The notes under the pieces are model-generated. The model was not told the origin of the DNA. It worked only from the letters and a program-made list of their open reading frames with translations, and did no database searches. The position numbers were made by a program, and so were the translations under genes. This document shows, in pieces, positions 1 to 64,000 of a DNA stretch of 64,000 bases. How positions within the stretch are numbered: the first letter of the stretch is position 1; each line of letters opens with the position of its first letter. The DNA lies in assembly GCA_963757295.1 (NCBI GenBank), contig CAVWQZ010000006.1:142390-206389 (forward strand). The letters run 5' to 3'. This DNA comes from an uncultured Actinomycetota bacterium (GTDB lineage: Bacteria; Actinomycetota; Actinomycetes; JACCUZ01).

Positions 1-406
1 GAGCAGCAGCATGTCCAGCTCGGGCAGCAGGTCGGCGTGGTCGTCGATCGGGGTGCCCGGCTTGAGCGCCATCCCGGCGCGCGCGCCGAGCCTGCGCAGG
101 TCGCGGGCCAGCGCCGCCGGCGCCGTCGAGGCCTCGACGTGGAACGTGACGCTGCGGGCACCGGCCTCGGCGTAGCCCGGTCCCCACCGGTCGACGTCGG
201 TGATCATCAGGTGGCAGTCCAGCGGCAGCGCGCTGACCTCGGCCAGCCGCTCCACGACCGGGAGCCCGATCGTCAGGTTCGGCACGAAGTGGTTGTCCAT
301 GACGTCGACGTGCACCCAGTCGGCCGCGCTGCTCACGCGAGCCAGCTCGGCCTGCGAGGTTGCTGAAGTCGGCGGACAGGATGCTCGGCGAGATCTGCAC
401 GGACAC
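1..406 (-). CDS. rpe: Ribulose-phosphate 3-epimerase, N-terminal part only (gene continues beyond window start); frame shift near 340-350
   Basis: Reverse translation gives [19 protein letters not shown], then after a frame switch [53 protein letters not shown]...VTFHVEA...[12 protein letters not shown], the classic Rpe signature. GTG start near 406/400. Confidence 0.6.
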
Positions 407-419
407 GGGCGGAGTCTAG

Positions 420-2001
420 GTGGCGACCTCATCGTGTCGCGGCGTGCGCGACGATGTCCCGGTGACGGTGCCAGAGGCCCGGGCCAAGCGGAGCGACGAG
501 GCGCAGCACGGGTCGGCTGACCGACCGCTTGTCGCCTGGCAGTCCCTGGGCGCGATCAGCGGGTCCGTAGCTGCGGTGCTCGTGGCAACGAGCAGCCGTT
601 ACGGCTACCACCGCGACGAGCTCTATTTCCTCCAGGCTGGCAAGCACCTGTCGTTCGGCTACGTCGACCAGCCGCCGCTCACCCCGCTGCTGGCGCGAGT
701 GGCAACCGAGCTCTTCGGCGACTCCCTGGTCGGGTTGCGGCTGGTTTCCGCGCTAGCGGCCGGGGGCGTGGTGCTGCTTACCGGCCTGATCGCCCGCGAG
801 TTCGGCGGCGGGCGGGGCGCGCAGGCCCTCGCTGCGGGCTGCATGGCCGTATCGGCGTTCCTGCTGGCCGTCGGGCACCTCCTGTCGACCACCACGTTCG
901 ACCTGCTGGCCTGGACGGCCCTCTCCTGGCTGGTGGTCCGCGCGCTCCGGGACGGGGGTCCGGTCTGGGCGGCGGTCGGCGTAGTGGCCGGGATCGCGCT
1001 CCAGAACAAGACGCTCGTGGCCTTCCTCCTCGTTGCCTTGGCGGTCGGCATGCTGGTGGCTGGGCCGCGGGAGCGGCTGCGGAGCCCGTGGCCGTGGGCG
1101 GGCGCGGGCATCGCGCTGGTCCTCTGGATCCCCAACCTGGTCTGGCAGGCAGGGCACGGGTGGCCGCTGGTGGAACTGTCCGAGGCGATCGCCGGCGGCA
1201 GTTCCGGCACCAGCGAGCCCCGGGAGCTGTTCCTCCCCATGCAACTGGTCCTCATCAGTCCGTTCCTGGTGCCGATCTGGGTCGCGGGACTGTGGCGGCT
1301 GGCGCGCAGTCCCGCCCTGCGTGCCTATCGCGCCTTCGCTGTGGCCTACCCGTTGCTCGCGGCGCTGTTCCTGGTGACTGGCGGCAAGCCCTACTACCTG
1401 GCCGGGCTCTACCCGGTGCTGCTCGCCGCGGGGGCAGAGCCGACCCTGCGCTGGTGCCGTGCCGGAGCGTCCCGGATGCGGCCGGTTCTGCTCGGCGCCG
1501 CCGTCGCGCTCAGTGCGCTGGTGGCCGGCATTCTCTTCCTGCCGGTGGTCCCGGCCGACGCGCCTGGGCGCGACGCCGATCGTGGACATCAACTACGACG
1601 CTGGGGAGACCGTCGGCTGGCCGGTGTTCGTCCAGACCGTGGCAGGTGTCCACCGGTCACTGCCGAGTGCCGAACAGGACGACGCGATTGTCCTGACGCG
1701 CAACTATGGCCAGGCCGGGGCGGTGGACCGTTACGGGTCGGAACTCGGACTTCCGCGTGCCTACAGCGGCCACAACAGCTACGCCGAGTGGGGACCGCCG
1801 CCGGAGAGGGCCACCATCGCGATCGTCATCGGCTACGACCGGTCGACCCTGCGCACCTGGTTCGGCTCCGTCGAGGAGGTCGCGCGGATCGACAACGGGC
1901 TGGACCTGGAGAACGACGAGCAGGACACGCCGATCTGGCTCTGCCGCGACCGGCTGGCCCCGTGGTCGCAGATCTGGCCCGACGTGCGGCACCTCGGTTG
2001 A
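420..2001 (+). CDS. Glycosyltransferase family 39 (PMT/ArnT-like) polytopic membrane protein; frame shift near 1560
   Basis: Motif [42 protein letters not shown], many TM segments. C-terminal soluble domain ([23 protein letters not shown]...[12 protein letters not shown]) continues in the +1 frame (ORF 1459..2001). Start uncertain: only 14 nt from the divergent rpe start. Confidence 0.7.
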
Positions 2002-2029
2002 CCGGCGTCGAGCGGTCGCGTCCGGCAGC

Positions 2030-3159
2030 CTAGGCGGGCGAGGCGAGCCGGCTGATCACCGCCCGGACGTCGTCGGGTGACCAGTCCATCGTGTTCTCCT
2101 GCACGGACAGCTCGATCACGCGCCAGCGCGGCGACTCGGACGGCCCGCTGCGGAACGGCACCGCCCACCCGCGCTCGGTCGCCAGCTCGAGCGCGGCGCG
2201 CAGCACGCCGTCGTGGTCGGTGTGCAGGCGCACGTGCAGCATCGGCGACTGCGGCGGGTCGACGACGACCTCGACGCCGGGCAGGTCGCGGATCGCATCG
2301 GCGATCTCCCGGGTCTTCTGCAGGTACGCCGACATCCGGGGCAGCCGCGTGCGCAACCCGTGCAGCGCTGCGGCTGCATAGGGCCACATCGCGGCGAGCG
2401 TGCCGCCGTGCCGGCGCCGCCACACCGCCGCCTCGGCGATGACGTCGGCCGGGCCGGCCAGGCACGCGCCGGCGATGCCGCCGAGCCCCTTGTAGAACGA
2501 GACGTAGACGGTGTCGAAGAGCGCGGCCACCTCGGCCGGCGTACGGCCGTAGTAGGGCGCGGACTCCCAGAGCCGGGCCCCGTCGAGGTGCACGGCGACG
2601 CCACGATCGCGGGCCCACGCCGGTCTGCGCGCCCAGCTCGTCCCACTCGGGCAGCGACCCGCCGATCTCGCGCTGCGGCAGCTCGAGGAGCAGCGCCGCG
2701 AGCGGTTCGTCGACGTCCTCGAGGTCGGCCATCGTCAACGGGGCCCGGGAGTCGCCGACCGGCCGTGCGATCAGGCCGTGCAGGTGCGCGTAGCCGTGCT
2801 CCTCGTGCAGCTCGACGTGCGACGTGGGGTGGTAGGCGACCGTGCGGCAGTTGCTGCGGTCGGCCCAGATGCGCAGCACGATCTGCTGGGCCATCGTCCC
2901 GCTGGGCAGGAACATCGCCGCCGGCTTGCCCAGCACCGTGGCCGTCTCCGCCTCCAGCTCGGCGACCACACCGCCGTCGCCGTAGCGGTCGGACTCCGCC
3001 TCGGCCGGCACGACCTCGAGCAGCTCCTCGAGCGCCTCCCGCGGTGGGACCGGGCGGTAGCCGAGCCACCGGGTGCACGCCTTGCGGGCGGCCAGGAGCT
3101 GCGCCTCCAGGGTCGTCGCCGTGCTCGCCGGTCTCGGCGTCCTCGCTCGCGTCGCTCAT
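2030..3159 (-). CDS. ltaE: Threonine aldolase family protein (low-specificity L-threonine aldolase-like); at least 2 frame shifts (near 2600-2625 and near 3100)
   Basis: N-part YGDGGVVAELEAETATVLGKPAAMFLPSGTMAQQ. C-part (ORF 2030..2593) VAVHLDGARLWESAPYYGRTPAEVAALFDTVYVSFYKGLGG lies in another frame. Confidence 0.65.
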
Positions 3160-3198
3160 GCGCTGGGACGTTACCGTCCAGGTGACCGAGTGAGGGGG

Positions 3199-3613
3199 AG
3201 ACGAGACATGACCGACGCGTCCCAGGTCACCGAGATGCGGCTGGTGGTCACCACCGACGACTACGAGCGGGCCCTGCACTTCTACCGCGACCTGCTCGGG
3301 CTGCGCGAGGTCGCGGCGTTCACCGCGGACGGCGGCCACGTGACGATCCTGGAGGCGGGCCGGGCCACCCTCGAGCTGGCCGACCCGGCGCACGCCGCGT
3401 ACGTCGACCGGGTCGAGGTCGGCCGCCGCGTCGCCGGTCACATCCGGGTGGCGTTCGGAGTCGAGGACGCCGCGGTCGCGACCGAGCGCCTGCGCGCAGG
3501 CCGGCACCGAGGTCATCGCTCCCCCGACGGTCACCCCGTGGGGCTCGTCCAACGCCCGGCTCGCGGGCGCGGCCGGGCTCCAGCTCACGCTGTTCAGCGG
3601 GGACGACGTCTAA
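3199..3613 (+). CDS. VOC (glyoxalase/bleomycin-resistance) family protein; frame shift near 3495
   Basis: MTDASQVTEMRLVVTTDDYERALHFYRDLLGLREV...ILEAGRATLELAD. C-terminus AGTEVIAPPTVTPWGSSNARLAGAAGLQLTLFSGDDV* is only recovered in the +1 frame. RBS GAGGGGGAGACGAGAC before the ATG. Confidence 0.6.
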
Positions 3614-3989
3614 CTGCCGTCGATCGGGAGGTGCCCACCCGGGGCGCGGGATCAGGCAGAACGGGTGCCCGGCCGGGTCGGCGTAGACGTGGTCGCCACC
3701 GGCCAGCCGGCGGGCGCCCAGCGCCAGCACCTTCGGCGCCGCGGCGTGCGAGGTCGTCGACCATCACGTCGAGGTGCATCTGCTGGGGGTGCGCGGGGTC
3801 CGGCCACTGCGGCGCGCGGTGGTCGGGCGCGAGCTGGAACGCGAACCCCGACGTCGTGTCGTCGCGCGCGACCACGACGAAGTCGTCGGACCGGTAGGTC
3901 ACCGGCAGCCCCAGCAGCTCGGAGTAGAACCCGGCCAGCGCCTGCGGGTCGGGGCAGTCGATGATGACGTGGTGGGCTCGACCGATCAT
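3610..3989 (-). CDS. VOC (glyoxalase) family protein, convergent with the previous gene; frame-shifted
   Basis: MIGRAHHVIIDCPDPQALAGFYSELLGLPVTYRSDDFVVVARDDTTSGFAFQLAPDHRAPQWPDPAHPQQMHLDVMVDDL, then C-part VLALGARRLAGGDHVYADPAGHPFCLIPRPGW in a second frame. Confidence 0.5.
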
Positions 3990-4532
3990 GGCGCTGATCC
4001 TCGCACCGGACTCACGTTCGAGGAGGTCGACCCGGCGGCCGCGCTCGACCCGGGGCTGCGCTCCGACCTCCTGGAGACCTGGGTTGCCGTGACCGACGCC
4101 GGGGGCAGCGTCGGGTTCACCGCGCCCGCGCCGGTGCCGGCGATCACCGCGACGCTGGACGCATCCCTGGCCCGGGTCGCTGCCGGTGAGGACGCGCTCG
4201 GGGTCCTCCGCGACGGGCGGCGAGCGGTGGGGCTGGGGCTGCTCGTCGCCGGTCCAGGCGTCCTGACCCGGCACTGGCGCACCGTCCTGCGGGTGATGGT
4301 CCACCCCGACCACCAGGGCAACGGCGCCGGGCTGCTGCTCATGGGCGGACTGCATCAGGTGGCGCAGCGGCTCGGGCTGGAACAGCTGCAGCTGACCGTG
4401 CGCGGCGGCGAGGGACTGGAACGGTTCTACGAGCGGCTGGGCTACACCGTCGTGGGACGCCATCCCGGCGCGGTCCGGGTCTCCCCCGGTGACGACCGCG
4501 ACGAGATCATGCTCGTCTGTCAGCTCCACTGA
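3988..4532 (+). CDS. GNAT family N-acetyltransferase (start ambiguous: ATG 3988 with early frame shift, or GTG 3972)
   Basis: LTFEEVDPAAALDPGLRSDLLETWVAVTDAGGSVGF...MVHPDHQGNGAGLLLMGGLHQVAQRLGLEQLQLTVRGGEGLERFYERLGYTVVG, acetyl-CoA-binding Q/RxxGxG/A core. Confidence 0.6.
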
Positions 4533-4548
4533 CGAGAGGGGCAGCGAC

Positions 4549-4987
4549 GTGCCGGCATCCCCGCACGGGCTGAAGCCGCGCGAGCGCATCGACGCGGAGT
4601 GCGACCGGCGCGGCAAGGACGCGGTCGTGGCCGGCTGCATCGCGCTGCTCGAGGGCCGCGAGGCCGACGGCGAGCTGATCGTGGCGCTCGGCGGGCCCGC
4701 GGCGCTCTGGGCGGTCGGCGGCGGTGTCGAGGGGCCGCGCTACTGGCGCCGGGTCTGGGCCGCCCGCGGCCTGCTCTGGGCCTGGGACGACAGCGCCCTG
4801 CCGGCCATCGTCACGGCGTCTGGGCGACGACGCCTGGCGGGTGCGCGAGATGGCCGCCAAGGTCGTGGCCCGGCACCGGCTCGGTGACGCGCTGCCGATC
4901 GTCGCCGACCTCCGGGACGACCCGACGGCGCGGGTGCGCGCGGCCGCGTCCCGCGCCGTGGTGCTGCTCACCGCGGCCGGCGCGTAG
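4549..4987 (+). CDS. HEAT-repeat domain protein (DNA-alkylation-repair-like helical repeat); frame shift near 4805
   Basis: GTG start after SD GAGAGGGG. GKDAVVAGCIALLEGREADGELIVALGGPAALWAV...ARGLLWAWDDSALPAIVTA, then second frame LGDDAWRVREMAAKVVARHRLGDALPIVADLRDDPTARVRAAASRAVVLL. Confidence 0.5.
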
Positions 4988-4992
4988 TCCCG

Positions 4993-6379
4993 TCAGCTGC
5001 GCCGCAGCAGAGCCAGGTACATCGCGTCGGTGCCGTGCCGGTGCGGCCACAGCTGCACGTCCGGGCCGTCCCCCAGGTCGGGCATCGCCGGGAGCGACGC
5101 CCGCGCGTCGAGCTGCTCCACCGGCACCGGCCCGCGGAGCGCGTCACCCACGACGGCCCGGGTCTCGGCCAGGTGCGGCGAGCAGGTGACGTAGGCGACC
5201 ACGCCACCCGGGCGGACGGCCTCCAGCGCCGACGCGAGCAGCGATCGCTGCAGCGCGGACGAGCGGAGCGACGTCCTCCGCCGTACGACGCCACCGTGCC
5301 TCCGGCCGCCGCCGCAGCGCCCCCAACCCGGTGCAGGGAGCATCGACGAGCACCCGGTCGAACGCGCCCGCCTGCCAGGCCGGGGCCCGGCCGTCCGCCA
5401 CCACGACATCGGCGTCGTCGCCGACAGCGCGCCGCGTCAGCCGAGCCCGATGCGGCGCCAGCTCTGCTGCGACGAGACGTCCGCCCCGCTCCCGCGCCAG
5501 CGCGCCGAGCAACGCCGCCTTGCCGCCCGGCCCGGCGCACAGGTCGAGCCACCGCTGGTCCGAACCCTCGATGGGAGCCGCCGCCAACGCCAGCGCGACC
5601 AGCTGGCTGCCCTCGTCCTGCACACCGGCCCGGCCCTCCCGCACCGCCGGGATGGCACCGGGCTCGCCGCCAGGCAGCGTCGCCGCGTAGGGCGACCACC
5701 GGCCGGGCACCGCCCCGGCGGCGATCAGCTCGGCCACCTCGGCGCGACCCGGTCGAGCGACCAGGCTCACCGCCGGCGCCACGTTGTCGGCGGCGAGCAG
5801 CGCGGCCGTCTCCTCGAGCGAGCCGCCCAGCGCGTCCCGGACGGCGGAGACCACCCAGCGCGGGTGCGAGTGCGCGACGGCGAGATGCCCGACCGGGTCC
5901 ACGTCGTACGCCGGGGCGAGCTCGTTCACCCACGACGCCAGGTCGCTGGCACCCACCCGGCGCAGCACCGCGTTCACGAACTTCGCCCGGCCGTCGCCGA
6001 GCACCGCGCGGGCCAGCTCCACCGTCGCCGACACCGCGGCGTGCGAGGGCACCCGCATCGCGAGCAGCTGGTGGGCGCCCAGCCGGAGGACGTCGCGCAC
6101 CGGCTCGTCCACCTGGTCGAGCGGCCGGTCCACGCACGCGGCCAGCACCACGTCGTACGTGCCCTGCCCGCGCAACGTGCCGTAGGTGAGCTCGGTGGCG
6201 AACGCCGCGTCGCGTCCCTCGATGCCGCGGCTGGTGAGCAGCTCGGGCAGCACCAGGTTGGCGTAGGCGTCGCGCTCGGCCACGGCGCGCAGCACGTCGA
6301 ACGCTGCCCGCCGCGCGGCGTCCGGCTGCGGGCGGCGGTAGGGCTTGGCCGCCCGGCGCGGGCCGCCCTGGGTCGACAT
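4993..6379 (-). CDS. rsmB: 16S rRNA (cytosine967-C5)-methyltransferase RsmB/Sun; frame shift near 5290
   Basis: NusB-like N-domain RAAFDVLRAVAERDAYANLVLPELL, MTase core DLCAGPGGKAALLGALA...DAPCTGLGALRRRPEARWRR. C-terminus LQRSLLASALEAVRPGGVVAYVTCSPHLAETRAVV in ORF 4993..5409. Confidence 0.75.
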
Positions 6380-7311
6380 CAGTGCAGCCGCGCGCCGTCG
6401 AGGTCACGCACGCCGCGCGCCCAGTCCGCGGCCGCCATCGGACGCTTGCCGGCCGGGCGCACCTCGCCGAGCTCGACGGCGCGCCCGTCGCCGGCACCCA
6501 CCAGCACGCGCGCCTTCTCCACCCGCACCTCGCCCGGCGCCAGCGCGGTCTCCCCGGCGGGGCTGACCGGGCCGAGACCGAGCCGCTCCTCGCCGACCGT
6601 GGTCCAGGCCCCGGGGGCGGGGGTGCACGCGCGCACCAGCCGGTCGACGTGCTGGGCCGGGCTGGTCCAGTCGACCCGCGCGTCGCCGGTGCCGAGCTTG
6701 GGCGCGAGCGAGACGCCGTCGGCCGGCTGCGGCACCCCCACCACGTCGCCGCTCTCGATGCCGTCGAGGGTGGCCACCAGCAGCCCCGCGCCCGCTCGCG
6801 CGAGCCGGTCGAGCAGGTCTCCGCTGGTGTCGGAGGCGCGGACCGGCTCGGTCAGCGTGCCGAACACCGGCCCGGTGTCCAGCCCCTCCTCCAGCAGGAA
6901 GGTCGTGGCGCCGGTGAGGTCGTCGCCGTGCAGGATCGCGTGCTGCACGGGGGCGGCGCCGCGCCAGGCGGGCAGCAGCGAGAAGTGCAGGTTGACCCAG
7001 CCGTGCCGCGGGATGCCCAGCGCCGCGGGCGGGACCAGCGCGCCGTAGGCCACCACCGGGATGCTGTCCGGCGCCAGCTCGCGCAGGCGGTCGAGGAACC
7101 CGGGGTCACGTGGGGTCGGCGGCTTGAGCACCTCGAGACCGTCGCGCTCGGCGCGGACCGCCACGGGTGAGGGGGCGAGGCGCCGGCCGCGGCCCGCCGG
7201 TGCGTCCGGCCGGGTCACCACCGCGACGACGTCGTGACGGGAGGCCAGCAGTGCCTCCAGCGACGGCACGGCGACCTCGGGGGTCCCGGCGAAGACGAGC
7301 CGCACGCGACC
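6379..7311 (-). CDS. fmt: Methionyl-tRNA formyltransferase
   Basis: [43 protein letters not shown]...[35 protein letters not shown] start. Confidence 0.85.
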
Positions 7312-7865
7312 CGCCCCGCTACAGCGCTCGCCCGTGCAGGGCGTGCGGGGACACGCGTACGTCGGGCGCTGGCCTGCCCGGACCACTCGGCCTCGCGGAT
7401 CGCCCGCATGGCGAGCTTGCGCTGCTCGCGGTCCAGCCGGTCGATGAACAGGATCCCGTCGAGGTGGTCGGTCTCGTGCTGGACGCAGCGGGCGAGCAGC
7501 TCGCTGCCCTCCAGGGTGACCGGCTCGCCGTGCATGTTCATGCCCGTCGCGACCACCCGGATCGCCCGCTTGGTCGGGAACGCGAGACCGGGGAAGGACA
7601 GGCAGCCCTCCTCGCCCTCCTCCTCCTCGGTGGACAGGTCGAGCGAGGGGTTGATGAGGTGCCCGAGCGTGTCGTCGACGTAGTAGGTGAAGACCCGCAG
7701 GCTGACCCCGATCTGCGGCGCGGCCAGACCGACGCCCGGCGCATCCATCATCGTCTCGGCGAGGTCGCGCACGAGCGTGCGCAGCTCCTTGTCGAAGTCG
7801 CGCACCGGGTCGGCGGGCGTGCGCAGCACCGGGTCGCCGAAGAGCCGGATGGGCTGGACGGGCAC
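7215..7865 (-). CDS. def: Peptide deformylase (3' end uncertain; ORF as printed runs ~90 nt into fmt, suggesting an indel near 7320-7400)
   Basis: [21 protein letters not shown]...[16 protein letters not shown]...EGCLSFPG...[16 protein letters not shown] (three Def motifs). Confidence 0.7.
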
Positions 7866-7981
7866 AGACGCTCCCTCTGATCCGGGTGACGGGGACGTGA
7901 ACAGTCTACGGACGCCGAAATCGGGGGTTCCCAACCGCGGCTGGTGCGGTCAGATGGGGTCGAACCCACCGGAGGATCGCC

Positions 7982-9252
7982 ATGACTGCTCGACGACCGC
8001 CGTCCCGCTGGCTGCGGGCGCGGCCCCGCCGTGCTGGCCACGCTCGCCGGCCTGACCGCCGCCGCTCCGCTGGCGGTGGCATCGCCGCCCGGCAACACGG
8101 TGCGCTTCGCGACGTACAACGCGTCGCTCAACCGCAACGTCGCGGGCCAGTTGATCCAGGACCTCGCCACGCCGAGCAACGCCCAGGCGGCGAACGTCGC
8201 GGAGGTCATCCAGCGGGAGCGCCCGGACGTGCTGCTGATCAACGAGTTCGACTTCGACGCCGGCGGGCGTGGCCCTGGCGCGCTTCCAGGACAACTACCT
8301 GTCGGTGCCGCACAACGGCGCGGCCGCCGATCGACTACCCCTACGCGTTCACCGCGCCGTCCAACACCGGGATCGCCGTCCGGCTTCGACCTGAACAACA
8401 ACGGCGGAGTGGTCACGACGCCGGGGCCCTGGCTACGGCGACGACGCCCTCGGCTTCGGCGCTTCCCGGGCCAGTTCGGGATGGCGGTCTACTCGATGTA
8501 CCCGATCGACCGACGCGGCGATCCGCACGTTCCAGAACTTCCAGTGGAAGGACATGCCGGGCACTACCCGAGATGCCGCCCCGGTGGACTGGTACTCCGC
8601 GGAGGAGCAGGCCATGCTGCCCGTGTCGTCCAAGAGCCACTGGGACCTGCCGATCCAGATCGGCAAGCGCACCGTGCACTTCCTGGTCAGCCACCCGACG
8701 CCGCCGGTGTTCGACGGCGCCGAGGACCGCAACGGCCGGCGCAACTTCGACGAGATCCGGCTGTGGGCCGACTACATCACGCCGGGCGCGGGCGGCTACA
8801 TCTACGACGACGCGGGCGGCGCGCGGCGGCCTGGCGCCGGGCGAGTCGTTCGTGATCGCCGGCGACCAGAACTCCGACCCGCTCGACGGCGACAGCATCC
8901 CGGGCTCGATCCAGCAGCTGATCGACAACCCGCGGCGTCAACACGTCGCACACGCCGGAGAGCGCCGGTGCCGCCGAGGCGTCGGCGCTGCAGGGCGGGG
9001 CCAACCTGACGCACCGCTCCGACCCGAGGTTCGACACGGCGGACTTCGCCGACTCCGCACCCGGGCAACCTGCGCGCGGACTACGTGCTGCCGAGCAGCG
9101 ACCTGCGGATCTGGGACTCGGGGGTGTTCTGGCCGGTCCAGGCCGACCCGCTGTTCCGGCTGACCGGCCGTCTTCCCGGCTTCCCGACCTCGGACCACCG
9201 CTCGGTCTGGGTCGACGTCAAGGTGCCGGGCGCCAGCTCGCCGGCGCGCTGA
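7982..9252 (+). CDS. Secreted endonuclease/exonuclease/phosphatase (EEP) family protein; at least 5 frame shifts
   Basis: Signal-peptide-like [105 protein letters not shown], ...[17 protein letters not shown]. Pieces are spread over three frames. Confidence 0.55.
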
Positions 9253-9260
9253 GCCGCGCC

Positions 9261-9917
9261 ATGGCGGACATCGTCGATCCCCGCATCGAGGAGTACGCCG
9301 TGGCGCACTCCACCCCGGAGCCGGCGCTCTTCGCCGACCTCGCCGCGGAGACCCGGACGTCGACCAGCGCGCCGAACATGATGGTGGGCACGCTGGAGGG
9401 CCGGTTCCTGTCGTTCCTCGTGACGATGCTGCGCCCGCAGCTGGTGCTCGAGATCGGCACGTTCACCGGCTACTCCGCGCTGTCCATGGCGGAGGCACTC
9501 CCACCCGGGGGCCGGATCGTGACGTGCGACATCAGCGAGGACCACGTGGCCATCGCCCGTCGCCACATCGACGCCTCGCCGCACCGCGACCAGATCGACA
9601 TCAGGGTCGGTCCGGCGATCGACACGCTGAAGAGCCTGGACGGACCGTTCGACCTGGCGTTCATCGACGCCGACAAGACCGGCTACCTCGACTACTACGA
9701 GGCGATCGTGCCGAAGCTGGCTCCGGGCGGTGTGATCGCCGTGGACAACGTGCTGTGGAGCGGGCGGGTGCTCGACGACGCCCCGGCCGACGAGGTCGAC
9801 GAGTCGACGCGCGCACTGCGCGAGTTCAACGACCACGTCGTGGCCGACGAGCGGGTCGAGTGCGTGATGCTGCCGCTGCGCGACGGCGTCACGCTGGTTC
9901 GGCTCCGGGCGGGCTGA
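9261..9917 (+). CDS. Class I SAM-dependent O-methyltransferase (family 3, caffeoyl-CoA OMT-like)
   Basis: LVLEIGTFTGYSALSMAEALPPGGRIVTCDISEDHVAIARRHI...FDLAFIDADKTGYLDYYE...GGVIAVDNVLWSGRV. Intact 218 aa. Confidence 0.8.
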   Translation: MADIVDPRIEEYAVAHSTPEPALFADLAAETRTSTSAPNMMVGTLEGRFLSFLVTMLRPQLVLEIGTFTGYSALSMAEALPPGGRIVTCDISEDHVAIARRHIDASPHRDQIDIRVGPAIDTLKSLDGPFDLAFIDADKTGYLDYYEAIVPKLAPGGVIAVDNVLWSGRVLDDAPADEVDESTRALREFNDHVVADERVECVMLPLRDGVTLVRLRAG

Positions 9918-10542
9918 GCGGGCGCGCGGCGGCAGGAGGCCGACCTGGACGAGCTGCTCGCGCAGCCGGCCGGGGCTCTCGTAGTGGATGGTGACGAGAC
10001 CGGCCGCCCGGGCCGCGGCGATGTTGGCCGGCGAGTCGTCGATGAAGACCGTGTGGGCAGCATCGAGCCGGTGACGTTCGAGCAGGATCGCGAAGATCCG
10101 CGGGTCGGGCTTGGTCACCTGCTCCTCCCCGGAGACGACGATGCCGTCGAACAGGTCGAGGAAGGCGTACTCGCGGCGCGCCACCTGGAACGTCTCGGCC
10201 GACCAGTTGCTCAGCGCCAGCAGCGGCACCCCGGCGGCGTGCAGCTCCTCGAGGATGGCGACGGTGCCGGTGATCGGCCCACCGAGGGTGTCGACGAACC
10301 GCTTCGGGTAGGCCTCGATCAGCTCGCGGCGGTGCGGGTGCAGCGCCGCGTGCGCGGCGACCGCGTCGGCCCAGCTCCGGCCGGCATCCTGCGCGTGGTT
10401 CCACGCCGCGAAGCCGATCTCGTCGAGGAACGCATCGACCTCGTCCTCGGGCATCAGCCGGCGGTAGAGGTAGCGCGGGTCCCAGTCGATCAGGACCCCG
10501 CCGAGGTCGAACACCACCGTGTCGATGCCGTCGATGCGCATG
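9890..10542 (-). CDS. HAD-superfamily hydrolase (subfamily IA); 3' end uncertain
   Basis: MRIDGIDTVVFDLGGVLIDWDPRYL...LLALSNWSAETF...KPDPRIFAILLERHRLDAAHTVFIDDSPANIAAARAAGL. Confidence 0.65.
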
Positions 10543-10551
10543 CGTCGATGC

Positions 10552-12543
10552 TCATGCGATCTGCAGCGGGTCGACCTGGACCCGCACCGAGCCGAGCTCC
10601 TTGCGGGCACTGCGGACACCCGCCGCCGCGTGCAGGGCCTCGGCCAGCGCCCGTCCCCCGGCGCGCGGCACCCGCACGATCATGCGCTCGAGCGGGCCGT
10701 CGTCGGTGTCCCGGCCGGGCGCGGCGACCGGGCCGAGGACCTCGGCACCGGGCGGCAGCTCGGTGATCTCGAGCAGCCGGGCCAGCGCCGGGCGCGCCCC
10801 CGTCAGCGAGGCCATCCGGGCCGCGGGCGGCAGCCGCGAGACCAGCCGGTCGGCGAGCTCGCGCTCGGCGAAGCCCTCCGGGTCCCAGCGCACCAGCGCC
10901 TGCACCGCGCGGCTGGCCGGGTCGGCCAGGACCACCACCAGCCCGCCCTCCCCGGCCGGCCGGACCAGGGCGGCGGCGGCCAGCCAGCGCCGCAGCGCCT
11001 CCTCGCCGGCGCGCAGGTCGGGACGGGTGAGCAGCGCCCACCCGTCGAGGAGCAGCGCCGCGGCGTAGCCGTCAGCGGCGACCGGCTCGGCACCGGGGGT
11101 CGCGATCACCAGCGCCGGCTCCGGACCGACGCCGGCGAGGACGCCGTCGCGCCCGGACGTGCGCACCGGCACCTGCGGGAACGCCCGGCCCAGCTCCTCG
11201 GCGGTGCGCCGGGCCCCGACGACGAGCGCGCGGGTGCGGGTGCCGCCGCAGGCGGCGCACTCCCAGCTGACGGCGCGGTGGCCGCACCAGGCGCACGCCG
11301 GGGTGCCCTGGTTCGCGGTCGTGGCCAACGGCCCCTGGCAGTCCCGGCAGCGCGCCGGCGTCCGGCAGTCGGCGCACGCCAGCGACGGCAGGTAGCCACC
11401 GCGGGGCACCTGCACCAGCACCGGCCCGCGGGTGAGCGCGTCCCGGGCCGTGCGCCAGGCCAGGCTCGGCAGCCGGGCGGTGCGGGCGGCCGGGTCGGCG
11501 GCCTGCTCGGCGTCGTCACCGGCGACCAGGACCCGTGGCGCTGCGCCGCGCAGCACGGCGCGGGTGGCCCGCACCGGGCGGGCCCAGCCGGTGCCGACCA
11601 GCTGGGCGGCTTCCGCCGTACGCGCGAAGCCCCCCACGAGCAGGCCGCAGCCCTCCCCCAGCGCGCGCAGGCCGAGCACCTCGCGGACGTGCGGGTAGGG
11701 CGCGTGCGGCTCGGAGTGCAGGTCGTCCCCGTCGTCCCAGACGACCACCAGCCCGAGGTCCTGCACGGGCGCGAACATCGCGGCGCGGGTGCCGACCACC
11801 GCGCGGGCCGACCCGCGGCGCACCGCGAGCCAGCGCCGGTAGCGCTCGGCCGGGCCGAGGTCGGCCGTCAGCACGACATGGCGCTCGCCGCCGAGGCGCG
11901 CGGTCAGGGCGTCGTCGACGCGGGCCACGTCACGCCCGTCGGGGAGCACCACCAGCGCCCCGCGCCCGCCGGCCAGGGTGGCGGTCACCGCGAGCGCCAC
12001 CGCGTCCGGCCAGTCGGGACCCGGCAGGGCGGTCCAGACGGCGCGCGGGGAGCGACCGGCGCCGAGCGCCGCGAGCAGGCCGGGGCCCTCGTCGTAGGAG
12101 TCCCACGGGCCGGCCGGCGGGACGGCCGGCGGCGGTGCAGGCGTGGGTGCGGTCGGCTGCGCCTCGACCCGGGCGTGCCGCGGCGGGATCGCCAGCCGCA
12201 GCACGTCGGACACCGTGCCCGCATAGCGGGCGGCCACCGCGCGGGCCAGGTCGAGGATCGCCGGGCTGAGCACCGGCTCGGGCGACACCACCTTGGCGAT
12301 GGCGGACAGGCGGCCGGGATGCTCCGAGGACGCCAGCCGCTCGGTGACGAAGCCGCCGACCAGCCGTCCGGCGAACCTGACCCGCACGCGAACGCCCGGC
12401 TGGGCGGCCTCGGCCAGCGCCGCCGGCACGAGGTAGTCGAACGGGCGGTCGAGGTGGGCCAGCGGCACGTCGAGCACCACGCGGGCGACCGGCAGGTCTG
12501 GCTCTGCCGCCGGGTGCGGGACTGGCTCGGTCACGCCGGTCAT
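10552..12543 (-). CDS. priA: Primosomal protein N' (PriA)
   Basis: VARVVLDVPLAHLDRPFDYLVP, Cys cluster CADCRTPARCRDCQGPLATT...CAWCGH...CAACGG. Conserved synteny priA-metK. Confidence 0.8.
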   Translation of the reverse strand: MTGVTEPVPHPAAEPDLPVARVVLDVPLAHLDRPFDYLVPAALAEAAQPGVRVRVRFAGRLVGGFVTERLASSEHPGRLSAIAKVVSPEPVLSPAILDLARAVAARYAGTVSDVLRLAIPPRHARVEAQPTAPTPAPPPAVPPAGPWDSYDEGPGLLAALGAGRSPRAVWTALPGPDWPDAVALAVTATLAGGRGALVVLPDGRDVARVDDALTARLGGERHVVLTADLGPAERYRRWLAVRRGSARAVVGTRAAMFAPVQDLGLVVVWDDGDDLHSEPHAPYPHVREVLGLRALGEGCGLLVGGFARTAEAAQLVGTGWARPVRATRAVLRGAAPRVLVAGDDAEQAADPAARTARLPSLAWRTARDALTRGPVLVQVPRGGYLPSLACADCRTPARCRDCQGPLATTANQGTPACAWCGHRAVSWECAACGGTRTRALVVGARRTAEELGRAFPQVPVRTSGRDGVLAGVGPEPALVIATPGAEPVAADGYAAALLLDGWALLTRPDLRAGEEALRRWLAAAALVRPAGEGGLVVVLADPASRAVQALVRWDPEGFAERELADRLVSRLPPAARMASLTGARPALARLLEITELPPGAEVLGPVAAPGRDTDDGPLERMIVRVPRAGGRALAEALHAAAGVRSARKELGSVRVQVDPLQIA

Positions 12544-12601
12544 CACACCAGACGGTACTGTCACCGGCGAGGTGCTCGCCCGGGCACTGCTCCGCGCGGG
12601 G

Positions 12602-13795
12602 TCAGGCGCCCGTGATGGCGCGCAGCGCGTCGACCCGGTCGGTGCGCTCCCAGGTGAAGTCCGCGAGCTCGCGGCCGAAGTGCCCGTAGGCGGCGGTCTG
12701 CGCGTAGATGGGCCGGAGCAGCTCGAGGTCGCGGATGATCGCGGCCGGGCGGAGGTCGAAGACCTCGCCGACGGCGTCCTGGATCTTCTCGACCGGAACC
12801 GTCTCGGTGCCGAAGGTCTCGACGAACAGCCCGACCGGGTGGGCCTTGCCGATCGCGTAGGCGACCTGCACCTCGCACCGCTCGGCCAGGCCGGCCGCGA
12901 CGACGTTCTTGGCGACCCAGCGCATGGCGTAGGCGGCGGACCGGTCGACCTTGGACGGGTCCTTGCCCGAGAACGCGCCACCACCGTGGCGGGCCATGCC
13001 GCCGTAGGTGTCGACGATGATCTTGCGCCCGGTCAGCCCGGCGTCGCCCATCGGGCCGCCGATCTCGAACCGGCCGGTCGGGTTGACCAGCAGCCGGTAG
13101 CCCGACGAGTCGATGGCGACCCCGTCGAGGATGGGCTTGACGACCTGCTCGGCGATGTCCGGCTCGAGCATCGACTCGAGGCCGATGTCGCTGGCGTGCT
13201 GGCTGGAGACCACCACGGTGTCCAGCCGGACCGGGCGGTCGCCGTCGTACTCGATCGTGACCTGGGTCTTGCCGTCGGGGCGCAGGTAGGGCACCGCGCC
13301 GTCCTTGCGGACCGCCGACAGCTGCTGGGCGAGCCGGTGGGCCAGCGAGATCGGCAGCGGCATCAGCTCGGGGGTGTCCTGGCAGGCGTAGCCGAACATC
13401 AGGCCCTGGTCGCCGGCGCCCTGGCGGTCCAGCGGGTCGCCGGAGTGGTCGTGGCGCTCCTCGTAGGCGTCGTCGACGCCCTGCGCGATGTCCGGCGACT
13501 GGTTGCCGATCGAGATCGAGACGCCGCAGGAGTGGCCGTCGAAGCCCTTGGCCGAGGAGTCGTAGCCGATCTCCAGGATCCGGTCCCGCACGATCGTGGG
13601 GATGTCGGCGTAGCCCTTGGTCGTCACCTCACCGGCGACGTGCACCTGGCCGGTCATGATCAGCGTCTCGACCGCGACGCGGCTGGTGGGGTCCTCGGCG
13701 AGCAGCGCGTCCAGGATCGAGTCACTGATCTGGTCGGCGATCTTGTCGGGGTGACCTTCGGTCACGGACTCCGAGGTGAACAGGCGGCGGGACAA
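12602..13795 (-). CDS. metK: S-adenosylmethionine synthetase
   Basis: [24 protein letters not shown]...[34 protein letters not shown]. Intact 397 aa. Confidence 0.95.
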
Positions 13796-13861
13796 GGAGA
13801 TCTCCAGGGGTAAGCGAGGACAGGACGACCGCGGGGCGGTGCGGTCAGGCTGAGCGGGAGT

Positions 13862-15139
13862 CTACCGGTCGCCGTCGGCCCAGCGTCTCGCGACGTGGTC
13901 CCACACCACGTCGGCCAGCGCCTCCTTGGGCCCGGTGGGCACCTCGACCTCGGTCCCGTCGTTGCCGAGGATGACCGCGGCGTTGTCGGGTCGCTCGAAG
14001 CCCAGGTCGGTGCCCACCTCGTTGACGACGAGCAGGTCGCAGCCCTTGCTCGCGAGCTTCGCCCGGCCGTGGGTGAGCACGTCGCCGTCGTCGTCGCCGG
14101 TCTCGGCCGCGAAGCCGACGATGACCTGATCTGATCACCGGCCCACCTGGTCCGGCGCATGGGCGGTACGGCGGGTGCGGGCCAGCTCGGCCAGGATGTC
14201 GGGGTTGCGGACGAGGGCGACCGGCTCGGGCTCGGCGGCGGTCTTCTTGATCTTGGTGGACTGCGTCTCCGCGGGCCGGAAGTCGGCGACCGCCGCCGCC
14301 ATCACGACGGCGTCGGCTCCGGTTGCGGCGTCGAGGACGGCGGCCCGCAGGTCGGCCGCCGAGACGACCCGCACCACCTTCGCCCCGGCCGGGTCGGGCA
14401 GGGCGACGTTGGCCGAGACCAGCGTCACCTCGGCGCCGCGGGCCAGCGCGGTCGTGGCGAGGGCGTAGCCCTGGCGGCCGGACGAGCGGTTGCCGAGGAA
14501 GCGGACCGGGTCGAGGTGCTCGCGGGTGCCGCCCGCGGAGATCACGATGTGCCGGCCGGCCAGGTCGAGCCCGGAGCCCGAGCCCGCGAGGCCGGAGCCG
14601 GGACGGGCCAGCACCCGCACGCACGCCTGGAAGATCAGCTCGGGGTCGGGCAGGCGCCCGGGCCCGGTGTCGGCACCGGTGAGCCGCCCGACCGCCGGGT
14701 CGATGACGAGGGCGCCACGGCGGCGCAGGGTCGCGACGTTGTCGGCGGTGGCGGGGTGCAGCCACATCTCGGTGTGCATGGCGGGCGCGAACACCACCGG
14801 GCAGCGGGCCGTCAGCAGCGTGTTGGTGAGCAGGTCGTCAGCGAGGCCGTGGGCAGCCTTGGCGATCAGGTCGGCGGTGGCGGGTGCGACGACGACGAGG
14901 TCGGCGGCCTGGCCGATCCGCACGTGCGGCACCTCGTGGACGTCGTCCCAGACCTGGGTGCTGACGGGCTTGCCGGACAGCGCGGCCCAGGTGGGTGCGC
15001 CGACGAAGGCGAGCGCGGACTCGGTGGGCACCACCCGGACGTCGTAGCCGCTCTCGGTGAACAGCCGCAGCAGCTCGCAGGCCTTGTACGCCGCGATGCC
15101 CCCGGTCACGCCGAGAACGACGTTGGCGACGGGGGGCAT
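13862..15139 (-). CDS. coaBC: Bifunctional phosphopantothenoylcysteine decarboxylase / phosphopantothenate-cysteine ligase, interrupted by an in-frame TGA at 14135-14137
   Basis: N-part VVLGVTGGIAAYKACELLRLF...PAMHTEMW, C-part ...IVGFAAETGDDDGDVLTHGRAKLASKGCDLLVVNEVG in the same frame after the stop. Local reading APDQVGR*SDQVIVGF. Confidence 0.8.
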
Positions 15140-15164
15140 CGGCGCTCCGGTCAGACCGGGTCGA

Positions 15165-15431
15165 TCAGACCGGGTCGGTCTTCTCGGCGGTCAGCAGACC
15201 GCCGTTGATCTCGCGCATCGCGATGGACAGCGGCTTCTCGTGGACATGCGTCTCGACCAGCGGCCCGACGTACTCGAGCAGGCCCTCGCCCAGCTGGGAG
15301 TAGTAGGCGTTGATCTGGCGCGCGCGCTTGGCGGCGTAGATGACCAGGCTGTACTTCGAGTCGGTCGCCTCGAGCAGCTCGTCGATAGGCGGGTTCGTGA
15401 TGCCCTCGGGCGAGGCGATGGTGCCGGACAC
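15165..15431 (-). CDS. rpoZ: DNA-directed RNA polymerase subunit omega
   Basis: [35 protein letters not shown]. Confidence 0.9.
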
Positions 15432-15453
15432 AGGCGGCCTTCCGGTTGACGAC

Positions 15454-16024
15454 TTAGGCGGAGATCACCATCAAGGCTAGCAGGGAATCGACCACATCCT
15501 GGACGCTCGTGTTCACCAGGGTCACGTCGAACTCCGCCTCCGCGGCCATCTCCTCCCGCGCCGTCGCGAGCCTGCGCTCGATGACGTCGTCCGGTTCGGT
15601 GCCCCGGCCGGTCAGCCGGCGCACCAGCTCGTCCCAGCTCGGCGGGGCGAGGAACACGAGCTGCGCGTCGGGCATCGCGGCCCGCACCTGTCGCGCTCCC
15701 TGCAGCTCGATCTCGAGGAGCACCGGTGCGCCGGCCGCGAGGTGCGTCGAGCACGGGCTTACGCGGCGTGCCGTAGCGGTGGCCGGCGAACTCGGCCCAC
15801 TCGAGCAGGCCGCCCTCGGCGATCAGCTGGGAGAACCGCTCCTCGCTGACGAAGTGGTAGTGGACGCCGTCGACCTCGCCGGGTCGGGGGAACCGCGTGG
15901 TGGCAGACACGGACACCCACAACTCGGGGTGGTGGTCGCGCAGCTCGCGCAACACGGTGCTCTTGCCGACGCCCGAGGGTCCGGACAGGACGGTCAGCCG
16001 CGGCCGAGTCGTCCCCGAGACCAT
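15454..16024 (-). CDS. gmk: Guanylate kinase; frame shift near 15740
   Basis: [22 protein letters not shown]...[23 protein letters not shown]-part [38 protein letters not shown] in ORF 15454..15723. Confidence 0.8.
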
Positions 16025-16344
16025 CAGGCGCTGCCGCCGAACTCCCGCTCGAGGGCGGCGAGCTGCTGCGCGCCGAGCCCGCGGACGCGACGGCTCTCCG
16101 AGATGCCGATCTCTTCCATGATCTTGCGGGCCCGCACCTTGCCCACACCGGGCAGCGCCTCGAGGACCGCGGACACCTTCATCTTGCCGACGATGTCGCT
16201 CTCCCGACCTTCCTTGAGCACCTCGCTCAGTGACGCACCGGCGTGCTTCAACCGGTTCTTCACCGCCGCCCGCTCCCGCCGCGCGATCGCAGCCTTCTCG
16301 AGGGCTGCTGTCCTTTGTTCGGGGGTCAGCGGGGGCAGAGCCAC
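16024..16344 (-). CDS. mihF: Integration host factor MihF (actinobacterial IHF)
   Basis: [43 protein letters not shown]...[30 protein letters not shown] overlap with the gmk start. Confidence 0.85.
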
Positions 16345-16462
16345 GGCAAGTCACCTCGGCGTAGGGAACGGGGTCTTGAGACGCCGTGAACCTAGCGACT
16401 GCAAGGCCCTTCAAGCAATGCGGGTGGCCGCGAAACGTCCGTTCGGACGATGCAGTCAGGAC

Positions 16463-17145
16463 CTACGGCGACAGCGACGCACCGATCATCCGGGCCGCGG
16501 CGGCGATGTCGGGCGCACCGGTGATCGGACGCCCGATCACGAGCAGGTCGGCACCGTCACGCGCCGCCTGCTCGGGGGTGGCCACTCTGGACTGGTCACC
16601 GCTGTCGGCACCGGCGGGTCGCACCCCCGGCGTGATCAGAGTGATGTCGGGGCCGACCTCACGTCGTACGGCGGCGACCTCGTTCGGCGAGCAGACGATG
16701 GCCCGCGCGCCGGCGGCGACCGCGAGCACCGACAGCCGGCAGGCGGCGTCCGTGGCCGGGCCGCGAAGGCCAACCGCATCGAGGTCCTCGCCGGACAGTG
16801 ACGTCAGCACCGTGACGGCCGTGATGCGCGAACCGGGAAGCGCGTCGGCGGCGGCGCGGATCATCGCGCCCCCACCGGTCGCATGCACGGTGAGGTAGTC
16901 GGGCCCGAGGTCGGCGACCGAGCGAGCCGCACCGGCAACGGTGTTGGGGATGTCGTGCAGCTTGAGGTCGAGGAACACCGCACGGCCGCCACTCGCCTCG
17001 CGGCACTTGAGCACCGCATCACTGCCGTGGCGCAGGTAGAGCTCGAGGCCGACCTTGACCGTGCTCACGTGCGGCCCGGCTGCAGCCGCCCAGGCGACGG
17101 CCTGCTCCAGGTCGCCGGTGTCCAGGGCGAGCGCGATCGCGGTCA
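16463..17145 (-). CDS. pyrF: Orotidine 5'-phosphate decarboxylase
   Basis: VTAIALALDTGDLEQAVAWA...VKVGLELYL...FLDLKLHDIPNTVAGAARSVADLGPDYLTVHATGG...LLVIGRPIT. GTGA overlap with the pyrD stop. Confidence 0.8.
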
Positions 17146-18124
17146 CGCGACCGCCCGGTGGGCGTAGCCGACGGCGTCGGAGAGCCGCTCGAAGCCGCGC
17201 TCGGCCAGCGCGTGGGCGAGCTCGCGCAGGACCCGCGGCGGCGCTCCGGGGTCGTTGAAGACCGCGGTCCCGACCGAGACCGCGGACGCGCCGGCCAGCA
17301 CCAGCTCGAGGGCGTCGAGTCCGGTGCGCACGCCTCCCATCCCGATGATCGGCACCTCCGGGAAGGGCCGCGTGCACCTGCCAGATGCAGCGGACGGCGA
17401 CCGGCCGGATCGCGGGGCCGGACAGCCCGCCCGTGACGCCGGCCAGCACCGGCCGCATCGTGGTGAGGTCGAGCGCCATCCCCAGCAGCGTGTTGATCAT
17501 CGACAGCCCGTCGGCTCCCGCGTCGACGCAGGACCGGGCCACCGACACGATGTCGGTCACGTCGGGTGAGAGCTTGGCGAACACCGGCACGGACGGCGCG
17601 GTCTGCGCGCGCACGGCCGACACGACGGCGGCGGCCGCGTCCGGGTCACAGGCGAAGACCAGGCCGCGGTCGGCGACGTTGGGACAGGAGATGTTCACCT
17701 CGAGGGCGGTCAGCCCGGGCGCTCCGCGCAGCCGCCGGGCCAGCTCGGCGTAGTCCTCGACGCTGCTGCCGGCGATCGAGACCACGGCCCGCGCGCCGTT
17801 CTCGGCCAGCCAGGGCAGGTCGTGCTCGAGGAAGGCGTCGATGCCCGGGCCCTGCAGGCCGATCGAGTTGAGCATCCCGCTGGGCGTCTCGGCCATCCGC
17901 GGGGTGGCCCGACCGGAGCGCGGCTCCCGCTGGATCGACTTGGTCACCACGCCGCCGATCACGCCGACGTCGAAGAACTGCGCCAGCTCACGGCCCGCGG
18001 CTGCGCAGCCGGACGCGGTCAGCACGGGGTTGGGCAGGGTCAGCTGCCCGAGCACCGTGGTCATGTCGCACGTCGGCTCGGGCGGCGCGGAGGGAGCGGG
18101 GACGGTGCGCACGCTGAACGTCAT
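17143..18124 (-). CDS. pyrD: Dihydroorotate dehydrogenase catalytic subunit (class 1B type); frame shift near 17350-17400
   Basis: LPNPVLTASGCAAAG...GGVVTKSIQREPRSGRATPRMAE...LNSIGLQGPG...ALEVNISCPNV, C-part PIIGMGGVRTGLDALELVLAGASAVSVGTAVFNDP in ORF 17143..17355. Confidence 0.7.
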
Positions 18125-18990
18125 CGGGCACCTGCCACGGGTGCGCCGTAGGTGCCGGCCGGGACGGTGCCGACCGCATCCCAGCGGACCCGGTCGCCCA
18201 GGAACACCGGGCCCTCGACGCAGGAGCGCACCATCCGGGTGACGCCGTCGTCGCCCTCGACCGGCAGCACGCAGGTCATGCACACGCCGATGCCGCACGC
18301 CATCGACTCCTCGACAGCGCACTGCGCCGGCAGGCCATGGTCGGTGGCGACCGCGGTGACCGCCGCGAGCATCCCCATCGGCCCGCAGGCGTAGACCACG
18401 TCGGTCTGGCTGCGCTGCAGGACAGCCGGGAGCACGTCGGTCACCACGCCACGTGTCCCGGCCGAGCCGTCGTCGGTGGTGACCGCCACCGAGGAGGCCA
18501 TCCGCTTGGCGTCCAGCGCACCGAAGAGCCGGTCCTGGGTGCCTGCGCCGAGCACGAAGTCGACCCGGCAGCCGCGGTTGAGCAGCTGCTCGGCAAGGGC
18601 GAACAACGGCGCGCTGCCGTAGCCGCCGCCGACGAGCGTGACGCTCGCCGGGCTGCTGCCGGCGCGCGGCAGGTTGAACGGCCGGCCCAGGGGCCCGACG
18701 ACGTCGACCGGCGTGTGCTGCGGCTGAGCGGCCAGCCACCGGGTGCCGGCGCCGATGGCGGCGAACACGATCTCGACGGTTCCGCCGTAGACGCCCCGGG
18801 TGCTGACGCGGTAGATCGAGAAGGCCCGGCGCAGGACCAGGGCGGTGTCGGGGCCGCCGACGGCCAGGGCGACGAACTGGCCCGGCCGGGTGTGCTCGGC
18901 GATGCCGGGCGCGACGAGCGCCATGTGGTGATAGGCACCCACCCTCCGGGTCGAGAGCACGGCGCCGCGCACCTGCACGGGCGGTGCCAT
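18121..18990 (-). CDS. pyrK: Dihydroorotate dehydrogenase electron-transfer subunit
   Basis: Flavin-binding domain RAFSIY, C-terminal 2Fe-2S Cys cluster CAVEESMACGIGVCMTCVLPV...RSCVEGPVF. ATGA overlap with pyrD. Confidence 0.75.
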   Translation of the reverse strand: MAPPVQVRGAVLSTRRVGAYHHMALVAPGIAEHTRPGQFVALAVGGPDTALVLRRAFSIYRVSTRGVYGGTVEIVFAAIGAGTRWLAAQPQHTPVDVVGPLGRPFNLPRAGSSPASVTLVGGGYGSAPLFALAEQLLNRGCRVDFVLGAGTQDRLFGALDAKRMASSVAVTTDDGSAGTRGVVTDVLPAVLQRSQTDVVYACGPMGMLAAVTAVATDHGLPAQCAVEESMACGIGVCMTCVLPVEGDDGVTRMVRSCVEGPVFLGDRVRWDAVGTVPAGTYGAPVAGAR

Positions 18991-19013
18991 CCGGGCCTCG
19001 CTGCGGGCTTCCG

Positions 19014-22309
<3,296 letters not shown>

Positions 22310-22310
<1 letters not shown>

Positions 22311-23404
22311 CAGCCGGCCCCCTCGATCAGGTCGCGGAACCGGTCGAACAGGTAGTCGGCATCGTGTGGCCCGGCCGCGGCCTCCGGGTGGTACTGCACG
22401 GACAGCGCCGGCACGTCGGAGCAGCGCAGCCCCTCGACGACCCCGTCGTTGAGGCAGATGTGGGAGACCTCGGCCGGCCCGTACGGCGTGTCGAACGGGC
22501 CGTCGGTCGGTGCGTCCACGGCGAACCCGTGGTTGTGGGCGGTCACCTCGACCCGGCCGGTCGCGCGGTCCTGCACCGGCTGGTTGATGCCGCGGTGGCC
22601 GTAGCGCAGCTTGTAGGTGCCCAGGCCCAGCGCGCGGCCGAGGATCTGGTTGCCGAAGCAGATGCCGAACAGCGGCAGCCCCCGGTCGAGGACCTCGCGG
22701 GTGAGCGCCACCGCGTGCTCGGCGGTCGCCGGGTCGCCCGGCCCGTTGGAGAGGAACACCCCGTCGCACCCGGTGGCGAGCACGTCTCCGAGGGTGGAGG
22801 TCGCCGGCAGCACGTGCACCTCGATGCCCCGCTCGGCCATCCGGACCGGGGTCATCCGCTTGATGCCGAGGTCGATGGCCGCGACGGAGAACCGCACGTC
22901 ACCCTGCGCGGGCACGACGTAGGGCTCGCTGGTCGTGACGTCGGCCGTGAGGTCGGCGCCCTCCATCGACGCCTCGGCGAGCACCCGCTCGTGCAGCGCC
23001 CGCGGGTCGGTCTCCAGCGACGAGACGCCGACGCGCATCGCGCCGCGCTCGCGCAGGTGCCGGGTCAGGGCGCGCGTGTCGATGCCGGCCACCCCGACGA
23101 CGCCGGAGTCGACGAGCTCGTCGTCGAGGTTGCGCCGGGACCGCCACGACGACGCGCGCGGCGACGGGTCGCGCACGACGAAGCCGCTCACCCAGATGCG
23201 GTCGGACTCGGCGTCCTCGTCGTTGACCCCGGTGTTGCCGATGTGCGGCGCGGTCATCACCACGACCTGCCGGTGGTAGGACGGGTCGGTCAGCGTCTCC
23301 TGGTAGCCGGTCATGCCGGTGCAGAAGACCGCCTCGCCGAAGGACTCCCCCGGCGCGCCGAAGGACGTGCCGCGGAACGTGCGCCCGTCCTCGAGCACCA
23401 GCAA
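22310..23404 (-). CDS. carA: Carbamoyl-phosphate synthase small subunit (glutamine amidotransferase)
   Basis: [16 protein letters not shown]...[17 protein letters not shown]...[16 protein letters not shown]...HNHGFAV. TGATG overlap with carB. Confidence 0.9.
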
Positions 23405-23491
23405 GCGCCGGTCACGAGCGACTTCCCCGAGATTGGATGCCTACCCGCGCGTGATCTTTGGCCCGTTGCGTATCCGATGTGGCGAAAGGGC

Positions 23492-24784
23492 TCATACGAG
23501 CTTGCCGTCGATGACGGTGGCCCGGCCGCGCAGGAACGTGGCGACGACAGAGCCGGGCAGGCTGCGCCCGGCGTACGGCGTGTTGCGGCTGCGCGACGCC
23601 AGCGCGAACGGGTCGACCGTGCGCCGCGCCGACGGGTCGAGCAGCACCAGGTTGGCGGCGGCGCCGGCCTCCAGCGGCTGCCCGTGGCCCTCGAGCCCGC
23701 CGATGCGGGCCGGGCGCACGGACATCCGGTCGGCGACCTCGGCCCAGTCGAGCAGGCCGGTGTCGACCATCGCCTCCTGCACGACCGAGAGCGCGGTCTC
23801 CAGGCCGAGCATGCCGGGCGCGGCCGCGGACCACTCGCAGTCCTTGTCCTCGGACGCGTGCGGCGCGTGGTCGGTGGCGACGGCGTCGATCGTGCCGTCG
23901 GCCAGCGCTGCGCGCAGGGCAGCGACGTCCTCGGGTGCGCGCAACGGCGGGTTGACCTTGAACGCCGGGTCGTAGCTGCGGGCCATCTCGTCGGTCAGCA
24001 GCAGGTGGTGGGGCGTCACCTCGGCGGTGACGTTCCAGCCCTTGGACTTGGCCCAGCGCAGGATCTCCACCGAGCCCGCAGTCGACACGTGGCAGACGTG
24101 CAGGCGGGAGCCGACGTGCGCCGCGAGCAGCACGTCGCGGGCGATGATCGCCTCCTCGGCGACCGCCGGCCAGCCCTGCAGGCCGAGCACCCCGGACAGC
24201 TCGCCCTCGTTCATCTGGGCGCCCTCGGTGAGGCGCGGCTCCTGCGCGTGCTGCGCGACGACGCCGCCGAACGCCTTGACGTATTCCAGCGCCCGCCGCA
24301 TCAGCACCGCGTCGGAGACGCAGTGCCCGTCGTCGGAGAAGACCCGCACCCGGGCTGCGGAGTCGGCCATCGCGCCGAGCTCGGCCAGCCGCTCACCGGC
24401 GATCCCGACGGTGACCGCCCCGACGGGTTGCACGTCGCAGTGACCCGCCTCGCGGCCGAGCCGCCACACCTGCTCGACCACCCCGGCGGTGTCGGCGACC
24501 GGGTCGGTGTTGGCCATCGCGTGCACGGCGGTGAAGCCGCCCAGCGCTGCCGCCGCCGTGCCGGTCTCGACGGTCTCGGCGTCCTCGCGGCCCGGCTCGC
24601 GCAGGTGGGTGTGCAGGTCGACCAGCCCGGGCAGCGCGACCAGACCGTCGGCGTCGATCGTCTCGGCGCCGGCCCGCGTCAGGTGCGGACCGACCTCGGC
24701 GAGGAAGCCGTCCTCGATGAGCAGGTCGCTCGCGGCACCGCCCAGCACGCGCGCGCCCTTGACGACGTACGACGTCGGCCGCGG

Positions 24785-24788
<4 letters not shown>
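23492..24788 (-). CDS. pyrC: Dihydroorotase; the first ~12 codons are out of frame with the rest (exact 7-nt tandem repeat ACGTCGTACGTCGT at the start)
   Basis: ATG MTAA.. then +1 frame [21 protein letters not shown]...[16 protein letters not shown]...[13 protein letters not shown]. Confidence 0.85.
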
Positions 24789-26415
<1,627 letters not shown>

Positions 26416-26547
26416 TTAAAGGAGCTCTGATGTGGTCTGTTCGGGTGGTGCTGGGCCGAACTGCGGTCACCGTAGCAGCGTGGGGGGACCAGCACTTGGA
26501 GCGAACCGCTTGACCGCGCCGATCACGCTCCGTAACGTGACACAGCG

Positions 26548-26560
26548 TAACCGCGATAGC
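26548..26560 (+). promoter_or_regulatory. Candidate BldD box (autoregulatory operator) about 90 nt upstream of bldD
   Basis: TGACACAGCGTAA fits the recalled Streptomyces BldD-box pattern TNAC-N5-GTNA. Flanked by the direct repeat CGTAAC...CGTAAC. Confidence 0.4.
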
Positions 26561-26646
26561 TAGTTGATCTCCGCCGTCCGCGAGGGCACACCGGGCATCG
26601 ACCGCGGTCGTCACATCCTGTGACTTGGGGGGAAGGGAAGGCTTCC

Positions 26647-27135
26647 ATGCCGTCTGACTACGCCCGCGCGTTGGGCTCTCGCCTCCGGGCGATCCGCACC
26701 CAGCAGGGGCTCTCGCTGCACGGGGTCGAGGAGAAGTCTCGGGGACGCTGGAAGGCCGTGGTGGTCGGCTCCTACGAGCGCGGCGACCGGGCCGTGACCG
26801 TGCAGCGGCTGGCCGAGCTGTCCGACTTCTACGGCGTGCCGGTGTCCGAGCTGCTGCCCGACAGCGCCCCCAGCGGGGCTGCCGAGCCGCCGCCGCGCCT
26901 GATCATCGACCTGGAGAAGCTGCAGGTGGTGCCGGCCGAGCGGGCCGGACCCCTGGCGCGCTACGCCGCGACCATCCAGGCCCAGCGCGGCGACTACAAC
27001 GGCCGGGTGCTCTCGATCCGCCAGGACGACCTGCGCACGCTGGCGGTCATCTACGACGAGTCGCCCAGCATGCTGACCGAGCAGCTCATCACCTGGGGCG
27101 TGCTCAACCCGGAGGCCCGCCGCGCCCTCGACTAG
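26647..27135 (+). CDS. bldD: BldD-family developmental transcriptional regulator (XRE-type HTH plus C-terminal domain)
   Basis: MPSDYARALGSRLRAIRTQQGLSLHGVEEKSRGRWKAVVVGSYERGDRAVTVQRLAELSDFYGVPVSELLP...RGDYNGRVLSIRQDDLRTLAVIYDESPSMLTEQLITWGVLNPEARRALD. Very close to Streptomyces BldD. Confidence 0.8.
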   Translation: MPSDYARALGSRLRAIRTQQGLSLHGVEEKSRGRWKAVVVGSYERGDRAVTVQRLAELSDFYGVPVSELLPDSAPSGAAEPPPRLIIDLEKLQVVPAERAGPLARYAATIQAQRGDYNGRVLSIRQDDLRTLAVIYDESPSMLTEQLITWGVLNPEARRALD

Positions 27136-27564
27136 CCCGGGGCTCGGGGGTCAGCGGGTCGAGGGAGGGGCTTGAGGTCGAGCAGGCGGGCCAGCAGGCC
27201 GTTGACGAACGCGGGCGACTCGTCGGTCGAGAGCTGGCGGGCCAGCCCGACCGCCTCGCTGATCACCACCGCGTCCGGCACGTCGTCACGCCAGATCAGC
27301 TCGAACGTCCCGAGCCGGAGCACCGCCCGGTCCACGGCCGGCATCCGGTCCAGGCTCCAGCCCTGGGAGTAGGTCGTCAGCAGCTCGTCGATCCGCTCCC
27401 GCTGGGCCACCACGCCCTCGACGAGGGCGATCGCGTAGTCGGGCACCGGCGGCTCGCCCACGGCCACCCGGTCGGCGAGCGTCTCCAGCACGTCGGCGCC
27501 GCGCTGGTCGGCCTCGAACAGCACGTCGAGGGCACGCTTGCGCGCCTTCGTGCGAGCGCCCACT
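27132..27564 (-). CDS. nusB: Transcription antitermination factor NusB
   Basis: [29 protein letters not shown]...YAIALVEGVVAQRERIDELL...WSLDRMPAVDRAVLRLGTFELIW. TAGTG overlap with the efp stop. Confidence 0.8.
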
Positions 27565-28126
27565 AGCCCGTCACACGGCCCAGGTAGCTGCCGTCGCGGG
27601 TGTCGACCTTGATCTTCTCGCCGGTGACGATGAACAGCGGTACGGCGACCTCGGCCCCGGTCTCCAGGGTGGCCGGCTTGGTGCCGCCGGTCGACCGGTC
27701 GCCCTGCATGCCCGGCTCGGTGTAGGAGATGGTCAGCTCGACCGAGGCGGGCAGCTCGACGTACAGCGGTGTCCCCTCGTGCAGCGCGACCACGGTGTCC
27801 TGGTTCTCGAGCAGGTAGGACGCGCCCTCGCCCACCGTCGCCGCCGGCACGTGGATCTGGTCGTAGGAGGAGTTGTCCATGAAGACGAAGTCCTCGCCCT
27901 CCTTGTAGAGGTACTGCATGTCGCGCTTGTCGACCGTCGCCGTCTCGACCCGGGTGCCGGCGTTGAACGTCTTGTCGACGACCTTGCCCGACAGCACGTT
28001 CTTGAGCTTGGTGCGCACGAACGCGCCGCCCTTGCCGGGCTTGACGTGCTGGAACTCCACGACCGACCACAGCTGGCCGTCGAGGTTGAGCACCAATCCG
28101 TTCTTCAGGTCGTTGGTCGTCGCCAC
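27563..28126 (-). CDS. efp: Elongation factor P
   Basis: [54 protein letters not shown]. Intact 187 aa. Confidence 0.95.
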
Positions 28127-28186
28127 GGGAAGAAGTCCTTAATTTGTACGACTCTTACTTGTACGTCGGGTCAGCGCGGGCGTGTT

Positions 28187-29243
28187 CTACAGGACCAGCA
28201 GGTCCTTGGGTGTCGTCGTCAGCAGCTCGGGCTCGCCGTCCCTGACCACCAGGGTGTCCTCGATGCGAACCCCACCGCGGCCGGGTAGGTAGACCCCGGG
28301 CTCGACGGTGACCGGCGTGCGGTCCGCGAGTCTAGCGTCCGATTCGGCGTTGATCAGCGGAGCCTCGTGGACCTCCAGGCCCACACCGTGCCCGAGACCG
28401 TGGCTGAACGCCTCGCCGTAGCCGGCCGCGGTGATCACCTCGCGAGCCGCTGCGTCCACCTGCCGCACGTCGACACCCGGGGCGAGGGCGTGCCGGCCGG
28501 CCCGCTGGGCCGCACGCACCAGGTCGTGGATCTCGCGCTGCCAGTCGGCCGGCTCGGCCCCCACCACGACCGTGCGCGTGCAGTCGGCGTGGTAGCCCTC
28601 GTAGAGCGCGCCGAAGTCGATCTTGAGCAGGTCGCCGGCCGCGACGACGCGGTCGGTCGGCCGGTGGTGGGGCACCGCGCTGTTCGGGCCGGTGGCGACG
28701 ATCGTCTCGAAGGCGATGCCGGTCGCGCCGTGGTCGAGCATCCGGTTCTCCAGGTCACGCCCGATCTCGCGCTCGGTGCGGCCGGGGGCGATGGTGGCGA
28801 ACAGCTCGGTCAGCGCGCGGTCGCTGATCGCGCAGGCCTGCCGGAGCAGCGCGATCTCGTCGTCGTCCTTGACCGAGCGCAGCTGCTCGACCAGCTGCCC
28901 CGACGCGACCAGCTCGACGCCCTCGCCGGTCGAGCGCAGCGTCTCGTGCAGGTCGACGGTCACGTCGTGCGCCTCGAAGGCGAGCCGGTCGACGCCGTCC
29001 TTGCGGGCCCGCTCGACCAGCGCCGTCGCGCACTGGCGGTCGATCACCCGCTCGAGGTCGGGTGCCTGCTGCTCGGCCTGGGTGATGTAGCGGCCGTCGG
29101 TGGCGAGCACGGCGTCATCGGCCGTGACGAGCAGGGCGGCGTTGGAGCCGGTGAACCCGGTCAGGTAGCGGACGTTGACCAGCCGGGTGACCAGCATGCA
29201 CGCGGCCTCGGCAGGCAGGCTCGCCACGAGTGCGCGCAGCCGG

Positions 29244-29272
<29 letters not shown>
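28187..29272 (-). CDS. pepQ: Xaa-Pro dipeptidase / M24 family metallopeptidase
   Basis: [17 protein letters not shown]...[10 protein letters not shown]. Metal ligands in [16 protein letters not shown]. Intact 361 aa. Confidence 0.85.
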
Positions 29273-30832
<1,560 letters not shown>

Positions 30833-31346
30833 CTAGGGGGCCGGGGGCAGGACGCGGAGCACCTCGTCGGCGACCTCCTCCGGTGTCTTGCCGTCGGTGT
30901 CCACCGTGACGGTGGCGACCTGCTCGTAGAACGGGCGCCGGGCTTCCATCAGCTGCACCCACTGGGCGCGCGGGTTGCCGAGCAGCAGCGGCCGGTCGCG
31001 GTTGAACCCGACGCGCGGGGCGGCGCCGGTGATGCTCACGTCGAGGAAGACGACCTGGTGCCCGGCGAGCAGCTCTCGCACGTCCGCGTCGAGCACCGCG
31101 CCGCCGCCGAGTGCGAGCACCCCGTCGTGCTCGGCGAGGGCGACCCGCACGGCCTGCGACTCCAGCGCCCGGAACGCCTGCTCACCGTCGTCGAGGAACA
31201 GGTCCGCGATGCTCTTCCCGGCCGTCCGCGCGACGTCGTCGTCGGTGTCCCGGGACGCCAGCCCGAGCCGTTCGGCCAGCAGCACCGCGAGGGTGGACTT
31301 GCCTGCCCCCGGGGGCCCGACCAGGACGAGGCGCGGCGCGGTCACC
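30833..31346 (-). CDS. aroK: Shikimate kinase
   Basis: GTG start, [35 protein letters not shown]...GGGAVLD. GTGA overlap with the aroC stop. Confidence 0.8.
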
Positions 31347-32520
31347 GGATCGCGAGGTGCTCGAGGTAGGCACGCGCGTTGCGGGCCGTCTCGGCCACCG
31401 AGTCGCCGCCGAACTTCTCCAGTGCGGCATCGGCGAGCACGAGGGCCACCATCGCCTCGGCGACGATGCCGGCGGCGGGGACGGCGCACACGTCGCTGCG
31501 CTGGCTGATGGCGGTGGCCGCCTCGCCGGTGGCGACATCGACGGTCGCCAGCGCCCGCGGCACCGTGGAGATCGGCTTCATCGCCGCGCGGACCCGCAGC
31601 GGTTCACCGGTGCTCATGCCGCCCTCGACGCCGCCGGACCTCGCCGTACGGCGTCGAAGCCCGCTCTCGCCGGCCTCGATCTCGTCGTGGGCCGCCGAGC
31701 CACGGCGGCGGGCGGTCTCGAGCCCGTCGCCCACCTCGACCGCCTTGATCGCCTGGATGCCCATCAGCGCGCCGGCCAGCCGCGAGTCCAGCCGGCGGTC
31801 CCAGTGGACGTGGCTGCCGAGGCCGGGCGGGAGGCCGTAGGCCAGCACCTCCACCACCCCGCCGAGCGTGTCGCCGTCGCGGTGGGCCGCGTCGATCTCG
31901 GCGACCATCGCCGCGCTGGCCGCGGGGTCGAGGCAGCGCACCGGGTCGTCGTCGAGTCGCCCGACGTCGTCGGGCTCGGGGCGCGCGTCCTCGGGAGCCA
32001 GCGCGGTGCCGATCGCGACGACGTGGCTGACCAGCCGGACGTCGAGCGCCTGCTTCAGGAAGGCCTGGGCGACGGCGCCGAGGGCGACCCGGGCCGCGGT
32101 CTCGCGGGCGCTGGCTCGCTCGAGGACCGGCCGGGCGTCGTCGAAGCCGTACTTCTGCATGCCGGTGAGGTCGGCGTGACCCGGGCGCGGGCGGGTCAGG
32201 GCCGCGTTGCGGGCGAGCCCCTGCAGGACGTCCTCGTCGACCGGGTCGGGCGACATGACCTGCTCCCACTTGGGCCACTCGGTGTTGCCGATGCGCAGGG
32301 CAACCGGCCCACCCTGGGTCAGCCCGTGGCGCACCCCGCCGAGCAGCTCGAGGTCGTCGCGCTCGAAGGACATCCGGGCGCCGCGGCCGTGACCGAGGCG
32401 GCGACGTGCCAGCGCCGCGTCCAGGTCGGCGGTCGTGATGGCGACACCTGCCGGCAGGCCTTCGAGGATCGCGGTCAACGCGGGTCCGTGCGACTCCCCC
32501 GCAGTCAGCCAGCGCAGCAT
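31342..32520 (-). CDS. aroC: Chorismate synthase
   Basis: [26 protein letters not shown]...[14 protein letters not shown]...[10 protein letters not shown]...GGMSTGEP. Intact 392 aa. Confidence 0.95.
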
Positions 32521-32571
32521 GCGGCGATCCTCGCACGGGCGTCGTCGTGCGGAGGCCCGGACGTGCCAGAC

Positions 32572-32604
32572 GGGCCGCCCTGGTGTCCAGGCCGGCCCGT
32601 CCGC
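32572..32604 (-). terminator. GC-rich imperfect hairpin (about 13/15-bp stem, 5-nt loop) between the last pilus-locus gene and aroC; candidate terminator or attenuator, with no U-tract
   Basis: GACGGGCCGCCCTGG-TGTCC-AGGCCGGCCCGTC read directly from the sequence. Confidence 0.35.
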
Positions 32605-32623
32605 GTTCTCGGGGTGGTGCGCT

Positions 32624-33305
32624 TACTGCATCTTCGCGGTCTCGCCCTCGCAGAGGTCGAAGCGCTCGTCGCCGTACTGGAAGCTGCCGCACTTGCCGTT
32701 CTTGAGCCGCAGCGCCTTGAAGTAGGTGCCGAACACGTCGCCGACAGCCACCGAGTAGGTCTTGGACGCCGACCGTCACGCGGCCGGACGAGTTGTCCGC
32801 GGTGACGGAGATGACCTTGACCGTCAGCGGCTTCGACGAGACGGCGCTGCCGCCGGTGCTGGTGCCGCCAGTGGTGCCACCGCTGGTGCCGGGCTGGGTG
32901 GTGACGACCGCGCCGCCACCGACCGGGGTGACGACCGTGCCGCCACCGGCGACGACGCCGCCGGTGCCACTGGAGACGCCGCCGGCTGCCGGGGGCACGA
33001 CCAGGGGCTTGAACGGGTCCTTGCCGATGGCCTTGTTGGACAGCTTGGGGGCCTTGACCACGGGCGGCACCGACGGGGTCGGGGTCGGCGTGGACTGCGA
33101 GCCCGGTGGAGCGACGGGTCGGCAGCGAGGTGTCCGTTGGCTCGTCCCCGCCGGCGAAGACGAAGAAGTAGGCCAGGGCACCGAGGACCAGGATGCCGAC
33201 CACGGCGAGGATCAGGACCGTACGGCGGTTGCCGCTGGCCTCCTCGAAATCAGCCGGCCCATCGGCGACCGAGGTCCCCTGGAAGGGGAAGCTTGACTCA
33301 CTCAT
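32624..33305 (-). CDS. Bitopic membrane protein with Thr/Gly/Pro-rich linker and ~70-aa C-terminal beta-type domain; PilP-analogue candidate; at least 2 frame shifts
   Basis: ATG after SD CCAGGAGACTGAC. MSESSFPFQGTSVADGPADFEEASGNRRTVLILAVVGILVLGALAYFFVF (single TM), linker VPPVVKAPKLSNKAIGKDPFKPLVVPPAAGGVSSGTGGVV...TTGGTSTGGS, C-terminus KPLTVKVISVTADNSSGRVTV / SKTYSVAVGDVFGTYFKALRLKNGKCGSFQYGDERFDLCEGETAKMQ*. Confidence 0.5.
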
Positions 33306-33326
33306 GTCAGTCTCCTGGTCAGTTGG

Positions 33327-34058
33327 CCGCGGGGGCCGTCGACGGGGCGGGGGTGGCGGTGGCGCCGGGGACCGGGACCGTTGCCCCTGCCGCAACTGCA
33401 GCGGCAGGCGAGAGGAACACGCGACCCTTGATCTCCAGCTCCAGGGGACCCGCAGTCGGGTTCTCGGCGGTGGAGGCGGCTGTACTTCAAGGTGAAGCCG
33501 GTCACGAGGAACGAGCGCTTGAGGGCCTCGACCTTGTTGAGGAACTGCTCCGTCTCGAAGTAGCTACCGGTCGTCTTGACCGTGATCGGCACCTGGTAGA
33601 GAACCGGCGCGGCTGCGACCGGAGCCGTGACGGTGCCAGGAGCGGTCGTCGTCGCCGAGCTCGGGGCCGCGGTGCCCGCCGTCGTTGGCACGACAGCGGT
33701 GACCGCGGGGGCCACGACCGCGACCGGCAGGGCCGGCGCGAGCGAGAGGAGGTCGACGCCGGACTTCTTGGCGCCGGCGGTCAGGTCACGGATCAGAGCG
33801 GGCAGGGCCGGGTTGTTGGGCACCTGCCTGCGGATCTGGGCGAGGAACGCCTCCTGCTTGGGCAGGTCCTGGGCCTGGGCCTTGAGCACCTCGAGCTGCT
33901 GGATGAGGCGCTGGTTGGTGGCGTCCTGCTCGGCCTTGTCGCGCGCGCAGGCCGGCGGCCTCCGAGCGCTTCGGCGCGATCAGGAGGAACCAGCTGGCCG
34001 CGAAGATGGCTGCAACGAGCAGCACAGCCAGCGCGGACCATTTGCGTGTTGCGGTCAT
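33327..34058 (-). CDS. pilO: Type IV pilus assembly protein PilO-like; at least 2 frame shifts
   Basis: MTATRKWSALAVLLVAAIFAASWFLLIAPKRSEAAGL (TM), then LKAQAQDLPKQEAFLAQIRRQVPNNPALPALIRDLTAGAKKSGVDLLSLAP...YQVPITVKTTGSYFETEQFLNKVEALKRSFLVTGFTL, end ...GRVFLSPAAAVAAGATVPVPGATATPAPSTAPAAN*. Confidence 0.6.
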
Positions 34059-34059
34059 G

Positions 34060-34737
34060 TCAGCTGCCCGCCTTCTGGATGTAGCGCTTGGACAAGGCGT
34101 CCTCGGTGACGGTGACCTGGCTCTTGAACCGCACGACCTCGCGGGTGCCGATCTTCTCCTTCGTGGACTCCGTGAAGTAGGGCTGCGTGTAGCCCTTCTG
34201 CTTCGCGAGCGAGTCCAGCCAGGCAGCCACGTCGTTGTGCTTCATGGCGTGACCGTCGAAGGCCACCGCGCCGACGCCGCTCTCGAGGTATCCCGCAGCG
34301 GTTCCGGCAACCGGGGCCGGCGCAAGGCCGACGGCCTCGTTGGGAGTGACCGTCATCGTCGTGAGCCAGACGCTGTTCGGGATCTTGAGGCTGAGGTCGT
34401 TGAGGTAGAACGACCAGCGGATCTCCTTGCCCATCGCCAGCTCCAGCTGCGCGCGCGCAGCCTCGACCTGCGCGTAGACCAGGGGCACCTGGCTGTACTC
34501 AGCCGCGCGCGCCTCGAGCTTGGTGGTCTCGCGCTTGGAGTCGGCCAGGTCACCCTGCGCGGAGCTCACCTGGTTGCTGGCGGCGAGGAAGAGCACCCCG
34601 ACGACACCGAGCGAGGCCACGACGGCCGCGCCGAGGGCGAACTGGGTGCGGCGGAAGCGCCGCTCCTGCTCGATCTCCGGCGGCAGCAGGTTCACCTGCG
34701 GCAGCGTGACGAGACGGGTAGTGGTCAGCGTGCTCAT
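34060..34737 (-). CDS. pilN: Type IV pilus assembly protein PilN
   Basis: LPQVNLLPPEIEQERRFRRTQFALGAAVVASLGVVGVLFLAA, then coiled region and a C-terminal ferredoxin-like part. Intact 225 aa. Confidence 0.8.
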   Translation of the reverse strand: MSTLTTTRLVTLPQVNLLPPEIEQERRFRRTQFALGAAVVASLGVVGVLFLAASNQVSSAQGDLADSKRETTKLEARAAEYSQVPLVYAQVEAARAQLELAMGKEIRWSFYLNDLSLKIPNSVWLTTMTVTPNEAVGLAPAPVAGTAAGYLESGVGAVAFDGHAMKHNDVAAWLDSLAKQKGYTQPYFTESTKEKIGTREVVRFKSQVTVTEDALSKRYIQKAGS

Positions 34738-35798
34738 GATGCGGCTCCGAGGGCGAGGCCGACCGGCACGGCTGCCAGCGGCTCGACGAAGGCGATCTGC
34801 TCAGACGAGAGACCGGTGCGGCCCACCTTCAGGCCACGCATGGGGGTTCCTACCTCGACGGGCACCCGGGTCGTGACCTGGAGCCGCTGCGCGAGTCCGC
34901 CGAGGCGGGCACCGCCACCGGTCAGCACGAGCTTGGAGATGGGCGCTGATCCACTCGAGGCGAGGTAGTAGTCGAGAGATCCGCGGATCTCGTCGACGAA
35001 CGCCGACCCGACCGCTTCGACGACTCTGGCCGCAGCCTGCGCGTCCATGCCTTCGACCGGCAGGCCGATGCCGAGCTGCTGCTTCATCGCCTCGGCCTGG
35101 GCCTGCGGCACGCCCATCCGCTCGGCGACGGCGTCAGTGATGTCCTGCCCGCCCATGAGCAGGATGCGCACGAACCGCGGCACCCCGCCCTGGTGGAGCA
35201 CGATGTTGGTCACGCGAGCACCGACGTCCACGAGGGCCTCGACCTGCGAGCCCATGCCGAGGTGGTCGGTGTCGGAGAGCGACCGGATGACCGCGAAGGG
35301 AGTGAGGTCGACCATCAGGGGCGACAGGCCGGCGATCTGCACTGCTTGCAGGCTGGCGTGCACCATGTCGCGGGAGGCGGCAACGAGCAGGCCGCGAAGG
35401 ACGCGGTCACCGTTCTCGCCGTTGAGCTCCTCGAGCGGGTGGAAGTCGAGGACTGCCTGCTCGACGGGCATGGGGACGAAGTCCTGCACGTGATAGGCGA
35501 GCGACTTCTTCAGCTCGTCAGCGGGCATCCACGGAAGGTCGACCTGGCGGACGATGACCTTCTGGTTCGCGACACCGATGACAACCTTCTTGCTGCTGAA
35601 CTTGGTGTGGCTCCAGAGCTGCTTGATGGCCGCACCTACCGCGTCGGGGTCGATCACCTCGCCGTCCCGCACTGCACCTTCGGGAAGGGCCACCTGGCCG
35701 AACTTCTCGAGGGTGACCTGACCCTTGCCGAACGAGAGCTCGGCGGCACGCACACCCGAGGTCCCGATATCGAGACCGATGGCGGATCGACCAGCCAC
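34734..35798 (-). CDS. pilM: Type IV pilus assembly ATPase-fold protein PilM
   Basis: SAIGLDIGTSGVRAAELSF...VIGVANQKVIVRQVDLPWMPADELKKSLAYHVQDFVPMP (actin/FtsA-like). Intact 354 aa. Confidence 0.9.
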   Translation of the reverse strand: MAGRSAIGLDIGTSGVRAAELSFGKGQVTLEKFGQVALPEGAVRDGEVIDPDAVGAAIKQLWSHTKFSSKKVVIGVANQKVIVRQVDLPWMPADELKKSLAYHVQDFVPMPVEQAVLDFHPLEELNGENGDRVLRGLLVAASRDMVHASLQAVQIAGLSPLMVDLTPFAVIRSLSDTDHLGMGSQVEALVDVGARVTNIVLHQGGVPRFVRILLMGGQDITDAVAERMGVPQAQAEAMKQQLGIGLPVEGMDAQAAARVVEAVGSAFVDEIRGSLDYYLASSGSAPISKLVLTGGGARLGGLAQRLQVTTRVPVEVGTPMRGLKVGRTGLSSEQIAFVEPLAAVPVGLALGAAS

Positions 35799-35902
35799 GA
35801 CGCTTCCCCTCCCACTGGCGGCGGTTTGCCGCGTGGTGACCCTTGTTGGGTCGCTTCAAGGAGAGGGATCGGCCCGAAGGTGGGTCGCCTTGAGTAATCG
35901 AA

Positions 35903-36697
35903 ATCAGCCCAGCGCGTGATCGAGGTAAAGGTCTGCCAAAGCACCGCCCCACAGGATCGCCACGAAGGCGCCTGCGAGCATGAACGGGCCGAACGGGACC
36001 TTGGACTTCCGGCCGGCCTTGCCGACGGCCATCAGCGCCGATCCCGACGACGCCTCCGAACAGGAATCCGAGGAAGGTCCCCGTCACGACCTCCGCCCAC
36101 CCCAGCCAGCCCAGGTAGGCCCCGAGCACGCCGGCGAGCTTGACGTCCCCGAAGCCCATGCCGGCCGGGTAGATCCATGCCAGGGCGAAGTAGAAGGCGT
36201 ACAGGGCGGCCATTCCCAGCCCGGCGCGCAGGTAGCTGTCCCAGTCGTGCCCGAACACGGCTGCCGCCCCGAGCAGCACGGCTGCGACGACGTACGACGG
36301 CAGGACGATCGCGTTCGGGAGCCGCTTGACGTCCAGGTCGATGAGAGCGAGCGCCACGCCGATCGCCCCGAGGTAGAGGAATGCAGGCAGCTCAGGCTCG
36401 AGCCCGATCCGGGCCGCCAGCACCACGAAGACGGCAGCGGTGCCGAGCTCGACGAGCGGGTAGCGGGCCGAGATGGGGGCCTTGCAGTCCCGGCACCGGC
36501 CGCGCAGCAGCAGCCAGCTCACCACCGGCACGTTGTCGCGCGGGCGCACGGCCGCGCCGCACGCCGGGCAGTGGGACGGCGGGTGCGCGATGGACTCGCC
36601 ACGCGGCACCCGCCACACCACGACGTTCAGGAACGAGCCGATGATCAGCCCGAGGACGCCGACAAGGATCAGGAACAGAGACCACCGGCAGACCTTA
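35903..36697 (-). CDS. pilD: Prepilin peptidase (A24 family); frame shift near 35990, N-terminal start obscured (CT-dinucleotide-repeat indel near 36690)
   Basis: LFLILVGVLGLIIGSFLNVVVWRVPRGESIAHPPSHCPACGAAVRPRDNVPVVSWLLLRGRCRDCKAPISARYPLVEL...GMGFGDVKLAGVLGAYLGW. C-terminus KSKVPFGPFMLAGAFVAILWG recovered in the +1 frame. Confidence 0.8.
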
Positions 36698-36713
36698 GGG
36701 CAGAGAGGGCGGA

Positions 36714-38051
36714 TCAGCGGTCGTCCTCGCGGAAGTTCTTCACGTTGATGTTCAGCAGCGGGCCGGGCATGTTCTCCAGGTAGCAGTCGTCAATCTTGAT
36801 GTCGGCCGTGCCGGTGAGGTCGAACTGGTTGGCGGCGTAGATCGTGCCGATCAGCTGTGCAGCCACCGTTGGACTTCGTGACGTTGCCGTTCGGTGCCGG
36901 CCCGAGCGCGAAGATGGCAGCTTGCAGGATGGTGTTGGCGTTCAGCCGGATGTTGCCCTTCTTGACGATCACGACGACGCCGCCCTTGGGGGCGCAGTTC
37001 GCATCGTCCGCGTCCACGAAGACCGAGGACGGCCGGCCGTAGAGGGTCTGGGAGATGTCGTTGAGGTCGACCATCCCGCCGACAGCAGCGCCCTGGAGGT
37101 CGTAGAAGAGGACCGGGTTCTTCAGCGGCGAGGTGCCGTTGGAGATGGGCGCGGGGATCGCGGTCGTGTTGGTGAAGTAGTTGTTCTGTTCGATGGCGAT
37201 GCCCTTGAGCAGGTCGAGCTGGGCGTCGGAAAGGCCCGAGGTGTTGTAGTCGTACATCTGGCCCATCTGCGTGGCGCTGGAGATCAGCGACGTGGACGGG
37301 TAGACCGGTGGGCCGGCGAACATGTTGAAGCACGGGGCCGGGACCGGGTTCGCCCCGTTGATGTCCTGGTCATAGGGGTACGCCGTGTTGCACCGCGTTG
37401 AGCCGTCTGTGGATGTTGTTGCTGGTGCCGGGGCAGTTGTTGCTCTCGGTGATGTTCGACGACGAGTGAGCTGCGGCCGGGATGCCGTAGACCATGTCGA
37501 TGTTTCCGCCGAAGTTGATCTTGTCCCGGTCGTTGATGCAACCGGTCGAGAACAGCGACAGGTAGTGGATACCGCTGCTGCCGCCGGCGGTCAGGTTGTT
37601 GGAGAACAGCCCGATCGGGTACTCGAAGGGCTTGACCTCGACGTCGACCTCGATGGTCCGCGAACCCGGGCCGGGCTCGGAGATGCCCACCGAGTGGATG
37701 CGGTAGACGCCGGGACGCCGCTTCGGCTGGTCCATCGGCTGCAGGGTCTCGAACCACACGTTGTAGCGCTCGTTCGGTGCCAGCGAGACGACCTTCGACG
37801 GCATGGGCGTCACCGTCCTCCGCCGACTCGCCCCACGGGTTCGCGGCGCCGCAGTTGGGAGAGCACTTGATCTTCAGGACGCCTTCCGTGCGGATGTAGG
37901 CGACGGCCTGGGCGATCCCGCCCTCGGAGACGGACAGCGCCGAGGCCGACTGCCGGTCGCTGGTGCTGCTGGTCAGGTTGCTCGACGTCACGCCGATCGC
38001 GGCCACCGCGAACGCGGTGAGCAGCGCCGCCATCAGCAGCACCGTGATCAT
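36714..38051 (-). CDS. PilX_N-type pilus assembly / minor-pilin-associated protein, tandem copy A; at least 3 frame shifts
   Basis: MITVLLMAALLTAFAVAAIGVTSSNLTSSTSDRQSASALSVSEGGIAQAVAYI (hydrophobic N-terminus plus S..E..A..AAEAG-like PilX_N pattern). Downstream parts PSKVVSLAPNERYNVWFETLQP..., CFNMFAGPPVYPSTSLISSATQMGQMYDYNTSGLSDAQLDLLKGIAIEQNNYF... lie in other frames. Confidence 0.55.
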
Positions 38052-38177
38052 GCGCGGCTCCAGCCTCGCGGTCTTCGCGGGGGCGGCGAAGGAGACTGGC
38101 GAGTGATCTCATGCTGCGTTCCTCACATCGAGTGGACGAGAGACCCACCGGGCAGACCCTAGGGCAGAGAGAGCCGA

Positions 38178-39511
38178 TCAGCGGTCGTCCTCGCGGAAGT
38201 TCTTCACGTTGATGTTCAGCAGCGGGCCGGGCATGTTCTCCAGGTAGCAGTCGTCGATCTTGATGTCGGCCGTGCCGGTGAGGTCGAACTGGTTGGCGGC
38301 GTAGATCGTGCCGATCAGCTGCGAACCACCGTTGGACTTCGTGACGTTGCCGTTCGGTGCCGGCCCGAGCGCGAAGATGGCAGCTTGCAGGATCGTGTTG
38401 GCGTTCAGCCGCACGTTGCCCTTCTTGACGATCACGACGACGCCGCCCTTCGGGCGCGCAGTTCGCATCGTCCGCGTCCACGAAGACCGAGGACGGCCGG
38501 CCGTAGAGGGTCTGGGAGATGTCGTTGAGGTCGACCATCCCACCGACAGAAGCGCCCTGGAGGTCGTAGAAGAGGACCGGGTTCTTCAGCGGCGAGGTGC
38601 CGTTGGAGATGGGCGCGGGGATCGCGGTCGTGTTGGTGAAGTAGTTGTTCTGCTCGATGGCGATGCCCTTGAGCAGGTCGAGTTGGGCGTCTGAGAGGCC
38701 CGAGGTGTTGTAGTCGTACATCTGGCCCATCTGCGTGGCGCTGGAGATCAGGACGTCGACGGGTAGACCGGTGGGCCGGCGAACATGTTGAAGCACGGCG
38801 CCGGGACCGGGTTCGCCCCGTTGATGTCCTGGTCATAGGGGTACGTCGTGTTGCACCGCTGCGTCGCACTGTGGATGTTGCTGCTGGTCCCGGGGCAGTT
38901 GTTGCTCTCGGTGATGTTCGCCGACGAGTGCGCGCGGCCGGGATGCCGTAGACCATGTCGATGTTGCCACCGAAGTCGATCTTGTCCCGGTCGTTGATGC
39001 AGCCGGTCGAGAACACCGACAGGTAGTGGATGCCGCTGCTGCCGCCGGCGGTCAGGTTGTTGGAGAACAGCCCGATCGGGTACTCGAAGGGCTTGACCTC
39101 GACGTCGACCTCGATGGTCCGCGAACCCGGACCGGGCTCGGAGATGCCCACCGAGTGGATGCGGTAGACGCCGGGGCGCCGCTTCGGCTGGTCCATCGGC
39201 TGCAGGGTCTCGAACCACACGTTGTAGCGCTCGTTCGGGGCCAGTGAGACGACCTTCGACGGCTGGGCGTCACCGTCCTCTGCCGACTCGCCCCACGGGT
39301 TCGCAGCGCCGCAGTTGGGAGAGCACTTGATCTTCAGGACGCCTTCCGTGCGGATGTAGGCGATGGCCTGGGCGATCCCGCCCTCAGAGACAGACAGCGC
39401 CGAGGCCGACTGCCGGTCGCTCGTGCTGCTGGTCAGGTTGCTCGAGGTCACGCCGATCGCGGCCACCGCGAAAGCGGTGAGCAGCGCGGCCATCAGCAGC
39501 ACCGTGATCAT
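38178..39511 (-). CDS. PilX_N-type protein, tandem copy B (~95% identical to copy A); at least 2 frame shifts
   Basis: Same N-terminus, ...KPFEYPIGLFSNNLTAGGSSGIHYLSVFSTGCINDRDKIDFGGNIDMVYGIPAA..., C-terminus CAPKGGVVVIVKKGNVRLNANTILQAAIFALGP...DIKIDDCYLENMPGPLLNINVKNFREDDR*. Confidence 0.55.
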
Positions 39512-39569
39512 GGCGGCACCGGCCTCGCGGTCTTCGCGGGGCTGGCGAAGGAGACTGGCGAGTGCATCT

Positions 39570-40283
39570 CATGCTGCGTTCCTCACATCGATTTGGACGC
39601 GGTAGTCCTGCCGCTTGGCGCCTTGCAGGACGGTGAGCCTGATGACGAGGTTGTCGATGTGCGACCAGTTCGGGGCCGGTCAGCGTGCCGGAGTTGTCCC
39701 CCACGAATGCGGAGGCGGGTGCGCAGCCAGTCGGCTGGAACTTGTCCAGCTCGGTCCACAGCGTTCCGTTGAGGCCGTCACAGTCGTACTGCCAGAGGCT
39801 GCTTCGGAACTCGATCGCGAAGGACGTCACGTGCGCGGCGAGGACGGGTGAGGTCACCACGGTGCCCGAGATGTCGGCGGCGGTGAGGAGCAGCTGGCTG
39901 CCGTTCCAGCTGTAGGTCAGCTCCTCGGGGTCCGCGGCGGTGGGCTCGATCACTCCATCGCCGTCGAAGTCGGCGGTGAAGGTGAACGAGCGGGCAGCTG
40001 TCGGGTTGCTGGCGAGGACGGGTGTGCCGCCTGCGCCCTGCACGTCGCTGAGCGCAACTGCCTGGCGAAGCTCACGTGAGATGCGGTTCAGCGCGACCCG
40101 GGCCTCTTCGTTCAGGTCGCTGGTGAGCCGGGTGTTGTCCGTTGCGGTGCGCGCAGTGAGGACGGTGCTCATGATGATGGCGCCGAGCACCGAGAAGATC
40201 GTCAGGGCGACGAGCATCTCGACCAGGGTGTAGCCGCGACTGTCGCCGGCACGGATGACCTGGAGGCGCGTTCGGAGGGCGTT
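39570..40283 (-). CDS. Minor pilin, PilW/PulJ(GspJ)-like, with prepilin N-terminal methylation motif; frame shift near 39640
   Basis: MNALRTRLQVIRAGDSRGYTLVEMLVALTIFSVLGAIIMSTVL... End recovered as ...HIDNLVIRLTVLQGAKRQDYRVQIDVRNAA*. ATGA overlap with the upstream gene. Confidence 0.6.
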
Positions 40284-41445
40284 CATCGCAGGTCCTCCGC
40301 GGTGCAGGTGAGCACGCCGAGCTCGACGCCCAGCGCGGAAGACGGGTCCGCGACTCCGCGGGTCGGCTTGGTGGTCACCGAGAACACCGCGGGGAGGCTG
40401 CCGCGAGCCAGCGTGCCGGTCGACTCGACGACCGGCGACCCGGTGGACATCCCGGACCAGCTCGCGATCCAGAAGTCGAGCGTGCGGCCCTCGTCCACAC
40501 CGATCGTGAAGGGGTTGTCGCTGATGCACCTGGATGGTCGACGGGTCGGGCAGGCCGACCGAGCTGGGCGTCAGGATCCGCTGGACGTAGGAGCCGTTGC
40601 TGTACCACGAGACGGTGACCTGCCAGTCGGCCGTGACCGTCCCGACACCGGCGGTGTTGTTGCAGTCGACGGACGCACGGTCCAGGCGCACCCGGACCAA
40701 GCCGTCCGACGCGAACGAGGTCGGCAGGATCCGCAGCCGTCGCGTCTCCGCGTATGCGTAGGCGCGGACGGAGTTCGGGTTCTTGGTGGCCGTGAGGTAG
40801 CCCGAGCCCACGGCGGTCACGTCACCCGCCGCCCCGTCGGTGAAGAACACCATCGGGCGGCTCGTGTTCAGCATCAGGGCGCTGTCCTGCTCGCCGAGGA
40901 TGGCGTTGTTGTACGACACGCCGCCCTCGTCGCCGACGTCACTGCGCAGCAGACGTCCTTCGGCCTTCGACGTGCTCAGGGAGACGATGGGCACGCCCGC
41001 GGAGACCTTGGCCTGGACGTTCCCGACCACCGACGAGTTGCCGAAGCAGACCGGGTAGCAGGACGAGGGGTCGAGCCGCTTGGTTCCCGCCGTGGCGGTG
41101 GCCGGGCTGTCGTCTGCGGGGGCGGACGCGCGACACGGACGCGCCTTCCACGGAGTTGCCGGACAGGTAGCTCGCCTGAGCCCCGACGGTGGTGTGGGCG
41201 GCACTCGCTGCGGTCGAGAGGGCGCCGTTGGCGTTGAACATGCCCGCCTGCAGCTGCACGACCTGACCGCTCGAGAGGGACGACGCGACCTTCAGCGCCG
41301 TCGCTCCGGCGGCCGAGACGACCTGCCGCTCTGCGGGGGCGACGTTCGCGATCTCGGTGCGCAGGATCGACGACTTGGCGCTGCCAGGTGCGTCCCACGA
41401 GGTCGTCACCGTCACGCCGAGCAGGCTCGAGGCGGGCATGTCCAT
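40280..41445 (-). CDS. Large (~390-560 aa) Ser/Thr/Gly/Val-rich non-pilin protein inside the minor-pilin operon (PilY1/PilC-tip-adhesin functional analogue?); at least 2 frame shifts
   Basis: MDMPASSLLGVTVTTSWDAPGSAKSSILRTEIANV..., then other-frame continuation PADDSPATATAGTKRLDPSSCYPVCFGNSSVVGNVQAKVSAG...RLDRASVDCNNTAGVGTVTADWQVTVSWYSNGSYVQRILTPSSVGLPDPSTIQV, C-terminus ...FTIGVDEGRTLDFWIASWSGMSTGSPVVESTGTLARGSLPAVFSVTTKPTRGVADPSSALGVELGVLTCTAEDLR*. No class III or obvious Sec signal peptide seen. Confidence 0.4.
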
Positions 41446-41451
41446 GGTTGC

Positions 41452-41932
41452 TCAGCGCGGGCGTTGTAGGTGGCCCGCGGCATGACGACGACCCGTTCGG
41501 ACGTCAGGAACTGGACCTCGATCATGCTGACGGAACTTTGCGAAGCCGGCGATCGGGTTGATCGTGCAGCGGTAGGTGGCGCTCGCGGCGATGTAGGCGC
41601 GGGCCGTGCACGGGTCGTTGGCCTCGAGCGCGCCTGCGGCCTGCAGGTCGCGGAAGTAGACGTCGAGGATGTCGCGGTACTGGCCGTTGTCGAACGCGAC
41701 GTAGTAGGGCAGGTTGCGCATCGACTCGACCCGCTCGACCGCGAGCTGCTTGGCCTGGGTGCTCAGCTTGGCGATGGTCGCCAGCCGGGTGGCCGAGATG
41801 AGCATCGGGATCAGCGCAGCAGCGATCACGCCGAAGATCATCAACGCGGTGATGACCTCCGCGAGGGTGAAGCCCTCGTCGGAGGCCGTGGCGGCGCCGG
41901 AGCCGGGACAGGAAGCTAGTCGGTCGAGACAC
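41452..41932 (-). CDS. Minor pilin, PilV-like (prepilin N-terminus); start region frame-shifted
   Basis: ...ASDEGFTLAEVITALMIFGVIAAALIPMLISATRLATIAKLSTQAKQLAVERVESMRNLPYYVAFDNGQYRDILDVYFRDLQAAGALEANDPCTARAYIAASATYRCTINPIAGFAKF. Confidence 0.55.
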
Positions 41933-42393
41933 GGGCGGTCAGTCCTTCCACCTGTACGACGATGTCGGCCGCGGCCAGCGCGGGAACGGTCGCGGTTCCC
42001 GGCGAGGCGGTTCCCCTCGGGGTGAAGATGACGTGGGCGGCGTCGGTCCCGTCGGACTGGGTGAACGACGCGGCGATGGTCACGCCAGTCGAGTCGGTCT
42101 CGGCCGGACCGCGCACGATCGTGCTCGTGCACGTGCCCTTGCGCATGGAGTAGGTGGTCGCACGTGTCGAACGTCACGCAGTAGGACGTGGCCTCGGTGA
42201 GCGCTCGCTGCTGGGCCTGGCGCAGGAAGGACACCAGCTGCTGGGCGGAGCCGCTCTGCTCGCGGGCGCGCGTCCAGCTCACCGACCCGCCGGCCACGAT
42301 CCCGAGGGTGATGCCCATGATGGCCATCGCCACCAGGACCTCGATCAGCGTGAAGCCACGCTGGTCGGAACCGGCTCGCACCTGCTTGAACAT
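41916..42393 (-). CDS. Minor pilin, FimT/GspH-like (prepilin N-terminus); frame shift near 42150
   Basis: MFKQVRAGSDQRGFTLIEVLVAMAIMGITLGIVAGGSVSWTRAREQSGSAQQLVSFLRQAQQRALTEATSYCVTFDTCD..., C-part GTCTSTIVRGPAETDSTGVTIAASFTQSDGTDAAHVIFTPRGTASPGTATVPALAAADIVVQVEGLTARVSTD*. SD GGAG 8 nt before the ATG. Confidence 0.55.
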
Positions 42394-42507
42394 GGACGCT
42401 CCTGCATCAGAGGCTCTCTGGCGGTGGATATCGGCAGCGCGACAGGCCAAGTTGAGCGTCGCCCCCAACTGGTCTGCGCTCATCTGCGGTCGTGCGTACC
42501 GGCCCGA

Positions 42508-42943
42508 TCAGCAGGGGCCCGGCGCGGGCCGGCCCTCCAGGCTGTCCATGTGGTAGTCGGCCGTCCCGATCGCCGTTGAGCTTGATGTGGTCGGCCTCGA
42601 GGCAGTAGCGGGTCGAGGTGGTGATGCCCGCGACCGGCAGCGACACCTCGACGTTCCCGCTCGCGTCACCCGACGCGTGGAAGGCGTACGGCGGGGTGAC
42701 ACCCGGCTGGATCGCACCCACCGGGAGATAGGTGCCGTGATCGTCGAAGAAGTTCTCCATGACCACCGCTGCGCTGCGGAGGTCCGAGACAGCGGCCGCG
42801 CGCCAGGCCTTCTCGCGCTGGTGCAGGAAGCTCGGGATGGCGATGCCGGCCAGGACGCCGATGATGATGACAACCACGAGCAGCTCGATCAGCGTGAAGC
42901 CGTCTTCACGCCATCGTTCGCTCATGAGTTGGTAACGCTTCAT
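42508..42943 (-). CDS. pilA3: Type IV (major-type) pilin paralog 3; C-terminal frame ambiguity near 42580
   Basis: MKRYQLMSERWREDGFTLIELLVVVIIIGVLAGIAIPSFLHQREKAWRAAAVSDLRSAAVVMENFFDDHGTY... Alternative-frame end ...YCLEADHIKL..TAIGTADYHMDSLEGRPAPGPC* is homologous to the pilA1 end AAVDYHLDITIGRPTDGRLLI*. Confidence 0.65.
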
Positions 42944-43005
42944 CCCAACGTGTCGGGCTATCGGCGCAGGTCATCAAGCGGCCAATCGGATGAAGGCCGG
43001 GCGCA

Positions 43006-43040
43006 GAGGGGGGCGGCACCGAGTCGGTGCCGCCCCCCTC
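43006..43040 (-). terminator. Near-perfect 16-17-bp GC-rich inverted repeat between pilA2 and pilA3 (candidate intrinsic terminator or attenuator; no U-tract)
   Basis: GAGGGGGGCGGCACCGA-G-TCGGTGCCGCCCCCCTC, read directly from the sequence. Confidence 0.45.
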
Positions 43041-43056
43041 ACAAGCAAGCCCTAGA

Positions 43057-43461
43057 TCAGGGCAGGCGCCCGTCGTCGGGCGACCGATCGTGATGTCCAG
43101 GTGGTAGTCGACCGCGGCCGGCAGCTTGAGGTGGTTCGCGTTCAGGCAGTAGCCGGTGGTGGTCTGCGGTGGCGATCGTCAGGGTGACGTCGGAGGTGCC
43201 GGCGTCGTTACCGGACGACTTGAACAGCGCCGGAGTGGCACCGGCGTAGGTGCCGTTGTCGTCGAAGTACTCCTCCATCTTGGTCGCTGCGTTGCGCAGG
43301 TCGGAGATGGCGGCCTTCTTCCAGGCCTTCTCACGCTGGTTGAGGAACGTGGGGATGGCGATGGCGGCGAGAATGCCGATGATGATGATGACCACGAGGA
43401 GCTCGATCAGCGTGAATCCGCTGTCGCCTTCCTCGCGGGCCTTGCGGATGCGAGCGAGCAT
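43057..43461 (-). CDS. pilA2: Type IV major pilin, tandem copy 2 (identical to copy 1 for the first ~100 codons, then a 31-codon out-of-frame segment bounded by a +1 and a -1 indel)
   Basis: MLARIRKAREEGDSGFTLIELLVVIIIIGILAAIAIPTFLNQREKAWKKAAISDLRNAATKMEEYFDDNGTYAGATPALFKSSGNDAGTSDVTLTIAT, then ADHHRLLPEREPP...SPD, then DGRLP*. SD AAAGGACGGG before the ATG. Confidence 0.7.
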   Translation of the reverse strand: MLARIRKAREEGDSGFTLIELLVVIIIIGILAAIAIPTFLNQREKAWKKAAISDLRNAATKMEEYFDDNGTYAGATPALFKSSGNDAGTSDVTLTIATADHHRLLPEREPPQAAGRGRLPPGHHDRSPDDGRLP

Positions 43462-44500
43462 GTGCCCGTCCTTTCAGGACCGAACCGATGAGCCGCGCCG
43501 CCGGTCCCTCGCGGCACCCTTGTGGGGTGCCGGCCGAGGCAGCTGGGCTGACCACCCGTGGTGGCTCCCTGGCTTTGCGACCCCGTCTCGCGACGGGTGT
43601 GCCGTGTCTGGCCGGTGCAGCTCGTTGACATCAGAGTGTTCGGCCCCCCGCGGGGCCCGCTTGAGCGTCTGTCGGACCGACTTGGCGGCGCCACCCGGGC
43701 GGGCTAAAGCCAGAACGGCGGCCCAGCGGCCAGATGGCCGCCGGACCGCCGCAGGTGCAGACGTCAGATCAGCAGGCGCCCGTCGGTCGGGCGACCGATC
43801 GTGATGTCCAGGTGGTAGTCCACCGCGGCCGGCAGCTTGAGGTGGTTCGCGTTCAGGCAGTAGCCGGTGGTGGTCTGGGTGGCGATCGTCAGGGTGACGT
43901 CGGAGGTGCCGGCGTCGTTACCGGACGACTTGAACAGCGCCGGAGTGGCACCGGCGTAGGTGCCGTTGTCGTCGAAGTACTCCTCCATCTTGGTCGCTGC
44001 GTTGCGCAGGTCGGAGATGGCGGCCTTCTTCCAGGCCTTCTCACGCTGGTTGAGGAACGTGGGGATGGCGATGGCGGCGAGAATGCCGATGATGATGATG
44101 ACCACGAGGAGCTCGATCAGCGTGAATCCGCTGTCGCCTTCCTCGCGGGCCTTGCGGATGCGAGCGAGCATGTGCCCGTCCTTTCAGGACCGAACCGATG
44201 AGCCGCGCCGCCGGTCCCTCGCGGCACCCTTGTGGGGTGCCGGCCGAGGCAGCTGGGCTGACCACACCGTGGTGGCTCCCTGGCTTTGCGACCCCGTCTC
44301 GCGACGGGTGTGCCGTGTCTGGCCGGTGCAGCTCGTTGACATCAGAGTGTTCGGCCCCCCGCGGGGCCCGCTTGAGCGTCTGCCGGACCAAATCTGGCGG
44401 CGCCACCCGAGCGGGCTAAGCCGAACGGCGGCCCAGCGGCCAGATGGCCGCCGGACCGCCGCAGGTGCAGACGTCGCCGGTTCGGAGGGCGCGCTACTCG
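43090..44500. repeat. Tandem direct duplication, unit ~710 bp x2 (pilin CDS plus ~300-bp 5' leader), leaders >95% identical
   Basis: 43462-43763 and 44172-44493 align almost base for base. Both contain hairpins GGCACCC-TTGTG-GGGTGCC and CCCGTC-TCGC-GACGGG. Confidence 0.85.
43764..44171 (-). CDS. pilA1: Type IV major pilin, tandem copy 1 (intact, 135 aa)
   Basis: Same N-terminus with G/FTLIELLVV prepilin cleavage/methylation motif. ...TLTIATQTTTGYCLNANHLKLPAAVDYHLDITIGRPTDGRLLI*. Confidence 0.8.
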   Translation of the reverse strand: MLARIRKAREEGDSGFTLIELLVVIIIIGILAAIAIPTFLNQREKAWKKAAISDLRNAATKMEEYFDDNGTYAGATPALFKSSGNDAGTSDVTLTIATQTTTGYCLNANHLKLPAAVDYHLDITIGRPTDGRLLI

Positions 44501-45717
44501 ACCAGGTCGAAGATCTTGAAGATGGGCATGTAGAGCGCGATGATCATCGACCCGACGATGCCACCGAGGAAGGCGATCATCAGCGGCTCGAGCAGCGCCG
44601 TCAGGCTCTCGGTGGTCGCCTCGACCTCGGCGTCGTAGAACTCCGCGATCTTGCCGAGCATCGTGTCGAGCGCGCCGGTGTCCTCACCGACGGAGAGCAT
44701 CTGGACCACCATCGGCGGGAACACCGAGTGGTTGGCCAGGGGCCCGGCGAGCGTCTCGCCTCGCCGTACGCTCTCCTGCACGTCCCGCGTGGCGTGCGCG
44801 AGCACGACGTTGCCGGTGGTGTCGGCGACGATGTCCAGCGCCTGCAGGATCGGGACGCCGGCCTTGAGCATGGTGCCCAGGTTGCGGCAGAACCGGGTCA
44901 GCGCGACCTTCTGGAACAGGCCACCGAAGACGGGGATCTTCAGCTTCAGCGGGTCGAGGAAGTTGCGCACCCCGTCCTTGTGCTTGACCCGCTTCCACAC
45001 GAACAGGAAGACGATGAAGCCGACGAGGCCCAGCGGCGCCAGGATCTTCATCTTGTCGCTGAGGAACACCAGCACCCGCGTCGGGGCGGGCAGGGTGGCG
45101 CCGAGCTCCTCGAACATCCCGGCGAAGACCGGCACGATGAAGAGCAGCATGCCGGTGACGGCGAGCACGGCCATGATCAGCACGACGACCGGGTAGGTCA
45201 TGGCGGACTTGATCTTGCTGCGCAGCTTGACCTCGGACTCGTAGTTCGCCGCGACCTGCAGCAGCACCGTGTCGAGGAAGCCGCCGACCTCGCCGGCCCG
45301 GGTGAGGTTGACCATCAGGGGCGGGAAGACGTTGGGGTGCTTGGCCATCGCGTTGGACAGCGCGAGACCGGTCTCCACGTCCTTGCCGACCTCGCCGAGG
45401 ACCCGGCGAAGCTCCTTGTTCTCCGTCTGCTCGGCCAGGATCGTCAGCGAGCGCAGCATCGAGAGCCCGGCGTTGATCATGGTCGCGAACTGCCGCGACA
45501 TGACCGCGAGGTCCTTGAGCTTCACCTTCTTGCCGAAGCCCGGGATGCTGATCTCCTTCTTCATCCCGGCCTTGCTCTCGTTGATGCTCACGGGCGCGTA
45601 GCCCATGCTCTTGAGCTTGGTGGCAACCGCAGCCTGGGACTCCGCCTCCAGCTTGCCGGAGACGATCTTGCCCGAGCGGTCCCGGACCGAGTACTCGTAT
45701 GTCAGCGTCGCAGCCAT
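44494..45717 (-). CDS. pilC: Type IV pilus inner-membrane platform protein PilC (two T2SS-F domains)
   Basis: MAATLTYEYSVRDRSGKIVSGKLEAESQAAVATKLKSMGYAPVSI..., two repeats of the GspF-type domain. Intact 407 aa. SD GAGG upstream. Confidence 0.9.
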   Translation of the reverse strand: MAATLTYEYSVRDRSGKIVSGKLEAESQAAVATKLKSMGYAPVSINESKAGMKKEISIPGFGKKVKLKDLAVMSRQFATMINAGLSMLRSLTILAEQTENKELRRVLGEVGKDVETGLALSNAMAKHPNVFPPLMVNLTRAGEVGGFLDTVLLQVAANYESEVKLRSKIKSAMTYPVVVLIMAVLAVTGMLLFIVPVFAGMFEELGATLPAPTRVLVFLSDKMKILAPLGLVGFIVFLFVWKRVKHKDGVRNFLDPLKLKIPVFGGLFQKVALTRFCRNLGTMLKAGVPILQALDIVADTTGNVVLAHATRDVQESVRRGETLAGPLANHSVFPPMVVQMLSVGEDTGALDTMLGKIAEFYDAEVEATTESLTALLEPLMIAFLGGIVGSMIIALYMPIFKIFDLVE

Positions 45718-45728
45718 TGCCTTGCCTC

Positions 45729-46993
45729 TCAGCCTCGGCCAGACAGCCGGTTGAAGTCCTCGACGTGGTGGCACTTCTCGAGACCGGTCTCGTAGGTGAT
45801 CTTGCCCTTCTTGACAAGGTCTGCGAGGTGCTGGTCCATGGTGTGCATTCCGTGCTTCGCCCCGGCCTGCATGGCCGAGTAGATCTGGTGGGTCTTGCCT
45901 TCCCGGATGAGGTTGCGGATGGCCGGCGTGGCCACCAGCACCTCGGTTGCGACCACGCGGCCCTGACCGTCAGCGGTCCGGGCGAGCGTCTGGCAGACGA
46001 CGCCCTGGAGGGCGCCGGCGAGCTGGACCCGCACCTGCTGCTGCTGGTGCGGCGGGAAGACGTCGATGACGCGGTCGATCGTCTGCGCCGCGTCCTGACG
46101 TGTGCAGCGTGGCGAAGACGAGGTGGCCGGTCTCGGCCGCGGTCAGGGCGACCGAGATCGTCTCGAGGTCACGCATCTCGCCGACCAGGATGATGTCGGG
46201 GTCCTGGCGCAGCACGTGCTTCAGCGCGTTCTGGAAGGACCAGGTGTCCTCCCCCACCTCGCGCTGGTTGACGATGCAGGACTGGTGACGGTGGAGGAAC
46301 TCGATCGGGTCCTCGACGGTCATGATGTGGTCTTTGCGCGTCCGGTTGGCGAGGTCGACGATCGAGGCCAGCGTCGTGGACTTGCCGGAGCCGGTAGGAC
46401 CGGTGACGAGGACGAAGCCACGCGGCAGGCTCGCGAAGTTCGCCACCGACGGCGGTACGCCGAGGTCCTCGAGCTTGCGGATCTCGAACGGGATGATGCG
46501 GAAGGCAGCGCCGACCGCGTCCCGCTGGCGGTACATGTTGACGCGGAACCGTGCGCGGCCAGGGACGCTGTAGGCGAAGTCGAGCTCGAGGTTCTCCTCG
46601 AACTTCTCCCGCTGCTTCTGGGTCAGCGCCGCGTACATCACGCGCTGGATGACCGGCGGCGTCAGGATCGGCTGGTCCTCCAGGGCCATCAGCTCGCCGT
46701 TGAGGCGCAGTGACGGCCGGGCACCGGAGGTGAGGTGCAGGTCGGACGCGCCGCGGCTGAGGACGGTCTCCAGCAGGTCGTTCAGGGAGATGTCCTCGTC
46801 CTCGAGCGGCGGCTTCGGTCGACCCGCGCTGGTAGGCGGACTCGACGGCCTCGGGCTCGGCCACGAGGACCGTCTGCTCGGGGACCGGTACGACGTCGGC
46901 GTGCCACTCGGTCGAGGCCACCGGCAGCGGTGCCAGCGGCTCGGCAGCGACCTGGGTCGGGAAGGTCGGGAGGAAGGCCTCAGCGGGCGGCAT
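45729..46993 (-). CDS. pilT: Twitching-motility retraction ATPase PilT with an apparent ~65-aa Pro/Ala/Glu-rich N-terminal extension; frame shifts near 46040 and near 46800; no start codon at the canonical PilT N-terminus
   Basis: ...[38 protein letters not shown]..., Walker [17 protein letters not shown], ...LVFATLHTS, then C-part (ORF 45729..46034) [20 protein letters not shown]...[23 protein letters not shown]. Candidate ATG at 46993 overlaps the upstream small-ORF stop. Confidence 0.75.
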
Positions 46994-47350
46994 GGCGGAC
47001 GGCACGGGCGGCGGCACGGCTCGGACGGCCGGCGGCCTCGGCGACCGGCTCGGCGAGGTACTCCGGCGCAGGCGCAGGCGCGGGAGCCTGGGCCGGCGGG
47101 GCGTCGAGGTACTCGGGCTGCGGCGGGGCGGCGGCCTCGAGCGACGGCGGCGGCGGTCGGGCGCCGGCTCGTTCACGTAGGAGTAGTTCCACCCTCCCCC
47201 GGCGACCGTCTGCTCCTCTTCGGGCGCGAGGCCAGGACCGGGCACGAACGTGCTCGGCTCTTCCGGCTGCGCCGGCTGGAATCCGGACGTCTCCACCTGC
47301 TGACCCCTTTCGACGTACCGTGCGGTCGCACGGCACCCGAGCAGACCTGG
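46980..47350 (-). other. Coding potential for a small (~105-125 aa) acidic Pro/Ala/Glu-rich low-complexity protein between pilB and pilT (frame-shifted; could alternatively be part of a longer PilT N-extension)
   Basis: [46 protein letters not shown]..., then other-frame [45 protein letters not shown]...*. SD AAAGGGG before GTG 47296. Confidence 0.3.
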
Positions 47351-47450
47351 CTGTCGAGCCAGTTCTCTCCTGCGTGGCATCGGTCGAGCAGTCGGCCTGC
47401 TTGAGCGTCGGGCCCGACCTTGCCAAGCCTTTAGACGACGACCCGCAGGA

Positions 47451-49098
47451 TTTCGTCCAGCGAGGTGATCCCGTCGAGCACCTTGGCGAGGCCGTCGTGA
47501 GCGCAGGGTGACCATGCCCTCTTCGCGGGCCTGCTCGGCGATGGCGGCCGCCGAGGCGTGCTCCACGGCCATCCGCTCGATGGTCTCGCTCACCGGCATC
47601 ACCTCGTGCAGCGCGAGCCGGCCCTTGTAGCCGGTCTTCGAGCACGCGGAGCAGCCGATCGGCCGGAAGAGCGTTGGGGACCGGCTCACCGTCCTGCAGC
47701 GGGAAGCGGGACTGGACCAGCAGCTCGCGGGAGGGGGTGAACTCCTCCTTGCACTTGGCGCAGAGCCGGCGGGCGAGGCGCTGGGCCAGCACGCAGTCCA
47801 GGGCGGACCCGACCAGGAACGGCTCGATCCCCATCTCGATGAGCCGGGTGATCGAGGACGGCGCGTCGTTGGTGTGCAGGGTGGAGAGGACCAGGTGGCC
47901 CGTCAGCGCCGCTTCCACGGCGATCTGAGCCGTCTCGTGGTCGCGGATCTCACCGATCAGCACGATGTCGGGGTCCGAACGCAGGATCGAGCGCAGGGCC
48001 GAGGCGAACGTCAGTCCCGCCTTGATGTTCGTCTGGACCTGGTTGATGCCCGGCCAGGCGATACTCCACCGGGTCCTCGACCGTGATGACGTTGACCTCG
48101 GGCCGGCTGACGATGTTCAGGGTCGCGTACAACGTCGTGGACTTGCCGGAACCGGTCGGACCGGTGACCAGGATCATCCCGTAGGGCTTGATGAAGCTCT
48201 GGGAGTAGACCTCGTAGTTGTGCTCGGAGAAGCCGAGGTCGGCGAGGTCGAGCCGGGCGGTCGAGTTGTCCAGGATTCGCATGACGACCTTCTCGCCCCA
48301 CACGGTCGGCAGCGTCGCGACCCGCAGGTCGATCTTGCGGCCGTGCGCATTGACCGAGAGGCGGCCGTCCTGAGGGATCCGGCGCTCCGCGATGTTGATG
48401 TCGGCCATGATCTTCAGTCGGCTGATGACGCCCTGCTGGATCGCCTTCGGTGAGCGCATGATCTCGTGCAGTACGCCGTCGATGCGGAACCGCACGCGCA
48501 GGTCGGTCTCGGTCGGCTCCAGGTGGATGTCCGAGGCTCGGTCCTGGATCGCCTGCGTGATCAACAGGTTGACGTACTTGACGATCGGCGCGTCCTCGAC
48601 GATCTCCTTGACCTTGGAGAGGTCGTCCTCCTCCTCCTGCGCGTCCAGCGCCTGGGTGAGGTCGTCGAGGTCGGAGTCGGCGCGGTAGTAGCGGTCGATG
48701 GCCGCGGCGACGTCCGCCCGGGTCGCGACGACCGGCTTGACGTCCATGCCGGTCAGCGACCGGATGTCGTCGACGGCGAACACGTTGGCCGGGTCGGCCA
48801 TCGCGACGAGCAGCTTGCCGTCCTCGAAGCCGATCGGGATGGCCGCGTGGCGGCGGCACACCGGCCCGGGCACGCGCCCGATGGCTGAGCCGTCGACCGG
48901 GAAGTCGCTCAGGTCGACGAAGCGCAGGCCGATCTGGGTGGCCAGCGCGGCCACCAGCTGGGACTCGGTGAGCACGCCCTGCTCGATCAGCACGCGCCCG
49001 AGGGCCCGGCCGACCCGTTCTTGTTCCTCGTAGGCGATGGCGAGCTGGTCAGAGCTGACCAGTCCACCCTCCAGGAGGATGTCGCCGAGCTGTTTCAC
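47451..49098 (-). CDS. pilB: Type IV pilus assembly/extension ATPase PilB (GspE family with N-terminal GSPII_E_N domain); at least 3 frame shifts (near 48055, 47680, 47500)
   Basis: GTG start after [41 protein letters not shown]..., Walker [64 protein letters not shown], zinc motif CAKCKEEF...[12 protein letters not shown], end [27 protein letters not shown]. Confidence 0.85.
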
Positions 49099-50977
49099 GC
49101 ACCCTCTCCTGCCGTCGAAGCCACGTTGGCGCCTCTGTTCCATCGGGTGGATGCGGCCGATCCTGAAGACGCATCGGTGCTGCTCTGATCGAGGCGGCGC
49201 AGCGCGTCCTCGACCGCTGCGCGCGCGCCGTCCGGCCCGGTCGTTGCCAGGACAGCCCGCAGGCGCAGCAGGATCGCCCTGGCCTCCGCCGCTCGGCCGG
49301 CCGTCTCCAGCACGCCCGCCTGACCGAGCAGCAGCATGGGCAGGCGCTGGCTGGAGGCGTCGGCCACAGCAGCTGCCAGGGCCACGCCCGCGGCCGGGCG
49401 CCCGGTCACGACCAGGGCCTTCGCACGATCCATCTGCAGCCCGGGATTGTCGGTGGCGGCCCGCTCGGTGCACTCCAGGGCGGTGCGCAGGTCCGCCTGG
49501 TCGGTGCCGCGCAGCATCGACCGGCAGACCGAGGCCGCCGGCAGCCAGGAGAGGTGCCCGGAGGCGGGGACGACACTCGTCACCGGCTGCGCCCACAGCG
49601 GGACCTCGGCGGCGGAGGCTCGCAGGCCGGATGCGCGCACCGCGGCCGGCACCGACACCAGCAGGAGCGCGACGGCGACGACAGCGACAGCACGTGGCCA
49701 CACGCCGGCCGGCGCATCGGGGCGTTGCCGGGCGGGCACGACCAGCCCTGCCAGGATCGCGAGGAACGCGAGCAACGACGGGTAGATCCAGTCGAAGTCC
49801 ACCCCGGAGTGCAGGATCAGGCCGAGCATGGCCAGCGGGACGCCGATGGCCACGACTTCGTCGTCGCGGCGGCGGGAACGGGACATGAGAGCCCACAGCC
49901 CGGCGAGCAGTGGGACACCCGTCGCGAGCGCGAGGGCCGCCACCAGGGGTCCACCGCCGTCGGAGAAGGCCTGCAGATAGCCGTTGTGCACATGGGTCGC
50001 GGGCGCCTACCCCGACGGGCAGGCGCACCGGAGGCGCCGGCGAACGAGTCGAACCCCGCACCGGTGAGCGGGTGCTCGGTGCCCAGCTCAGTGGCAACCT
50101 TCCAGAACTCGAGCCGCGCTCGGCCGTTGCCCTCCACAGACTGCGCCGGCGCCGCGGGCCCTGCAAGGTGGCGAACGGGCCGCCGGACTCCTCCATCAGC
50201 AGCGGGCTGGCGAGGACAGGTGCGCCAGACCCAGAGCGACGGCGACCAGGGCGAGGGCGGCTACCCGCCCTCTGCTGTCGATGAAGGACAGCACGATCAC
50301 GACGAGCCAGACGACCAGGAAGGTGCCCAGCCCGGCGCGACTGCCGGCGAACAGCAGCCCCGCGAGGCACCAGGGCGCGGTCACCCAGCCGACGATGCGC
50401 AGAGCGCCGTGAGCGCGGACAGCCAGCACTCCGGCGAGGACCCCTGCCCCGACCATGAACGCAGAGAACTGGTTGTGCCAGTAGAAGGTTCCCGAGCATC
50501 AGGCGGTAGACGCTGCCGCCGCCCCACCACGGCACGTAGGACTGGTAGAACTGCTCGAGCCCGACCACGGCGAGGACACCGAGAAGGGCGTGCCGGCGCG
50601 AGCGCGTGGTGGCCCAGGACCCGGACCACGACAGCGAGCAGGCCGGCGTAGGCCAGGGTCGCGACCTCGTCCAGGCCGTCCCAGTGGGTCGGGGCCGTCA
50701 GGCAGACGACGATCGCCGCCAGCCCGGGCGTCACGGCGAGCAGAAGCTGCCAGGCGGGAAGCACCCGCCACGGCCGCGTCGCGAACAGCGCCGGCGCCAG
50801 GGCGACGAGGGCCAGCCCGAGGACCCACGGGTCGCGCCCACCCGAGCCGTGCGTGAGCGGAACGGCCCACGCGAGAAGGGCGAGGACGACGGTCGCGGTG
50901 GCGACGTGCCCCGCCGTCGTGGTCCGGGCGCGGTCGCCGTCGAGCCGCACGGGCGGCCGCGACTGAAGCAGCGTCAT
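49095..50977 (-). CDS. Polytopic membrane protein with Wzy_C / O-antigen-ligase-type domain and C-terminal TPR-like region (PglL/TfpO-like O-oligosaccharyltransferase candidate); at least 4 frame shifts
   Basis: Multiple TM segments (WVLGLALVALAPALFATRPW..., FLVVWLVVIVLSFIDSRG...). Signature H-N-G-Y-L-Q-A-F-S-D-G-G-G-P-L-V. TPR-like tail LRTALECTERAATDNPGLQMDRAKALVVTGRPAAGVALAAAVADAS. Stop at 49095 abuts the pilB GTG at 49098. Confidence 0.55.
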
Positions 50978-51198
50978 CTGCGAGTCATCGGCAACGCGAC
51001 ATTCACCCTGAAGGAGTAACGCTGCGCGCGGCGAGCAGCATGGCGACCTGCCCGATCGAGCGGGTCAGCGCCGAGTCGGCGGGCAGCACGGTCTCGCCCA
51101 GATCGCCGAACACCAGGTGCACGACGACGGTCGGGTCCGACCGGCGGCGCCGGCCGGGCAAGGCCTCGAGACCCCAGGGGCTGGCCACCGCCACCCGA

Positions 51199-51774
51199 TC
51201 AGGCGCGGACGGCTTCGGTCTCGACCTCGTCGAGAACCGCGTAGAGCAACGCCAGCAGGACGTTCTTGACCGACTCCTTGTCGGTGGCGTCGCAGGACAT
51301 GATCGCCACGTCGGCGGGGATCTCGAGGGTCTCGCGGACCCGCTCGGTCAGCGCGTGGTCGTCCGGCGCGGCCCGGTTGAGCGCCACGACGTACGGCACC
51401 CGGGCCATCCGCCGGAACGCCTCGAGGATCCCGCTCGCCTCGGCGATGGAGTCCTCACGCTCGGCGTCCACGAGCAGCAGGTAGCCGATCATGCCCTCGC
51501 CGAGGATCTCCCACATGAAGTCGAAGCGCTCCTGGCCCGGCGTGCCGAACAGGTAGAGCACGAGGTCGCGGTCGATCGTGATGCGACCGAAGTCCATCGC
51601 CACGGTCGTCTCGGCCTTGCGCGACCGGGTGCTGTCGGTGATCCCGCGCTCCGTGGAGAGCACCGTGATCTCGCTGATGGTGCGGATCAACGTGGTCTTG
51701 CCGGCCGAGAACGGCCCGGTGACGACCACCTTGACTGCCTGACCACCGCGACGGCGGTTGCGTGCTGACGCCAT
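51199..51774 (-). CDS. MglA/CvnD-like Ras-superfamily small GTPase (Roadblock-associated ATP/GTP-binding protein)
   Basis: VKVVVTGPFSAGKTTLIRTISEI...TTVAMDFGRITIDRDLVLYLFGTPGQERFDFMWEILGEGMIGYLLLVDAE...VVALNR. Intact 191 aa. Confidence 0.8.
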   Translation of the reverse strand: MASARNRRRGGQAVKVVVTGPFSAGKTTLIRTISEITVLSTERGITDSTRSRKAETTVAMDFGRITIDRDLVLYLFGTPGQERFDFMWEILGEGMIGYLLLVDAEREDSIAEASGILEAFRRMARVPYVVALNRAAPDDHALTERVRETLEIPADVAIMSCDATDKESVKNVLLALLYAVLDEVETEAVRA

Positions 51775-51777
51775 GGC

Positions 51778-52993
51778 CTAGAGCCCCCTGACCCCGGCGA
51801 TCAGCCGCAGCATCAGGCTGCGGTTGACCGACGGGTCTCGTTCGATGAGCGACGGCTGGGGTTCGAGCGCGGTGGCGCCGACGACGTCGCCGGAGCCTGC
51901 CCCACCCGACCCCCCTGGGGTTGCGTGCGGGACGGACCGGTTTGCGGCTGCGGGGCTGCCGTCGTCGAACTCGGCCTGACGGCGGGGCAGGAACGGCTCG
52001 GACCGCGGCGGTACGACGTCGCCGGGCACGTGCGCGCCGCCGAGCATCATCGGACCGTCGCCGGCCGATGCCTTCACCAGGTCGGGCTCGTCGGCGGACT
52101 CCGCCGGCGCGGCGGGCGCGTCCGCGGGGGCGTCGGCAGGCGGCGTCGTCCTGGTCGCCGGACCGGGCGGCGGGCGGCGACGCGGGCGCAGCAGCGGGGG
52201 ACGCGGCAGGCTTCTTGACGGGGGCGGCCGGGGAGACCTCGACCGGGCCGAGCAGCTCCTGACGTCGTACGACGACACTCACGTGGTCGTCGCCGTCCTC
52301 GCGGACCTCCAGCAGCGACCGGCTGACCAGGCCGGCGAGCGTCGACACCACGGCGTACCGGCCGCAGCCGGTGAGGTCGACGAGGTCGTTGACGCTGCGT
52401 CGACCGTCGATGAGGGCCAACAGCGCCCACTCGTCGCGGCTGATGTCGGGGTCGTCAGGGAGCACGACCGGCATGCTCAGGATCGCCGTCGGCGACGGGA
52501 CGACCTGGCTCACGGTCTCCCAGCTGGCCCGGCGCGCGTCGGCGTCGGCAACGACGGTCTCGGTCTGCACGCTCACACCGACGTCGTCGGGGTTGACCTC
52601 GTCCATCACGAAGGCGAACTCGCCGGTCTGCCACTGCAGCAGGTCGAAGACCGCGTCGACGGACTGGTCGCTCACGGCCTGGCGGAGCAGCTCGGCCTCG
52701 ACCGCGTTCGCCTCGAGCAGTGCCTTCACGACGCCGACGTCCTTGTCGTCGCGGGCGCGCTGCACGGCCTCGCCGAGCGACCCGTCGTCGACGGCCCCGC
52801 TGCCGATCAGGCGGCGGGCCAACGGCTGGCGGGAGGTGTCCGCGGACGCACCAGTGATCTGCCCGGCGGTGAAGAACACCACGCCGTCGCACCCGTCGCT
52901 GGACAGGTGCAGGCCACCGGTCTTCTTGGTGAAGCTCAGCAGCTGGAAGACGTCCGGCAGGCTGAAAGCGTCAAGGGACCCCTCGAGCTTCAT
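51778..52993 (-). CDS. PATAN/DUF4388-domain protein with Pro/Ala-rich linker and short conserved C-terminal segment; frame-shifted in the middle
   Basis: MKLEGSLDAFSLPDVFQLLSFTKKTGGLHLSSDGCDGVVFFTAGQITGASAD (DUF4388 pattern LxGxLxxFxLxDLLQLL...KTGxL), ...RDEWALLALIDGRRSVNDLVDLTGCGRYAVVSTLAGLVSRSLLEV, C-terminus ...DPSVNRSLMLRLIAGVRGL*. Confidence 0.6.
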
Positions 52994-53013
52994 GTCAGGT
53001 CCAGCTCGTGGTC

Positions 53014-53589
53014 TCAGCCGGGGTCGCGTTCTCCGGCTGGCCCCAGCCGTTCTTGGTCACGAACTGCAGCGGAGGCACGTCCTCGCTGTGGTCGTCGGTC
53101 TGCGTCGGTCTGGTCATCGGCCTGGTCGTCGGTCTCGGCGCCGGAGGCGTGCGCACCTCTGGCCGCGGGCACCAGGCTGGGCGCCGTCTCGACCCGGAGC
53201 GCGTCGGCCACGGAGGCTGCCGCGCGGCGGACCTCGAAGAGCATCAGACCGACCTTGGCGCCGCGCGAGGCGACGGCCACCAGCACGGCCTCGTCGTCGG
53301 CGGAGACCAGGAAGACGGTGCCGTTCTCGCCCTCGACGTAGATCTGCGAGAGCTCACCCCGGCCCAGACCCTCAGCGGCCCGCTCGCCCAGGGAGAGCAG
53401 GGCGGCGCTCATGGCGGCCACCCGGTCCTCGTCCATGCCGGCAGGCAGGGCCGCGGCCATCGCCAGACCGTCGAAGGACACCACTGCGGCGGCCTCGACC
53501 TCGGGCACCTGGCCGACCAGCTCGGCCAGAATCTGGTCCAGCTTCGCCGACCGGCTGACGCCGCTGGCGGCGTGGTTCGCTTCGCTCAT
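53014..53589 (-). CDS. Roadblock/LC7-domain protein (MglB/CvnB-like); C-terminus frame uncertain
   Basis: AKLDQILAELVGQVPEVEAAAVVSFDGLAMAAALPAGMDEDRVAAMSAALLSLGERAAEGLGRGELSQIYVEGENGTVFLVSADDEAVLVAVASRGAKVGLMLFEV. Confidence 0.75.
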   Translation of the reverse strand: MSEANHAASGVSRSAKLDQILAELVGQVPEVEAAAVVSFDGLAMAAALPAGMDEDRVAAMSAALLSLGERAAEGLGRGELSQIYVEGENGTVFLVSADDEAVLVAVASRGAKVGLMLFEVRRAAASVADALRVETAPSLVPAARGAHASGAETDDQADDQTDADRRPQRGRASAAVRDQERLGPAGERDPG

Positions 53590-53674
53590 TGCCCCACCTC
53601 GTGTGGACAGCGTCGGCCCAGGTGACCGCTTCCCTAGGCCCATCGGCGGGCAGCCGTCCGGGCTTGAGCGCGGG

Positions 53675-54501
53675 TCAGGGTGTGCGCAGCGCGCGTTCTC
53701 CCGCGGCCCGCAGCACGGGCACCAGTGCCGGTACGTCGACCGGCCGCCCGGTCATCAGCGCGACCTGCAGAACGGCCTGGTGAACCAGCAGGTCAAGGCC
53801 ACCGAGCACGTCAGCCCCGCGCTGCCGCCAGGCCGTCGCCAGCGGGGTGGGCCACGGGTCGTAGACGACGTCGAAGAGCATCCCGGCCAGCCGCGGCGGC
53901 AGGGTCTCGGCCAGCGCGTCCGTGCTGCCGGCCGGCGTCGTCGACACCACCAGGTCGGCGCCGGCGAGCGCATCCAGGCTGGTGGACGACCACTCCTCGA
54001 CGTGCGGCCGCACCCCGAGGCGCGCCGCCGCCTGCTCCAGGCCGGCTGCCCGGCCGCGGTCGCGCACCAGGACGGTCGGCGTGGACTCCCCCAGCTGCTG
54101 CAGGGCGGCCAGGGCCGCGGCGGCGGTCGCGCCCGCACCGAGGACGCAGGCCCAGCCCACCCCGTCGACCCCGCGCTCGCGCAGGGCGGCGACCATGCCG
54201 GGCACGTCGGTGTTCTCGCCCTGCCGGCCGTCGGGGCCGAGCAGGACCGTGTTGGCGCCGCCGACCGCACGGACCAGCTCGCTGGACCGGTCGAGCAGCG
54301 TCAGCACGGCCGCCTTCAGCGGCATCGTCAACGAGAGTCCGGCCCACGAGCCGTCCAGCCCGTCGAGGAAGCCCGCCAACCCGGCCGCGTCCACGTCGTA
54401 CGCGTCATAGGTCCACTCCGCGAGGCCGAGCTCGTCGTAGGCGGCCTGGTGGAGGACGGGGGAAAGCGAGTGGCGGACCGGCGAGCCGAGCACGGCTGCG
54501 C
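53675..54501 (-). CDS. aroE: Shikimate dehydrogenase
   Basis: GTG start overlapping the mltG stop (GTGA). [21 protein letters not shown]...SLTMPLK...VLGAGATAAAALAAL. Confidence 0.8.
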
Positions 54502-55619
54502 GGCACCTCACTGGTTGGACTTGAGCTCCTGCTTGAACCGCAGGAACTCCTGGTAGCTGCTGGTGAACTTCGTCTCGCCGCTCTCCGGGTCGACGGTGAC
54601 GAAGTACAGCCAGTCGCCGTCCGGCGGGTTGACCGCGGCCTCGAGCGCACGTCTCGCCGGGAGAGTTGATGGGCCCGGGCGGCAGGCCGGTGTTCTTGTA
54701 GGTGTTGTACGGCGAGTCGGTGCCGAGGTCCTCGAGGGTGACCAGCTTCTTGTCGGCCTTGAGCGCGTAGTTGACGGTGGAGTCGAACTGCAGCGGCATC
54801 CCCTGCGTCGAGCCGGTTGTAGACGACCCGGGCGACCTTGCCGAAGTCCTCGGCGTGGCGCGCCTCGGCCTCGACCAGGCTGGCGATGATGACGAGCTCG
54901 TACGGCGAGCGCTGGGTGCGCTCCACCCCGGTCGTCTCGGCGGCGTCGTGCGTACCTCGCCGAACAGCGCCTTGAGCACGTCCGGCGCGGCGGCGTTCGG
55001 CGGAACGTCGTAGGTCGCCGGGAACAGGAAGCCCTCGGCGTTCTTCTTCGCGTAGGCCGGCAGGCCCAGCGAGCGGGCGTCCTTGAGCGCCTTCTTGTAG
55101 TCGGCGAGCGGGAGCTCGGTGCTCTTGGCCAGCCGCTTGAGCGTCTCGTCGAGCCGGAGCCCTTCGGGCAGGACGACCTTGGCCTGGACCCGCGACTTGG
55201 GGTCGAGCAGCAGGGCCAGCGCCTCGCCGGCCTGCATCTTGCGCTTGAGCTGCGTAGAAGCCGGGCTGAAGACTCGAGGACCTGGGCTCCGCGTTGGCCG
55301 CCGCGAGGAACGCGTCGACGCTGGCGATCACGTCTTCCTTCTTCAGGGTCCGCCCGACCTCGGCGACGGTCTGCCCGGGGGTGACCTCGATCACGACCTC
55401 GCCCTCTCCGGGGCCGGGATAGTCGTCGGCGCTGGTGGAGAGGGCGTCGGTGAGCTTGGACCCGACGCCCTTGACCAGGGCATATCCCCCGGCCACGACC
55501 GCCAGGATCACCAGCAGGGAGATCACGACGGCGAGACCGCCCTTGCGGTCGCGCTTCTTCTTGCGCCGGCGCCGGCGCACCGGTCGATCCTCATCGGCCC
55601 AGACCGAGAGATCCGTCAT
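54498..55619 (-). CDS. mltG: Endolytic murein transglycosylase MltG (YceG family); at least 2 frame shifts
   Basis: N-terminal [21 protein letters not shown], ...[21 protein letters not shown]..., FLFPATYDV, ...[11 protein letters not shown], end ...[32 protein letters not shown]. Confidence 0.75.
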
Positions 55620-56101
55620 TCCTCCACCTTCGTGTCGTCCCCGGGTGTCGCGGCCTGCACCTGCCGTCCCGGCGCGATCCCGGTGGCTCGCTCCTCGTCG
55701 AGGGCGGTCTGCAAGATGATGACAGCAGCGGCCTGGTCGACAACGCTACGCCCCCGGCGGCTGTCCATCCCACTCGCCCGGAGGTCGCGCTGGGCTCCCA
55801 CGGTGGACAGCCGCTCGTCGACCAGCCGCACCGGCGTGGACCCGAGCGTGTCGGCCAGCCGCTGGGCGAAGGCGACGGCATCGTCCGCGGCGCGGCCCTC
55901 CCGGCCGGCCAGCGTGCGGGGCAGGCCGACCACCACCTCGACCGCCTCGCGCTCGGCGGCCAGGCGGGCCAGCTCGGCCAGGTCGCCGCGGCCCCGGCGC
56001 ACGGTCGCGACCGGGGTCGCGATCAGCCCCGCCGGGTCGCAGGACGCCACGCCGATCCGGACGGTGCCCACGTCGACCCCCAGCCGCACGCCCGCCCTCA
56101 T
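55616..56101 (-). CDS. ruvX: Putative pre-16S rRNA nuclease / Holliday-junction resolvase-like YqgF
   Basis: [36 protein letters not shown]...[26 protein letters not shown]. Confidence 0.85.
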
Positions 56102-56213
56102 GCGCTGATCATGCAGTTCCTGCGCACCATCGCCTCTCCCAACCACGATCATGCAGTCGTGGTTCTGCGGACTCCGCCAGGAACCACCGTTGCATGATCG
56201 CGGCGGGGTGGGG

Positions 56214-58894
56214 TCAAGAGGCGTTGGTGACGCGTTGGCCGACCTCGTGCTGGACCCGGGCCAGCGCCTCGTCGACCTTCGACGCGTCGGTCCCGCCGCC
56301 CTGGGCGACGTCGTCCTTGCCGCCGCCGCCACCACCGAGGACGCTCGCCGCGGCGCGCACCAGCTCGCCGGCCTTGACGCCCCACTCCCGGCCGCGGTCG
56401 TTGACCGCCACGACGACCACCGGCCGGTCGCCGGCGACCGTGATGCCGGCCACGACTGCCGGGCGGTCGGCCGGGATGCGGCCGCGCACATCCAGGACCA
56501 GCCGGCGCAGGTCGTCGGCCGCGGTGCCGTCAGGCACCCGGTGGGCCACGACGGCCACGCCGTAGACGTCGGTCGGGTTCGCGGCCAGGCTCGCCGCCGC
56601 CTCCAGCACCTGGGCGGACCGGACCCGCTCGAGGTCCTTCTCCGCCTCGCGCAGCCGCGCCGTCAGCGCGGCGACCCGCTCGGGCAGCTCCTCCCGGGGC
56701 ACCTTCAGCGCCTCCATGAGCTGCGCGACCAGCAGGTGCTCGCGGGCCAGGAACTGGTAGGCGTCCACGCCGACGAGGGCTTCCACCCGGCGTACACCTG
56801 CCCCGATCGAGGCCTCGCCGAGGATCTTGACCAGGCCGAGCTGGCCGGATCGGCGCGCGTGCGTGCCGCCGCAGAGCTCCCGGGCCCAGTCGCCGACGGA
56901 CACGACGCGGACGCGGTCGCCGTACTTCTCGCCGAACAGCGCCATCGCGCCGGACGCGCGGGCCTGCTCCTGGCTCATGATCTCGGCGTGCACGGCGAGG
57001 TCGGCGGCGAGCACCTCGTTGACCTGGTGCTCGACGTCGGACAGCACGGACGGTGGGACCGCTGACGTTGCCGAGAAGTCGAACCGGAACCGGCCCGGCG
57101 CGTTCTCCGAGCCGGCCTGGGTCGCGGTCTCGCCGAGAGCGTTGCGGAACGCCTGGTGCACGAGGTGGGTGGCGGTGTGGGCCCGGCTGATGGCCCGGCG
57201 GCGGTCGACGTCGACCTGACCGAGCGCTCCGACACCGGTCGTGACCTCGCCCCGGCTGACGCGGGCCCGGTGCACGACGACGCCCGGCATCGGGCACTGC
57301 ACGTCGAGGACCTCGACCAGGCCGCCGTCGGAGAGCTGGATCAGGCCCTGGTCGGCGAGCTGGCCGCCACTCTCGGCGTAGAACGGCGTGCGGTCCAGGA
57401 CGATCTCGATCTCGGCGCCCTCGGCCGCCGACGGGACGACGACGCCGTCGAGCAGGATGCCGCGCACCGTCGACTCGGTGACGACCTCGTCGTAGCCGGT
57501 GAACGAGATGGGCCCGGCGTCCATGATCGAGCTTGTAGGCGGACAGGTCGGCGTGGGAGCTGCGCCGCGACTTGGCGTCGGCCTTGGCCCGGTCGCGCTG
57601 CTCGCTCATGAGCCGCCGGAAACCGGGCTCGTCGACGCGCAGCCCCTGCTCGGCGGCCATCTCCAGGGTCAGGTCGATCGGGAACCCGTAGGTGTCGTGC
57701 AGCTTGAACGCCTCGTCACCGGCCAGCTCGGTGGCTCCGGTGCGCTTCGTCTCGGCCACGGCCGTGTCGAAGATCGTGGTGCCGGCGACCAGCGTGCGCC
57801 GGAACGCCTCCTCCTCGGCGTAGGCGATCGCACTGATGCGCGCGAAGTTCTCCGTCAGCTCCGGGTACGACGGGGCCATGGCCGCCATGCTGACCGGGAG
57901 CAGCTCGGGGAACACCGGTTCGTCGACGCCGAGCAGCCGCATCGAGCGGACGGAGCGACGGATGATCCGCCGCAGCACGTAGCCGCGGGCCTCGTTCGAC
58001 GGGGTGATGCCGTCGTTGATGAGCATCAGCGCGCTGCGGACGTGGTCGGCGACGATGCGCAGCCGGACGTCGTTCTCGTGGTCGGCGCCGTAGCGCTTGG
58101 CGGCCATCCCGGCCGCCCGGTCGAGCACCGGGAACACCTCGTCGATCTCGTAGAGGTTGTCCACGCCCTGCATCAGGTAGGCGACCCGCTCGAGCCCCAT
58201 CCCGGTGTCGATGTTGGGCTTCGGCAGCGGGGCACTGACGTCGAAGTCGACCTTGCTGCGGACCGCGCTGAGGCTCTCCTGCATGAACACGAGGTTCCAG
58301 ATCTCCAGGAACCTGTCCTCGTCCACGATCGGACCGCCGTCGGGGCCGTGCTCAGGCCCGCGGTCGATGTAGATCTCGCTGCACGGCCCGCCCGGGACCG
58401 GGGATGCCCATGTGCCAGTAGTTGTCCGCCAGGCCGCGCCGCTGGATGCGCTCCTCGGGCAGCCCGGCGACCTTGCGCCACAGCTGGTGGGCCTCGTCGT
58501 CACCCTCGAGCACCGTGACCCACACGGACTCCGGGTCGAAGCCGAGGAACCCCTCGGACTGCGAGCCGGTGACCAGCCGCCAGGCCAGCTCGATGGCGCC
58601 TTCCTTGAAGTAGTCGCCGAACGAGAAGTTGCCGTTCATCTGGAAGAACGTGCCGTGCCGGGTGGTCTTGCCGACCTCCTCGATGTCGAGGGTGCGCACG
58701 CACTTCTGCACGCTGGTGGCGCGCTTCCACGGTGGCTCGGCCTGGCCGAGCAGGTAGGGCTTGAACGGCACCATGCCGGCGTTGACGAACAGCAGGTTGG
58801 GATCGTCGGCGATCAAGGACGCGGACGGGACGACGGCGTGCTCGCTCTCGGAGAAGAACTGCAGCCACCGCCGCTTGATCTCGGCGGTCTCCAT
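56214..58894 (-). CDS. alaS: Alanine--tRNA ligase; at least 2 frame shifts (near 58400 and near 57530)
   Basis: [47 protein letters not shown]..., editing domain [12 protein letters not shown]-terminal DHHA1-like ...[19 protein letters not shown]. Confidence 0.9.
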
Positions 58895-59181
58895 CAGCGG
58901 GTGCTCCTCCGCGGGCTGGCCGGCCGCTCGATGAGGTCGGCGGCCTCCTCGGGCGAGAGGTCATGGCTGGCGTCGTCGATGCCCAGGGCGTCGCGCAGCT
59001 CGGCCTCGCGCTCGACCATGCCGGCCCGCACCTGGTCGGCGAAGTAGCGGATCGAGTCGCCGAGGCCCCCGGCGCTGTCGGCGAGCCCGGCCGGGGTGAA
59101 CGCCTGCGCGGTCTTGGTGATCTTGCGTACGACGAGGACCCCGACCGTCGCGCCCACGCCCATCCAGAAGAGCCGCCTCAC
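58894..59181 (-). CDS. Small conserved membrane-associated protein upstream of alaS
   Basis: [67 protein letters not shown]. Stop overlaps the alaS ATG. Confidence 0.4.
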
Positions 59182-59615
59182 GAGGCGGCCCGCCCTCGCC
59201 GGCGCCTGCTGGCCTTGGCGGCCGCCTGCTCGGCCCTGATCTGTGACTTCACCCGCTTGACCTGGCTGCTCGAGCGGCCGCTCAGAGCACGCCGTACGCC
59301 GTAGCTGAACGCGGCCACCTTGATGACCGGACCCCCGAAGGTCGCTGCGAGCAGTGCTGTCATGGCCGACACGTTCGACGTGACCGACTGCACGTTGGAG
59401 GTGATGGCGTCGACGCGTTCGAGCTGGGCGTTGGTGGTGACGACGGTCGTGGTCACCTCGTTGAGCAGGGGCACGGTCTCGTCGGAGACGCCCTTGATCA
59501 TGTGCCGGGTCTCGTCGAACACCGAGCCCAGCTTGATCAGGGGAACAGCGAGCACACCGACCAGCAACACGAACGCGACGGCAGCGATGAGCCCCGCAAT
59601 CTCTCCACCCGACAT
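59178..59615 (-). CDS. DUF948-family small membrane protein
   Basis: MSGGEIAGLIAAVAFVLLVGVLAVPLIKLGSVFDETRHMIKGVSDETVPLLNEVTTTVVTTNAQLERVDAITSNVQSVTSNVSAMTALLAATFGGPVIKVAAFSYGV. Confidence 0.6.
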   Translation of the reverse strand: MSGGEIAGLIAAVAFVLLVGVLAVPLIKLGSVFDETRHMIKGVSDETVPLLNEVTTTVVTTNAQLERVDAITSNVQSVTSNVSAMTALLAATFGGPVIKVAAFSYGVRRALSGRSSSQVKRVKSQIRAEQAAAKASRRRRGRAAS

Positions 59616-60237
59616 GCGCTCGACCCTATCGCGGCGGAACTCAGCGCACGGGCGGGTCCAGCGCGGCCTGCATCGGCGGAAAACCCGGCGGGTAGGGCCG
59701 CCGCGGCTCACGCACCCCGGCGGTTCCCGGACCACCCGTTCCCGGGTCGCCGCCGCTCGACGACCGCACGGCCGCCCGGTGCAGCGAGTCGGAGAAGTCC
59801 CCGACGGCGTGCGACCCAGATCAGACGATGTCTGCCGTCGTCGCACCGACGATCGCCTCGACGCCGCGGACCAGGCCGGCGACGAGGCCGCCGCCCGGCA
59901 GGCTGCTCGTGCGTCCGTCGATGCGCAGGTAGAGCGAACTGCCGTGGCTGCCGGGCGGGGTCGACGTGCGACGGATCTTGGCCGTCGACCCGCCGTCCGC
60001 ACCGCGAGGGACTGCCGGATCTCGTGCTCGAGGACGCTCGCAGGGCGCGGCTCGGCGAAGGTGAGCCGCACCACGACCGTCGCCCGCCACCTCATGCCCC
60101 CATCATGCGCCGGGCCGGACGCTTCGCACCCGTTCGCCTCCCCACAACACCCGCCCGCGAAGATCATTCGCTGCGTTCTGCTGCGACACGCCCGGCGTGT
60201 TGCGACACACCGCAGCGAATGATCTTGGGGCGACGGC

Positions 60238-61578
60238 TCAGGAGCCGCGGATCAGGGCGCGCAGGCGCTCCCACAGGTCGGCCAGCCGCGACTCGGCGCC
60301 GTGGTGGGTCGGCCGGTAGTAGGTCCGGTCGAGCACCGCGTCGGGTGCGTACTGCTGCTGCGCCACCCCGTCGGGCTGGTCGTGCGGGTAGACGTAGCCC
60401 TTGCCGTGCGCGAGCTTGGCCGCGCCGGAGTACGAGCTGTCCCGCAGGTGCGGTGGCACCGGCCCGGCCAGCCCACGTCGTACGTCGTCGAGCGCCGCGT
60501 CGACGGCGAGGTAGACCGCGTTCGACTTGGGCGCGAGGGCGAGGTGGACGACGGCCTGCGCCAGGTTGATCCGGGCTTCCGGCAGGCCGACCAGCGCCAC
60601 GGCATCCGCCGCGGCCACCGCGGTCAGCAGTGCGGTCGGGTCGGCGAGCCCGATGTCCTCCGACGCGGAGATGACCAGCCGCCGCGCGATGAACCGCGGG
60701 TCCTCGCCGGCTTCGATCATCCGCGCCAGGTAGTGCAGGGCAGCGTCCGCGTCGGAGCCGCGGATCGACTTGATGAACGCCGAGATGACGTCGTAGTGCT
60801 GGTCGCCGTCGCGGTCATAGCGCAGCGCGGCCCGGTCGACGGCGGCTTCGAGGATGTCGACGTCCACGACGGTCGTCTCCTTGGCGAGCGCGGCCCCGGC
60901 CCCCGCCTCCAGCGCAGTCAACGCGCGCCGCGCGTCACCACCGGCGATGCGCAGCAGGTGCGCCTCGGCCTCCGCGGTGACCGTGACCTCGCCGGCCAGG
61001 CCGCGCGGGTCGCTCACCGCCCGGTGCAGCACCTCGGCCACGCCCTCGTCGTCGAGCGAGGCCAGTGTCAGCAGCAGCGAGCGGGACAGCAGCGGCGAGA
61101 TGATGGAGAAGTAGGGGTTCTCGGTGGTGGCCGCGACCAGCGTGACCCAGCGGTTCTCGACCGCGGGCAGCAGGGCGTCCTGCTGGGTCTTGGAGAACCG
61201 GTGCACCTCGTCGACGAACAGCACCGTCTCGCGGCCGGTCATGCTGCTCTCGCGCCGAGCCGTCTCGATGACCGCGCGGACCTCCTTGACGCCCGCGCTC
61301 ACCGCCGACAGCTCGACGAAGGTGCGTCCGGTCTCGCTGCTCACGAGGTAGGCCAGCGTCGTCTTGCCCGTGCCCGGCGGGCCCCACAGGATCACCGACG
61401 CCGGGCGGGCCACTCCCCCGTCGGACTCGACCAGCCGCCGCAGGGGTGACCCGGCCGCGAGCAGGTGGTCCTGGCCGACGACCTCGTCGAGGGTCCGGGG
61501 ACGCATGCGTACGGCGAGGGGTGCGCTGTTGGCGCCGGGACCCGTGCCGTCGGCCGCCGAGGCCTCGAACAGATCCAT
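60238..61578 (-). CDS. rarA: Replication-associated recombination protein A (RarA/MgsA, AAA+ ATPase)
   Basis: [17 protein letters not shown]...[22 protein letters not shown]. Intact 446 aa. Confidence 0.9.
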
Positions 61579-61649
61579 GCCTCAGACGGTAACCACTCCG
61601 CCGCAGTCAGACTCGTACCGCCCCGGGCCACCACGTTCTGACAGTCGGC

Positions 61650-62530
61650 AGGATGAGGCGGTGGCCCCCACCGTCGTACACCCGCTGTCCGGAGTCGAGG
61701 AGCTGCGCGCGGCCAGTGACGACGACGCCTACGTCCGGGCGATGGCCGACCCCGTCCGCACCACGGTGGCCTGGCGGCACGAGGGCGGCGCCGTCGGGTG
61801 GCTGATGCGCTCACGCCATGCCCCGGGCCGCAGCGCGCTGATGGCCATCGGGGCGGCGCGCCCCGCGGCCGACCTGCTGCACCGCGTGGCCACCGAGGAC
61901 GACGGGGGCATCCGGGCGGCGACCCTGCCCCGAGGTGCGGTCGAACACCTGCCGACGGGATGGTCACTCGAGCCGGCCAACGAGTGGGAGTGGTTCCACA
62001 TCGAGGAGCCGCCGCCCGTGCAGGAGCACGAGGCGCTGGTCCGTCGGCTCGACGACGACGCCGATGCCGACGGCCCGGAGATCCTCGCCCTGCTCGAGAC
62101 GTGGAGCCCGCGGCACGACGCCGAGCCCGGGCAGGATCACGTCCGGCTCTGGTGCGGGATCCGCGACGACGACGGTCAGCTGGTGGCGGTCGCGGCGCAC
62201 ACCGAGTACTCCCCCGGCGTCCCGTTCCTCGCGTCCATCGCGACCGTGGGCAGCGTGCGCGGACGCGGCTACGGCGCCGCCGTGACCGCCTGGATCACCC
62301 GCGAGCTGCTCGCGACCGGCAGCGACTGGGTGACGCTGGGGATGTACAGCGACAACGAGGTCGCCCGCCGGCTCTATCACCGGCTCGGCTTCCGGTGCGA
62401 CCACTACTTCACCAGCGGCCCGCTGGTCCGGCCCGATCTGAGGTGGCAAACAGCGAATTCGTGGGATGGAGCGCCGGGCTGTTCCGTATCCGGCACTACC
62501 GGTCGTCGGAACGGCGGATCGCCTCGCTGA
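61650..62530 (+). CDS. GNAT-family acetyltransferase (start uncertain, GTG ~61650)
   Basis: ...LVAVAAHTEYSPGVPFLASIATVGSVRGRGYGAAVTAWITRELLATGSDWVTLGMYSDNEVARRLYHRLGF. Confidence 0.5.
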
Positions 62531-63900
62531 CGTGGGCGGCGACACGTGCCGGCGCTTGGGGTGGGAATGGGATGACGCTGCTGGCGTTGATCTCGCACAG
62601 CACGAACCGGGTCGGTGGGCCGCCAGTCTCGTGTCTGCCAGTTCAGTCATCAGCAGGTCCACGTCCCACAGCGCGGGCAACTGGTCTTCTTCCAAGCCGA
62701 GTCGCGCCATCATGCCGGGCACCCAGTCGGACTCCAGGCTCTCCCGCAGCGGGGCGAGGGCCGGTTCCTCGGCCGGGTACATCGTCTTGGCGGACGGCAG
62801 CCCATCACGGCATCCGGGGTCGAACGCGGAGCGGGGCCGTGTCCAGTGGCCCGCGCGGTCGGGCACCTTCGGGGTACTGGCGGGCGAAGCCGACGACGCT
62901 CCTGCCGACCAGGTACAGCGCACGATCCCTCTGGTGATGCCGGGGACGAACTCCTGGTCCACCAGCCGGGCGGTCGCCATCCCAAGTCTCGAACACGTCT
63001 CACGACGATCGCCAGGAGTTCCATGCCAACGACATCAGGGTTGAGGAGCCGTCCAGCCCGCGTGTGCTGCACCCACACGACGCGTCGTTCGGCACTTCCC
63101 GCCGGGTGCCGTGCGGCAGTTGGACCTTCCAGACGGTTCGGCCACCGTTGCCGCGGCTGGCGCTTCAGCACGCGCACGCCATCGGCGGCCAGCCGCCGGG
63201 GAAACTCGCGCCGCAAATCGTCCCGGGTCCGGTAGAGGTGGCTGTCGCTGCCCCAGCCGAGATCCCGGTCGTGACAAGCACTTCCTTAGTGCCGATCAGG
63301 TCGATGACATCCGGATGGGACCCCAGCCACACCCCCGAGGCGGCGACCTCCCGAAGCACCGGTCGAGACGCCGGCGGTCTCCCTCGTCACTGATGGGATC
63401 GGCCCACACCAGGACACCAGCCGATACGACGAGGCGACGCGTGACCGCCGCCGCCCAGCGTCGCCGACGCCACCGGCTCCAGCCGCACTCCAGCCACGCC
63501 AAGCGCGGCAACCATCGGTTCGAGCCGGGCACTCGGCGCATCCGCCGGCGTCATCCCGCGATACAGCAGCGCCACCCTACGAGTCGGCGACTCCTCGGCC
63601 ACCACGGATCCCCCTGCGCCTAGGGACGCAGGTCCGCCAGGCCGGAGGCAGCGGCACTGGTGCCGGGCACGGCAGCCGCGTAAGCGCACCGGCTCCTGGG
63701 CCCCGACCTGAGCCGCCGAGCAGAGCCGTCCAGCGCGCCGTCCGACCACGGTGGCCAAGCAGCAGCGGCACGGCATCGAGCAGACGGCGTCGCGCTCGAC
63801 ACACCGACCGCCAGAACTCCGGATCGGAGCGGAACGGCTCGGCGACGCCCTCTCCCAGGTCGGGGGACATCGATGCGCTCATGCCTGATGAGTCGACGCG
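62530..63900 (-). CDS. Unresolved minus-strand coding region (likely 1-2 hypothetical genes, multiply frame-shifted)
   Basis: Protein-like segments across three frames: VVAEESPTRRVALLYRGMTPADAPSARLEPMVAALGVAGVRLEPVAS; LVVSAGVLVWADPISDEGDRRRL; MELLAIVVRRVRDLGW; LGLEEDQLPALWDVDLLMTELADTRLAAHRP. No family recognised. Confidence 0.2.
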
Positions 63901-64000
63901 GTGGCCGCGGCCGCGGAGGGCCGAACAGGTGACGTGAGCCAGGTGAGCCGCGGACCCACTACGGCCGTACGGCGGTGCCTGGCTCGTTCGGCGGGACGGC

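Follow-up and report, generated by a model that had tools for sequence, protein, structure and literature searches.

A predicted type IVa pilus machine encoded between aroC and aroE in an uncultured actinobacterium

A stretch of DNA of 64,000 nucleotides from an uncultured Actinomycetota bacterium (the window) carries pilus genes, many of them interrupted by frame switches, amid genes of the shikimate pathway. This raises the questions of which class of pilus the locus encodes, whether the interrupted genes are decaying, and how a pilus locus came to lie there. At the coordinates given in the initial annotation, 32624-50977, a type IV pilus (T4P) locus lies on the minus strand; the first coordinate is the 3′ end of the PilP-like gene, and the second marks where a Wzy_C-family gene has its start codon. 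Frame-corrected proteins were searched with HMMs (Pfam, NCBIfam), and PilB, PilT, PilC, PilM, PilN and PilO matched T4P profiles, bearing out a T4P locus between aroC (31342-32520) and aroE (53702-54496). The pil genes in this 21.2-kb interval, all on the minus strand, encode PilB, PilT, PilC, PilD, PilM, PilN, PilO, a PilP-like protein, three major-type pilins and a GspH/I/J/K-like minor-pilin set (Table 1). Pfam matches confirmed both flanking gene sets (aroQ, aroB, aroK and aroC on one side; aroE, YceG/mltG, ruvX and alaS on the other); however, aroE does not directly contact the pil genes, since the Wzy_C gene and a triad of Roadblock, PATAN and GTPase genes intervene (51003-53643 holds orf63, the small GTPase, the PATAN/DUF4388 protein and the Roadblock protein). 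We propose, with a probability of roughly 0.85, that these genes specify a type IVa pilus (T4aP) machine of the monoderm type, able to extend and retract, that the locus is an inherited part of the aroE…aroC neighbourhood, and that the frameshifts are sequence errors.

Table 1. Predicted features of the pilus locus and adjoining genes, in window coordinates.
Feature	Position	Strand	Evidence
PilP-like bitopic protein, two frameshifts	32624..33306	-	Position after PilO; topology
PilO, two frameshifts	33319..34058	-	Pfam PF04350, 2e-10
PilN, intact ORF	34060..34737	-	Pfam PF05137, 1e-8
PilM, intact ORF	34734..35798	-	Pfam PilM_2 7.7e-50; TIGR01175 223 bits (cut-off 133)
PilD prepilin peptidase/N-methylase	35904..36685	-	A24_N_bact 2.6e-36; Peptidase_A24 1.9e-12
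PilX/GspK-like large minor pilin, copy 2, three frameshifts	36714..38051	-	Repeat families D3-D6
PilX/GspK-like large minor pilin, copy 1, three frameshifts	38178..39511	-	Repeat families D3-D6
PilW/GspJ-like minor pilin, G|YTLVE prepilin motif, one frameshift	39590..40286	-	N_methyl 5.3e-8
Large modular minor pilin, ~547 aa	40283..41932	-	Intact 547-aa homologues; ~five frameshifts
GspH/FimU-like minor pilin, G|FTLIE, one frameshift	41916..42393	-	N_methyl 1.9e-10; GspH PF12019 1.7e-5
Pilin C, major-type prepilin, G|FTLIE, one frameshift	42465..42943	-	N_methyl 9.8e-8; ComP_DUS-type fold match
Pilin B, near-identical tandem copy of pilin A	43057..43461	-	Repeats D2, D9, D11; copy-to-copy alignment
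c-di-GMP-I riboswitch aptamer, upstream of pilin B	43535..43613	-	Rfam RF01051, 48.0 bits (gathering score 35), full-length model match
Pilin A, intact major pilin, 135 aa	43764..44171	-	N_methyl 7.4e-8; ComP_DUS 4.2e-7
c-di-GMP-I riboswitch aptamer, ~75 nt upstream of pilin A start codon	44245..44324	-	Rfam RF01051, 47.9 bits (gathering score 35)
PilC platform protein, intact, 407 aa	44494..45717	-	T2SSF 5e-65 in two stretches
PilT retraction ATPase	45729..47081	-	T2SSE; TIGR01420 494 bits (cut-off 319), positions 2-340 of 343 across junction
PilB extension ATPase, N-terminal c-di-GMP-binding MshEN domain	47431..49098	-	T2SSE 5e-141; MshEN 3.4e-25
Wzy_C (O-antigen-ligase family) polytopic membrane protein, TPR-like tail, abuts pilB	49095..50977	-	Pfam Wzy_C on homologues
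Small Ras-like GTPase, intact	51199..51774	-	Pfam ATP_bind_1 6.8e-20; Ras 6.3e-7
PATAN (DUF4388) domain protein, two frameshifts	51778..52995	-	Pfam DUF4388 4e-23
Roadblock/LC7 (MglB/CvnB-like) protein	53014..53643	-	Pfam Robl_LC7 2.7e-19

PilB, which has three frameshifts (~47498, ~47672 and ~48049), matched positions 2-562 of 564 of its best NCBIfam model, the type IV-A PilB equivalog TIGR02538, at 660.5 bits, just below the equivalog cut-off of 675.65. It contains two RxLGxxLLxxGLVxxxQL-type and two CxxC motifs, and is predicted to form a hexameric ATPase of the T2SSE family that has a zinc tetracysteine and is partnered by the PilC platform and a PilM-PilN-PilO alignment complex. PilT, with a P/A/E-rich N-terminal extension of ~110 aa, clears the PilT/PilU cut-off and carries the AIRNLIRE and Walker A motifs; one frameshift (~46097) lies in its core and further indels in the extension, and blastx against the intact PilT of related locus L007 changes frame at residue 476/477. 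The best NCBIfam models for PilC are those of T4P PilC, with scores below the PilC equivalog cut-offs. PilD has CPAC, CRDC and GFGDVK motifs and a single frameshift near 36040, a +1 insertion relative to both close relatives, L081 and L082. PilO matches the intact L007 PilO in two frames by blastx, and its coordinates were transferred from the L081 gene calls.

The PilP-like protein has a transmembrane helix at its N-terminus, then a linker rich in S/T/G/P that includes a DPFKP motif, and at its C-terminus a beta domain of ~70 aa. It found no Pfam, NCBIfam or PDB sequence match, and its single-sequence AF2 model was unusable (pLDDT 43); homologues occupy the equivalent place in L001, L007, L008 and L033. 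The PilX_N label given initially to two genes corresponds to a sub-threshold match: PilX_N (3.4e-4) on the L008 homologue and GspK (5e-5) on that of L082 both fall below cut-offs. The PilP-like and PilX-like assignments come from position, topology and sub-threshold matches.

N_methyl prepilin motifs were found on six proteins, and GspH on one (Pfam). Pilin A has a 14-aa leader and a G|FTLIE motif, and matches the NCBIfam prepilin domain TIGR02532 above cut-off. Pilin B has one frameshift, from an inserted C at ~43167, and L081 likewise has two copies of the pilin A/B gene; pilin C is 80% identical to both in nucleotides (repeat family D1). The minor-pilin genes are of four kinds, GspH-like, 547-aa modular, PilW/GspJ-like and PilX/GspK-like, forming a GspH/I/J/K-like quartet in canonical order. 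The 547-aa protein joins a PilV-like prepilin N-terminus (G|FTLAE) to ~400 aa of all-beta sequence; confidence in its AF2 model is confined to the C-terminal 200 aa, and no PDB fold matched the model. Its intact homologues (80-91% identity, 99% coverage) bear the JGI name prepilin-type proteins, and L008 encodes its counterpart in one ORF of 583 aa, which matches N_methyl and, weakly, PilV. The 'large non-pilin protein' that had been listed beside four minor pilins is the C-terminal part of this 547-aa pilin. The L082 homologue of the PilW/GspJ-like pilin shows weak GspJ/ComGF N-terminal matches. The PilX/GspK-like gene is present twice, as a 1.46-kb tandem duplicate (~96% identical), and is single-copy in L081 and L082; copy 1 aligns end to end with a single 443-aa ORF of L008.

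Monoderm T4aP are defined by PilM, PilN, PilO and PilT (PMC6916266). A competence (Com-type) or T2SS-like pseudopilus, serving mainly DNA uptake or protein export rather than adhesion or twitching at the surface, would fit the matches of the major pilins to the ComP_DUS fold family and to GspG/ComGC N-terminal models, the high PilB score on GspE (596 bits) and the resemblance of the minor pilins to GspH, GspJ and GspK. However, T4P models give the highest scores for PilB and PilC, the ComGA and ComGB models fall far below their cut-offs, and the locus has a genuine PilT together with PilM, PilN and PilO instead of GspL/GspM or a ComG-only set. We consider this alternative unlikely, and it is in part a question of use and not of class, since DNA may also be taken up by means of a T4aP. 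Experimental work in Actinobacteria, for instance on Bifidobacterium and Micrococcus, has so far concerned pili of the Tad/Flp (type IVc) class. For the present locus that class is suggested by taxon alone, actinobacterial pili studied up to 2019 being Tad-type (PMC6916266). It is refuted by the pilins (120-145 aa after cleavage with GFTLIE, versus 40-70 aa for Flp pilins), by a single PilC with two T2SSF halves in place of a TadB and TadC pair, by the presence of PilM, PilN, PilO and PilT, and by TadA-type models, which reach no more than 49-53 bits where the cut-off is 373. Secretin, Flp, TadB/TadC and TadZ models have no match among the proteins of the interval. The profile searches support the earlier assignment to a machine of T4aP type that lacks a secretin and has its own retraction ATPase and a set of minor pilins.

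The locus, described initially as complete, is so only after frame correction: as sequenced, ~25 single-base frameshifts split 12 of the 18 pilus genes, counted from the PilP-like gene to PilB. We read the frameshifts as errors in the sequence rather than gene decay, because the indels, mostly +1 insertions, are window-specific, the essential alaS is affected, and no nonsense codons occur inside genes across 5646 aligned codons. Relative to L081 and to L082 alike, the window has its single-base changes at identical positions, which coincide with the frame switches. alaS is split into three frames; once corrected, it matches tRNA-synt_2c without a break (positions 1-551 of 552). Corrected mltG, with four frame switches, matches YceG over its full length. 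Between tandem copies of the pilin repeat, indel differences are about as frequent as substitutions. If the frameshifts were real, the pilus genes would be pseudogenes in the source organism, a decaying relic, as the share of interrupted genes might suggest. Frameshift density is also patchy: the adjoining 22 kb (10.5-32.5 kb) has none, and this clean block stops exactly at the aroC/pilus boundary, where GC drops too. Against decay, like indels occur in alaS (twice), in mltG and, at 2-10 kb and 57-63 kb, in further genes; fragments on either side of every junction hold 70-90% amino-acid identity to relatives; and most indels lie at non-homopolymer sites and are missing in two close relatives whose sequences were assembled independently. 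With the lack of nonsense codons, this makes decay improbable.

The embedding between aro genes is present, but is no peculiarity of this genome. Of the related loci, 47 have full flanks; among these, 35 have the order aroE, PilB, PilT, PilC, 30 have PilC, PilD, PilM, aroC, and 24 contain the entire aroE…aroC bracket within 21 kb; the layout recurs in Cellulomonas, Sanguibacter, Demequina, Kineosporia and many MAGs of Actinomycetota. In L008 all genes are single ORFs in identical order, and L081 (91-92% nucleotide identity) encodes intact PilB (554 aa), PilT (460 aa), PilC, PilD, PilM, PilN, PilO and Wzy_C, with precomputed Pfam matches. The interruption of otherwise contiguous aro genes and the GC of the block (~0.65-0.70 versus 0.72-0.75 in the flanks) would be expected if a horizontally acquired island had entered the shikimate operon in this genome. 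However, the order aroE…pil…aroC is found in dozens of genera across several orders, there is no integrase, tRNA target or flanking direct repeat (the only tRNA is at 5034-5127), and secreted, fast-evolving pilins usually have lower GC3. An island is therefore very unlikely; the comparison of gene order indicates that, in this Actinomycetota branch, the locus has been inherited and conserved together with the aroE…aroC neighbourhood and is not an insertion.

c-di-GMP apparently acts on the pilus twice, through aptamers before the two tandem major-pilin genes and through the MshEN motif of PilB, whose c-di-GMP motif NF053729 scores 57 bits (cut-off 38). Neither the aptamers nor the MshEN motif featured in the initial annotation. 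A c-di-GMP-I aptamer between PilC and the first pilin is also present in 20 related loci and in L081. In the alignment, 8 of 18 pairs show compensatory changes and 93% of cells are paired, versus 19-48% with the partner slid; this covariation supports the riboswitch structure. No terminator was found after the aptamer, the leader fold z-score is only -1.4, and no riboswitch lies upstream of pilin C.

The Wzy_C gene has at least five frameshifts. Pfam Wzy_C is matched by its intact homologues, of 739 aa in L008 and 624 aa in L081, while the window protein itself has no Pfam match; its fragments align with the L008 protein in several frames. In the small GTPase the P-loop reads GPFSAGKT and the G3 motif TPGQ, and there is no PDB sequence match; homologues (64-88% identity) sit at the equivalent position in related loci. 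The PATAN protein has a weak wHTH match and a disordered tail, and the corresponding L081 neighbour is called PatA_N. The solved chains closest to the Roadblock protein are Robl_LC7 (7f8m and 9jue) and CvnB5 (3leq).

From these predictions and from what is known of the families, PilD would cleave and methylate six prepilins carrying G|F/Y-T-L-x-E; PilB, PilC and PilM-N-O would polymerise the major pilin and PilT would depolymerise it. The minor-pilin quartet would prime assembly and cap the filament, with the 547-aa modular pilin as the likely tip adhesin, and a secretin would not be needed because there is no outer membrane. c-di-GMP would enter at two points, at the class I aptamers and at PilB. 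The GTPase, Roadblock and PATAN proteins probably determine the place or the timing of motor activity, and the Wzy_C-family protein may, speculatively, glycosylate pilin; their link to the pilus comes from conserved adjacency in one lineage, which could be mere inherited synteny.

Parts of this arrangement have counterparts elsewhere: in Synechocystis, PATAN is a binding partner of PilB and PilC (10.1101/2021.06.11.447907), genes for MglA/MglB homologues lie close to PATAN genes (PMC4316618), and pilA1 of C. difficile is controlled by a c-di-GMP riboswitch (PMC6366702). The initial annotation called actinobacterial T4aP of this architecture poorly characterised experimentally; actinobacterial T4aP as such is already known, from surveys reporting it in Actinobacteria (PMC6668835, PMC6916266) and from work on Actinoplanes zoospores, as cited in PMC12871210. 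Judged by its layout, which dozens of sequenced relatives share, the cluster is an ordinary example.

The window has a G+C content of ~72%, and its minus strand carries nearly all genes. Lists of open reading frames were flooded with spurious frames, and the third-position GC phase shifted within obvious genes. A codon-usage Viterbi model, trained on the window's intact genes and allowed to switch frame at a penalty, traced an unbroken coding path between aroC and alaS that changes frame many times inside genes. Concatenated frame-corrected translations served as HMM input and were afterwards checked against intact relatives; gene families were assigned with Pfam and NCBIfam on the corrected proteins, and gene limits were mapped from a close relative. 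L008, a related locus on an Illumina MAG contig, has the same architecture as the window, with one ORF per gene.

Features of the aroC-aroE interval and its flanks, listed by window coordinate with aroC first and aroE last; the genes are transcribed in the opposite direction
Feature	Position	Strand	Evidence or remark
aroC, aroK, aroB, aroQ, M24 peptidase			flank, aroC side; Pfam
PilP-like bitopic protein	32624-33306	-	without family match
PilO	33319-34058	-	Pfam PilO 2e-10
PilN	34060-34737	-	Pfam PilN 1e-8
PilM	34734-35798	-	PilM_2 8e-50; TIGR01175 above cut-off
PilD	35904-36685	-	A24_N_bact and Peptidase_A24
PilX/GspK-like gene	36714-38051	-	one copy of tandem duplicate
PilX/GspK-like gene	38178-39511	-	other copy of tandem duplicate
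PilW/GspJ-like minor pilin	~39590-40286	-	
Large modular minor pilin	40283-41932	-	
GspH/FimU-like minor pilin	41916-42393	-	GspH domain above cut-off
Pilin C	42465-42943	-	
Pilin B	43057-43461	-	
c-di-GMP-I riboswitch aptamer	43535-43613	-	Rfam RF01051
Pilin A	43764-44171	-	
c-di-GMP-I riboswitch aptamer	44245-44324	-	Rfam RF01051
PilC	44494-45717	-	T2SSF 5e-65, two stretches
PilT	45729-47081	-	TIGR01420 494 bits (cut-off 319)
PilB	47431-49098	-	T2SSE 5e-141 and MshEN
Wzy_C-family membrane protein	49095-50977	-	
63-codon ORF			between Wzy_C gene and small GTPase gene
Small GTPase	51199-51774	-	ATP_bind_1 and Ras
PATAN/DUF4388 protein	51778-52995	-	
Roadblock/LC7 protein	53014-53643	-	Robl_LC7 2.7e-19
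aroE	53702-54496		flank, aroE side; Pfam
YceG/mltG, ruvX, alaS			flank, aroE side; Pfam

The initial annotation had called the pilus locus complete, which holds only once frames are corrected; as sequenced, 12 of the 18 pilus genes are frameshifted, with ~25 frame switches within pilus genes and only PilM, PilN, PilC and pilin A (one of three major-type prepilins, A, B and C) intact. These switches could reflect either decay of the genes or errors in the sequence. In blastx comparisons with intact relatives they fall at contiguous subject residues: the PilT switch lies at residue 476/477 of the protein from L007, another related locus, and PilB is spread over three frames. Two close relatives of the window, L081 (a long contig with 91-92% identity across 22 kb) and L082 (a short-read contig, 86-88% identical), both differ from it at the same single-base positions, coincident with the frame switches; the window-specific indels are mostly one extra base (+1) at non-homopolymer sites. 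In L081, PilB, PilT, PilD, PilO and the Wzy_C protein are intact. Essential alaS is hit twice in the window and so lies in three frames, and corrected AlaS matches tRNA-synt_2c in a single unbroken stretch (1-551 of 552); four indels place mltG in five frames, and corrected MltG gives a full YceG match. No nonsense codons within genes were found in 5646 aligned codons. Given that the single-base indels are confined to the window, extend to alaS and come without nonsense codons, they are very probably sequence errors rather than gene decay.

The indels occur at about one per 500-700 bp in two stretches, 2000-10500 and 32600-62900. The 22-kb block at 10500-32500 (priA, metK, pyr genes, carAB and aro genes) has zero frameshifts and ends exactly at the aroC/pilus boundary, which is an oddity under the error reading. 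Frame switches are densest at 7986-9896 (+), where ~10 of them fall in what reads by eye as an endonuclease/exonuclease/phosphatase-like protein followed by an O-methyltransferase; also by eye, a threonine-aldolase-like gene at 2033-3186 (-) is apparently split in two adjacent pieces. Related long-read MAG contigs are frameshifted as well, L001 at 17882-18923 and 2885-3668 (PilM and aroE) and L081 at 10001-11650 (modular pilin), and frameshift errors seem common in such long-read MAG assemblies. Gene calls from the window sequence require frame correction.

The best model for the corrected PilB is TIGR02538 (positions 2-562 of 564), at 660.5 bits, which is 15 bits below the equivalog cut-off; a motif search found its tetracysteine as two CxxC pairs, CAKC and CSAC. 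PilT has the AIRNLIRE motif, PilC is a single protein for which T4P PilC models score highest, and the genes of the PilM, PilN and PilO alignment subcomplex, a T4aP-specific trait, are all present by Pfam. In six proteins a leader of 10-18 aa precedes G|F/YTLxE, as in class III signal peptides (G|FxxxE), and PilD shows GFGDVK along with two CxxC pairs. A diderm T4aP was rejected, as Pfam gave no Secretin match (and hence no PilQ) on any protein of the interval and the PilP-like gene had no PilP match; the missing PilQ/PilP signature is expected because the host is a monoderm. A Tad/Flp (T4cP) system was likewise rejected: the pilins are 135-158 aa long with GFTLIE, compared with 40-70 aa for Flp pilins, PilC is single, TadA models reach only 49-53 bits on the interval proteins, where the cut-off is 373, and no Flp or split TadB/TadC match was found among them. 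The T4P signature motifs, taken with the lack of Secretin, Flp and TadB/TadC matches and the low TadA scores, identify the predicted machine of the interval as a T4aP in its monoderm form. HMM profiles on frame-corrected proteins thereby bear out the initial annotation, which had proposed a T4aP without secretin and not a Tad system. Its PilP-like gene stands in part: a bitopic protein does follow PilO, and it matched no family, PilP included, in Pfam or NCBIfam, and nothing below E = 0.2 in a profile search against the PDB; its single-sequence AF2 model (pLDDT 43) was unusable.

PilT has an N-terminal extension of ~110 aa, rich in proline, alanine and glutamate (46750-47081, -). The protein is extended likewise in the related loci L001, L007, L008 and L081, reaching 460-475 aa where the start has been called (L008 and L081); such an extension is unusual for PilT.

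The order and sizes of the minor-pilin genes fit the canonical GspH/I/J/K series (fimU-pilV-pilW-pilX). GspH is the only domain to pass a curated threshold; the PilV-, GspJ-, GspK- and PilX_N-like similarities are all sub-threshold. The initial annotation had divided one region between a minor pilin and a large non-pilin protein; L008 has at this place a single 583-aa ORF whose N-terminus is that of a prepilin. A database search with the corrected modular pilin returned intact 547-aa homologues (80-91% identity, 99% coverage), annotated by JGI as prepilin-type proteins. An AF2 model from 10 homologues reached a pLDDT of 59.5, confident only in the C-terminal 200 aa, which are all beta, and Foldseek against the PDB gave porin-like noise only (TM about 0.1). 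The two genes taken for PilX_N-like are indeed two, with PilX_N matches below threshold, and turn out to be tandem copies of one gene, ~96% identical, in a 1.46-kb duplicate (36687-39612). One copy is present in L081 and L082, at equal distance from either window copy; the doubling may be a recent duplication or a mixed-strain assembly artefact. The pilin A/B duplication is common to the window, L081 and L001.

A scan with PilC, one genome per species, gave 570 relatives, the best 80 of which (59-76% identity) are all Actinomycetota. Window proteins were mapped by tblastn, and gene order was counted over 47 loci with full 10-kb flanks: the order aroE<PilB<PilT<PilC was found in 35 of the 47, PilC<PilD<PilM<aroC in 30, and in 24 the entire aroE…aroC bracket fits into 21 kb. 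The mapped loci include Cellulomonas, Sanguibacter, Demequina, Kineosporia, Pseudokineococcus, Rarobacter, Timonella and Populibacterium, together with many MAGs labelled Frankiales, Motilibacteraceae, Nanopelagicales and Mycobacteriales. A horizontal island was rejected on this synteny across relatives, and the pilus locus also lacks an integrase, a tRNA target and flanking repeats. Since the same order recurs in many related loci, the embedding of the pilus among aro genes is, judged by gene order, an old and conserved neighbourhood; we found no description of it in the literature searched. The sole tRNA of the window, tRNA-Gly(CCC) at 5034-5127 (-), lies far from the pilus locus.

Two complete c-di-GMP-I riboswitch aptamers were found, scoring 48.0 and 47.9 bits (gathering score 35) with all 87 model positions matched, both ~75 nt upstream of a tandem major-pilin start codon. 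In the related loci L001 (twice), L003, L007, L008 and L010, an RF01051 element likewise occupies the spacer that separates PilC from the first pilin. A covariance model built from the elements of these relatives, run over the 80 loci and L081, detected the riboswitch in 20 of the 80 and twice in L081, and none in the Cellulomonas, Sanguibacter and Demequina loci. Among 22 distinct sequences, in an alignment fitted to the model, 8 of 18 pairs show compensatory changes on both sides, and 93% of the alignment cells are paired, compared with 19-48% when the partner was slid; an independent MAFFT alignment of 8 sequences has 5 pairs with compensatory changes. The MFE fold of the riboswitch leader is not distinctive (z = -1.4), and a scan for sigma-70 promoters and terminators gave results at chance level. 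WhiG-mediated c-di-GMP control has been proposed for actinobacterial pil clusters (PMC12871210), and a sequence of the sigma-28/WhiG promoter type, TCAA-N16-GCCGAACA, is present upstream of pilins A and B; as a promoter it was dropped because the loose motif occurs in only 2 of 62 PilC-pilin spacers of relatives. c-di-GMP control in this lineage appears to run through the riboswitch.

The N-terminus of PilB (~48930-49098) carries both halves of the MshEN motif, taken here as a tandem 24-residue RLGxx(L/V/I)(L/V/I)xxG(L/V/I)(L/V/I)xxxxLxxxLxxQ at the ATPase N-terminus, and matches NF053729 (57 bits, cut-off 38) and Pfam MshEN (3.4e-25). This suggests that c-di-GMP may act on the PilB motor as well as on pilin expression.

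On the other side of the motor genes, a Wzy_C (O-antigen-ligase family) protein with a TPR-like tail abuts pilB and carries at least five frameshifts; intact homologues stand next to pilB in L008, L010 and L081. A PDB sequence search gave no meaningful match for it. TfpO and PglL are Wzy_C-family enzymes of pilin O-glycosylation, and the protein is a possible enzyme of this kind.

Between aroE and the pilus genes, a trio of small GTPase, PATAN (DUF4388) and Roadblock/LC7 genes (51199-53643, -) is kept at the same position in 13 related loci. The G3 motif of the GTPase reads TPGQ, with Thr in place of the usual Asp, presumably as in the MglA family. By Pfam, a Ras-like GTPase gene is accompanied by a Roadblock/LC7 gene, that is, an MglA/MglB- or conservon-type pairing. 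A PDB sequence search detected no relative of the GTPase, and among solved structures the Roadblock protein comes nearest to the Robl_LC7 chains 7f8m and 9jue, then to conservon CvnB5. A full conservon was rejected, as the interval has neither a CvnA histidine kinase nor CvnC (DUF742) and the middle gene is PATAN/DUF4388. The trio resembles a conservon minus the kinase and DUF742. In Synechocystis, PATAN domains have PilB1 and PilC as binding partners (10.1101/2021.06.11.447907), and MglA/MglB homologues are known near PATAN genes (PMC4316618); a role for the trio in placing or timing the pilus motor would thus be a reasonable inference, drawn from adjacency within one lineage.

These elements can be joined in a tentative reading, to which we give a probability of roughly 30%: a retractile T4aP under two layers of control, c-di-GMP gating and steering by the trio, in one Actinomycetota branch, comprising the window lineage, Motilibacteraceae-, Frankiales- and Nanopelagicales-like MAGs and some Mycobacteriales and Micrococcales MAGs. 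c-di-GMP would gate at two levels, through a class I riboswitch on each duplicated major-pilin cassette and through an MshEN receptor in PilB, and the conservon-like trio would steer the motor in space by acting on PilB/PilC. If true, Gram-positive bacteria would here have their equivalent of MglA/MglB polarity control in Myxococcus and of PATAN control in cyanobacteria. Among the loci retrieved, no cultured strain carries the full set; Motilibacteraceae-type MAGs come closest. The literature searched contains no account of an actinobacterial pilin preceded by a class I riboswitch, and neither the riboswitch-pilin nor the trio-pilus pairing was described there in Actinobacteria. Little is new in kind: T4aP are well established both in monoderms and in Actinobacteria, and the aro-embedded layout is widespread among sequenced relatives. 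Only these two pairings might be of specialist interest. The analysis provides a fully parsed reference layout of the pilus locus for this clade, pilus genes as a conserved aroE-aroC block across several actinobacterial orders, and two testable regulatory links, the c-di-GMP-I riboswitch on the major pilin with MshEN-PilB and the trio beside the motor genes.

In monoderms, PilM/N/O and PilT define T4aP, and the late outer-membrane parts are absent (PMC6916266). Like the T4aP of the monoderm Firmicutes Streptococcus sanguinis, Clostridium perfringens and Clostridioides difficile, the window locus is a single cluster with PilB, PilT, PilC, PilD, PilM, PilN and PilO, and several major-type and minor pilins, and it lacks a secretin and any further outer-membrane components (PMC6916266). 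The major pilin gene of C. difficile, pilA1, likewise has a c-di-GMP riboswitch in front of it, which switches it on (PMC6366702); that riboswitch, however, is of class II, whereas the one here is of class I (RF01051) and present in two copies, one per tandem pilin cassette. The window locus further differs from the Firmicutes systems in the MshEN motif of PilB, in its additional PilP-like bitopic gene, Wzy_C gene and GTPase/Roadblock/PATAN trio, and in its high-GC actinobacterial host and position inside an aro neighbourhood.

T4aP systems in Actinobacteria had already been found by a global survey (PMC6668835). The zoospore pili of Actinoplanes missouriensis have been studied, with adhesion to hydrophobic surfaces (Kimura et al. 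2019, as cited in PMC12871210). With these pili, as that citing paper presents them, and with the pil clusters of Rubrobacter, Cellulomonadaceae and Sanguibacteraceae, the window locus has in common the phylum, the pilus class and a link to c-di-GMP (PMC12871210), and with the Cellulomonas and Sanguibacter loci the aroE…pil…aroC synteny. Unlike the clusters proposed to be under WhiG/c-di-GMP control, it has no supported WhiG-type promoter (2/62 relatives).

The diderm T4aP of Pseudomonas aeruginosa and Myxococcus xanthus have the same PilB, PilT, PilC, PilD, PilM, PilN and PilO core and a minor-pilin order, fimU-pilV-pilW-pilX, that the putative window set fits; the window locus is without PilQ secretin, TsaP, PilF and PilY1, and its putative PilP-like protein is TM-anchored, not a lipoprotein as diderm PilP is. 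Pilus polarity in Myxococcus is governed by a small GTPase and a Roadblock protein, MglA/MglB (PMC4316618, PMC11580455); unlike MglB, the window Roadblock protein is closest to conservon CvnB-type chains. As with the Synechocystis PATAN regulators (PixE, PixG and PilG), a DUF4388/PATAN gene stands alongside pilus motor genes, although the window protein is without a receiver domain and has small-GTPase and Roadblock genes as its neighbours instead. Finally, the Tad/Flp pili of Bifidobacterium breve and Micrococcus luteus are likewise type IV filaments of Gram-positive high-GC hosts that depend on a prepilin peptidase; the window locus, in contrast, has long GFTLIE pilins, a single PilC, PilM, PilN, PilO and PilT.

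Follow-up and report, generated by a model that had tools for sequence, protein, structure and literature searches.

The major pilin gene in the 64,000-nt stretch of actinobacterial DNA analysed here, hereafter the window, has been duplicated in tandem together with its leader. This duplicated riboswitch-pilin cassette is a real feature, whereas the alternative C-terminus read from the assembled second copy is not. We place a probability of about 0.9 on the explanation as a whole, namely that the cassette duplication is genuine, that three indels within it are consensus errors and that there is no alternative C-terminus. The identification of the leader as a predicted c-di-GMP-I riboswitch is new in the present analysis.

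Self-alignment of the window resolved two head-to-tail units of about 710 nt on the minus strand, 43766..44475 (cassette 1) and 43054..43765 (cassette 2), with 98.2% identity (5 mismatches and 8 gap characters). The earlier note had described such a duplication of pilin and leader, and two minus-strand ORFs are indeed present. In each unit, an imperfect GC hairpin and a more variable stretch of some 120 nt are joined by some 185 nt of near-invariant sequence and a pilin ORF, so that the cassettes have the same content: hairpin, promoter region, predicted c-di-GMP-I riboswitch, Shine-Dalgarno sequence (SD) and a copy of pilA. The pilC gene for the platform protein (44494..45774, minus strand) is intact and lies directly upstream of cassette 1. 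The imperfect GC hairpin that opens cassette 1 (44427..44460, minus strand), as judged by direct reading of the sequence and by its repeat family, is likely the pilC terminator, and its duplicate (43717..43750, minus strand) now lies 3' of pilA copy 1. A strong GC hairpin, GAGGGGGGCGGCACCGACTCGGTGCCGCCCCCCTC, follows copy 2 outside the repeat (43003..43044, minus strand); it is likely the pilA terminator and is kept in the related contigs L081 and L089.

Read literally, pilA copy 1 is an ORF of 135 aa (43764..44171, minus strand) that ends in ...GRPTDGRLLI, and copy 2 is an ORF of 134 aa (43057..43461, minus strand) that ends in ...DGRLP, both as had been reported from the sequence. The ORF translations are identical over the first 99 codons on the N-terminal side, close to the 100 or so claimed before, and alignment of both copies bears out the claim that the leaders are more than 95% identical. 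What did not survive from that earlier account is the polarity of one indel and the status of copy 1 as an intact gene, as detailed below. A diverged paralogue, pilA3 (42508..42943, minus strand), is located downstream of both copies and is itself frameshifted (+1 at about 42569). The Cys...Cys ending attributed to it exists (...GRPAPGPC), but it is readable only in a frame other than that of the assembled ORF; the gene is intact, with 144 aa, in L081 and L083.

We examined the reality of the duplication using L085 (ENA ERZ25039516 contig_25894, 80.8 kb), an independent long-read contig from a different sample that was reached by a protein search with the indel-corrected PilA leading to cluster member P0123. 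This contig aligned with window positions 48427..38145 as a single colinear HSP at 91% identity that runs through both pilA copies; cassette 1 is colinear with L085 3988..4698 and cassette 2 with L085 4699..5405. Its pilA genes (4294..4695 and 5001..5402) are 707 nt apart and both intact, and their 133-aa products are the same. In three short-read (k141) contigs assembled from other samples (L086, L087 and L088), the sequence likewise passes from the stop codon of a pilA gene to the riboswitch leader of the next unit, and the junction in L088, CTGCTGATCTGACGTCTGCACC, matches that of the window exactly. Since the same arrangement and junction are found in L085 and in L086-L088, the duplication is not the collapsed-repeat assembly artefact that had been considered for it; as far as sequence comparison can tell, it is real biology.

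It is extremely improbable that the tandem duplication itself was created during assembly, for example by setting the haplotypes that two strains have at one locus in tandem. The long contigs closest to the window, L083 (2.16 Mb, 95% identical) and L084, do carry a single pilA each, as such stacking would lead one to expect. The window also contains a second perfect head-to-tail duplication (36677..39599) that is absent from L083, L084 and L085, and the assembly might therefore be prone to such artefacts. However, the contig that shares both duplication and junction comes from another sample and is only 91% identical overall, the short-read contigs span the junction, and, in their 5' leaders, the downstream copies of the window and L085 agree in two substitutions and an insertion of 2 nt. 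The copy number of pilA varies within the species cluster and the duplication is not universal there. Tandem riboswitch-pilin units are found in L004, L020 and L042 as well, those of L004 and L020 being near-identical pilin pairs with one riboswitch per gene, and distant relatives have two to four pilins in tandem.

The differences between the two copies were traced by aligning them with L081, L082, L083, L084, L085, L088 and L089. At site A (43167, minus strand), copy 2 contains an extra base (plus-strand c, gene-sense G) after ...TLTIAT. This is the 1-nt insertion that had been noticed previously; the base is absent from copy 1, L081, L082, L083, L085 and L089, and no sequence in the alignment other than copy 2 of the window has it. 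A 1-nt deletion 31 codons later in copy 2 had been proposed to restore the frame, but the polarity is the reverse: site B (43785..43786, minus strand) is an extra base in copy 1, which reads gg where all others, that is copy 2, L081, L082, L084, L085 and L088, read g. As a consequence, the last 7 codons of copy 1 are out of frame and the conserved terminal Cys is lost, and copy 1 cannot serve as the intact reference it was taken to be. At site C (43059..43060, minus strand), copy 2 is one base short where the Pro codon meets the stop codon, with GCCTGCCC-TGA in place of GCCTGCCCGTGA in L081, L082, L084 and L089; relative to L085 the difference is +2. Each of these three changes is lacking in 3 to 5 of the independent sequences L081, L082, L084, L085, L088 and L089. 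No homopolymer, short tandem repeat or slippery site was found at any of the three indels (CACC[G]CAGACC, CCGAC[C]GACGG and TGCCC[-]TGA).

Removal of one base at 43785/6 turned copy 1 into a CDS of 133 aa (43769..44171) identical to P0123, a protein encoded on four other contigs whose end reads ...DITIGRPTTGAC or ...TIATQTTTGYCLNANHLKLPAAVDYHLDITIGRPTTGAC before the stop codon, with ...GRPTTGAC as the last residues. The same removal restores the conserved C-terminal Cys. Corrected copy 2 reads ...TIAT(Q/A)TTTGYC...GRPTTGACP, an ending like those of P0130 and L089, whereas the last 35 residues of its literal ORF, ADHHRLLPEREPP...DGRLP, come from the wrong frame. In the two top clusters, close homologues terminate in ...GRPT(T/L)GAC or ...GACP, and the C-termini of pilins are hypervariable in the related population. 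Type IV pilins normally have a second, C-terminal Cys. The literal ORF of copy 1 has one Cys and that of copy 2 has none; with the indels removed, both copies have Cys104 and the C-terminal Cys, as do all homologues. In terms of database representation, P0011, the shifted product of copy 2, is a cluster of one member among about 15 billion proteins, and P0126, the literal product of copy 1, is confined to a single contig, the 341,016-nt NCBI/ENA contig that also carries P0011.

The assignment of these genes as pilins is consistent with their sequence and context. In both copies the prepilin leader has Gly as its last residue, after which come F-T-L-I-E, with Glu at +5, and a hydrophobic N-terminal helix (MLARIRKAREEGDSG and then FTLIELLVVIIIIGILAAIAIP), and the homologue clusters of their products carry the Pfam domain N_methyl (PF07963). 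PilB (T2SSE and MshEN domains) and PilM were identified in the window, and PilT, PilC (T2SSF) and an A24 peptidase in the colinear L083 and L085. The cassettes are thus situated in a cluster of the type pilB-pilT-pilC...minor pilins-peptidase-pilMNO.

The indels in pilA are part of a wider pattern. Many phase switches were visible across the window in a GC3 phase plot; since its strand calls are too noisy for counting frameshifts, the counts given here are based on homology instead. Compared with L083, the neighbouring coding sequence of the window contains 22 frameshifting indels in 10,785 nt (2.0 per kb), 19 of them single-base insertions, most of which do not lengthen a homopolymer. A rate of this size predicts 1.65 indels for the pair of pilA copies, against 3 that were seen (P(>=3) = 0.23). 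The genes broken are pilB (three times), pilT (twice), pilA3, four genes of the minor-pilin operon and the prepilin peptidase gene, and they are intact in L083. Searches by tblastn with proteins of relatives showed that the broken genes are continued in a different frame; for pilB and pilT, the parts that flank a break each have 85-92% amino-acid identity. The essential gene alaS, which is outside the L083 contig, is split at about 57530, and its parts before and after the break have 60-70% amino-acid identity. A single ORF of the window joins MltG with AroE. Noise of this type affects other positions in L084, also a long-read contig, and L083 shows none; the 1.2-kb pilC of the window is free of indels.

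The frame in which this DNA evolved can be read from its substitutions. Where the window and L085 differ by substitution, the change is at a third codon position of the L085 frame on either side of every indel of the window: 32/34 in pilB, 19/19 in pilT after position 1660 (past the low-complexity N-terminus), 5/5 in pilA copy 1 and 6/6 in pilA copy 2, including 4/4 downstream of site A. Since this third-position pattern continues across the indels, the sequence evolved in the unshifted frame. The shifted allele at site A was also sought in a JGI metagenome scan for matches to either allele, which gave only an in-frame contig.

These results bear on the possibility that the frameshifts are real mutations in a decaying pilus locus, with pilA2, and also the tail of pilA1, pilA3, pilB and pilT, as young pseudogenes. 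The density of frameshifts over the pilus genes would fit such decay, as would the evolutionary fluidity implied by two close relatives that differ in copy number. It is nonetheless very unlikely, since indels of the same type split alaS and fuse mltG with aroE, L084 is noisy at other positions when L083 is clean, single-base insertions dominate and pilC is untouched. The breaks are also unaccompanied by stop-codon or nonsynonymous changes, as judged by the protein identity that flanks those in pilB and pilT and by substitutions confined to third positions.

Instead, the 'compensated frameshift' of copy 2 is almost certainly a consensus error of an indel-rich assembly, judging from these alignments. 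We propose that the changes at 43167 and 43059/60 in copy 2 and at 43785/6 in copy 1 are all errors of an insertion-prone, probably low-coverage long-read assembly rather than mutations and that, once corrected, both copies encode essentially the same pilin, with the end ...DYHLDITIGRPTTGAC(P) and the usual pair formed by Cys104 and the C-terminal Cys. The earlier suspicion that the frameshifted segment is an artefact was correct in this respect, but the artefact arises from consensus accuracy and not from the collapse of a repeat. Long-read-only metagenome assemblies such as Nanopore MAGs have indel errors at low coverage (PMC12313526, PMC9262707), and many of the relatives found here are long-read-only MAGs. 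The window resembles such pseudo-frameshifts in that single-base indels break conserved ORFs, here at about 2 per kb. It differs in that most of its indels are insertions outside homopolymers, whereas the usual Nanopore signature is homopolymer deletion. With about 2 indels in every kb of coding sequence, no call of a frameshift or pseudogene can be relied on in the window.

The earlier note had also raised a real mechanism that generates a pilin variant with a new C-terminus. The singleton status of P0011, the in-frame reading of the independent assemblies and the unshifted third-position pattern all speak against it. A selected compensated frameshift in copy 2 (+1/-1) that gives a different surface-exposed C-terminus, or a role of copy 2 as a silent donor cassette, is accordingly very improbable. 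Such a variant would draw on an assembled ORF that stays open up to the ancestral stop codon, on pilin C-termini that are already hypervariable in the population and on tandem paralogues as raw material for pilin variation. Yet its 'compensating' deletion is actually the insertion in copy 1, and the shifted peptide has neither a Cys nor a homologue and is rich in Arg, Pro and Gly, as expected for out-of-frame high-GC sequence. In addition, the substitutions downstream of site A keep the unshifted frame. Because the indel sites are neither homopolymers nor simple repeats, a slippage mechanism is lacking.

The pilE/pilS system of Neisseria and slipped-strand phase variation are similar to the present locus in having repeated pilin sequences near the expression locus and variation at the C-terminus. 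A pilS gene, however, is a promoterless, 5'-truncated silent copy, whereas copy 2 has the full promoter, riboswitch and N-terminus and is a complete expression cassette. Unlike in slipped-strand phase variation, the indel sites lack a repeat tract, and nowhere is the variant frame conserved. Should the base at 43167 be real, which we regard as highly unlikely, the downstream cassette would be either freshly inactivated or equipped with a Cys-less C-terminus, and it could be a gene-conversion donor or recipient beside its active twin. This would represent an early step towards silent-cassette pilin variation in an actinobacterium.

With the copies taken as two equivalent cassettes, we turn to what the leader contains. 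The two GC hairpins recognized there before are present in both leaders, and they correspond to the predicted aptamer of a c-di-GMP-I riboswitch (RF01051). The aptamer of cassette 1 (44245..44324, minus strand) scored 47.9 bits with RF01051 and 108 bits with our custom model R1, and that of cassette 2 (43535..43613, minus strand) scored 48.0 bits with RF01051. The gathering score of this family is 35, and both matches are full-length, covering model positions 1-87 of 87. The second hairpin has a variable terminal loop, and it is there that the aptamer of cassette 2 is 1 nt shorter than that of cassette 1. The two-hairpin architecture of RF01051 with its conserved GCAAAGCC junction was found, and the first hairpin, CCCGUC-GCGA-GACGGG with a GNRA tetraloop, is invariant in 13 sequences along with GUCGCAAAGCC. 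The c-di-GMP-I-GGC variant (RF03167) ranked first in E-value mode and was rejected: its gathering threshold is 59 and its scores were 48.7 and 48.2 bits, and GCAAAG, with the canonical A, stands in the window where the variant consensus is GCGAAG.

The association of this aptamer with pilins extends beyond the window. It was detected upstream of the major pilin in 11/11 related loci by Rfam scan. With the custom covariance model, it was found directly after pilC in 60/82 related actinobacterial loci and in two copies each in the window, L004, L020 and L042. The fold of the alignment showed compensatory changes in both aptamer hairpins and a conserved helix that brackets the aptamer. It also delineated a putative expression platform in cassette 1 (44172..44244, minus strand), for which the equivalent in cassette 2 is 43462..43534 (minus strand). 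This platform contains a conserved SD hairpin, GGUCCUGAAAGGAC, placed 8 nt ahead of the ATG, and another hairpin, which overlaps the 3' strand of P1 or competes with it. Because no U-rich intrinsic terminator was found after the aptamer, the control of pilA may be translational, possibly through the SD hairpin. By MFE, the leader folded no better than shuffled sequence (z = -1.4), and a consensus scan for sigma-70 promoters and intrinsic terminators returned 0 promoters and 1 weak terminator.

The two leaders of the window have diverged unevenly. There are zero substitutions, and one loop-base difference, over the approximately 184 nt that hold the riboswitch and the expression platform, compared with 10 substitutions and 2 indels in the 5' 120 nt or so. 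In the CDS, copies within a genome differ by 1-3 substitutions and pairs between genomes by 5-7. These figures, which amount to very few sites, are suggestive of gene conversion that keeps the riboswitch and the coding part of the copies alike. An ancestral duplication followed by such conversion is likewise suggestive only, because the signal in the 5' leader is mixed: three derived states there are common to the downstream copies of the window and of L085, but overall distances do not group these copies.

What the duplication may accomplish follows from its layout. Because each copy is preceded by its own predicted riboswitch, both cassettes would express the same major pilin under c-di-GMP control, and the duplication most plausibly doubles the c-di-GMP-gated pilin supply. 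Tandem pilin paralogues are common. Those of L004, L020, L042 and L052 (Longivirga aurantiaca) form rows of two to four genes after pilC and have identical N-terminal helices with variable C-terminal halves, although some pairs are nearly identical. The copies of the window and L085, in contrast, are essentially identical once corrected and have a riboswitch each, which would point to an effect on dosage rather than to diversification. The tandem duplication of the riboswitch-pilin unit in several lineages and the apparent homogenisation of its copies suggest selection on pilin dosage under the control of a second messenger.

It is an old observation that GEMM-I motifs occur near genes for pili, and to our knowledge the type IVa pili of actinobacteria are essentially unstudied. 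The predicted c-di-GMP-I riboswitch before the major pilin would provide a clear, testable link between c-di-GMP and pili in Actinobacteria. Within the literature library searched, we found no described class I aptamer before actinobacterial T4a pilins, an absence that does not prove novelty, and the only comparable link that the search returned is a class II riboswitch in Clostridioides difficile. The c-di-GMP class II riboswitch Cdi2_4 of that bacterium controls the major type IV pilin gene pilA1, as stated in a passage of PMC6916266 that cites Bordeleau et al. 2015. The two systems are alike in that a c-di-GMP riboswitch, here a predicted one, occupies the 5' leader of a major type IV pilin in a monoderm, an arrangement that would tie the making of pili to c-di-GMP. 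They differ in aptamer class, which is II in C. difficile and I (GEMM-I, RF01051) in the actinobacterial leader. Also unlike C. difficile, the present host is an actinobacterium, the pilin belongs to a T4a-like pilB-pilT-pilC-pilA cluster, and the whole riboswitch-gene unit has been duplicated.

The window's essential alanyl-tRNA synthetase gene, alaS (56214..~58500, minus strand), is split over two frames at ~57530. Matched to the catalytic-domain profile (552 positions), the open reading frame at 56214..57524 starts at position 453; the match to a relative's protein goes on in another frame, at 57532..57768. This split indicates that consensus error extends across the window. On the same strand, a single open reading frame (53675..55237) joins a YceG/MltG domain to shikimate dehydrogenase. 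Since relatives' proteins match 55760..54511 in three different frames, this fusion is probably an indel artefact.

The pilus genes are interrupted as well. Both pilT and pilB (45729..49100) are broken by inserted bases, pilT at ~46096 and ~46806 and pilB at ~48049, ~47672 and ~47498. Each of these breaks is due to one inserted base that is absent from the colinear relative contigs L083 and L085. The third pilin gene, pilA3 (42508..42943), is likewise frameshifted by one inserted base at ~42569; it is whole in L083 and in a further relative's contig, L081, where it encodes 144 aa with the C-terminus ...GRP(A/G)PGPC*.

Self-alignment of the window revealed a second tandem duplication, in the minor-pilin operon. 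Its units (36677..38138 and 38139..39599) are arranged perfectly head-to-tail; they are 1.46 kb long and 95.7% identical, with 50 mismatches and 13 gaps. The repeat unit is one whole gene of the operon, and its homologue in L083 (9886..11280) encodes a 464-aa protein for which no Pfam match was found. The gene is present as a single copy in each of L083, L084 and L085. The duplication could be a genuine recent event, or the assembler could have stacked the haplotypes of two strains.

A c-di-GMP-I riboswitch directly precedes the major type IV pilin gene, with two copies in the window (43535..43613 and 44245..44324). Of 82 related actinobacterial loci, 60 keep this arrangement, and it is accompanied by a conserved SD hairpin, GGUCCUGAAAGGAC. 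Where it occurs among loci L001-L084, the riboswitch is positioned ~100-300 nt after pilC. The loci that bear it are mostly from MAGs labelled Frankiales, Mycobacteriales, Motilibacteraceae or Sporichthyaceae, together with the isolate Longivirga aurantiaca.

Tandem pilins are also found on other contigs. On the short-read contig L086 (1..875), two unlike alleles stand in tandem, the upstream one ending in ...TIASATTTGYCLDANHLKLPLAVDYHLDITIGRPTTGAC* and the downstream one being P0123, a 133-aa PilA equal to the indel-corrected pilA copy 1. Hence in some strains the two cassettes have diverged and are not homogenised. The relatives L042 (11648..14063) and L052 (11580..13249) have tandem arrays of three or four major-pilin paralogues that share the same N-terminus but vary in the C-terminal half. 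Longivirga aurantiaca CGMCC 4.7317, the source of L052, is a cultured isolate and could be used for experiments.

Follow-up and report, generated by a model that had tools for sequence, protein, structure and literature searches.

A Wzy_C-family membrane protein encoded in overlap with pilB is a candidate pilin O-oligosaccharyltransferase of actinobacterial type IVa pili

The gene directly 5′ of pilB in the window (the whole 64,000-nt stretch of DNA analysed here, from an uncultured Actinomycetota bacterium) encodes a Wzy_C-family membrane glycan ligase and candidate O-oligosaccharyltransferase. With a probability of roughly 0.6, its product serves the actinobacterial type IVa pilus as a dedicated accessory that transfers glycans to pilins. 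The evidence consists of its family, its fold, the conservation of its catalytic residues, its predicted topology and its linkage to type IV pilus (T4P) and glycan-assembly genes. Attachment of sugars to pilus subunits, the most likely role here, has so far been described mainly in Gram-negative bacteria for enzymes of the Wzy_C type. The initial annotation had proposed a pilin O-glycosylation enzyme: comparative genomics strongly backs a pilus-linked glycosylation role, but the pilin as acceptor is a part of the proposal that we infer.

The gene is real and lies on the minus strand, from 50977 down to 49095. As assembled it is not a single ORF but is split over three frames (0->1->2->1->0->1->2), and its assignment is based on the corrected translation, Pfam and identity to intact relatives. 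Frame correction was guided by a three-way DNA alignment with two related contigs, L001 and L002, both without the extra bases, which locates seven window-specific frameshifting insertions within 50005-50622 (8 nt in total, at 50622, 50493, 50225 (2 nt), 50161, 50147, 50031 and 50005). Removal of these nucleotides yields a protein of 624 aa with no internal stops, about 90% identical to the intact 624-aa proteins P0001-P0003 of relatives. The practical lesson is that frame correction of this window must precede any gene-level reading.

The corrected protein scores 58.6 bits against Pfam Wzy_C (PF04932; cutoff 31.7), bearing out the family proposed at the outset, and a 606-aa manual frame stitching, in which short third-frame segments are missing, scores 48.1 bits. 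The Wzy_C signature that had been noted, HNGYLQAFSDGGGPLV, is present from 49988 downwards and forms a catalytic-His motif (49950-49988, H328-N-G-Y-L-Q-A-F-S-D-G-G-G), identified by conservation and profile alignment. Across 24 homologues H328, G330, Q333, G338 and G339 never vary, and N329 hardly does; R213, R286 and H328 stay invariant down to ~28% identity, as do other loop residues. These three residues recall the catalytic Arg/Arg/His of Escherichia coli WaaL (R215/R288/H338) and of PglL (R224/R298/H349), for which residue roles have been described (PMC3643930).

An AF2 model of the relative P0001 (pLDDT 86.9, pTM 0.87) has WaaL (7tpg_B) as its best and only significant PDB match in Foldseek (E 8.6e-6, target-normalised TM-score 0.61 over 414 aligned columns); at the sequence level the family profile finds no WaaL match even at E≤10. 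The profile does match PDB chain 9rmk_A (‘Oligosaccharyltransferase’, 610 aa; E 0.0037), whose residue numbering agrees with Neisseria PglL; no published account of 9RMK was found in the open-access literature. In this alignment R213, R286 and H328 correspond to R224, R298 and H349 (PglL numbering), P301, G304 and G306 to P313, G316 and G318, and H387 to H400, with D391 a conservative change from E404. All of these positions are invariant or nearly so in the family. The invariant D393 stands in for PglL P406, and Q178 and N180 fall outside the aligned stretch. Sequence and model thus place the protein among the membrane enzymes of the WaaL/PglL (Wzy_C) superfamily, and its catalytic residues are conserved.

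Its typing within the superfamily is another matter. PglL_A (PF15864) and Wzy_C_2 (PF11846) give no match at E≤10 with the corrected protein or with homologues P0019 and P0025, so that a search with PglL profiles comes out negative. The only NCBIfam match lies far below threshold (PEP_O_lig_1, 19 bits vs 188), and there is therefore no curated equivalog. The initial likening to WaaL, PglL and TfpO holds for the superfamily, but there are no matches to the PglL domains, and TfpO-type features are absent in this clade.

Residues 1-450 (49620-50977) form a membrane core with 13 predicted TM helices, according to the AF2 model of P0001, Foldseek and loop charges. Residues ~255-337 are predicted to form an extracytoplasmic loop between TM9 and TM10, and K+R total 9 across the short cytoplasmic loops and 2 across the short loops outside. 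The helix count and this positive-inside pattern place the catalytic loop on the predicted outer face, where the motif had been expected, together with the tail; the N-terminus would be inside and the C-terminus outside. The tail (residues ~451-624, 49095-49619) is a predicted extracytoplasmic helical-repeat, TPR-like region, with helices at 458-599 in the model and the last ~25 residues disordered. Foldseek matches the model tail locally to the TPR structures 1a17, 4cgv and 4y6c (probability 1.00), and in the 40% identical homologue P0019 both TPR_19 (34.4 bits) and TPR_14 (26.9 bits) score above threshold. The TPR-like tail that had been claimed is thus visible as helical repeats in a relative's model and in homologue matches, but no Pfam TPR model reaches its threshold on the window protein's own tail (TPR_16, E=0.054, 14.4 bits vs 32.7). 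Many pilB-linked orthologues (460-495 aa) have no such tail.

The linkage to the pilus is seen first in the overlap with pilB. Direct reading of GAGGGTGCGTGAAACAGCTC places the TGA of the Wzy_C gene (49097-49095) over the pilB GTG (49098-49096), confirming the reported overlap of the stop and start codons, which together span the four nucleotides GTGA (49095-49098, minus strand). The pilus genes follow on the same strand. The extension ATPase gene pilB (47432-49098, 3′ end approximate) is frameshifted: tblastn with the intact 554-aa L002 PilB, which carries Pfam MshEN and T2SSE, returns three HSPs, each in a different frame, with 93-97% identity. A pilT-like ATPase gene, also frameshifted (45729-47113, 5′ end approximate), matches L002 PilT at 100% in pieces, and the platform protein gene pilC (44494-45717) matches at 99% over 407 aa; T2SSE and T2SSF, respectively, are found on the L002 orthologues. 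The major type IVa pilin gene is present in two tandem copies (43764-44171 and 43057-43461, together 43057-44171) that are 100% identical over 300 nt.

Among relatives, pilB lies directly 3′ of the Wzy_C gene in 43 of the 60 Actinomycetota loci with enough flank, and 24 of these 43 share the 4-nt overlap. At least three gene orders preserve the linkage to T4P genes: in L041 the Wzy_C gene is placed after pilM..pilO, and L069 has the order pilB-pilT-pilC-Wzy_C-pilin-pilin. In at least 22 loci a TM-DUF1972 glycosyltransferase gene sits directly 5′ of the Wzy_C gene. This pattern of pilB overlap, other T4P positions and adjoining glycosyltransferases supports a pilus-dedicated O-oligosaccharyltransferase. 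Clustered at 50% identity, the family falls into at least 268 groups. Its carriers include MAGs labelled Frankiales, Acidothermaceae, Sporichthyaceae, Motilibacteraceae and Mycobacteriales, as well as Nocardioides and Microbacteriaceae. Another carrier of the locus, Acidothermaceae bacterium B102 (AP028633.1), has a genome listed as complete and not labelled as a MAG.

Upstream, the picture differs from that first drawn, in which a ~220-nt non-coding region made the Wzy_C gene the first of its transcription unit. The gap (50978-51198) holds a conserved 63-codon ORF (51003-51194, minus strand; GC3 about 90%), 4 nt past the stop of a GTPase gene and 25 nt ahead of the Wzy_C ATG. It is 94-95% identical in L001-L003, with substitutions mainly at third codon positions, and is annotated as a gene on two related contigs; a Pfam scan of it matched no family. 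The corresponding spacers of L005, L008, L013, L023 and L049 are filled by ORFs sharing the motif VxLxFxDGxxxxL. Packed directly upstream on the same strand is a module (51199-53484) of Roadblock/LC7 (53017-53484, Pfam 53 bits), DUF4388/PatA_N (51781-52993, 82 bits) and a Ras-like GTPase (51199-51774, 72 bits), which is found ahead of Wzy_C and pilB in over 20 related loci and resembles MglB/MglA in domain types. Given the conserved ORF in the gap, the Wzy_C gene is probably not the first in its operon. A promoter and terminator scan of both strands over 50700-51400, uninformative for actinobacterial promoters, found nothing.

How might such an enzyme serve the pilus? Co-expressed with pilB via the 4-nt overlap, it would bind a flipped polyprenyl-diphosphate-linked oligosaccharide through the TM9-TM10 extracytoplasmic loop and R213, R286 and H328. 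The glycan could then be transferred en bloc onto a Ser/Thr hydroxyl of a membrane-anchored pilin, ahead of PilB-driven assembly, while the outside-facing TPR-like tail may dock the protein acceptor. The likely acceptor is the major pilin. A tblastn search with the cassette proteins of L014 finds no glycan-assembly genes in the 64-kb window. In this clade the donor would have to come from another part of the genome; sister clades have assembly genes adjoining the Wzy_C gene. Several observations speak against a pilus-dedicated pilin transferase: the unmatched PglL domain models, a major pilin ending in Cys, pilin genes ~5 kb downstream of the Wzy_C gene (pilB being its immediate neighbour), the lack of glycan-assembly genes in the window, a Nocardioides-type copy away from pilB, the absence of the tail in many pilB-linked orthologues and the frameshifts in the window copy.

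The pilins themselves bear on a second reading, a general PglL-like protein O-oligosaccharyltransferase for which pilin would be one of many substrates or none, its place among T4P genes reflecting ancestry or co-regulation. The mature major pilin of the window clade ends in ...GRPTTGAC, the last residue being Cys and not Ser or Thr. The C-termini of related loci vary (C, CT, CS, CP, CSF), and a C-terminal Ser/Thr acceptor as in the TfpO rule was discarded, with no consistent rule across more than 30 major pilins. A general enzyme would also account for the Nocardioides-type subclade, which is nested in the pilB-linked clade: there a ~450-aa form adjoins fumC and pilB is absent within 10 kb, showing that the enzyme can be retained away from T4P genes. 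The architecture is PglL-like, a 12-TM core being joined by a 13th TM helix and a helical/TPR domain outside the membrane, and among solved structures chain 9rmk, with its PglL numbering, is nearest in sequence. As in Neisseria PglL, which glycosylates pilin among other proteins, a Wzy_C core with aligned R/R/H, P-x2-G-x-G and H-x3-[DE] motifs and a 13th TM helix is followed by an extracytoplasmic C-terminal domain, at a length of about 610-624 aa. TPR motifs are known in the C-termini of the Wzy_C O-OTases WsfB and PglL (PMC2943079). However, the sequence relationship to PglL, from the family profile, is weak (E 0.0037), the PglL_A and Wzy_C_2 models give no match, P406 is replaced by an invariant Asp, and the host is a monoderm actinobacterium rather than a proteobacterium. 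Further, pglL is unlinked to pilus genes, and general enzymes are usually unlinked to substrate or pilus genes (PMC12645811), whereas here T4P linkage spans at least three gene orders and the pilB overlap is widespread. We consider a general enzyme unlikely.

Dedicated pilin modifiers offer further comparisons. Like TfpO/PilO (Pseudomonas aeruginosa, Acinetobacter) and TfpM (Moraxellaceae), the protein is a Wzy_C enzyme encoded in a T4P locus and would use donors from elsewhere, a likeness at the level of description; TfpO and TfpM are absent from the solved-structure matches of the family profile. TfpO is short and tail-less, and the short orthologues (~460-495 aa) resemble it, while the window protein bears the extra TPR-like tail. 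TfpO and TfpM lack PglL_A and Wzy_C_2, and pilin-specific O-OTases are typically encoded beside their substrates (PMC12645811). Theirs lie directly 3′ of pilA and modify a C-terminal Ser/Thr, whereas the present gene is 5′ of pilB and the pilin ends in Cys; pilin adjacency is found only in the distant L069. TfpW, the arabinosyltransferase/OTase of P. aeruginosa group IV pilin, has a periplasmic C-terminal TPR domain with presumed protein contacts (bioRxiv 10.1101/2020.04.19.049825). It is likewise a multi-TM pilin modifier in a pilus locus with a large C-terminal TPR domain, but it has a GT-C/ArnT-like fold, uses monophosphate-linked D-Araf donors and lies outside the Wzy_C superfamily.

Alternatively, the protein could polymerise glycans in the manner of Wzy, or ligate a secreted or cell-wall glycopolymer needed by the pilus, with a glycan, lipid or peptidoglycan as acceptor. 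Polymerases too fall under Pfam Wzy_C, and glycan cassettes verified in three loci (full, with PGT and Wzx, in L014 and L069; partial in L020) hold the Wzy_C protein as sole candidate polymerase. L014 has the order GTPase, PGT (Bac_transf, 218 bits), Wzx, methyltransferase, GT4, GT2, GT2, TM-DUF1972 glycosyltransferase, Wzy_C, pilB. In L069 the pilins are followed by a methyltransferase and a GT2 on the opposite strand, then PGT, GT4/DUF1972 with Wzx, and GT2. The two Wzy_C paralogues that stand in tandem in L020 could represent a polymerase and a ligase. A functional link between EPS and T4P is known from Myxococcus, with EPS as pilus substrate (PMC7484181). Against this, no Wzz/PCP chain-length regulator was among the hits when every ORF from the GTPase gene to the Wzy_C gene of L014 was scanned. 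Wzy polymerases are not known to have the invariant His in HN..LQ and the two Arg residues. That signature is the one of the ligases and OTases WaaL and PglL (PMC3643930). The window clade and many others keep the gene with pilB in the absence of glycan genes, a pattern more readily explained by a transferase supplied with donors from elsewhere than by a polymerase. This reading appears improbable to us.

The same cassettes invite comparison with the S-layer O-OTases WsaB and WsfB of Geobacillus and Paenibacillus, which are also monoderm Wzy_C enzymes, WsfB having a C-terminal TPR motif. These are encoded alongside PGT, glycosyltransferase and transporter genes (PMC2943079), a content that the L014, L020 and L069 loci resemble. 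They differ in acceptor (an S-layer protein), in their Firmicutes hosts and in having no link to a pilus locus. WaaL shares the same catalytic Arg/Arg/His arrangement, but its 12 TM helices are not followed by a tail, and it uses the lipid A-core of LPS as acceptor. Actinomycetota are monoderm or mycolate bacteria without LPS. Because the close relatives are all Actinomycetota, identity as a WaaL O-antigen ligase proper is implausible.

In other T4P systems, pilotins and assembly factors include TPR proteins. A non-catalytic role in pilus structure or assembly, with the tail as a scaffold through the cell wall and the Wzy_C fold as a mere membrane anchor, would accord with this and with the conserved translational coupling to pilB, suggestive of co-assembly in fixed proportion, but is made very unlikely by the invariance of the catalytic and other loop residues in 24 homologues down to ~28% identity, by the dispensability of the tail in many pilB-linked orthologues and by nearby glycosyltransferase, PGT and flippase genes, which point to enzymatic use of lipid-linked glycans. 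The frameshifts, finally, could mean that the Wzy_C gene and its pil neighbours are true pseudogenes of a decaying pilus locus, given seven insertions in 620 bp against a local average of ~1.4 per kb and the frameshifted pilB and pilT; this is highly improbable and was rejected as the main explanation, since window-specific insertions of the same 1-2-nt kind, 23 over 17 kb (44-61 kb), also occur in the alaS and mltG regions, four lie within 360 bp at 59785-60144, and the related contigs have private short indels of their own (71 in L001, 17 in L002) typical of long-read metagenome assemblies. The insertions in the gene mostly lengthen G or C runs, stop-creating substitutions number zero and identity to intact orthologues is ~90%. 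As similar insertions strike nearby housekeeping genes, the frameshifts are most likely long-read assembly errors.

The four classes of Wzy_C-type O-OTases (TfpO, TfpM, PglS and PglL) are exemplified solely by Gram-negative species in a 2025 review (PMC12645811). In the open-access literature searched, the only monoderm representatives found are the S-layer enzymes WsaB and WsfB, and no paper links a Wzy_C/O-antigen-ligase gene to actinobacterial T4P, an absence that is not proof but agrees with the initial statement that such an enzyme has not been characterised in Actinobacteria. More speculatively, and less likely than not, the gene may reflect an ancestral machine-embedded O-glycosylation of type IVa pili in monoderm Actinomycetota, in which a PglL-like transferase, encoded 3′ of the Roadblock/DUF4388/Ras-like GTPase module and made in fixed proportion with PilB by way of the conserved overlap, would be needed for assembly or passage through the thick wall, not for decoration alone. 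To our knowledge, the characterised route of protein O-glycosylation in Actinomycetota is Pmt-type O-mannosylation; the ancestral system, if true, would give the phylum a first pathway of Wzy_C-type protein O-glycosylation, working en bloc from a lipid-linked donor. If the pilus-locus-embedded family is indeed one of pilin transferases, it would add a phylum and an envelope type to the known range of en bloc protein O-glycosylation, open a way into the actinobacterial T4aP, which have hardly been studied, and supply new O-OTases for glycoengineering in short and long (TPR-tailed) forms with varied glycan cassettes.

The Wzy_C gene upstream of pilB (50977 to 49095, minus strand) contains no single open reading frame, and its membrane-protein segments are spread over all three frames. 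DNA alignment with two related metagenome contigs, L001 (96.7% nucleotide identity) and L002 (89%), reveals seven insertions private to the window and absent from both relatives, at 50622, 50493, 50225 (2 nt), 50161, 50147, 50031 and 50005. They total 8 nt, and most extend a G or C run. Removal of the eight bases leaves 1875 nt that encode an uninterrupted 624-aa protein, with intact orthologues of 621-625 aa in five relatives (80-90% identity). The overlap with pilB described in the initial annotation is exact (...GGT GCG TGA closing the Wzy_C gene, GTG AAA CAG opening pilB).

The corrected protein retains the family assignment made from the raw sequence, scoring 58.6 bits against the Pfam Wzy_C model (cutoff 31.7), with no other significant Pfam domain and no NCBIfam match above threshold. 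In the structure of a close orthologue, P0001, modelled from a 24-sequence alignment (pLDDT 86.9, pTM 0.87), there are 13 long helices of hydrophobic character; residues 255-337 form a loop with helical content, and residues 458-599 a tail made up entirely of helices. The sole significant Foldseek match of this model in the PDB is the O-antigen ligase WaaL (7tpg_B, E 8.6e-6, target-normalised TM-score 0.61). The tail had been called TPR-like. Its model gives local Foldseek matches to TPR domains and a homologue at 40% identity passes Pfam TPR_19 and TPR_14, but the window protein's own tail stays below threshold (TPR_16, E 0.054), so that “TPR-like” is a fair label. The short loops carry 9 K+R inside versus 2 outside, fitting the positive-inside rule for an N-in, C-out topology; the catalytic loop with its motif, as expected, and the tail are therefore both predicted to lie outside the membrane.

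Searched against PDB sequences, the family profile detects 9rmk_A, a 610-aa protein deposited as “Oligosaccharyltransferase” (E 0.0037); WaaL goes undetected at the sequence level, even at E<=10. Counted in the alignment, 9rmk carries R224, R298, P313, G316, G318, H349, H400, E404 and P406, exactly the positions listed for Neisseria PglL (PMC3643930). The pairs are R213=R224, R286=R298, P301=P313, G304=G316, G306=G318, H328=H349, H387=H400 and D391=E404, while D393 stands in place of P406. All of these family positions, D393 included, are invariant or nearly so, and the motif H-N-x2-L-Q-x3-[DE]-x-G is real and common to the family and PglL. A purely structural role for the Wzy_C protein, set against this retention of ligase and oligosaccharyltransferase residues, is very improbable. 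Membership of a named class is another matter: PglL_A and Wzy_C_2, given as Pfam markers of the PglL and PglS classes (PMC12645811), do not match the corrected protein.

How closely is the gene tied to the pilus? In a profile search (E<=1e-30) the family comprises at least 268 clusters at 50% identity. Screening a single genome for each species gave 74 loci, whose neighbourhoods were then probed with intact L002 proteins. Nearly all belong to Actinomycetota, the hosts being labelled as MAGs of Frankiales, Frankiaceae, Acidothermaceae, Sporichthyaceae, Motilibacteraceae, Mycobacteriales and Microbacteriaceae, together with Nocardioides. In 43 loci pilB lies immediately downstream on the same strand, with the 4-nt overlap of the window in 24 of the 43; upstream of pilB both long forms with a tail (600-690 aa) and short forms without one (440-495 aa) occur. 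Another 17 actinobacterial loci with enough flank have no pilB directly downstream, yet three of them still place the gene within a type IV pilus (T4P) locus: L041, from a Microbacteriaceae MAG, where it follows pilM..pilO; L055, with T4P genes in the locus; and L069, from a deep-branching MAG, with the order pilB-pilT-pilC-Wzy_C-pilin-pilin. Neighbour-joining places the pilB-linked genes together in one large clade, and nested inside it is a Nocardioides-type group of tail-less, ~450-aa versions adjoining fumC. These lie outside a pilus locus (L006, L009, L015, L019, L029, L035, L037, L040), with no pilB within 10 kb of the Wzy_C gene. In L009 the gene sits beside fumarate hydratase genes, and L040 has a similar small neighbouring gene. 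Loci of this kind would suit a general O-oligosaccharyltransferase (O-OTase) without dedication to pilins, a reading that we consider unlikely; linkage to T4P genes is kept over three gene orders, even with glycan genes elsewhere.

In several lineages the neighbouring genes cover the complete synthesis and flipping of a lipid-linked oligosaccharide. In locus L014 a glycan-assembly cassette fills all of the space from the GTPase gene to the Wzy_C gene. Its products are a phosphoglycosyltransferase (PGT; Bac_transf, 218 bits), further glycosyltransferases (one GT4, two GT2 and one with DUF1972), a methyltransferase and a Wzx-type flippase. In L069 the pilins are followed by opposite-strand methyltransferase and double-GT2 genes, then a Bac_transf PGT (213 bits), a stretch of GT4/DUF1972 and Wzx-type flippase genes, and a GT2. 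At least 22 pilB-linked loci carry, directly upstream of the Wzy_C gene, a 650-aa protein whose N-terminal TM region weakly resembles the L014 PGT (27-30%) and is fused to a DUF1972/GT4 glycosyltransferase; these proteins (L010-L065, at ~7900-9900 in locus coordinates) are 49-68% identical to the L014 copy. The window has no cassette homologue anywhere in its 64 kb, and its clade is without the cassette. The record of Acidothermaceae bacterium B102 (L020, AP028633.1), given as a complete genome, has two tandem Wzy_C genes (10001-12909) followed by pilB; ahead of them lie glycosyltransferase genes and those for a Wzx-type flippase and a TM-DUF1972 glycosyltransferase. The two Wzy_C genes may represent a polymerase and a transferase. 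That the window protein instead polymerises or ligates a polysaccharide associated with the pilus is rather improbable; the L014 cassette shows no chain-length regulator family among its matches.

A true pseudogene is most unlikely. In the 17 kb common to the window, L001 and L002, 23 short insertions but only one deletion are private to the window, and such insertions (1-2 nt) fragment the alaS region, mltG, pilB and pilT besides the Wzy_C gene (44000-60900). Four cluster in a 360-bp part of the alaS region; examples outside the Wzy_C gene are those at 60144, 59970, 59933, 59785, 58397, 57531, 55251, 54960, 54949, 54806, 54652, 53674, 48051, 47498, 46807 and 46099. The relatives have private short indels of their own (71 events in L001, 17 in L002), and many of the closest genome matches are MAG contigs. 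This shared pattern points to error-prone long-read metagenome assembly rather than decay of a single gene; the window has the look of long-read assembly left unpolished, and none of its ORF calls should be read before the frame is corrected.

The region upstream, initially taken as non-coding and as marking the start of a transcription unit, contains a conserved ORF. The 221 nt between the GTPase stop (51199) and the Wzy_C ATG (50977) hold a 63-codon minus-strand ORF (51003-51194) with about 90% GC3, which is also called on both related contigs. It is 94-95% identical in three relatives, with substitutions mostly at third codon positions, and the motif VxLxFxDGxxxxL is common to ORFs in the same spacer of the distant loci L005, L008, L013, L023 and L049; no Pfam family matches it. 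Directly upstream of the pilus genes lies a minus-strand module of Roadblock/LC7, DUF4388/PatA_N and Ras-like GTPase genes (51199-53484); counted upstream from the GTPase, the gaps between them are 6 and 23 nt. From the GTPase, 4 nt lead to the small ORF and 25 nt to Wzy_C, which overlaps pilB by 4 nt. Given this tight packing, the Wzy_C gene is unlikely to be first in its unit. More than 20 actinobacterial loci show this module in synteny with the Wzy_C-pilB pair. Its domain types are like those of MglB/MglA, and it may regulate the pilus.

The whole type IVa pilus locus (~27500-61600, minus strand) apparently lies between aroE and aroC, within a housekeeping run rarA-alaS-ruvX-mltG-aroE ... 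aroC-aroB-efp. Along it the apparent order is the Roadblock gene, pilB/T/C, the pilins, pilD and pilMNO. Apart from the genes between pilB and the pilins and the upstream module, which was checked against Pfam, the names rest on reading ORF translations by eye. Two tandem copies of the major pilin gene, 710 nt apart, are 100% identical over 300 nt (43057-44177, minus strand), and a third N-terminal pilin segment, 80% identical, lies at 42729-42902. Minor-pilin-like genes are duplicated in tandem at 36687-38052 and 38151-39512 (period ~1.46 kb, 96-98% identity), both copies beginning MITVLLMAALLTAFAVAAIG...; the duplication could be real or an assembly artefact.

The retained ligase/OTase residues, the predicted outward face, the glycan-assembly cassettes and the T4P linkage together make a pilus-dedicated O-OTase the simplest reading of the Wzy_C protein. 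Such an enzyme would transfer a polyprenyl-PP-linked glycan to membrane-anchored pilins ahead of pilus assembly by PilB, and the TPR-like tail would be an optional module for docking the acceptor. Precedents exist in WsfB and PglL, Wzy_C O-OTases with C-terminal TPR motifs (PMC2943079), and in TfpW, a TPR-bearing pilin OTase (bioRxiv 10.1101/2020.04.19.049825); as a rule, genes for pilin-specific O-OTases sit close to those of their substrates (PMC12645811). The C-terminal-Ser rule of TfpO fails here: the clade's major pilin ends ...GRPTTGAC and C-termini differ among lineages. Pilin and protein O-OTases are nearest in proposed function, PglL in architecture (core, 13th TM helix, outside helical domain), and TfpO and TfpM in genomic logic, being embedded in pilus loci and without PglL_A and Wzy_C_2. 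Because the defining tests of each named class failed, the protein is filed under none. In the searchable literature the named classes are from Gram-negative bacteria only, besides S-layer enzymes in Firmicutes (PMC12645811, PMC2943079), and no such O-OTase was found for Actinobacteria. Acidothermaceae bacterium B102, with its tandem Wzy_C genes, is a candidate experimental system.

Follow-up and report, generated by a model that had tools for sequence, protein, structure and literature searches.

We have found that a Roadblock/LC7 gene, a PATAN (DUF4388) gene and the gene of a 191-aa small GTPase follow one another, in that order, on the minus strand (from 53589 to 51199) of the window, by which we mean the whole 64-kb stretch of DNA, from an uncultured soil actinobacterium, that was analysed. 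This triad is the first transcription unit of a pilus locus that lies inside a shikimate operon, in the order aroE, then triad, Wzy_C, pilB, pilT, pilC ... pilMNO, then aroC and aroB. The pilus is of type IVa, as shown by Pfam T2SSE/MshEN, T2SSF, PilM_2, PilN, PilO and N_methyl matches in one cluster. A clean contig, L002, which is 95.5% identical to the window, served as the reference for frame correction, and its triad proteins are all intact (202, 412 and 191 aa). The features of the region are as follows.

53675..54493, minus strand: aroE, shikimate dehydrogenase, directly upstream of the triad (tblastn, 98.9% to L002 aroE)
52995..53589, minus strand: MglB-type Roadblock/LC7 gene (202 aa in the intact L002 orthologue)
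51778..52993, minus strand: PATAN-domain protein gene (412 aa in the intact L002 orthologue)
52499..52993, minus strand: PATAN domain, aa 1-165, with a predicted four-helix insertion (Pfam and AlphaFold2 model)
52289..52441, minus strand: winged-helix-like domain, aa ~185-235 (weak MarR_2 match, E 3e-4)
51841..52288, minus strand: Pro/Ala-rich disordered linker (pLDDT <50 at aa 231-392)
51781..51840, minus strand: conserved C-terminal amphipathic helix, ...RDPSVNRSLMLRLIAGVRGL, up to the stop codon (orthologue comparison and model)
51199..51774, minus strand: MglA-family small GTPase gene (191 aa, intact in the window)
51003..51194, minus strand: small conserved 63-aa ORF, separated by 4 nt from the stop codon of the GTPase gene (GC3 0.89)
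49098..50977, minus strand: Wzy_C-domain membrane protein gene, frameshifted (L002 annotation and tblastn)
47434..49098, minus strand: PilB extension ATPase gene, MshEN N-terminal domain and T2SSE (L002 Pfam; tblastn)
~45732-47291, minus strand: PilT gene, frameshifted (Pfam/tblastn)
44494-45717, minus strand: PilC gene (Pfam/tblastn; PilT and PilC together span 44494..47291)

All three triad genes were found where the original prediction had placed them, all on the minus strand, and Pfam bore out its three domain assignments (PF03259, PF14332 and ATP_bind_1/Ras). The gaps between them, given there as 3-20 nt, are tighter: 1 nt between the Roadblock and PATAN genes (TGAcATG) and 3 nt between the PATAN and GTPase genes (TAGgccATG). 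The triad follows the Wzy_C and pilB genes, as had been stated, in plus-strand coordinates only; by transcription it precedes both. The Roadblock gene starts with the ATG at 53589, which is preceded by a GAGGTGG Shine-Dalgarno sequence, and the PATAN gene starts at 52993. Read from the DNA, the three genes form one operon. Upstream, aroE was confirmed by a Shikimate_dh_N match on L002; downstream, the Wzy_C protein is probably a pilin O-glycosylation enzyme. The PilB of the window carries an MshEN N-domain, which was noted in support of the pilus-switch model set out below.

The Roadblock protein matched Pfam Robl_LC7 (PF03259, E 5e-19), and beyond its Roadblock domain runs an acidic tail of low complexity with a conserved ...SW(S/T) at its end. 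Its translation contains an Asp-Gly pair (FDGL, in ...VVSFDGLAM...) of the kind conserved in MglBs coupled to MglA Groups 2-5 (PMC4316618). The domain, the Asp-Gly pair and the coupling to an MglA-family GTPase, seen in 58/58 loci, identify it as an MglB-type Roadblock/LC7 protein. An NCBIfam search of the triad returned a weak MglB match and a generic small_GTP match below cut-off, and nothing more.

The second protein matched DUF4388/PatA_N (PF14332, E 1e-23) at aa 4-158, which covers profile positions 1-121 of 122. Its AlphaFold2 model places strands at 2-50, helices at 57-119 and a strand at 125-130 (pLDDT 76-88); the four predicted inserted helices at aa 57-119 correspond to the alpha-helical insertion that characterizes the PATAN family. 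No Response_reg match was obtained with Pfam, and the protein, having no receiver (REC) domain, is not a PatA-type response regulator. In its C-terminal half, a winged helix leads through a disordered linker to a short helix. The winged-helix-like domain is modeled as three helices (pLDDT ~68-80) and is kept in alignments from Actinomycetota to Anaerolineae. The Pro/Ala-rich linker, as originally predicted, is present; its length is highly variable among lineages, with a median total protein length of 402 aa and a maximum of 1273 aa in 62 ORFs read through to a stop, some of them cut by frameshifts. The C-terminal helix lies at 395-411 in the model, and the RDPSVNRSLMLRLIAGVRGL motif terminates orthologues of Actinomycetes, Nitriliruptorales, Coriobacteriia, deep-branching Actinomycetota and Anaerolineae. 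One representative, P0373, is a natural fusion of PATAN, winged helix, linker and GTPase in one protein, although its PATAN match is weak (E 5e-4).

The GTPase matched Pfam ATP_bind_1 (E 1e-19) and Ras (E 8e-7) and carries the motifs G1 GPFSAGKT, G2 ETTVAMDF, G3 GTPGQ, G4 NRAA (degenerate) and G5 DATDK. Proteins 100% identical to it occur on 18 public contigs, relatives in soil metagenomes are 86-99% identical (best 120 of 8000 candidates scored), and Chloroflexota relatives still show 54-62% identity with near-invariant switch regions. ETTVAMDF and LFGTPGQE are present in the window GTPase and in all 80 orthologues aligned. To judge by sequence conservation, the GTPase is under strong purifying selection. 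A PADLOC search gave no defence-system match, only P-loop-length matches of the GTPase (LeoA, aa 10-40) and nothing for the other three proteins.

In MglA Groups 2-5, Thr replaces the Arg finger beside the G2 Thr and G3 reads GTPGQ, whereas Group 1 (MglA proper and SofG) has an intrinsic arginine finger adjoining the G2 Thr and TVPGQ at G3 (PMC4316618). Since the window GTPase has TT at G2 and GTPGQ at G3, it belongs to Groups 2-5. Group 1 identity was rejected on these residues and on phmmer similarity to MglA structures of only E 1e-3, weak matches that are nevertheless among its best PDB sequence matches. The protein had been called 'MglA-like', which is right for the MglA family but not for MglA proper, whose arginine finger and TVPGQ it lacks. 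The triad also has the Group 5 arrangement, in which an MglB gene is coupled to the GTPase gene, a PATAN gene is often present and a kinase is absent. It departs from Group 5 at G4, which is reported as [NT]KxD (PMC4316618) and reads LNRAA, NRSS or NRTT, without Asp, in the window's clade; NKxD or NKQD is kept in orthologues of Nitriliruptorales, many Coriobacteriia and Anaerolineae. Because NRAA lacks the guanine-specifying Asp, the nucleotide specificity of the GTPase is uncertain, and the degenerate motif suggests altered nucleotide handling. At G5, DAR does occur in some Coriobacteriia and Nitriliruptorales orthologues.

A tree of the GTPase and 150 representatives at 50% identity was constructed by neighbor joining (numpy, 200 bootstraps). 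The window's Actinomycetes clade was recovered in 137/200 replicates and a CvnD-like clade without the query in 79/200, while all deeper nodes were at 0-23/200, so that the tree gives no preference between CvnD and the other members of Group 5 as relatives of the GTPase. Orthologues from Acidothermus/Acidothermaceae MAGs (L039, L034 and L038) have 70-73% identical GTPases within the same triad, and through them the window GTPase is probably orthologous to a listed Group 5 member, Acel_1323 of Acidothermus cellulolyticus, a 193-aa protein listed with MglA, PATAN and MglB (PMC4316618).

The module itself is known. It had been thought previously undescribed, but the MglB>PATAN>MglA neighbourhood was catalogued in 2014 as MglA Group 5, from Aquificae, Chloroflexi, Deinococcus-Thermus, Cyanobacteria and Acidothermus cellulolyticus (Table S2, Wuichet & Søgaard-Andersen 2014; PMC4316618). 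Group 5 neighbourhoods such as those of Acel_1323, Hydrogenobacter HTH_0572 and Roseiflexus RoseRS_3912 have the same three components, often in the same order, and share with the triad G2 TT, G3 GTPGQ and a GTPase of ~175-200 aa; an actinobacterial member is among those listed. The catalogue gives no function and mentions no pilus genes, and PilB occurs 0 times in its supplement (PMC4316618). A literature search for an actinobacterial pilus-linked GTPase yielded nothing beyond that catalogue (PMC4316618). What is new is the phylum-wide embedding in a pilus locus, the architecture of the PATAN partner, with its winged helix, disordered linker and C-terminal helix, and the degenerate G4; the Trp-ended Roadblock tail is likewise an addition to the catalogue.

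In all 58 actinobacterial loci whose upstream flank reaches 3 kb or more, the Roadblock and PATAN genes are kept. Among the actinobacterial loci with enough flank, pilB lies in the fetched locus in 57 of 58 and within 3 kb of the GTPase gene in 54, and the linkage spans Actinomycetes, Nitriliruptorales and Coriobacteriia. In the sole locus without pilB within 10 kb (L040), a glycosylation island fills that space; L033 has an island of this kind too, ahead of pilB, and in both loci it occupies the Wzy_C slot. The association with the pilus locus, originally noted in this genome, is thus not accidental to it, and with pilB in 57/58 loci the arrangement that would have spoken against it, a triad at aroE in relatives lacking the pilus, was not what these loci contain. 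Outside the phylum, Chloroflexota orthologues of all three proteins (PATAN, GTPase, Robl) have no pilB within 10 kb in 12/12 loci, and their neighbours include hydrolase, hexapeptide transferase and signalling genes. To judge by these loci, nothing inherent in the module ties it to pili.

Only for a few Gram-negative models is it understood how bacteria choose the place and time of type IV pilus extension. Links of PATAN domains and of MglA/MglB pairs to pili come from scattered neighbourhood observations and one cyanobacterial interaction study. In Myxococcus, MglA is reported to stimulate polar PilB via SgmX (PMC7519303, PMC7668184), and in Synechocystis, PATAN binds PilB1 at its N-terminal domain and PilC at its N-terminus and sets the direction of pilus activity (2021 preprint). 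On balance we favor the view that the triad is a small-GTPase switch of the Group 5 (MglB>PATAN>MglA) kind, built into the type IVa pilus cluster of Actinomycetota, which would control pilus localisation or activity. The GTPase would cycle between GTP and GDP, as it has the catalytic Gln of GTPGQ and no intrinsic arginine finger, and a Roadblock dimer would act on it as MglB does on MglA, as a GAP or regulator. The PATAN protein would be the effector or adaptor. Like PixE/PixG in Synechocystis, it would use its PATAN domain to contact PilB at the N-terminal MshEN/GspE_N domain, PilC at the cytoplasmic N-terminus, or both. On their long flexible linker, the winged helix and the invariant C-terminal helix may link the PATAN protein either with the GTPase/Roadblock pair or with the membrane. 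The nucleotide state would then set the time or place at which PilB engages the pilus machine.

The winged-helix domain would fit a DNA-binding role equally well, which counts against a role at the pilus motor. It is hypothesized in this case that the PATAN/winged-helix protein is a transcription factor for the pil operon or other genes, tuned by the GTPase and Roadblock proteins, so that control is transcriptional. In orthologues of two phyla, PATAN is followed by a winged helix of MarR type, with MarR_2 matches in 15/25 orthologous segments, and the triad comes first among the transcription units of its locus; all the winged-helix matches, however, lie under Pfam's curated cut-offs. A Foldseek search of the AlphaFold2 model against the PDB gave no significant match, and although its best matches were CRP/NtcA-type regulators, which join a sensor domain to a winged helix, these had E values of 0.4 or above. 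The authors of the cyanobacterial PATAN work show that the proteins bind the motor and argue that they do not bind DNA, and in MfpC the winged-helix-like DUF742 is a GEF, not a DNA binder (PMC11343762). We consider transcriptional control unlikely.

Part of the synteny may be inertia, because the housekeeping block alaS, ruvX, mltG and aroE is itself fixed in order beside the triad. Adjacency to pilB could then be inherited gene order without functional link, the triad regulating polarity, division or envelope growth, for instance, and both the non-pilus neighbours in Chloroflexota and the wide variation of Group 5 neighbourhoods (PMC4316618) would agree with this. Yet the triad stays beside pilB where the order relative to aroE changes, to aroE-pilB-triad-pilB2 in Coriobacteriia and to triad-aroE-pilB in a lineage to which 'Candidatus Solincola' belongs. 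Two pilB paralogues flank the triad in Coriobacteriia and Geothermocultor, and the Nitriliruptorales have the stop codon of the GTPase gene directly against the start of pilB. Gaps between triad and pilB shrink to 11-54 nt in six loci, among the Acidothermus MAG loci triad and pilB are separated by 27 nt in L039, and PATAN-PilB binding is documented elsewhere, in Synechocystis. We regard mere inheritance of gene order as improbable.

Two of the three triad genes, Roadblock and PATAN, are frameshifted as sequenced, both in low-complexity stretches. In the Roadblock tail, a 2-nt deletion relative to L002 lies near 53103, and the ORF as sequenced stops at 53014; with tblastn from L002, aa 1-162 correspond to 53589..53104 and aa 168-202, in a different frame, to 53102..52998. 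DNA alignment with L002 placed a 1-nt insertion near 52140 in the PATAN linker and showed 24 nt to be missing relative to L002; at the protein level the break lies at 52101-52127, where tblastn passes from aa 1-289 (52993..52127) to aa 306-412 (52101..51781), and the GC3 signal changes frame at the split. Both shifts (~53103 and ~52101-52140) remove conserved C-terminal motifs, as genuine pseudogenes in a decaying module would. They most likely stem from assembly errors instead, because alaS, mltG, pilB and pilT in the same window are broken too; pilB has three frameshifts in four frame segments (tblastn), and at least 12 frameshifts were counted by tblastn within the same 15 kb, two of them in the essential alaS and at least nine at further positions. 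The single base inserted in the PATAN gene lies in a run of C, as is typical of long-read error, GC3 is high on both sides of each shift, and all three genes are intact in L002. With nearby essential genes frameshifted to an equal degree, decay of the module in the source organism was judged very unlikely.

That the triad is an incompletely seen conservon (CvnA-D, the actinobacterial G protein system) can be dismissed as extremely improbable on gene content and motifs, although Roadblock, middle gene and GTPase follow the cvnB-cvnC-cvnD order and 4/25 orthologous winged-helix segments weakly matched DUF742 (best E 0.0016). As originally predicted, no CvnA-type kinase or RPY..T.GR (DUF742) motif was found beside the triad after frame correction, nor was either found elsewhere within the 64-kb window. 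The window also has no second GxPGQ GTPase, and its PATAN protein gave no DUF742 match at E<0.1 in Pfam. Instead of a CvnA/CvnC operon, the triad has aroE on its upstream side and, on the other, the small ORF followed by Wzy_C and pilB. CvnD (MglA Group 2) has NxFD at G4 and DAR at G5 (PMC4316618); CvnD-like representatives have GGFGVGKT, NxF(D/P) and DAR, from which the window GTPase differs at G1, G4 and G5 (NRAA, DAT). The CvnD-like clade of the tree leaves the query out, with deep nodes unsupported.

Conservons, including MfpB-MfpC of mycobacteria, nevertheless share with the triad the phylum, the gene order, TT and GTPGQ, and a winged-helix-like domain in the middle protein, which in MfpC acts as a GEF. 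They differ in having a CvnA kinase and a DUF742 middle gene in place of PATAN plus winged helix, and are tied to development or gyrase protection, whereas the triad is single copy per locus and pilus-tied. The common Roadblock-X-GTPase order and winged-helix middle protein raise a possible evolutionary tie to the Streptomyces/Mycobacterium conservons, of which the triad may be the source.

The MglA-MglB pairs of Myxococcus xanthus and Thermus thermophilus (Group 1) likewise join a Ras-like GTPase to a Roadblock/LC7 partner, with type IV pilus output. The triad differs in having TT, not RT, and GTPGQ, not TVPGQ, with similarity to MglA only at E 1e-3, and in having a PATAN protein in place of SgmX/RomR-type effectors; Myxococcus mglA is encoded away from its interaction partners, whereas the triad genes lie in the pil locus. 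Cyanobacterial PixG, PixE and PilG (PATAN-REC) share the PATAN domain with helical insertion. Unlike these PatA-type regulators, the triad PATAN has no receiver domain, so that its input would be the GTPase, not phosphotransfer, and it adds the winged helix, long disordered linker and conserved C-terminal helix. Tentatively, the triad could be a Gram-positive counterpart of the Myxococcus polarity module, with PATAN physically coupling GTPase state to PilB/PilC, and a possible source of conservons.

The 57/58 conservation beside pilB across several actinobacterial classes is strong genomic evidence for a PATAN-MglA/MglB-pilus link. If the pilus-switch model is correct, the module offers a direct route to test the long-suspected link among PATAN domains, MglA/MglB and pilus placement, being compact, genetically tractable and present in a cultivable carrier, Acidothermus cellulolyticus. 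Instead of chemosensory control, soil actinobacteria may use a G-protein switch to regulate their pili.

The 63-aa ORF that follows the GTPase gene had no Pfam match, and a homologue search returned close relatives only. It is conserved in L001-L011, with V.L.F.DGS.V.L...DP..RAF at the same position in six more distant loci, and has been called as a gene in JGI metagenomes; it is possibly a fourth component of the module.

The three minus-strand genes of the triad fill the window from 53589 to 51199 consecutively, as originally predicted, and the Roadblock/LC7, PATAN (DUF4388) and small GTPase domain calls were borne out by Pfam; the Pro/Ala-rich linker of the PATAN protein is likewise present. 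G+C of the window is ~72%, and a third-position GC frame plot indicated minus-strand coding all through 44-59 kb. The triad and associated features are:

53589 (start), minus strand: Roadblock/LC7 gene (PF03259, E 5e-19), with a GAGGTGG ribosome-binding site ahead of the start
52993 (start), minus strand: PATAN gene (DUF4388, also PatA_N; PF14332, E 1e-23), starting 1 base past the Roadblock stop
51774..51199, minus strand: intact small GTPase gene (191 aa, P-loop; ATP_bind_1 E 1e-19, Ras E 8e-7), starting 3 bases past the PATAN stop
51003-51194, minus strand: 63-aa ORF, starting 4 nt past the GTPase stop (GC3 0.89)
49098-50977, minus strand: Wzy_C membrane protein gene, between the triad and pilB
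36790-38543, minus strand: three ORFs of 121, 147 and 177 aa with coding-like GC3, between the pilin genes and pilM

Because the gene order runs alaS, ruvX, mltG, aroE, Roadblock, PATAN, GTPase, 63-aa ORF, Wzy_C, PilB (MshEN+T2SSE), PilT, PilC, pilins ... PilM, PilN, PilO, aroC, aroB, the triad heads a type IVa pilus cluster lying inside the shikimate operon. Cluster and triad (about 21 kb; window 29726-54493) sit between aroE and aroC-aroB of this pathway operon, and placement after aroE recurs across Actinomycetota. The 63-aa ORF is conserved at 48-97% in the closest loci, and six Actinomycetes loci at greater distance (L018, L022, L031, L032, L043, L048) share a motif, V.L.F.DGS.V.L...DP..RAF, at the same place; the ORF gave no Pfam match and is a possible fourth component of the module. 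The 121-, 147- and 177-aa ORFs, also devoid of Pfam matches, are possible minor pilins or unknown components of the pilus. The Wzy_C slot is taken in some relatives (L040, 10597-20562; L033, 10887-19952) by a 5-10 kb island encoding a flippase, a methyltransferase, GT1/GT2/GT4 glycosyltransferases and an initiating sugar transferase. We take Wzy_C to be the family of the PglL/TfpO pilin oligosaccharyltransferases, and this gene and the islands in its slot suggest pilin O-glycosylation.

The claim that the module was previously undescribed is overstated. MglB>PATAN>MglA is catalogued under MglA Group 5 for Aquificae, Chloroflexi, Deinococcus-Thermus and Cyanobacteria, and within Actinobacteria for Acidothermus cellulolyticus Acel_1323 (193 aa), with no mention of pilus genes in the supplement (PMC4316618, Table S2). 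The triad is a new member of a catalogued, functionally unstudied kind (MglA Group 5/MglB/PATAN). Our literature search found no paper on the pilus-embedded triad of Actinomycetota, and all homologues carry generic names only. What is new is the phylum-wide incorporation of the module in the pilus locus, along with the conserved, distinctive architecture of the PATAN partner and a degenerate G4 motif in the window clade. PatA-type regulators are known to bind the PilB1 N-terminal domain and the cytoplasmic PilC N-terminus; the PixE PATAN domain alone binds PilB1 and reverses phototaxis, and the same authors raise the question of a conserved part for PATAN in controlling pili (Han et al., bioRxiv 10.1101/2021.06.11.447907). 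The present result is unsurprising in kind and makes the open question on PATAN, MglA/MglB and pili directly testable.

The observation behind the original prediction is confirmed and its interpretation supported in part only. The module is most likely a G-protein switch. The Roadblock dimer would be to the GTPase what MglB is to MglA, the PATAN protein would be an effector or adaptor contacting PilB/PilC via PATAN, and its winged helix and terminal helix would link it either with the GTPase and Roadblock proteins or with the membrane; we infer every one of these interactions from analogy and synteny. The main rival is a transcription-factor role for the PATAN/winged-helix protein. Pfam gave a weak MarR_2-type winged helix at residues 189-236, C-terminal of the PATAN domain, and an AlphaFold2 model of the intact protein (41-sequence alignment) placed a three-helix domain at 185-230; in orthologues this domain matches winged-helix families (MarR_2 in 15/25 segments), with weak DUF742 matches in 4/25. 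In the same model the PATAN domain (residues 1-165) is confident (pLDDT 76-88) and contains a four-helix insertion, and further on come a disordered region (231-392) and a terminal helix (395-411); Foldseek against the PDB returned no significant match. The linker is highly variable (total lengths up to 1273 aa, median 402). The last 20 residues, ...RDPxVN(K/R)SLLLRLIAGVRGL, form the C-terminal end in every actinobacterial class sampled and are recognisable in Anaerolineae, and conservation as strict as this points to a specific docking motif, the alternative being an amphipathic helix for membrane targeting.

An Asp-Gly pair has been noted in MglBs coupled with MglA Groups 2-5 (PMC4316618), and the Roadblock protein has it too; its disordered tail ends ...SW(S/T) in Actinomycetes and Nitriliruptorales. 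In a lineage including 'Candidatus Solincola' the Roadblock gene is tandemly duplicated, and linker expansion brings the PATAN protein to 1081-1273 aa. These features, and the pilB paralogues on both sides of the triad in Coriobacteriia and Geothermocultor, were observed in L054, L056, L057 and L067 (about 5500-9990) and in L065, L066, L068, L071 and L086.

Scanning a single genome for each species with the GTPase turned up at least 551 relatives. The best 80 (54-91% identity, every one a MAG) were retained and scored by mapping the proteins of L002, a clean contig, onto each locus (tblastn). The triad was conserved beside pilB: Roadblock and PATAN accompanied the GTPase in all 58 actinobacterial loci with enough flank, with pilB in 57 and within 3 kb in 54, and the GTPase-pilB gap was just 11-54 nt in six. 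These loci cover Frankiales, Mycobacteriales, Acidothermaceae, Nanopelagicales, Nitriliruptorales, Coriobacteriia and deep lineages ('Candidatus Solincola', Geothermocultor). Synteny frozen without function is a lesser rival explanation. The triad tracks pilB even where its position relative to aroE changes: Coriobacteriia and Geothermocultor show aroE-PilB-triad-PilB2-PilT-PilC (a pilB paralogue on each side of the triad), the Solincola group triad-aroE-PilB. Among the loci scored, the triad was not found at the same aroE-proximal position in relatives lacking the pilus locus. The single actinobacterial locus without pilB in 10 kb, L040, has the space filled by a flippase, a methyltransferase and glycosyltransferases; L033 has the same kind of island ahead of pilB. 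Chloroflexota orthologues are ordered PATAN-GTPase-Roadblock, adjoining a hydrolase and a hexapeptide transferase, and none of the 12 loci with enough flank had pilB within 3 kb, in the locus or within 10 kb. Their low-identity PATAN and Roadblock genes fell mostly under the tblastn threshold (found in 4/10 and 1/10 loci with upstream flank); Pfam confirmed PATAN in L064, and tblastn placed Roadblock directly after the GTPase in L053, L061 and L075.

True pseudogenisation is a further lesser rival; the frame plot switches within the Roadblock and PATAN genes. Eighteen public contigs carry the GTPase protein (exact-protein look-up), among them L002 (2.16 Mb), which aligns with 12 kb of the window at 95.5% identity (80 gaps). 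The alignment revealed a 2-nt deletion near 53103 in the acidic Roadblock tail, a 1-nt insertion near 52140 in a C run of the PATAN linker, and in-frame repeat-length differences of 12 nt and 24 nt. Because alaS (two), mltG, Wzy_C, pilB (three) and pilT are likewise frameshifted when L002 proteins are mapped onto the window, the shifts were treated as assembly errors of a long-read metagenome contig, and the intact L002 versions (202, 412 and 191 aa for Roadblock, PATAN and GTPase) were taken as the true products. Relative to L002, window 44-59 kb holds at least 12 frameshifts in 15 kb, including the essential alaS (near 57533 and 58397) and pilB (near 47497, 47672 and 48000); the window is an unpolished long-read assembly, and therefore ORF-based readings of it need frame correction.

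In the published MglA classification (PMC4316618), Group 1 is defined by TVPGQ at G3 together with an intrinsic arginine finger next to the threonine of G2. Members of Groups 2-5 show Thr-Thr at G2 and GTPGQ at G3, and those of Group 2 (conservon CvnD) show NxFD at G4 and DAR at G5. The window GTPase, with GPFSAGKT, ETTVAMDF and LFGTPGQE, is placed by the latter two motifs in Groups 2-5, not MglA proper; in sequence it resembles MglA proteins of solved structure only marginally (E 1e-3). Its G4 is NRAA (NRSS or NRTT in close relatives), lacking the guanine-specifying Asp, and NKxD is kept in orthologues of Nitriliruptorales, many Coriobacteriia and Anaerolineae. An exhaustive homologue search yielded 2408 clusters (E≤1e-3); among 150 representatives compared, a recognisable set with GGFGVGKT, NxF(D/P) and DAR, motifs that the window GTPase lacks, formed a CvnD-like clade excluding it in a neighbour-joining tree whose deep nodes are unsupported. 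That the triad is a conservon, already discounted in the original prediction, is contradicted by motifs and gene content, with no kinase and no DUF742-type RPY..T.GR motif, adjacent or elsewhere, in the 64-kb window. CvnD identity was rejected on the same grounds and on clade position; a second GxPGQ GTPase was also absent from the 64 kb. The DUF742 protein MfpC, the middle component of mycobacterial conservons, is a GEF for the GTPase MfpB (PMC11343762).

Representative P0373 (488 aa) joins a short PATAN-like N-terminus (a weak match), a winged-helix-like segment, a Pro-rich linker and an MglA-like GTPase in one polypeptide, lacking the usual C-terminal helix; this single natural fusion hints, as a Rosetta-stone sign, at a direct PATAN-GTPase partnership. 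Distant GTPase relatives (~40-49% identity) also occur as C-terminal domains of fusions with TIR and HEAT repeats (P0276, P0296, P0297, P0312, P0340, P0388), a TIR/nSTAND1 NTPase (P0260) or GAF (P0335), several with degenerate P-loops, and they may act in defence or signalling with no connection to pili.
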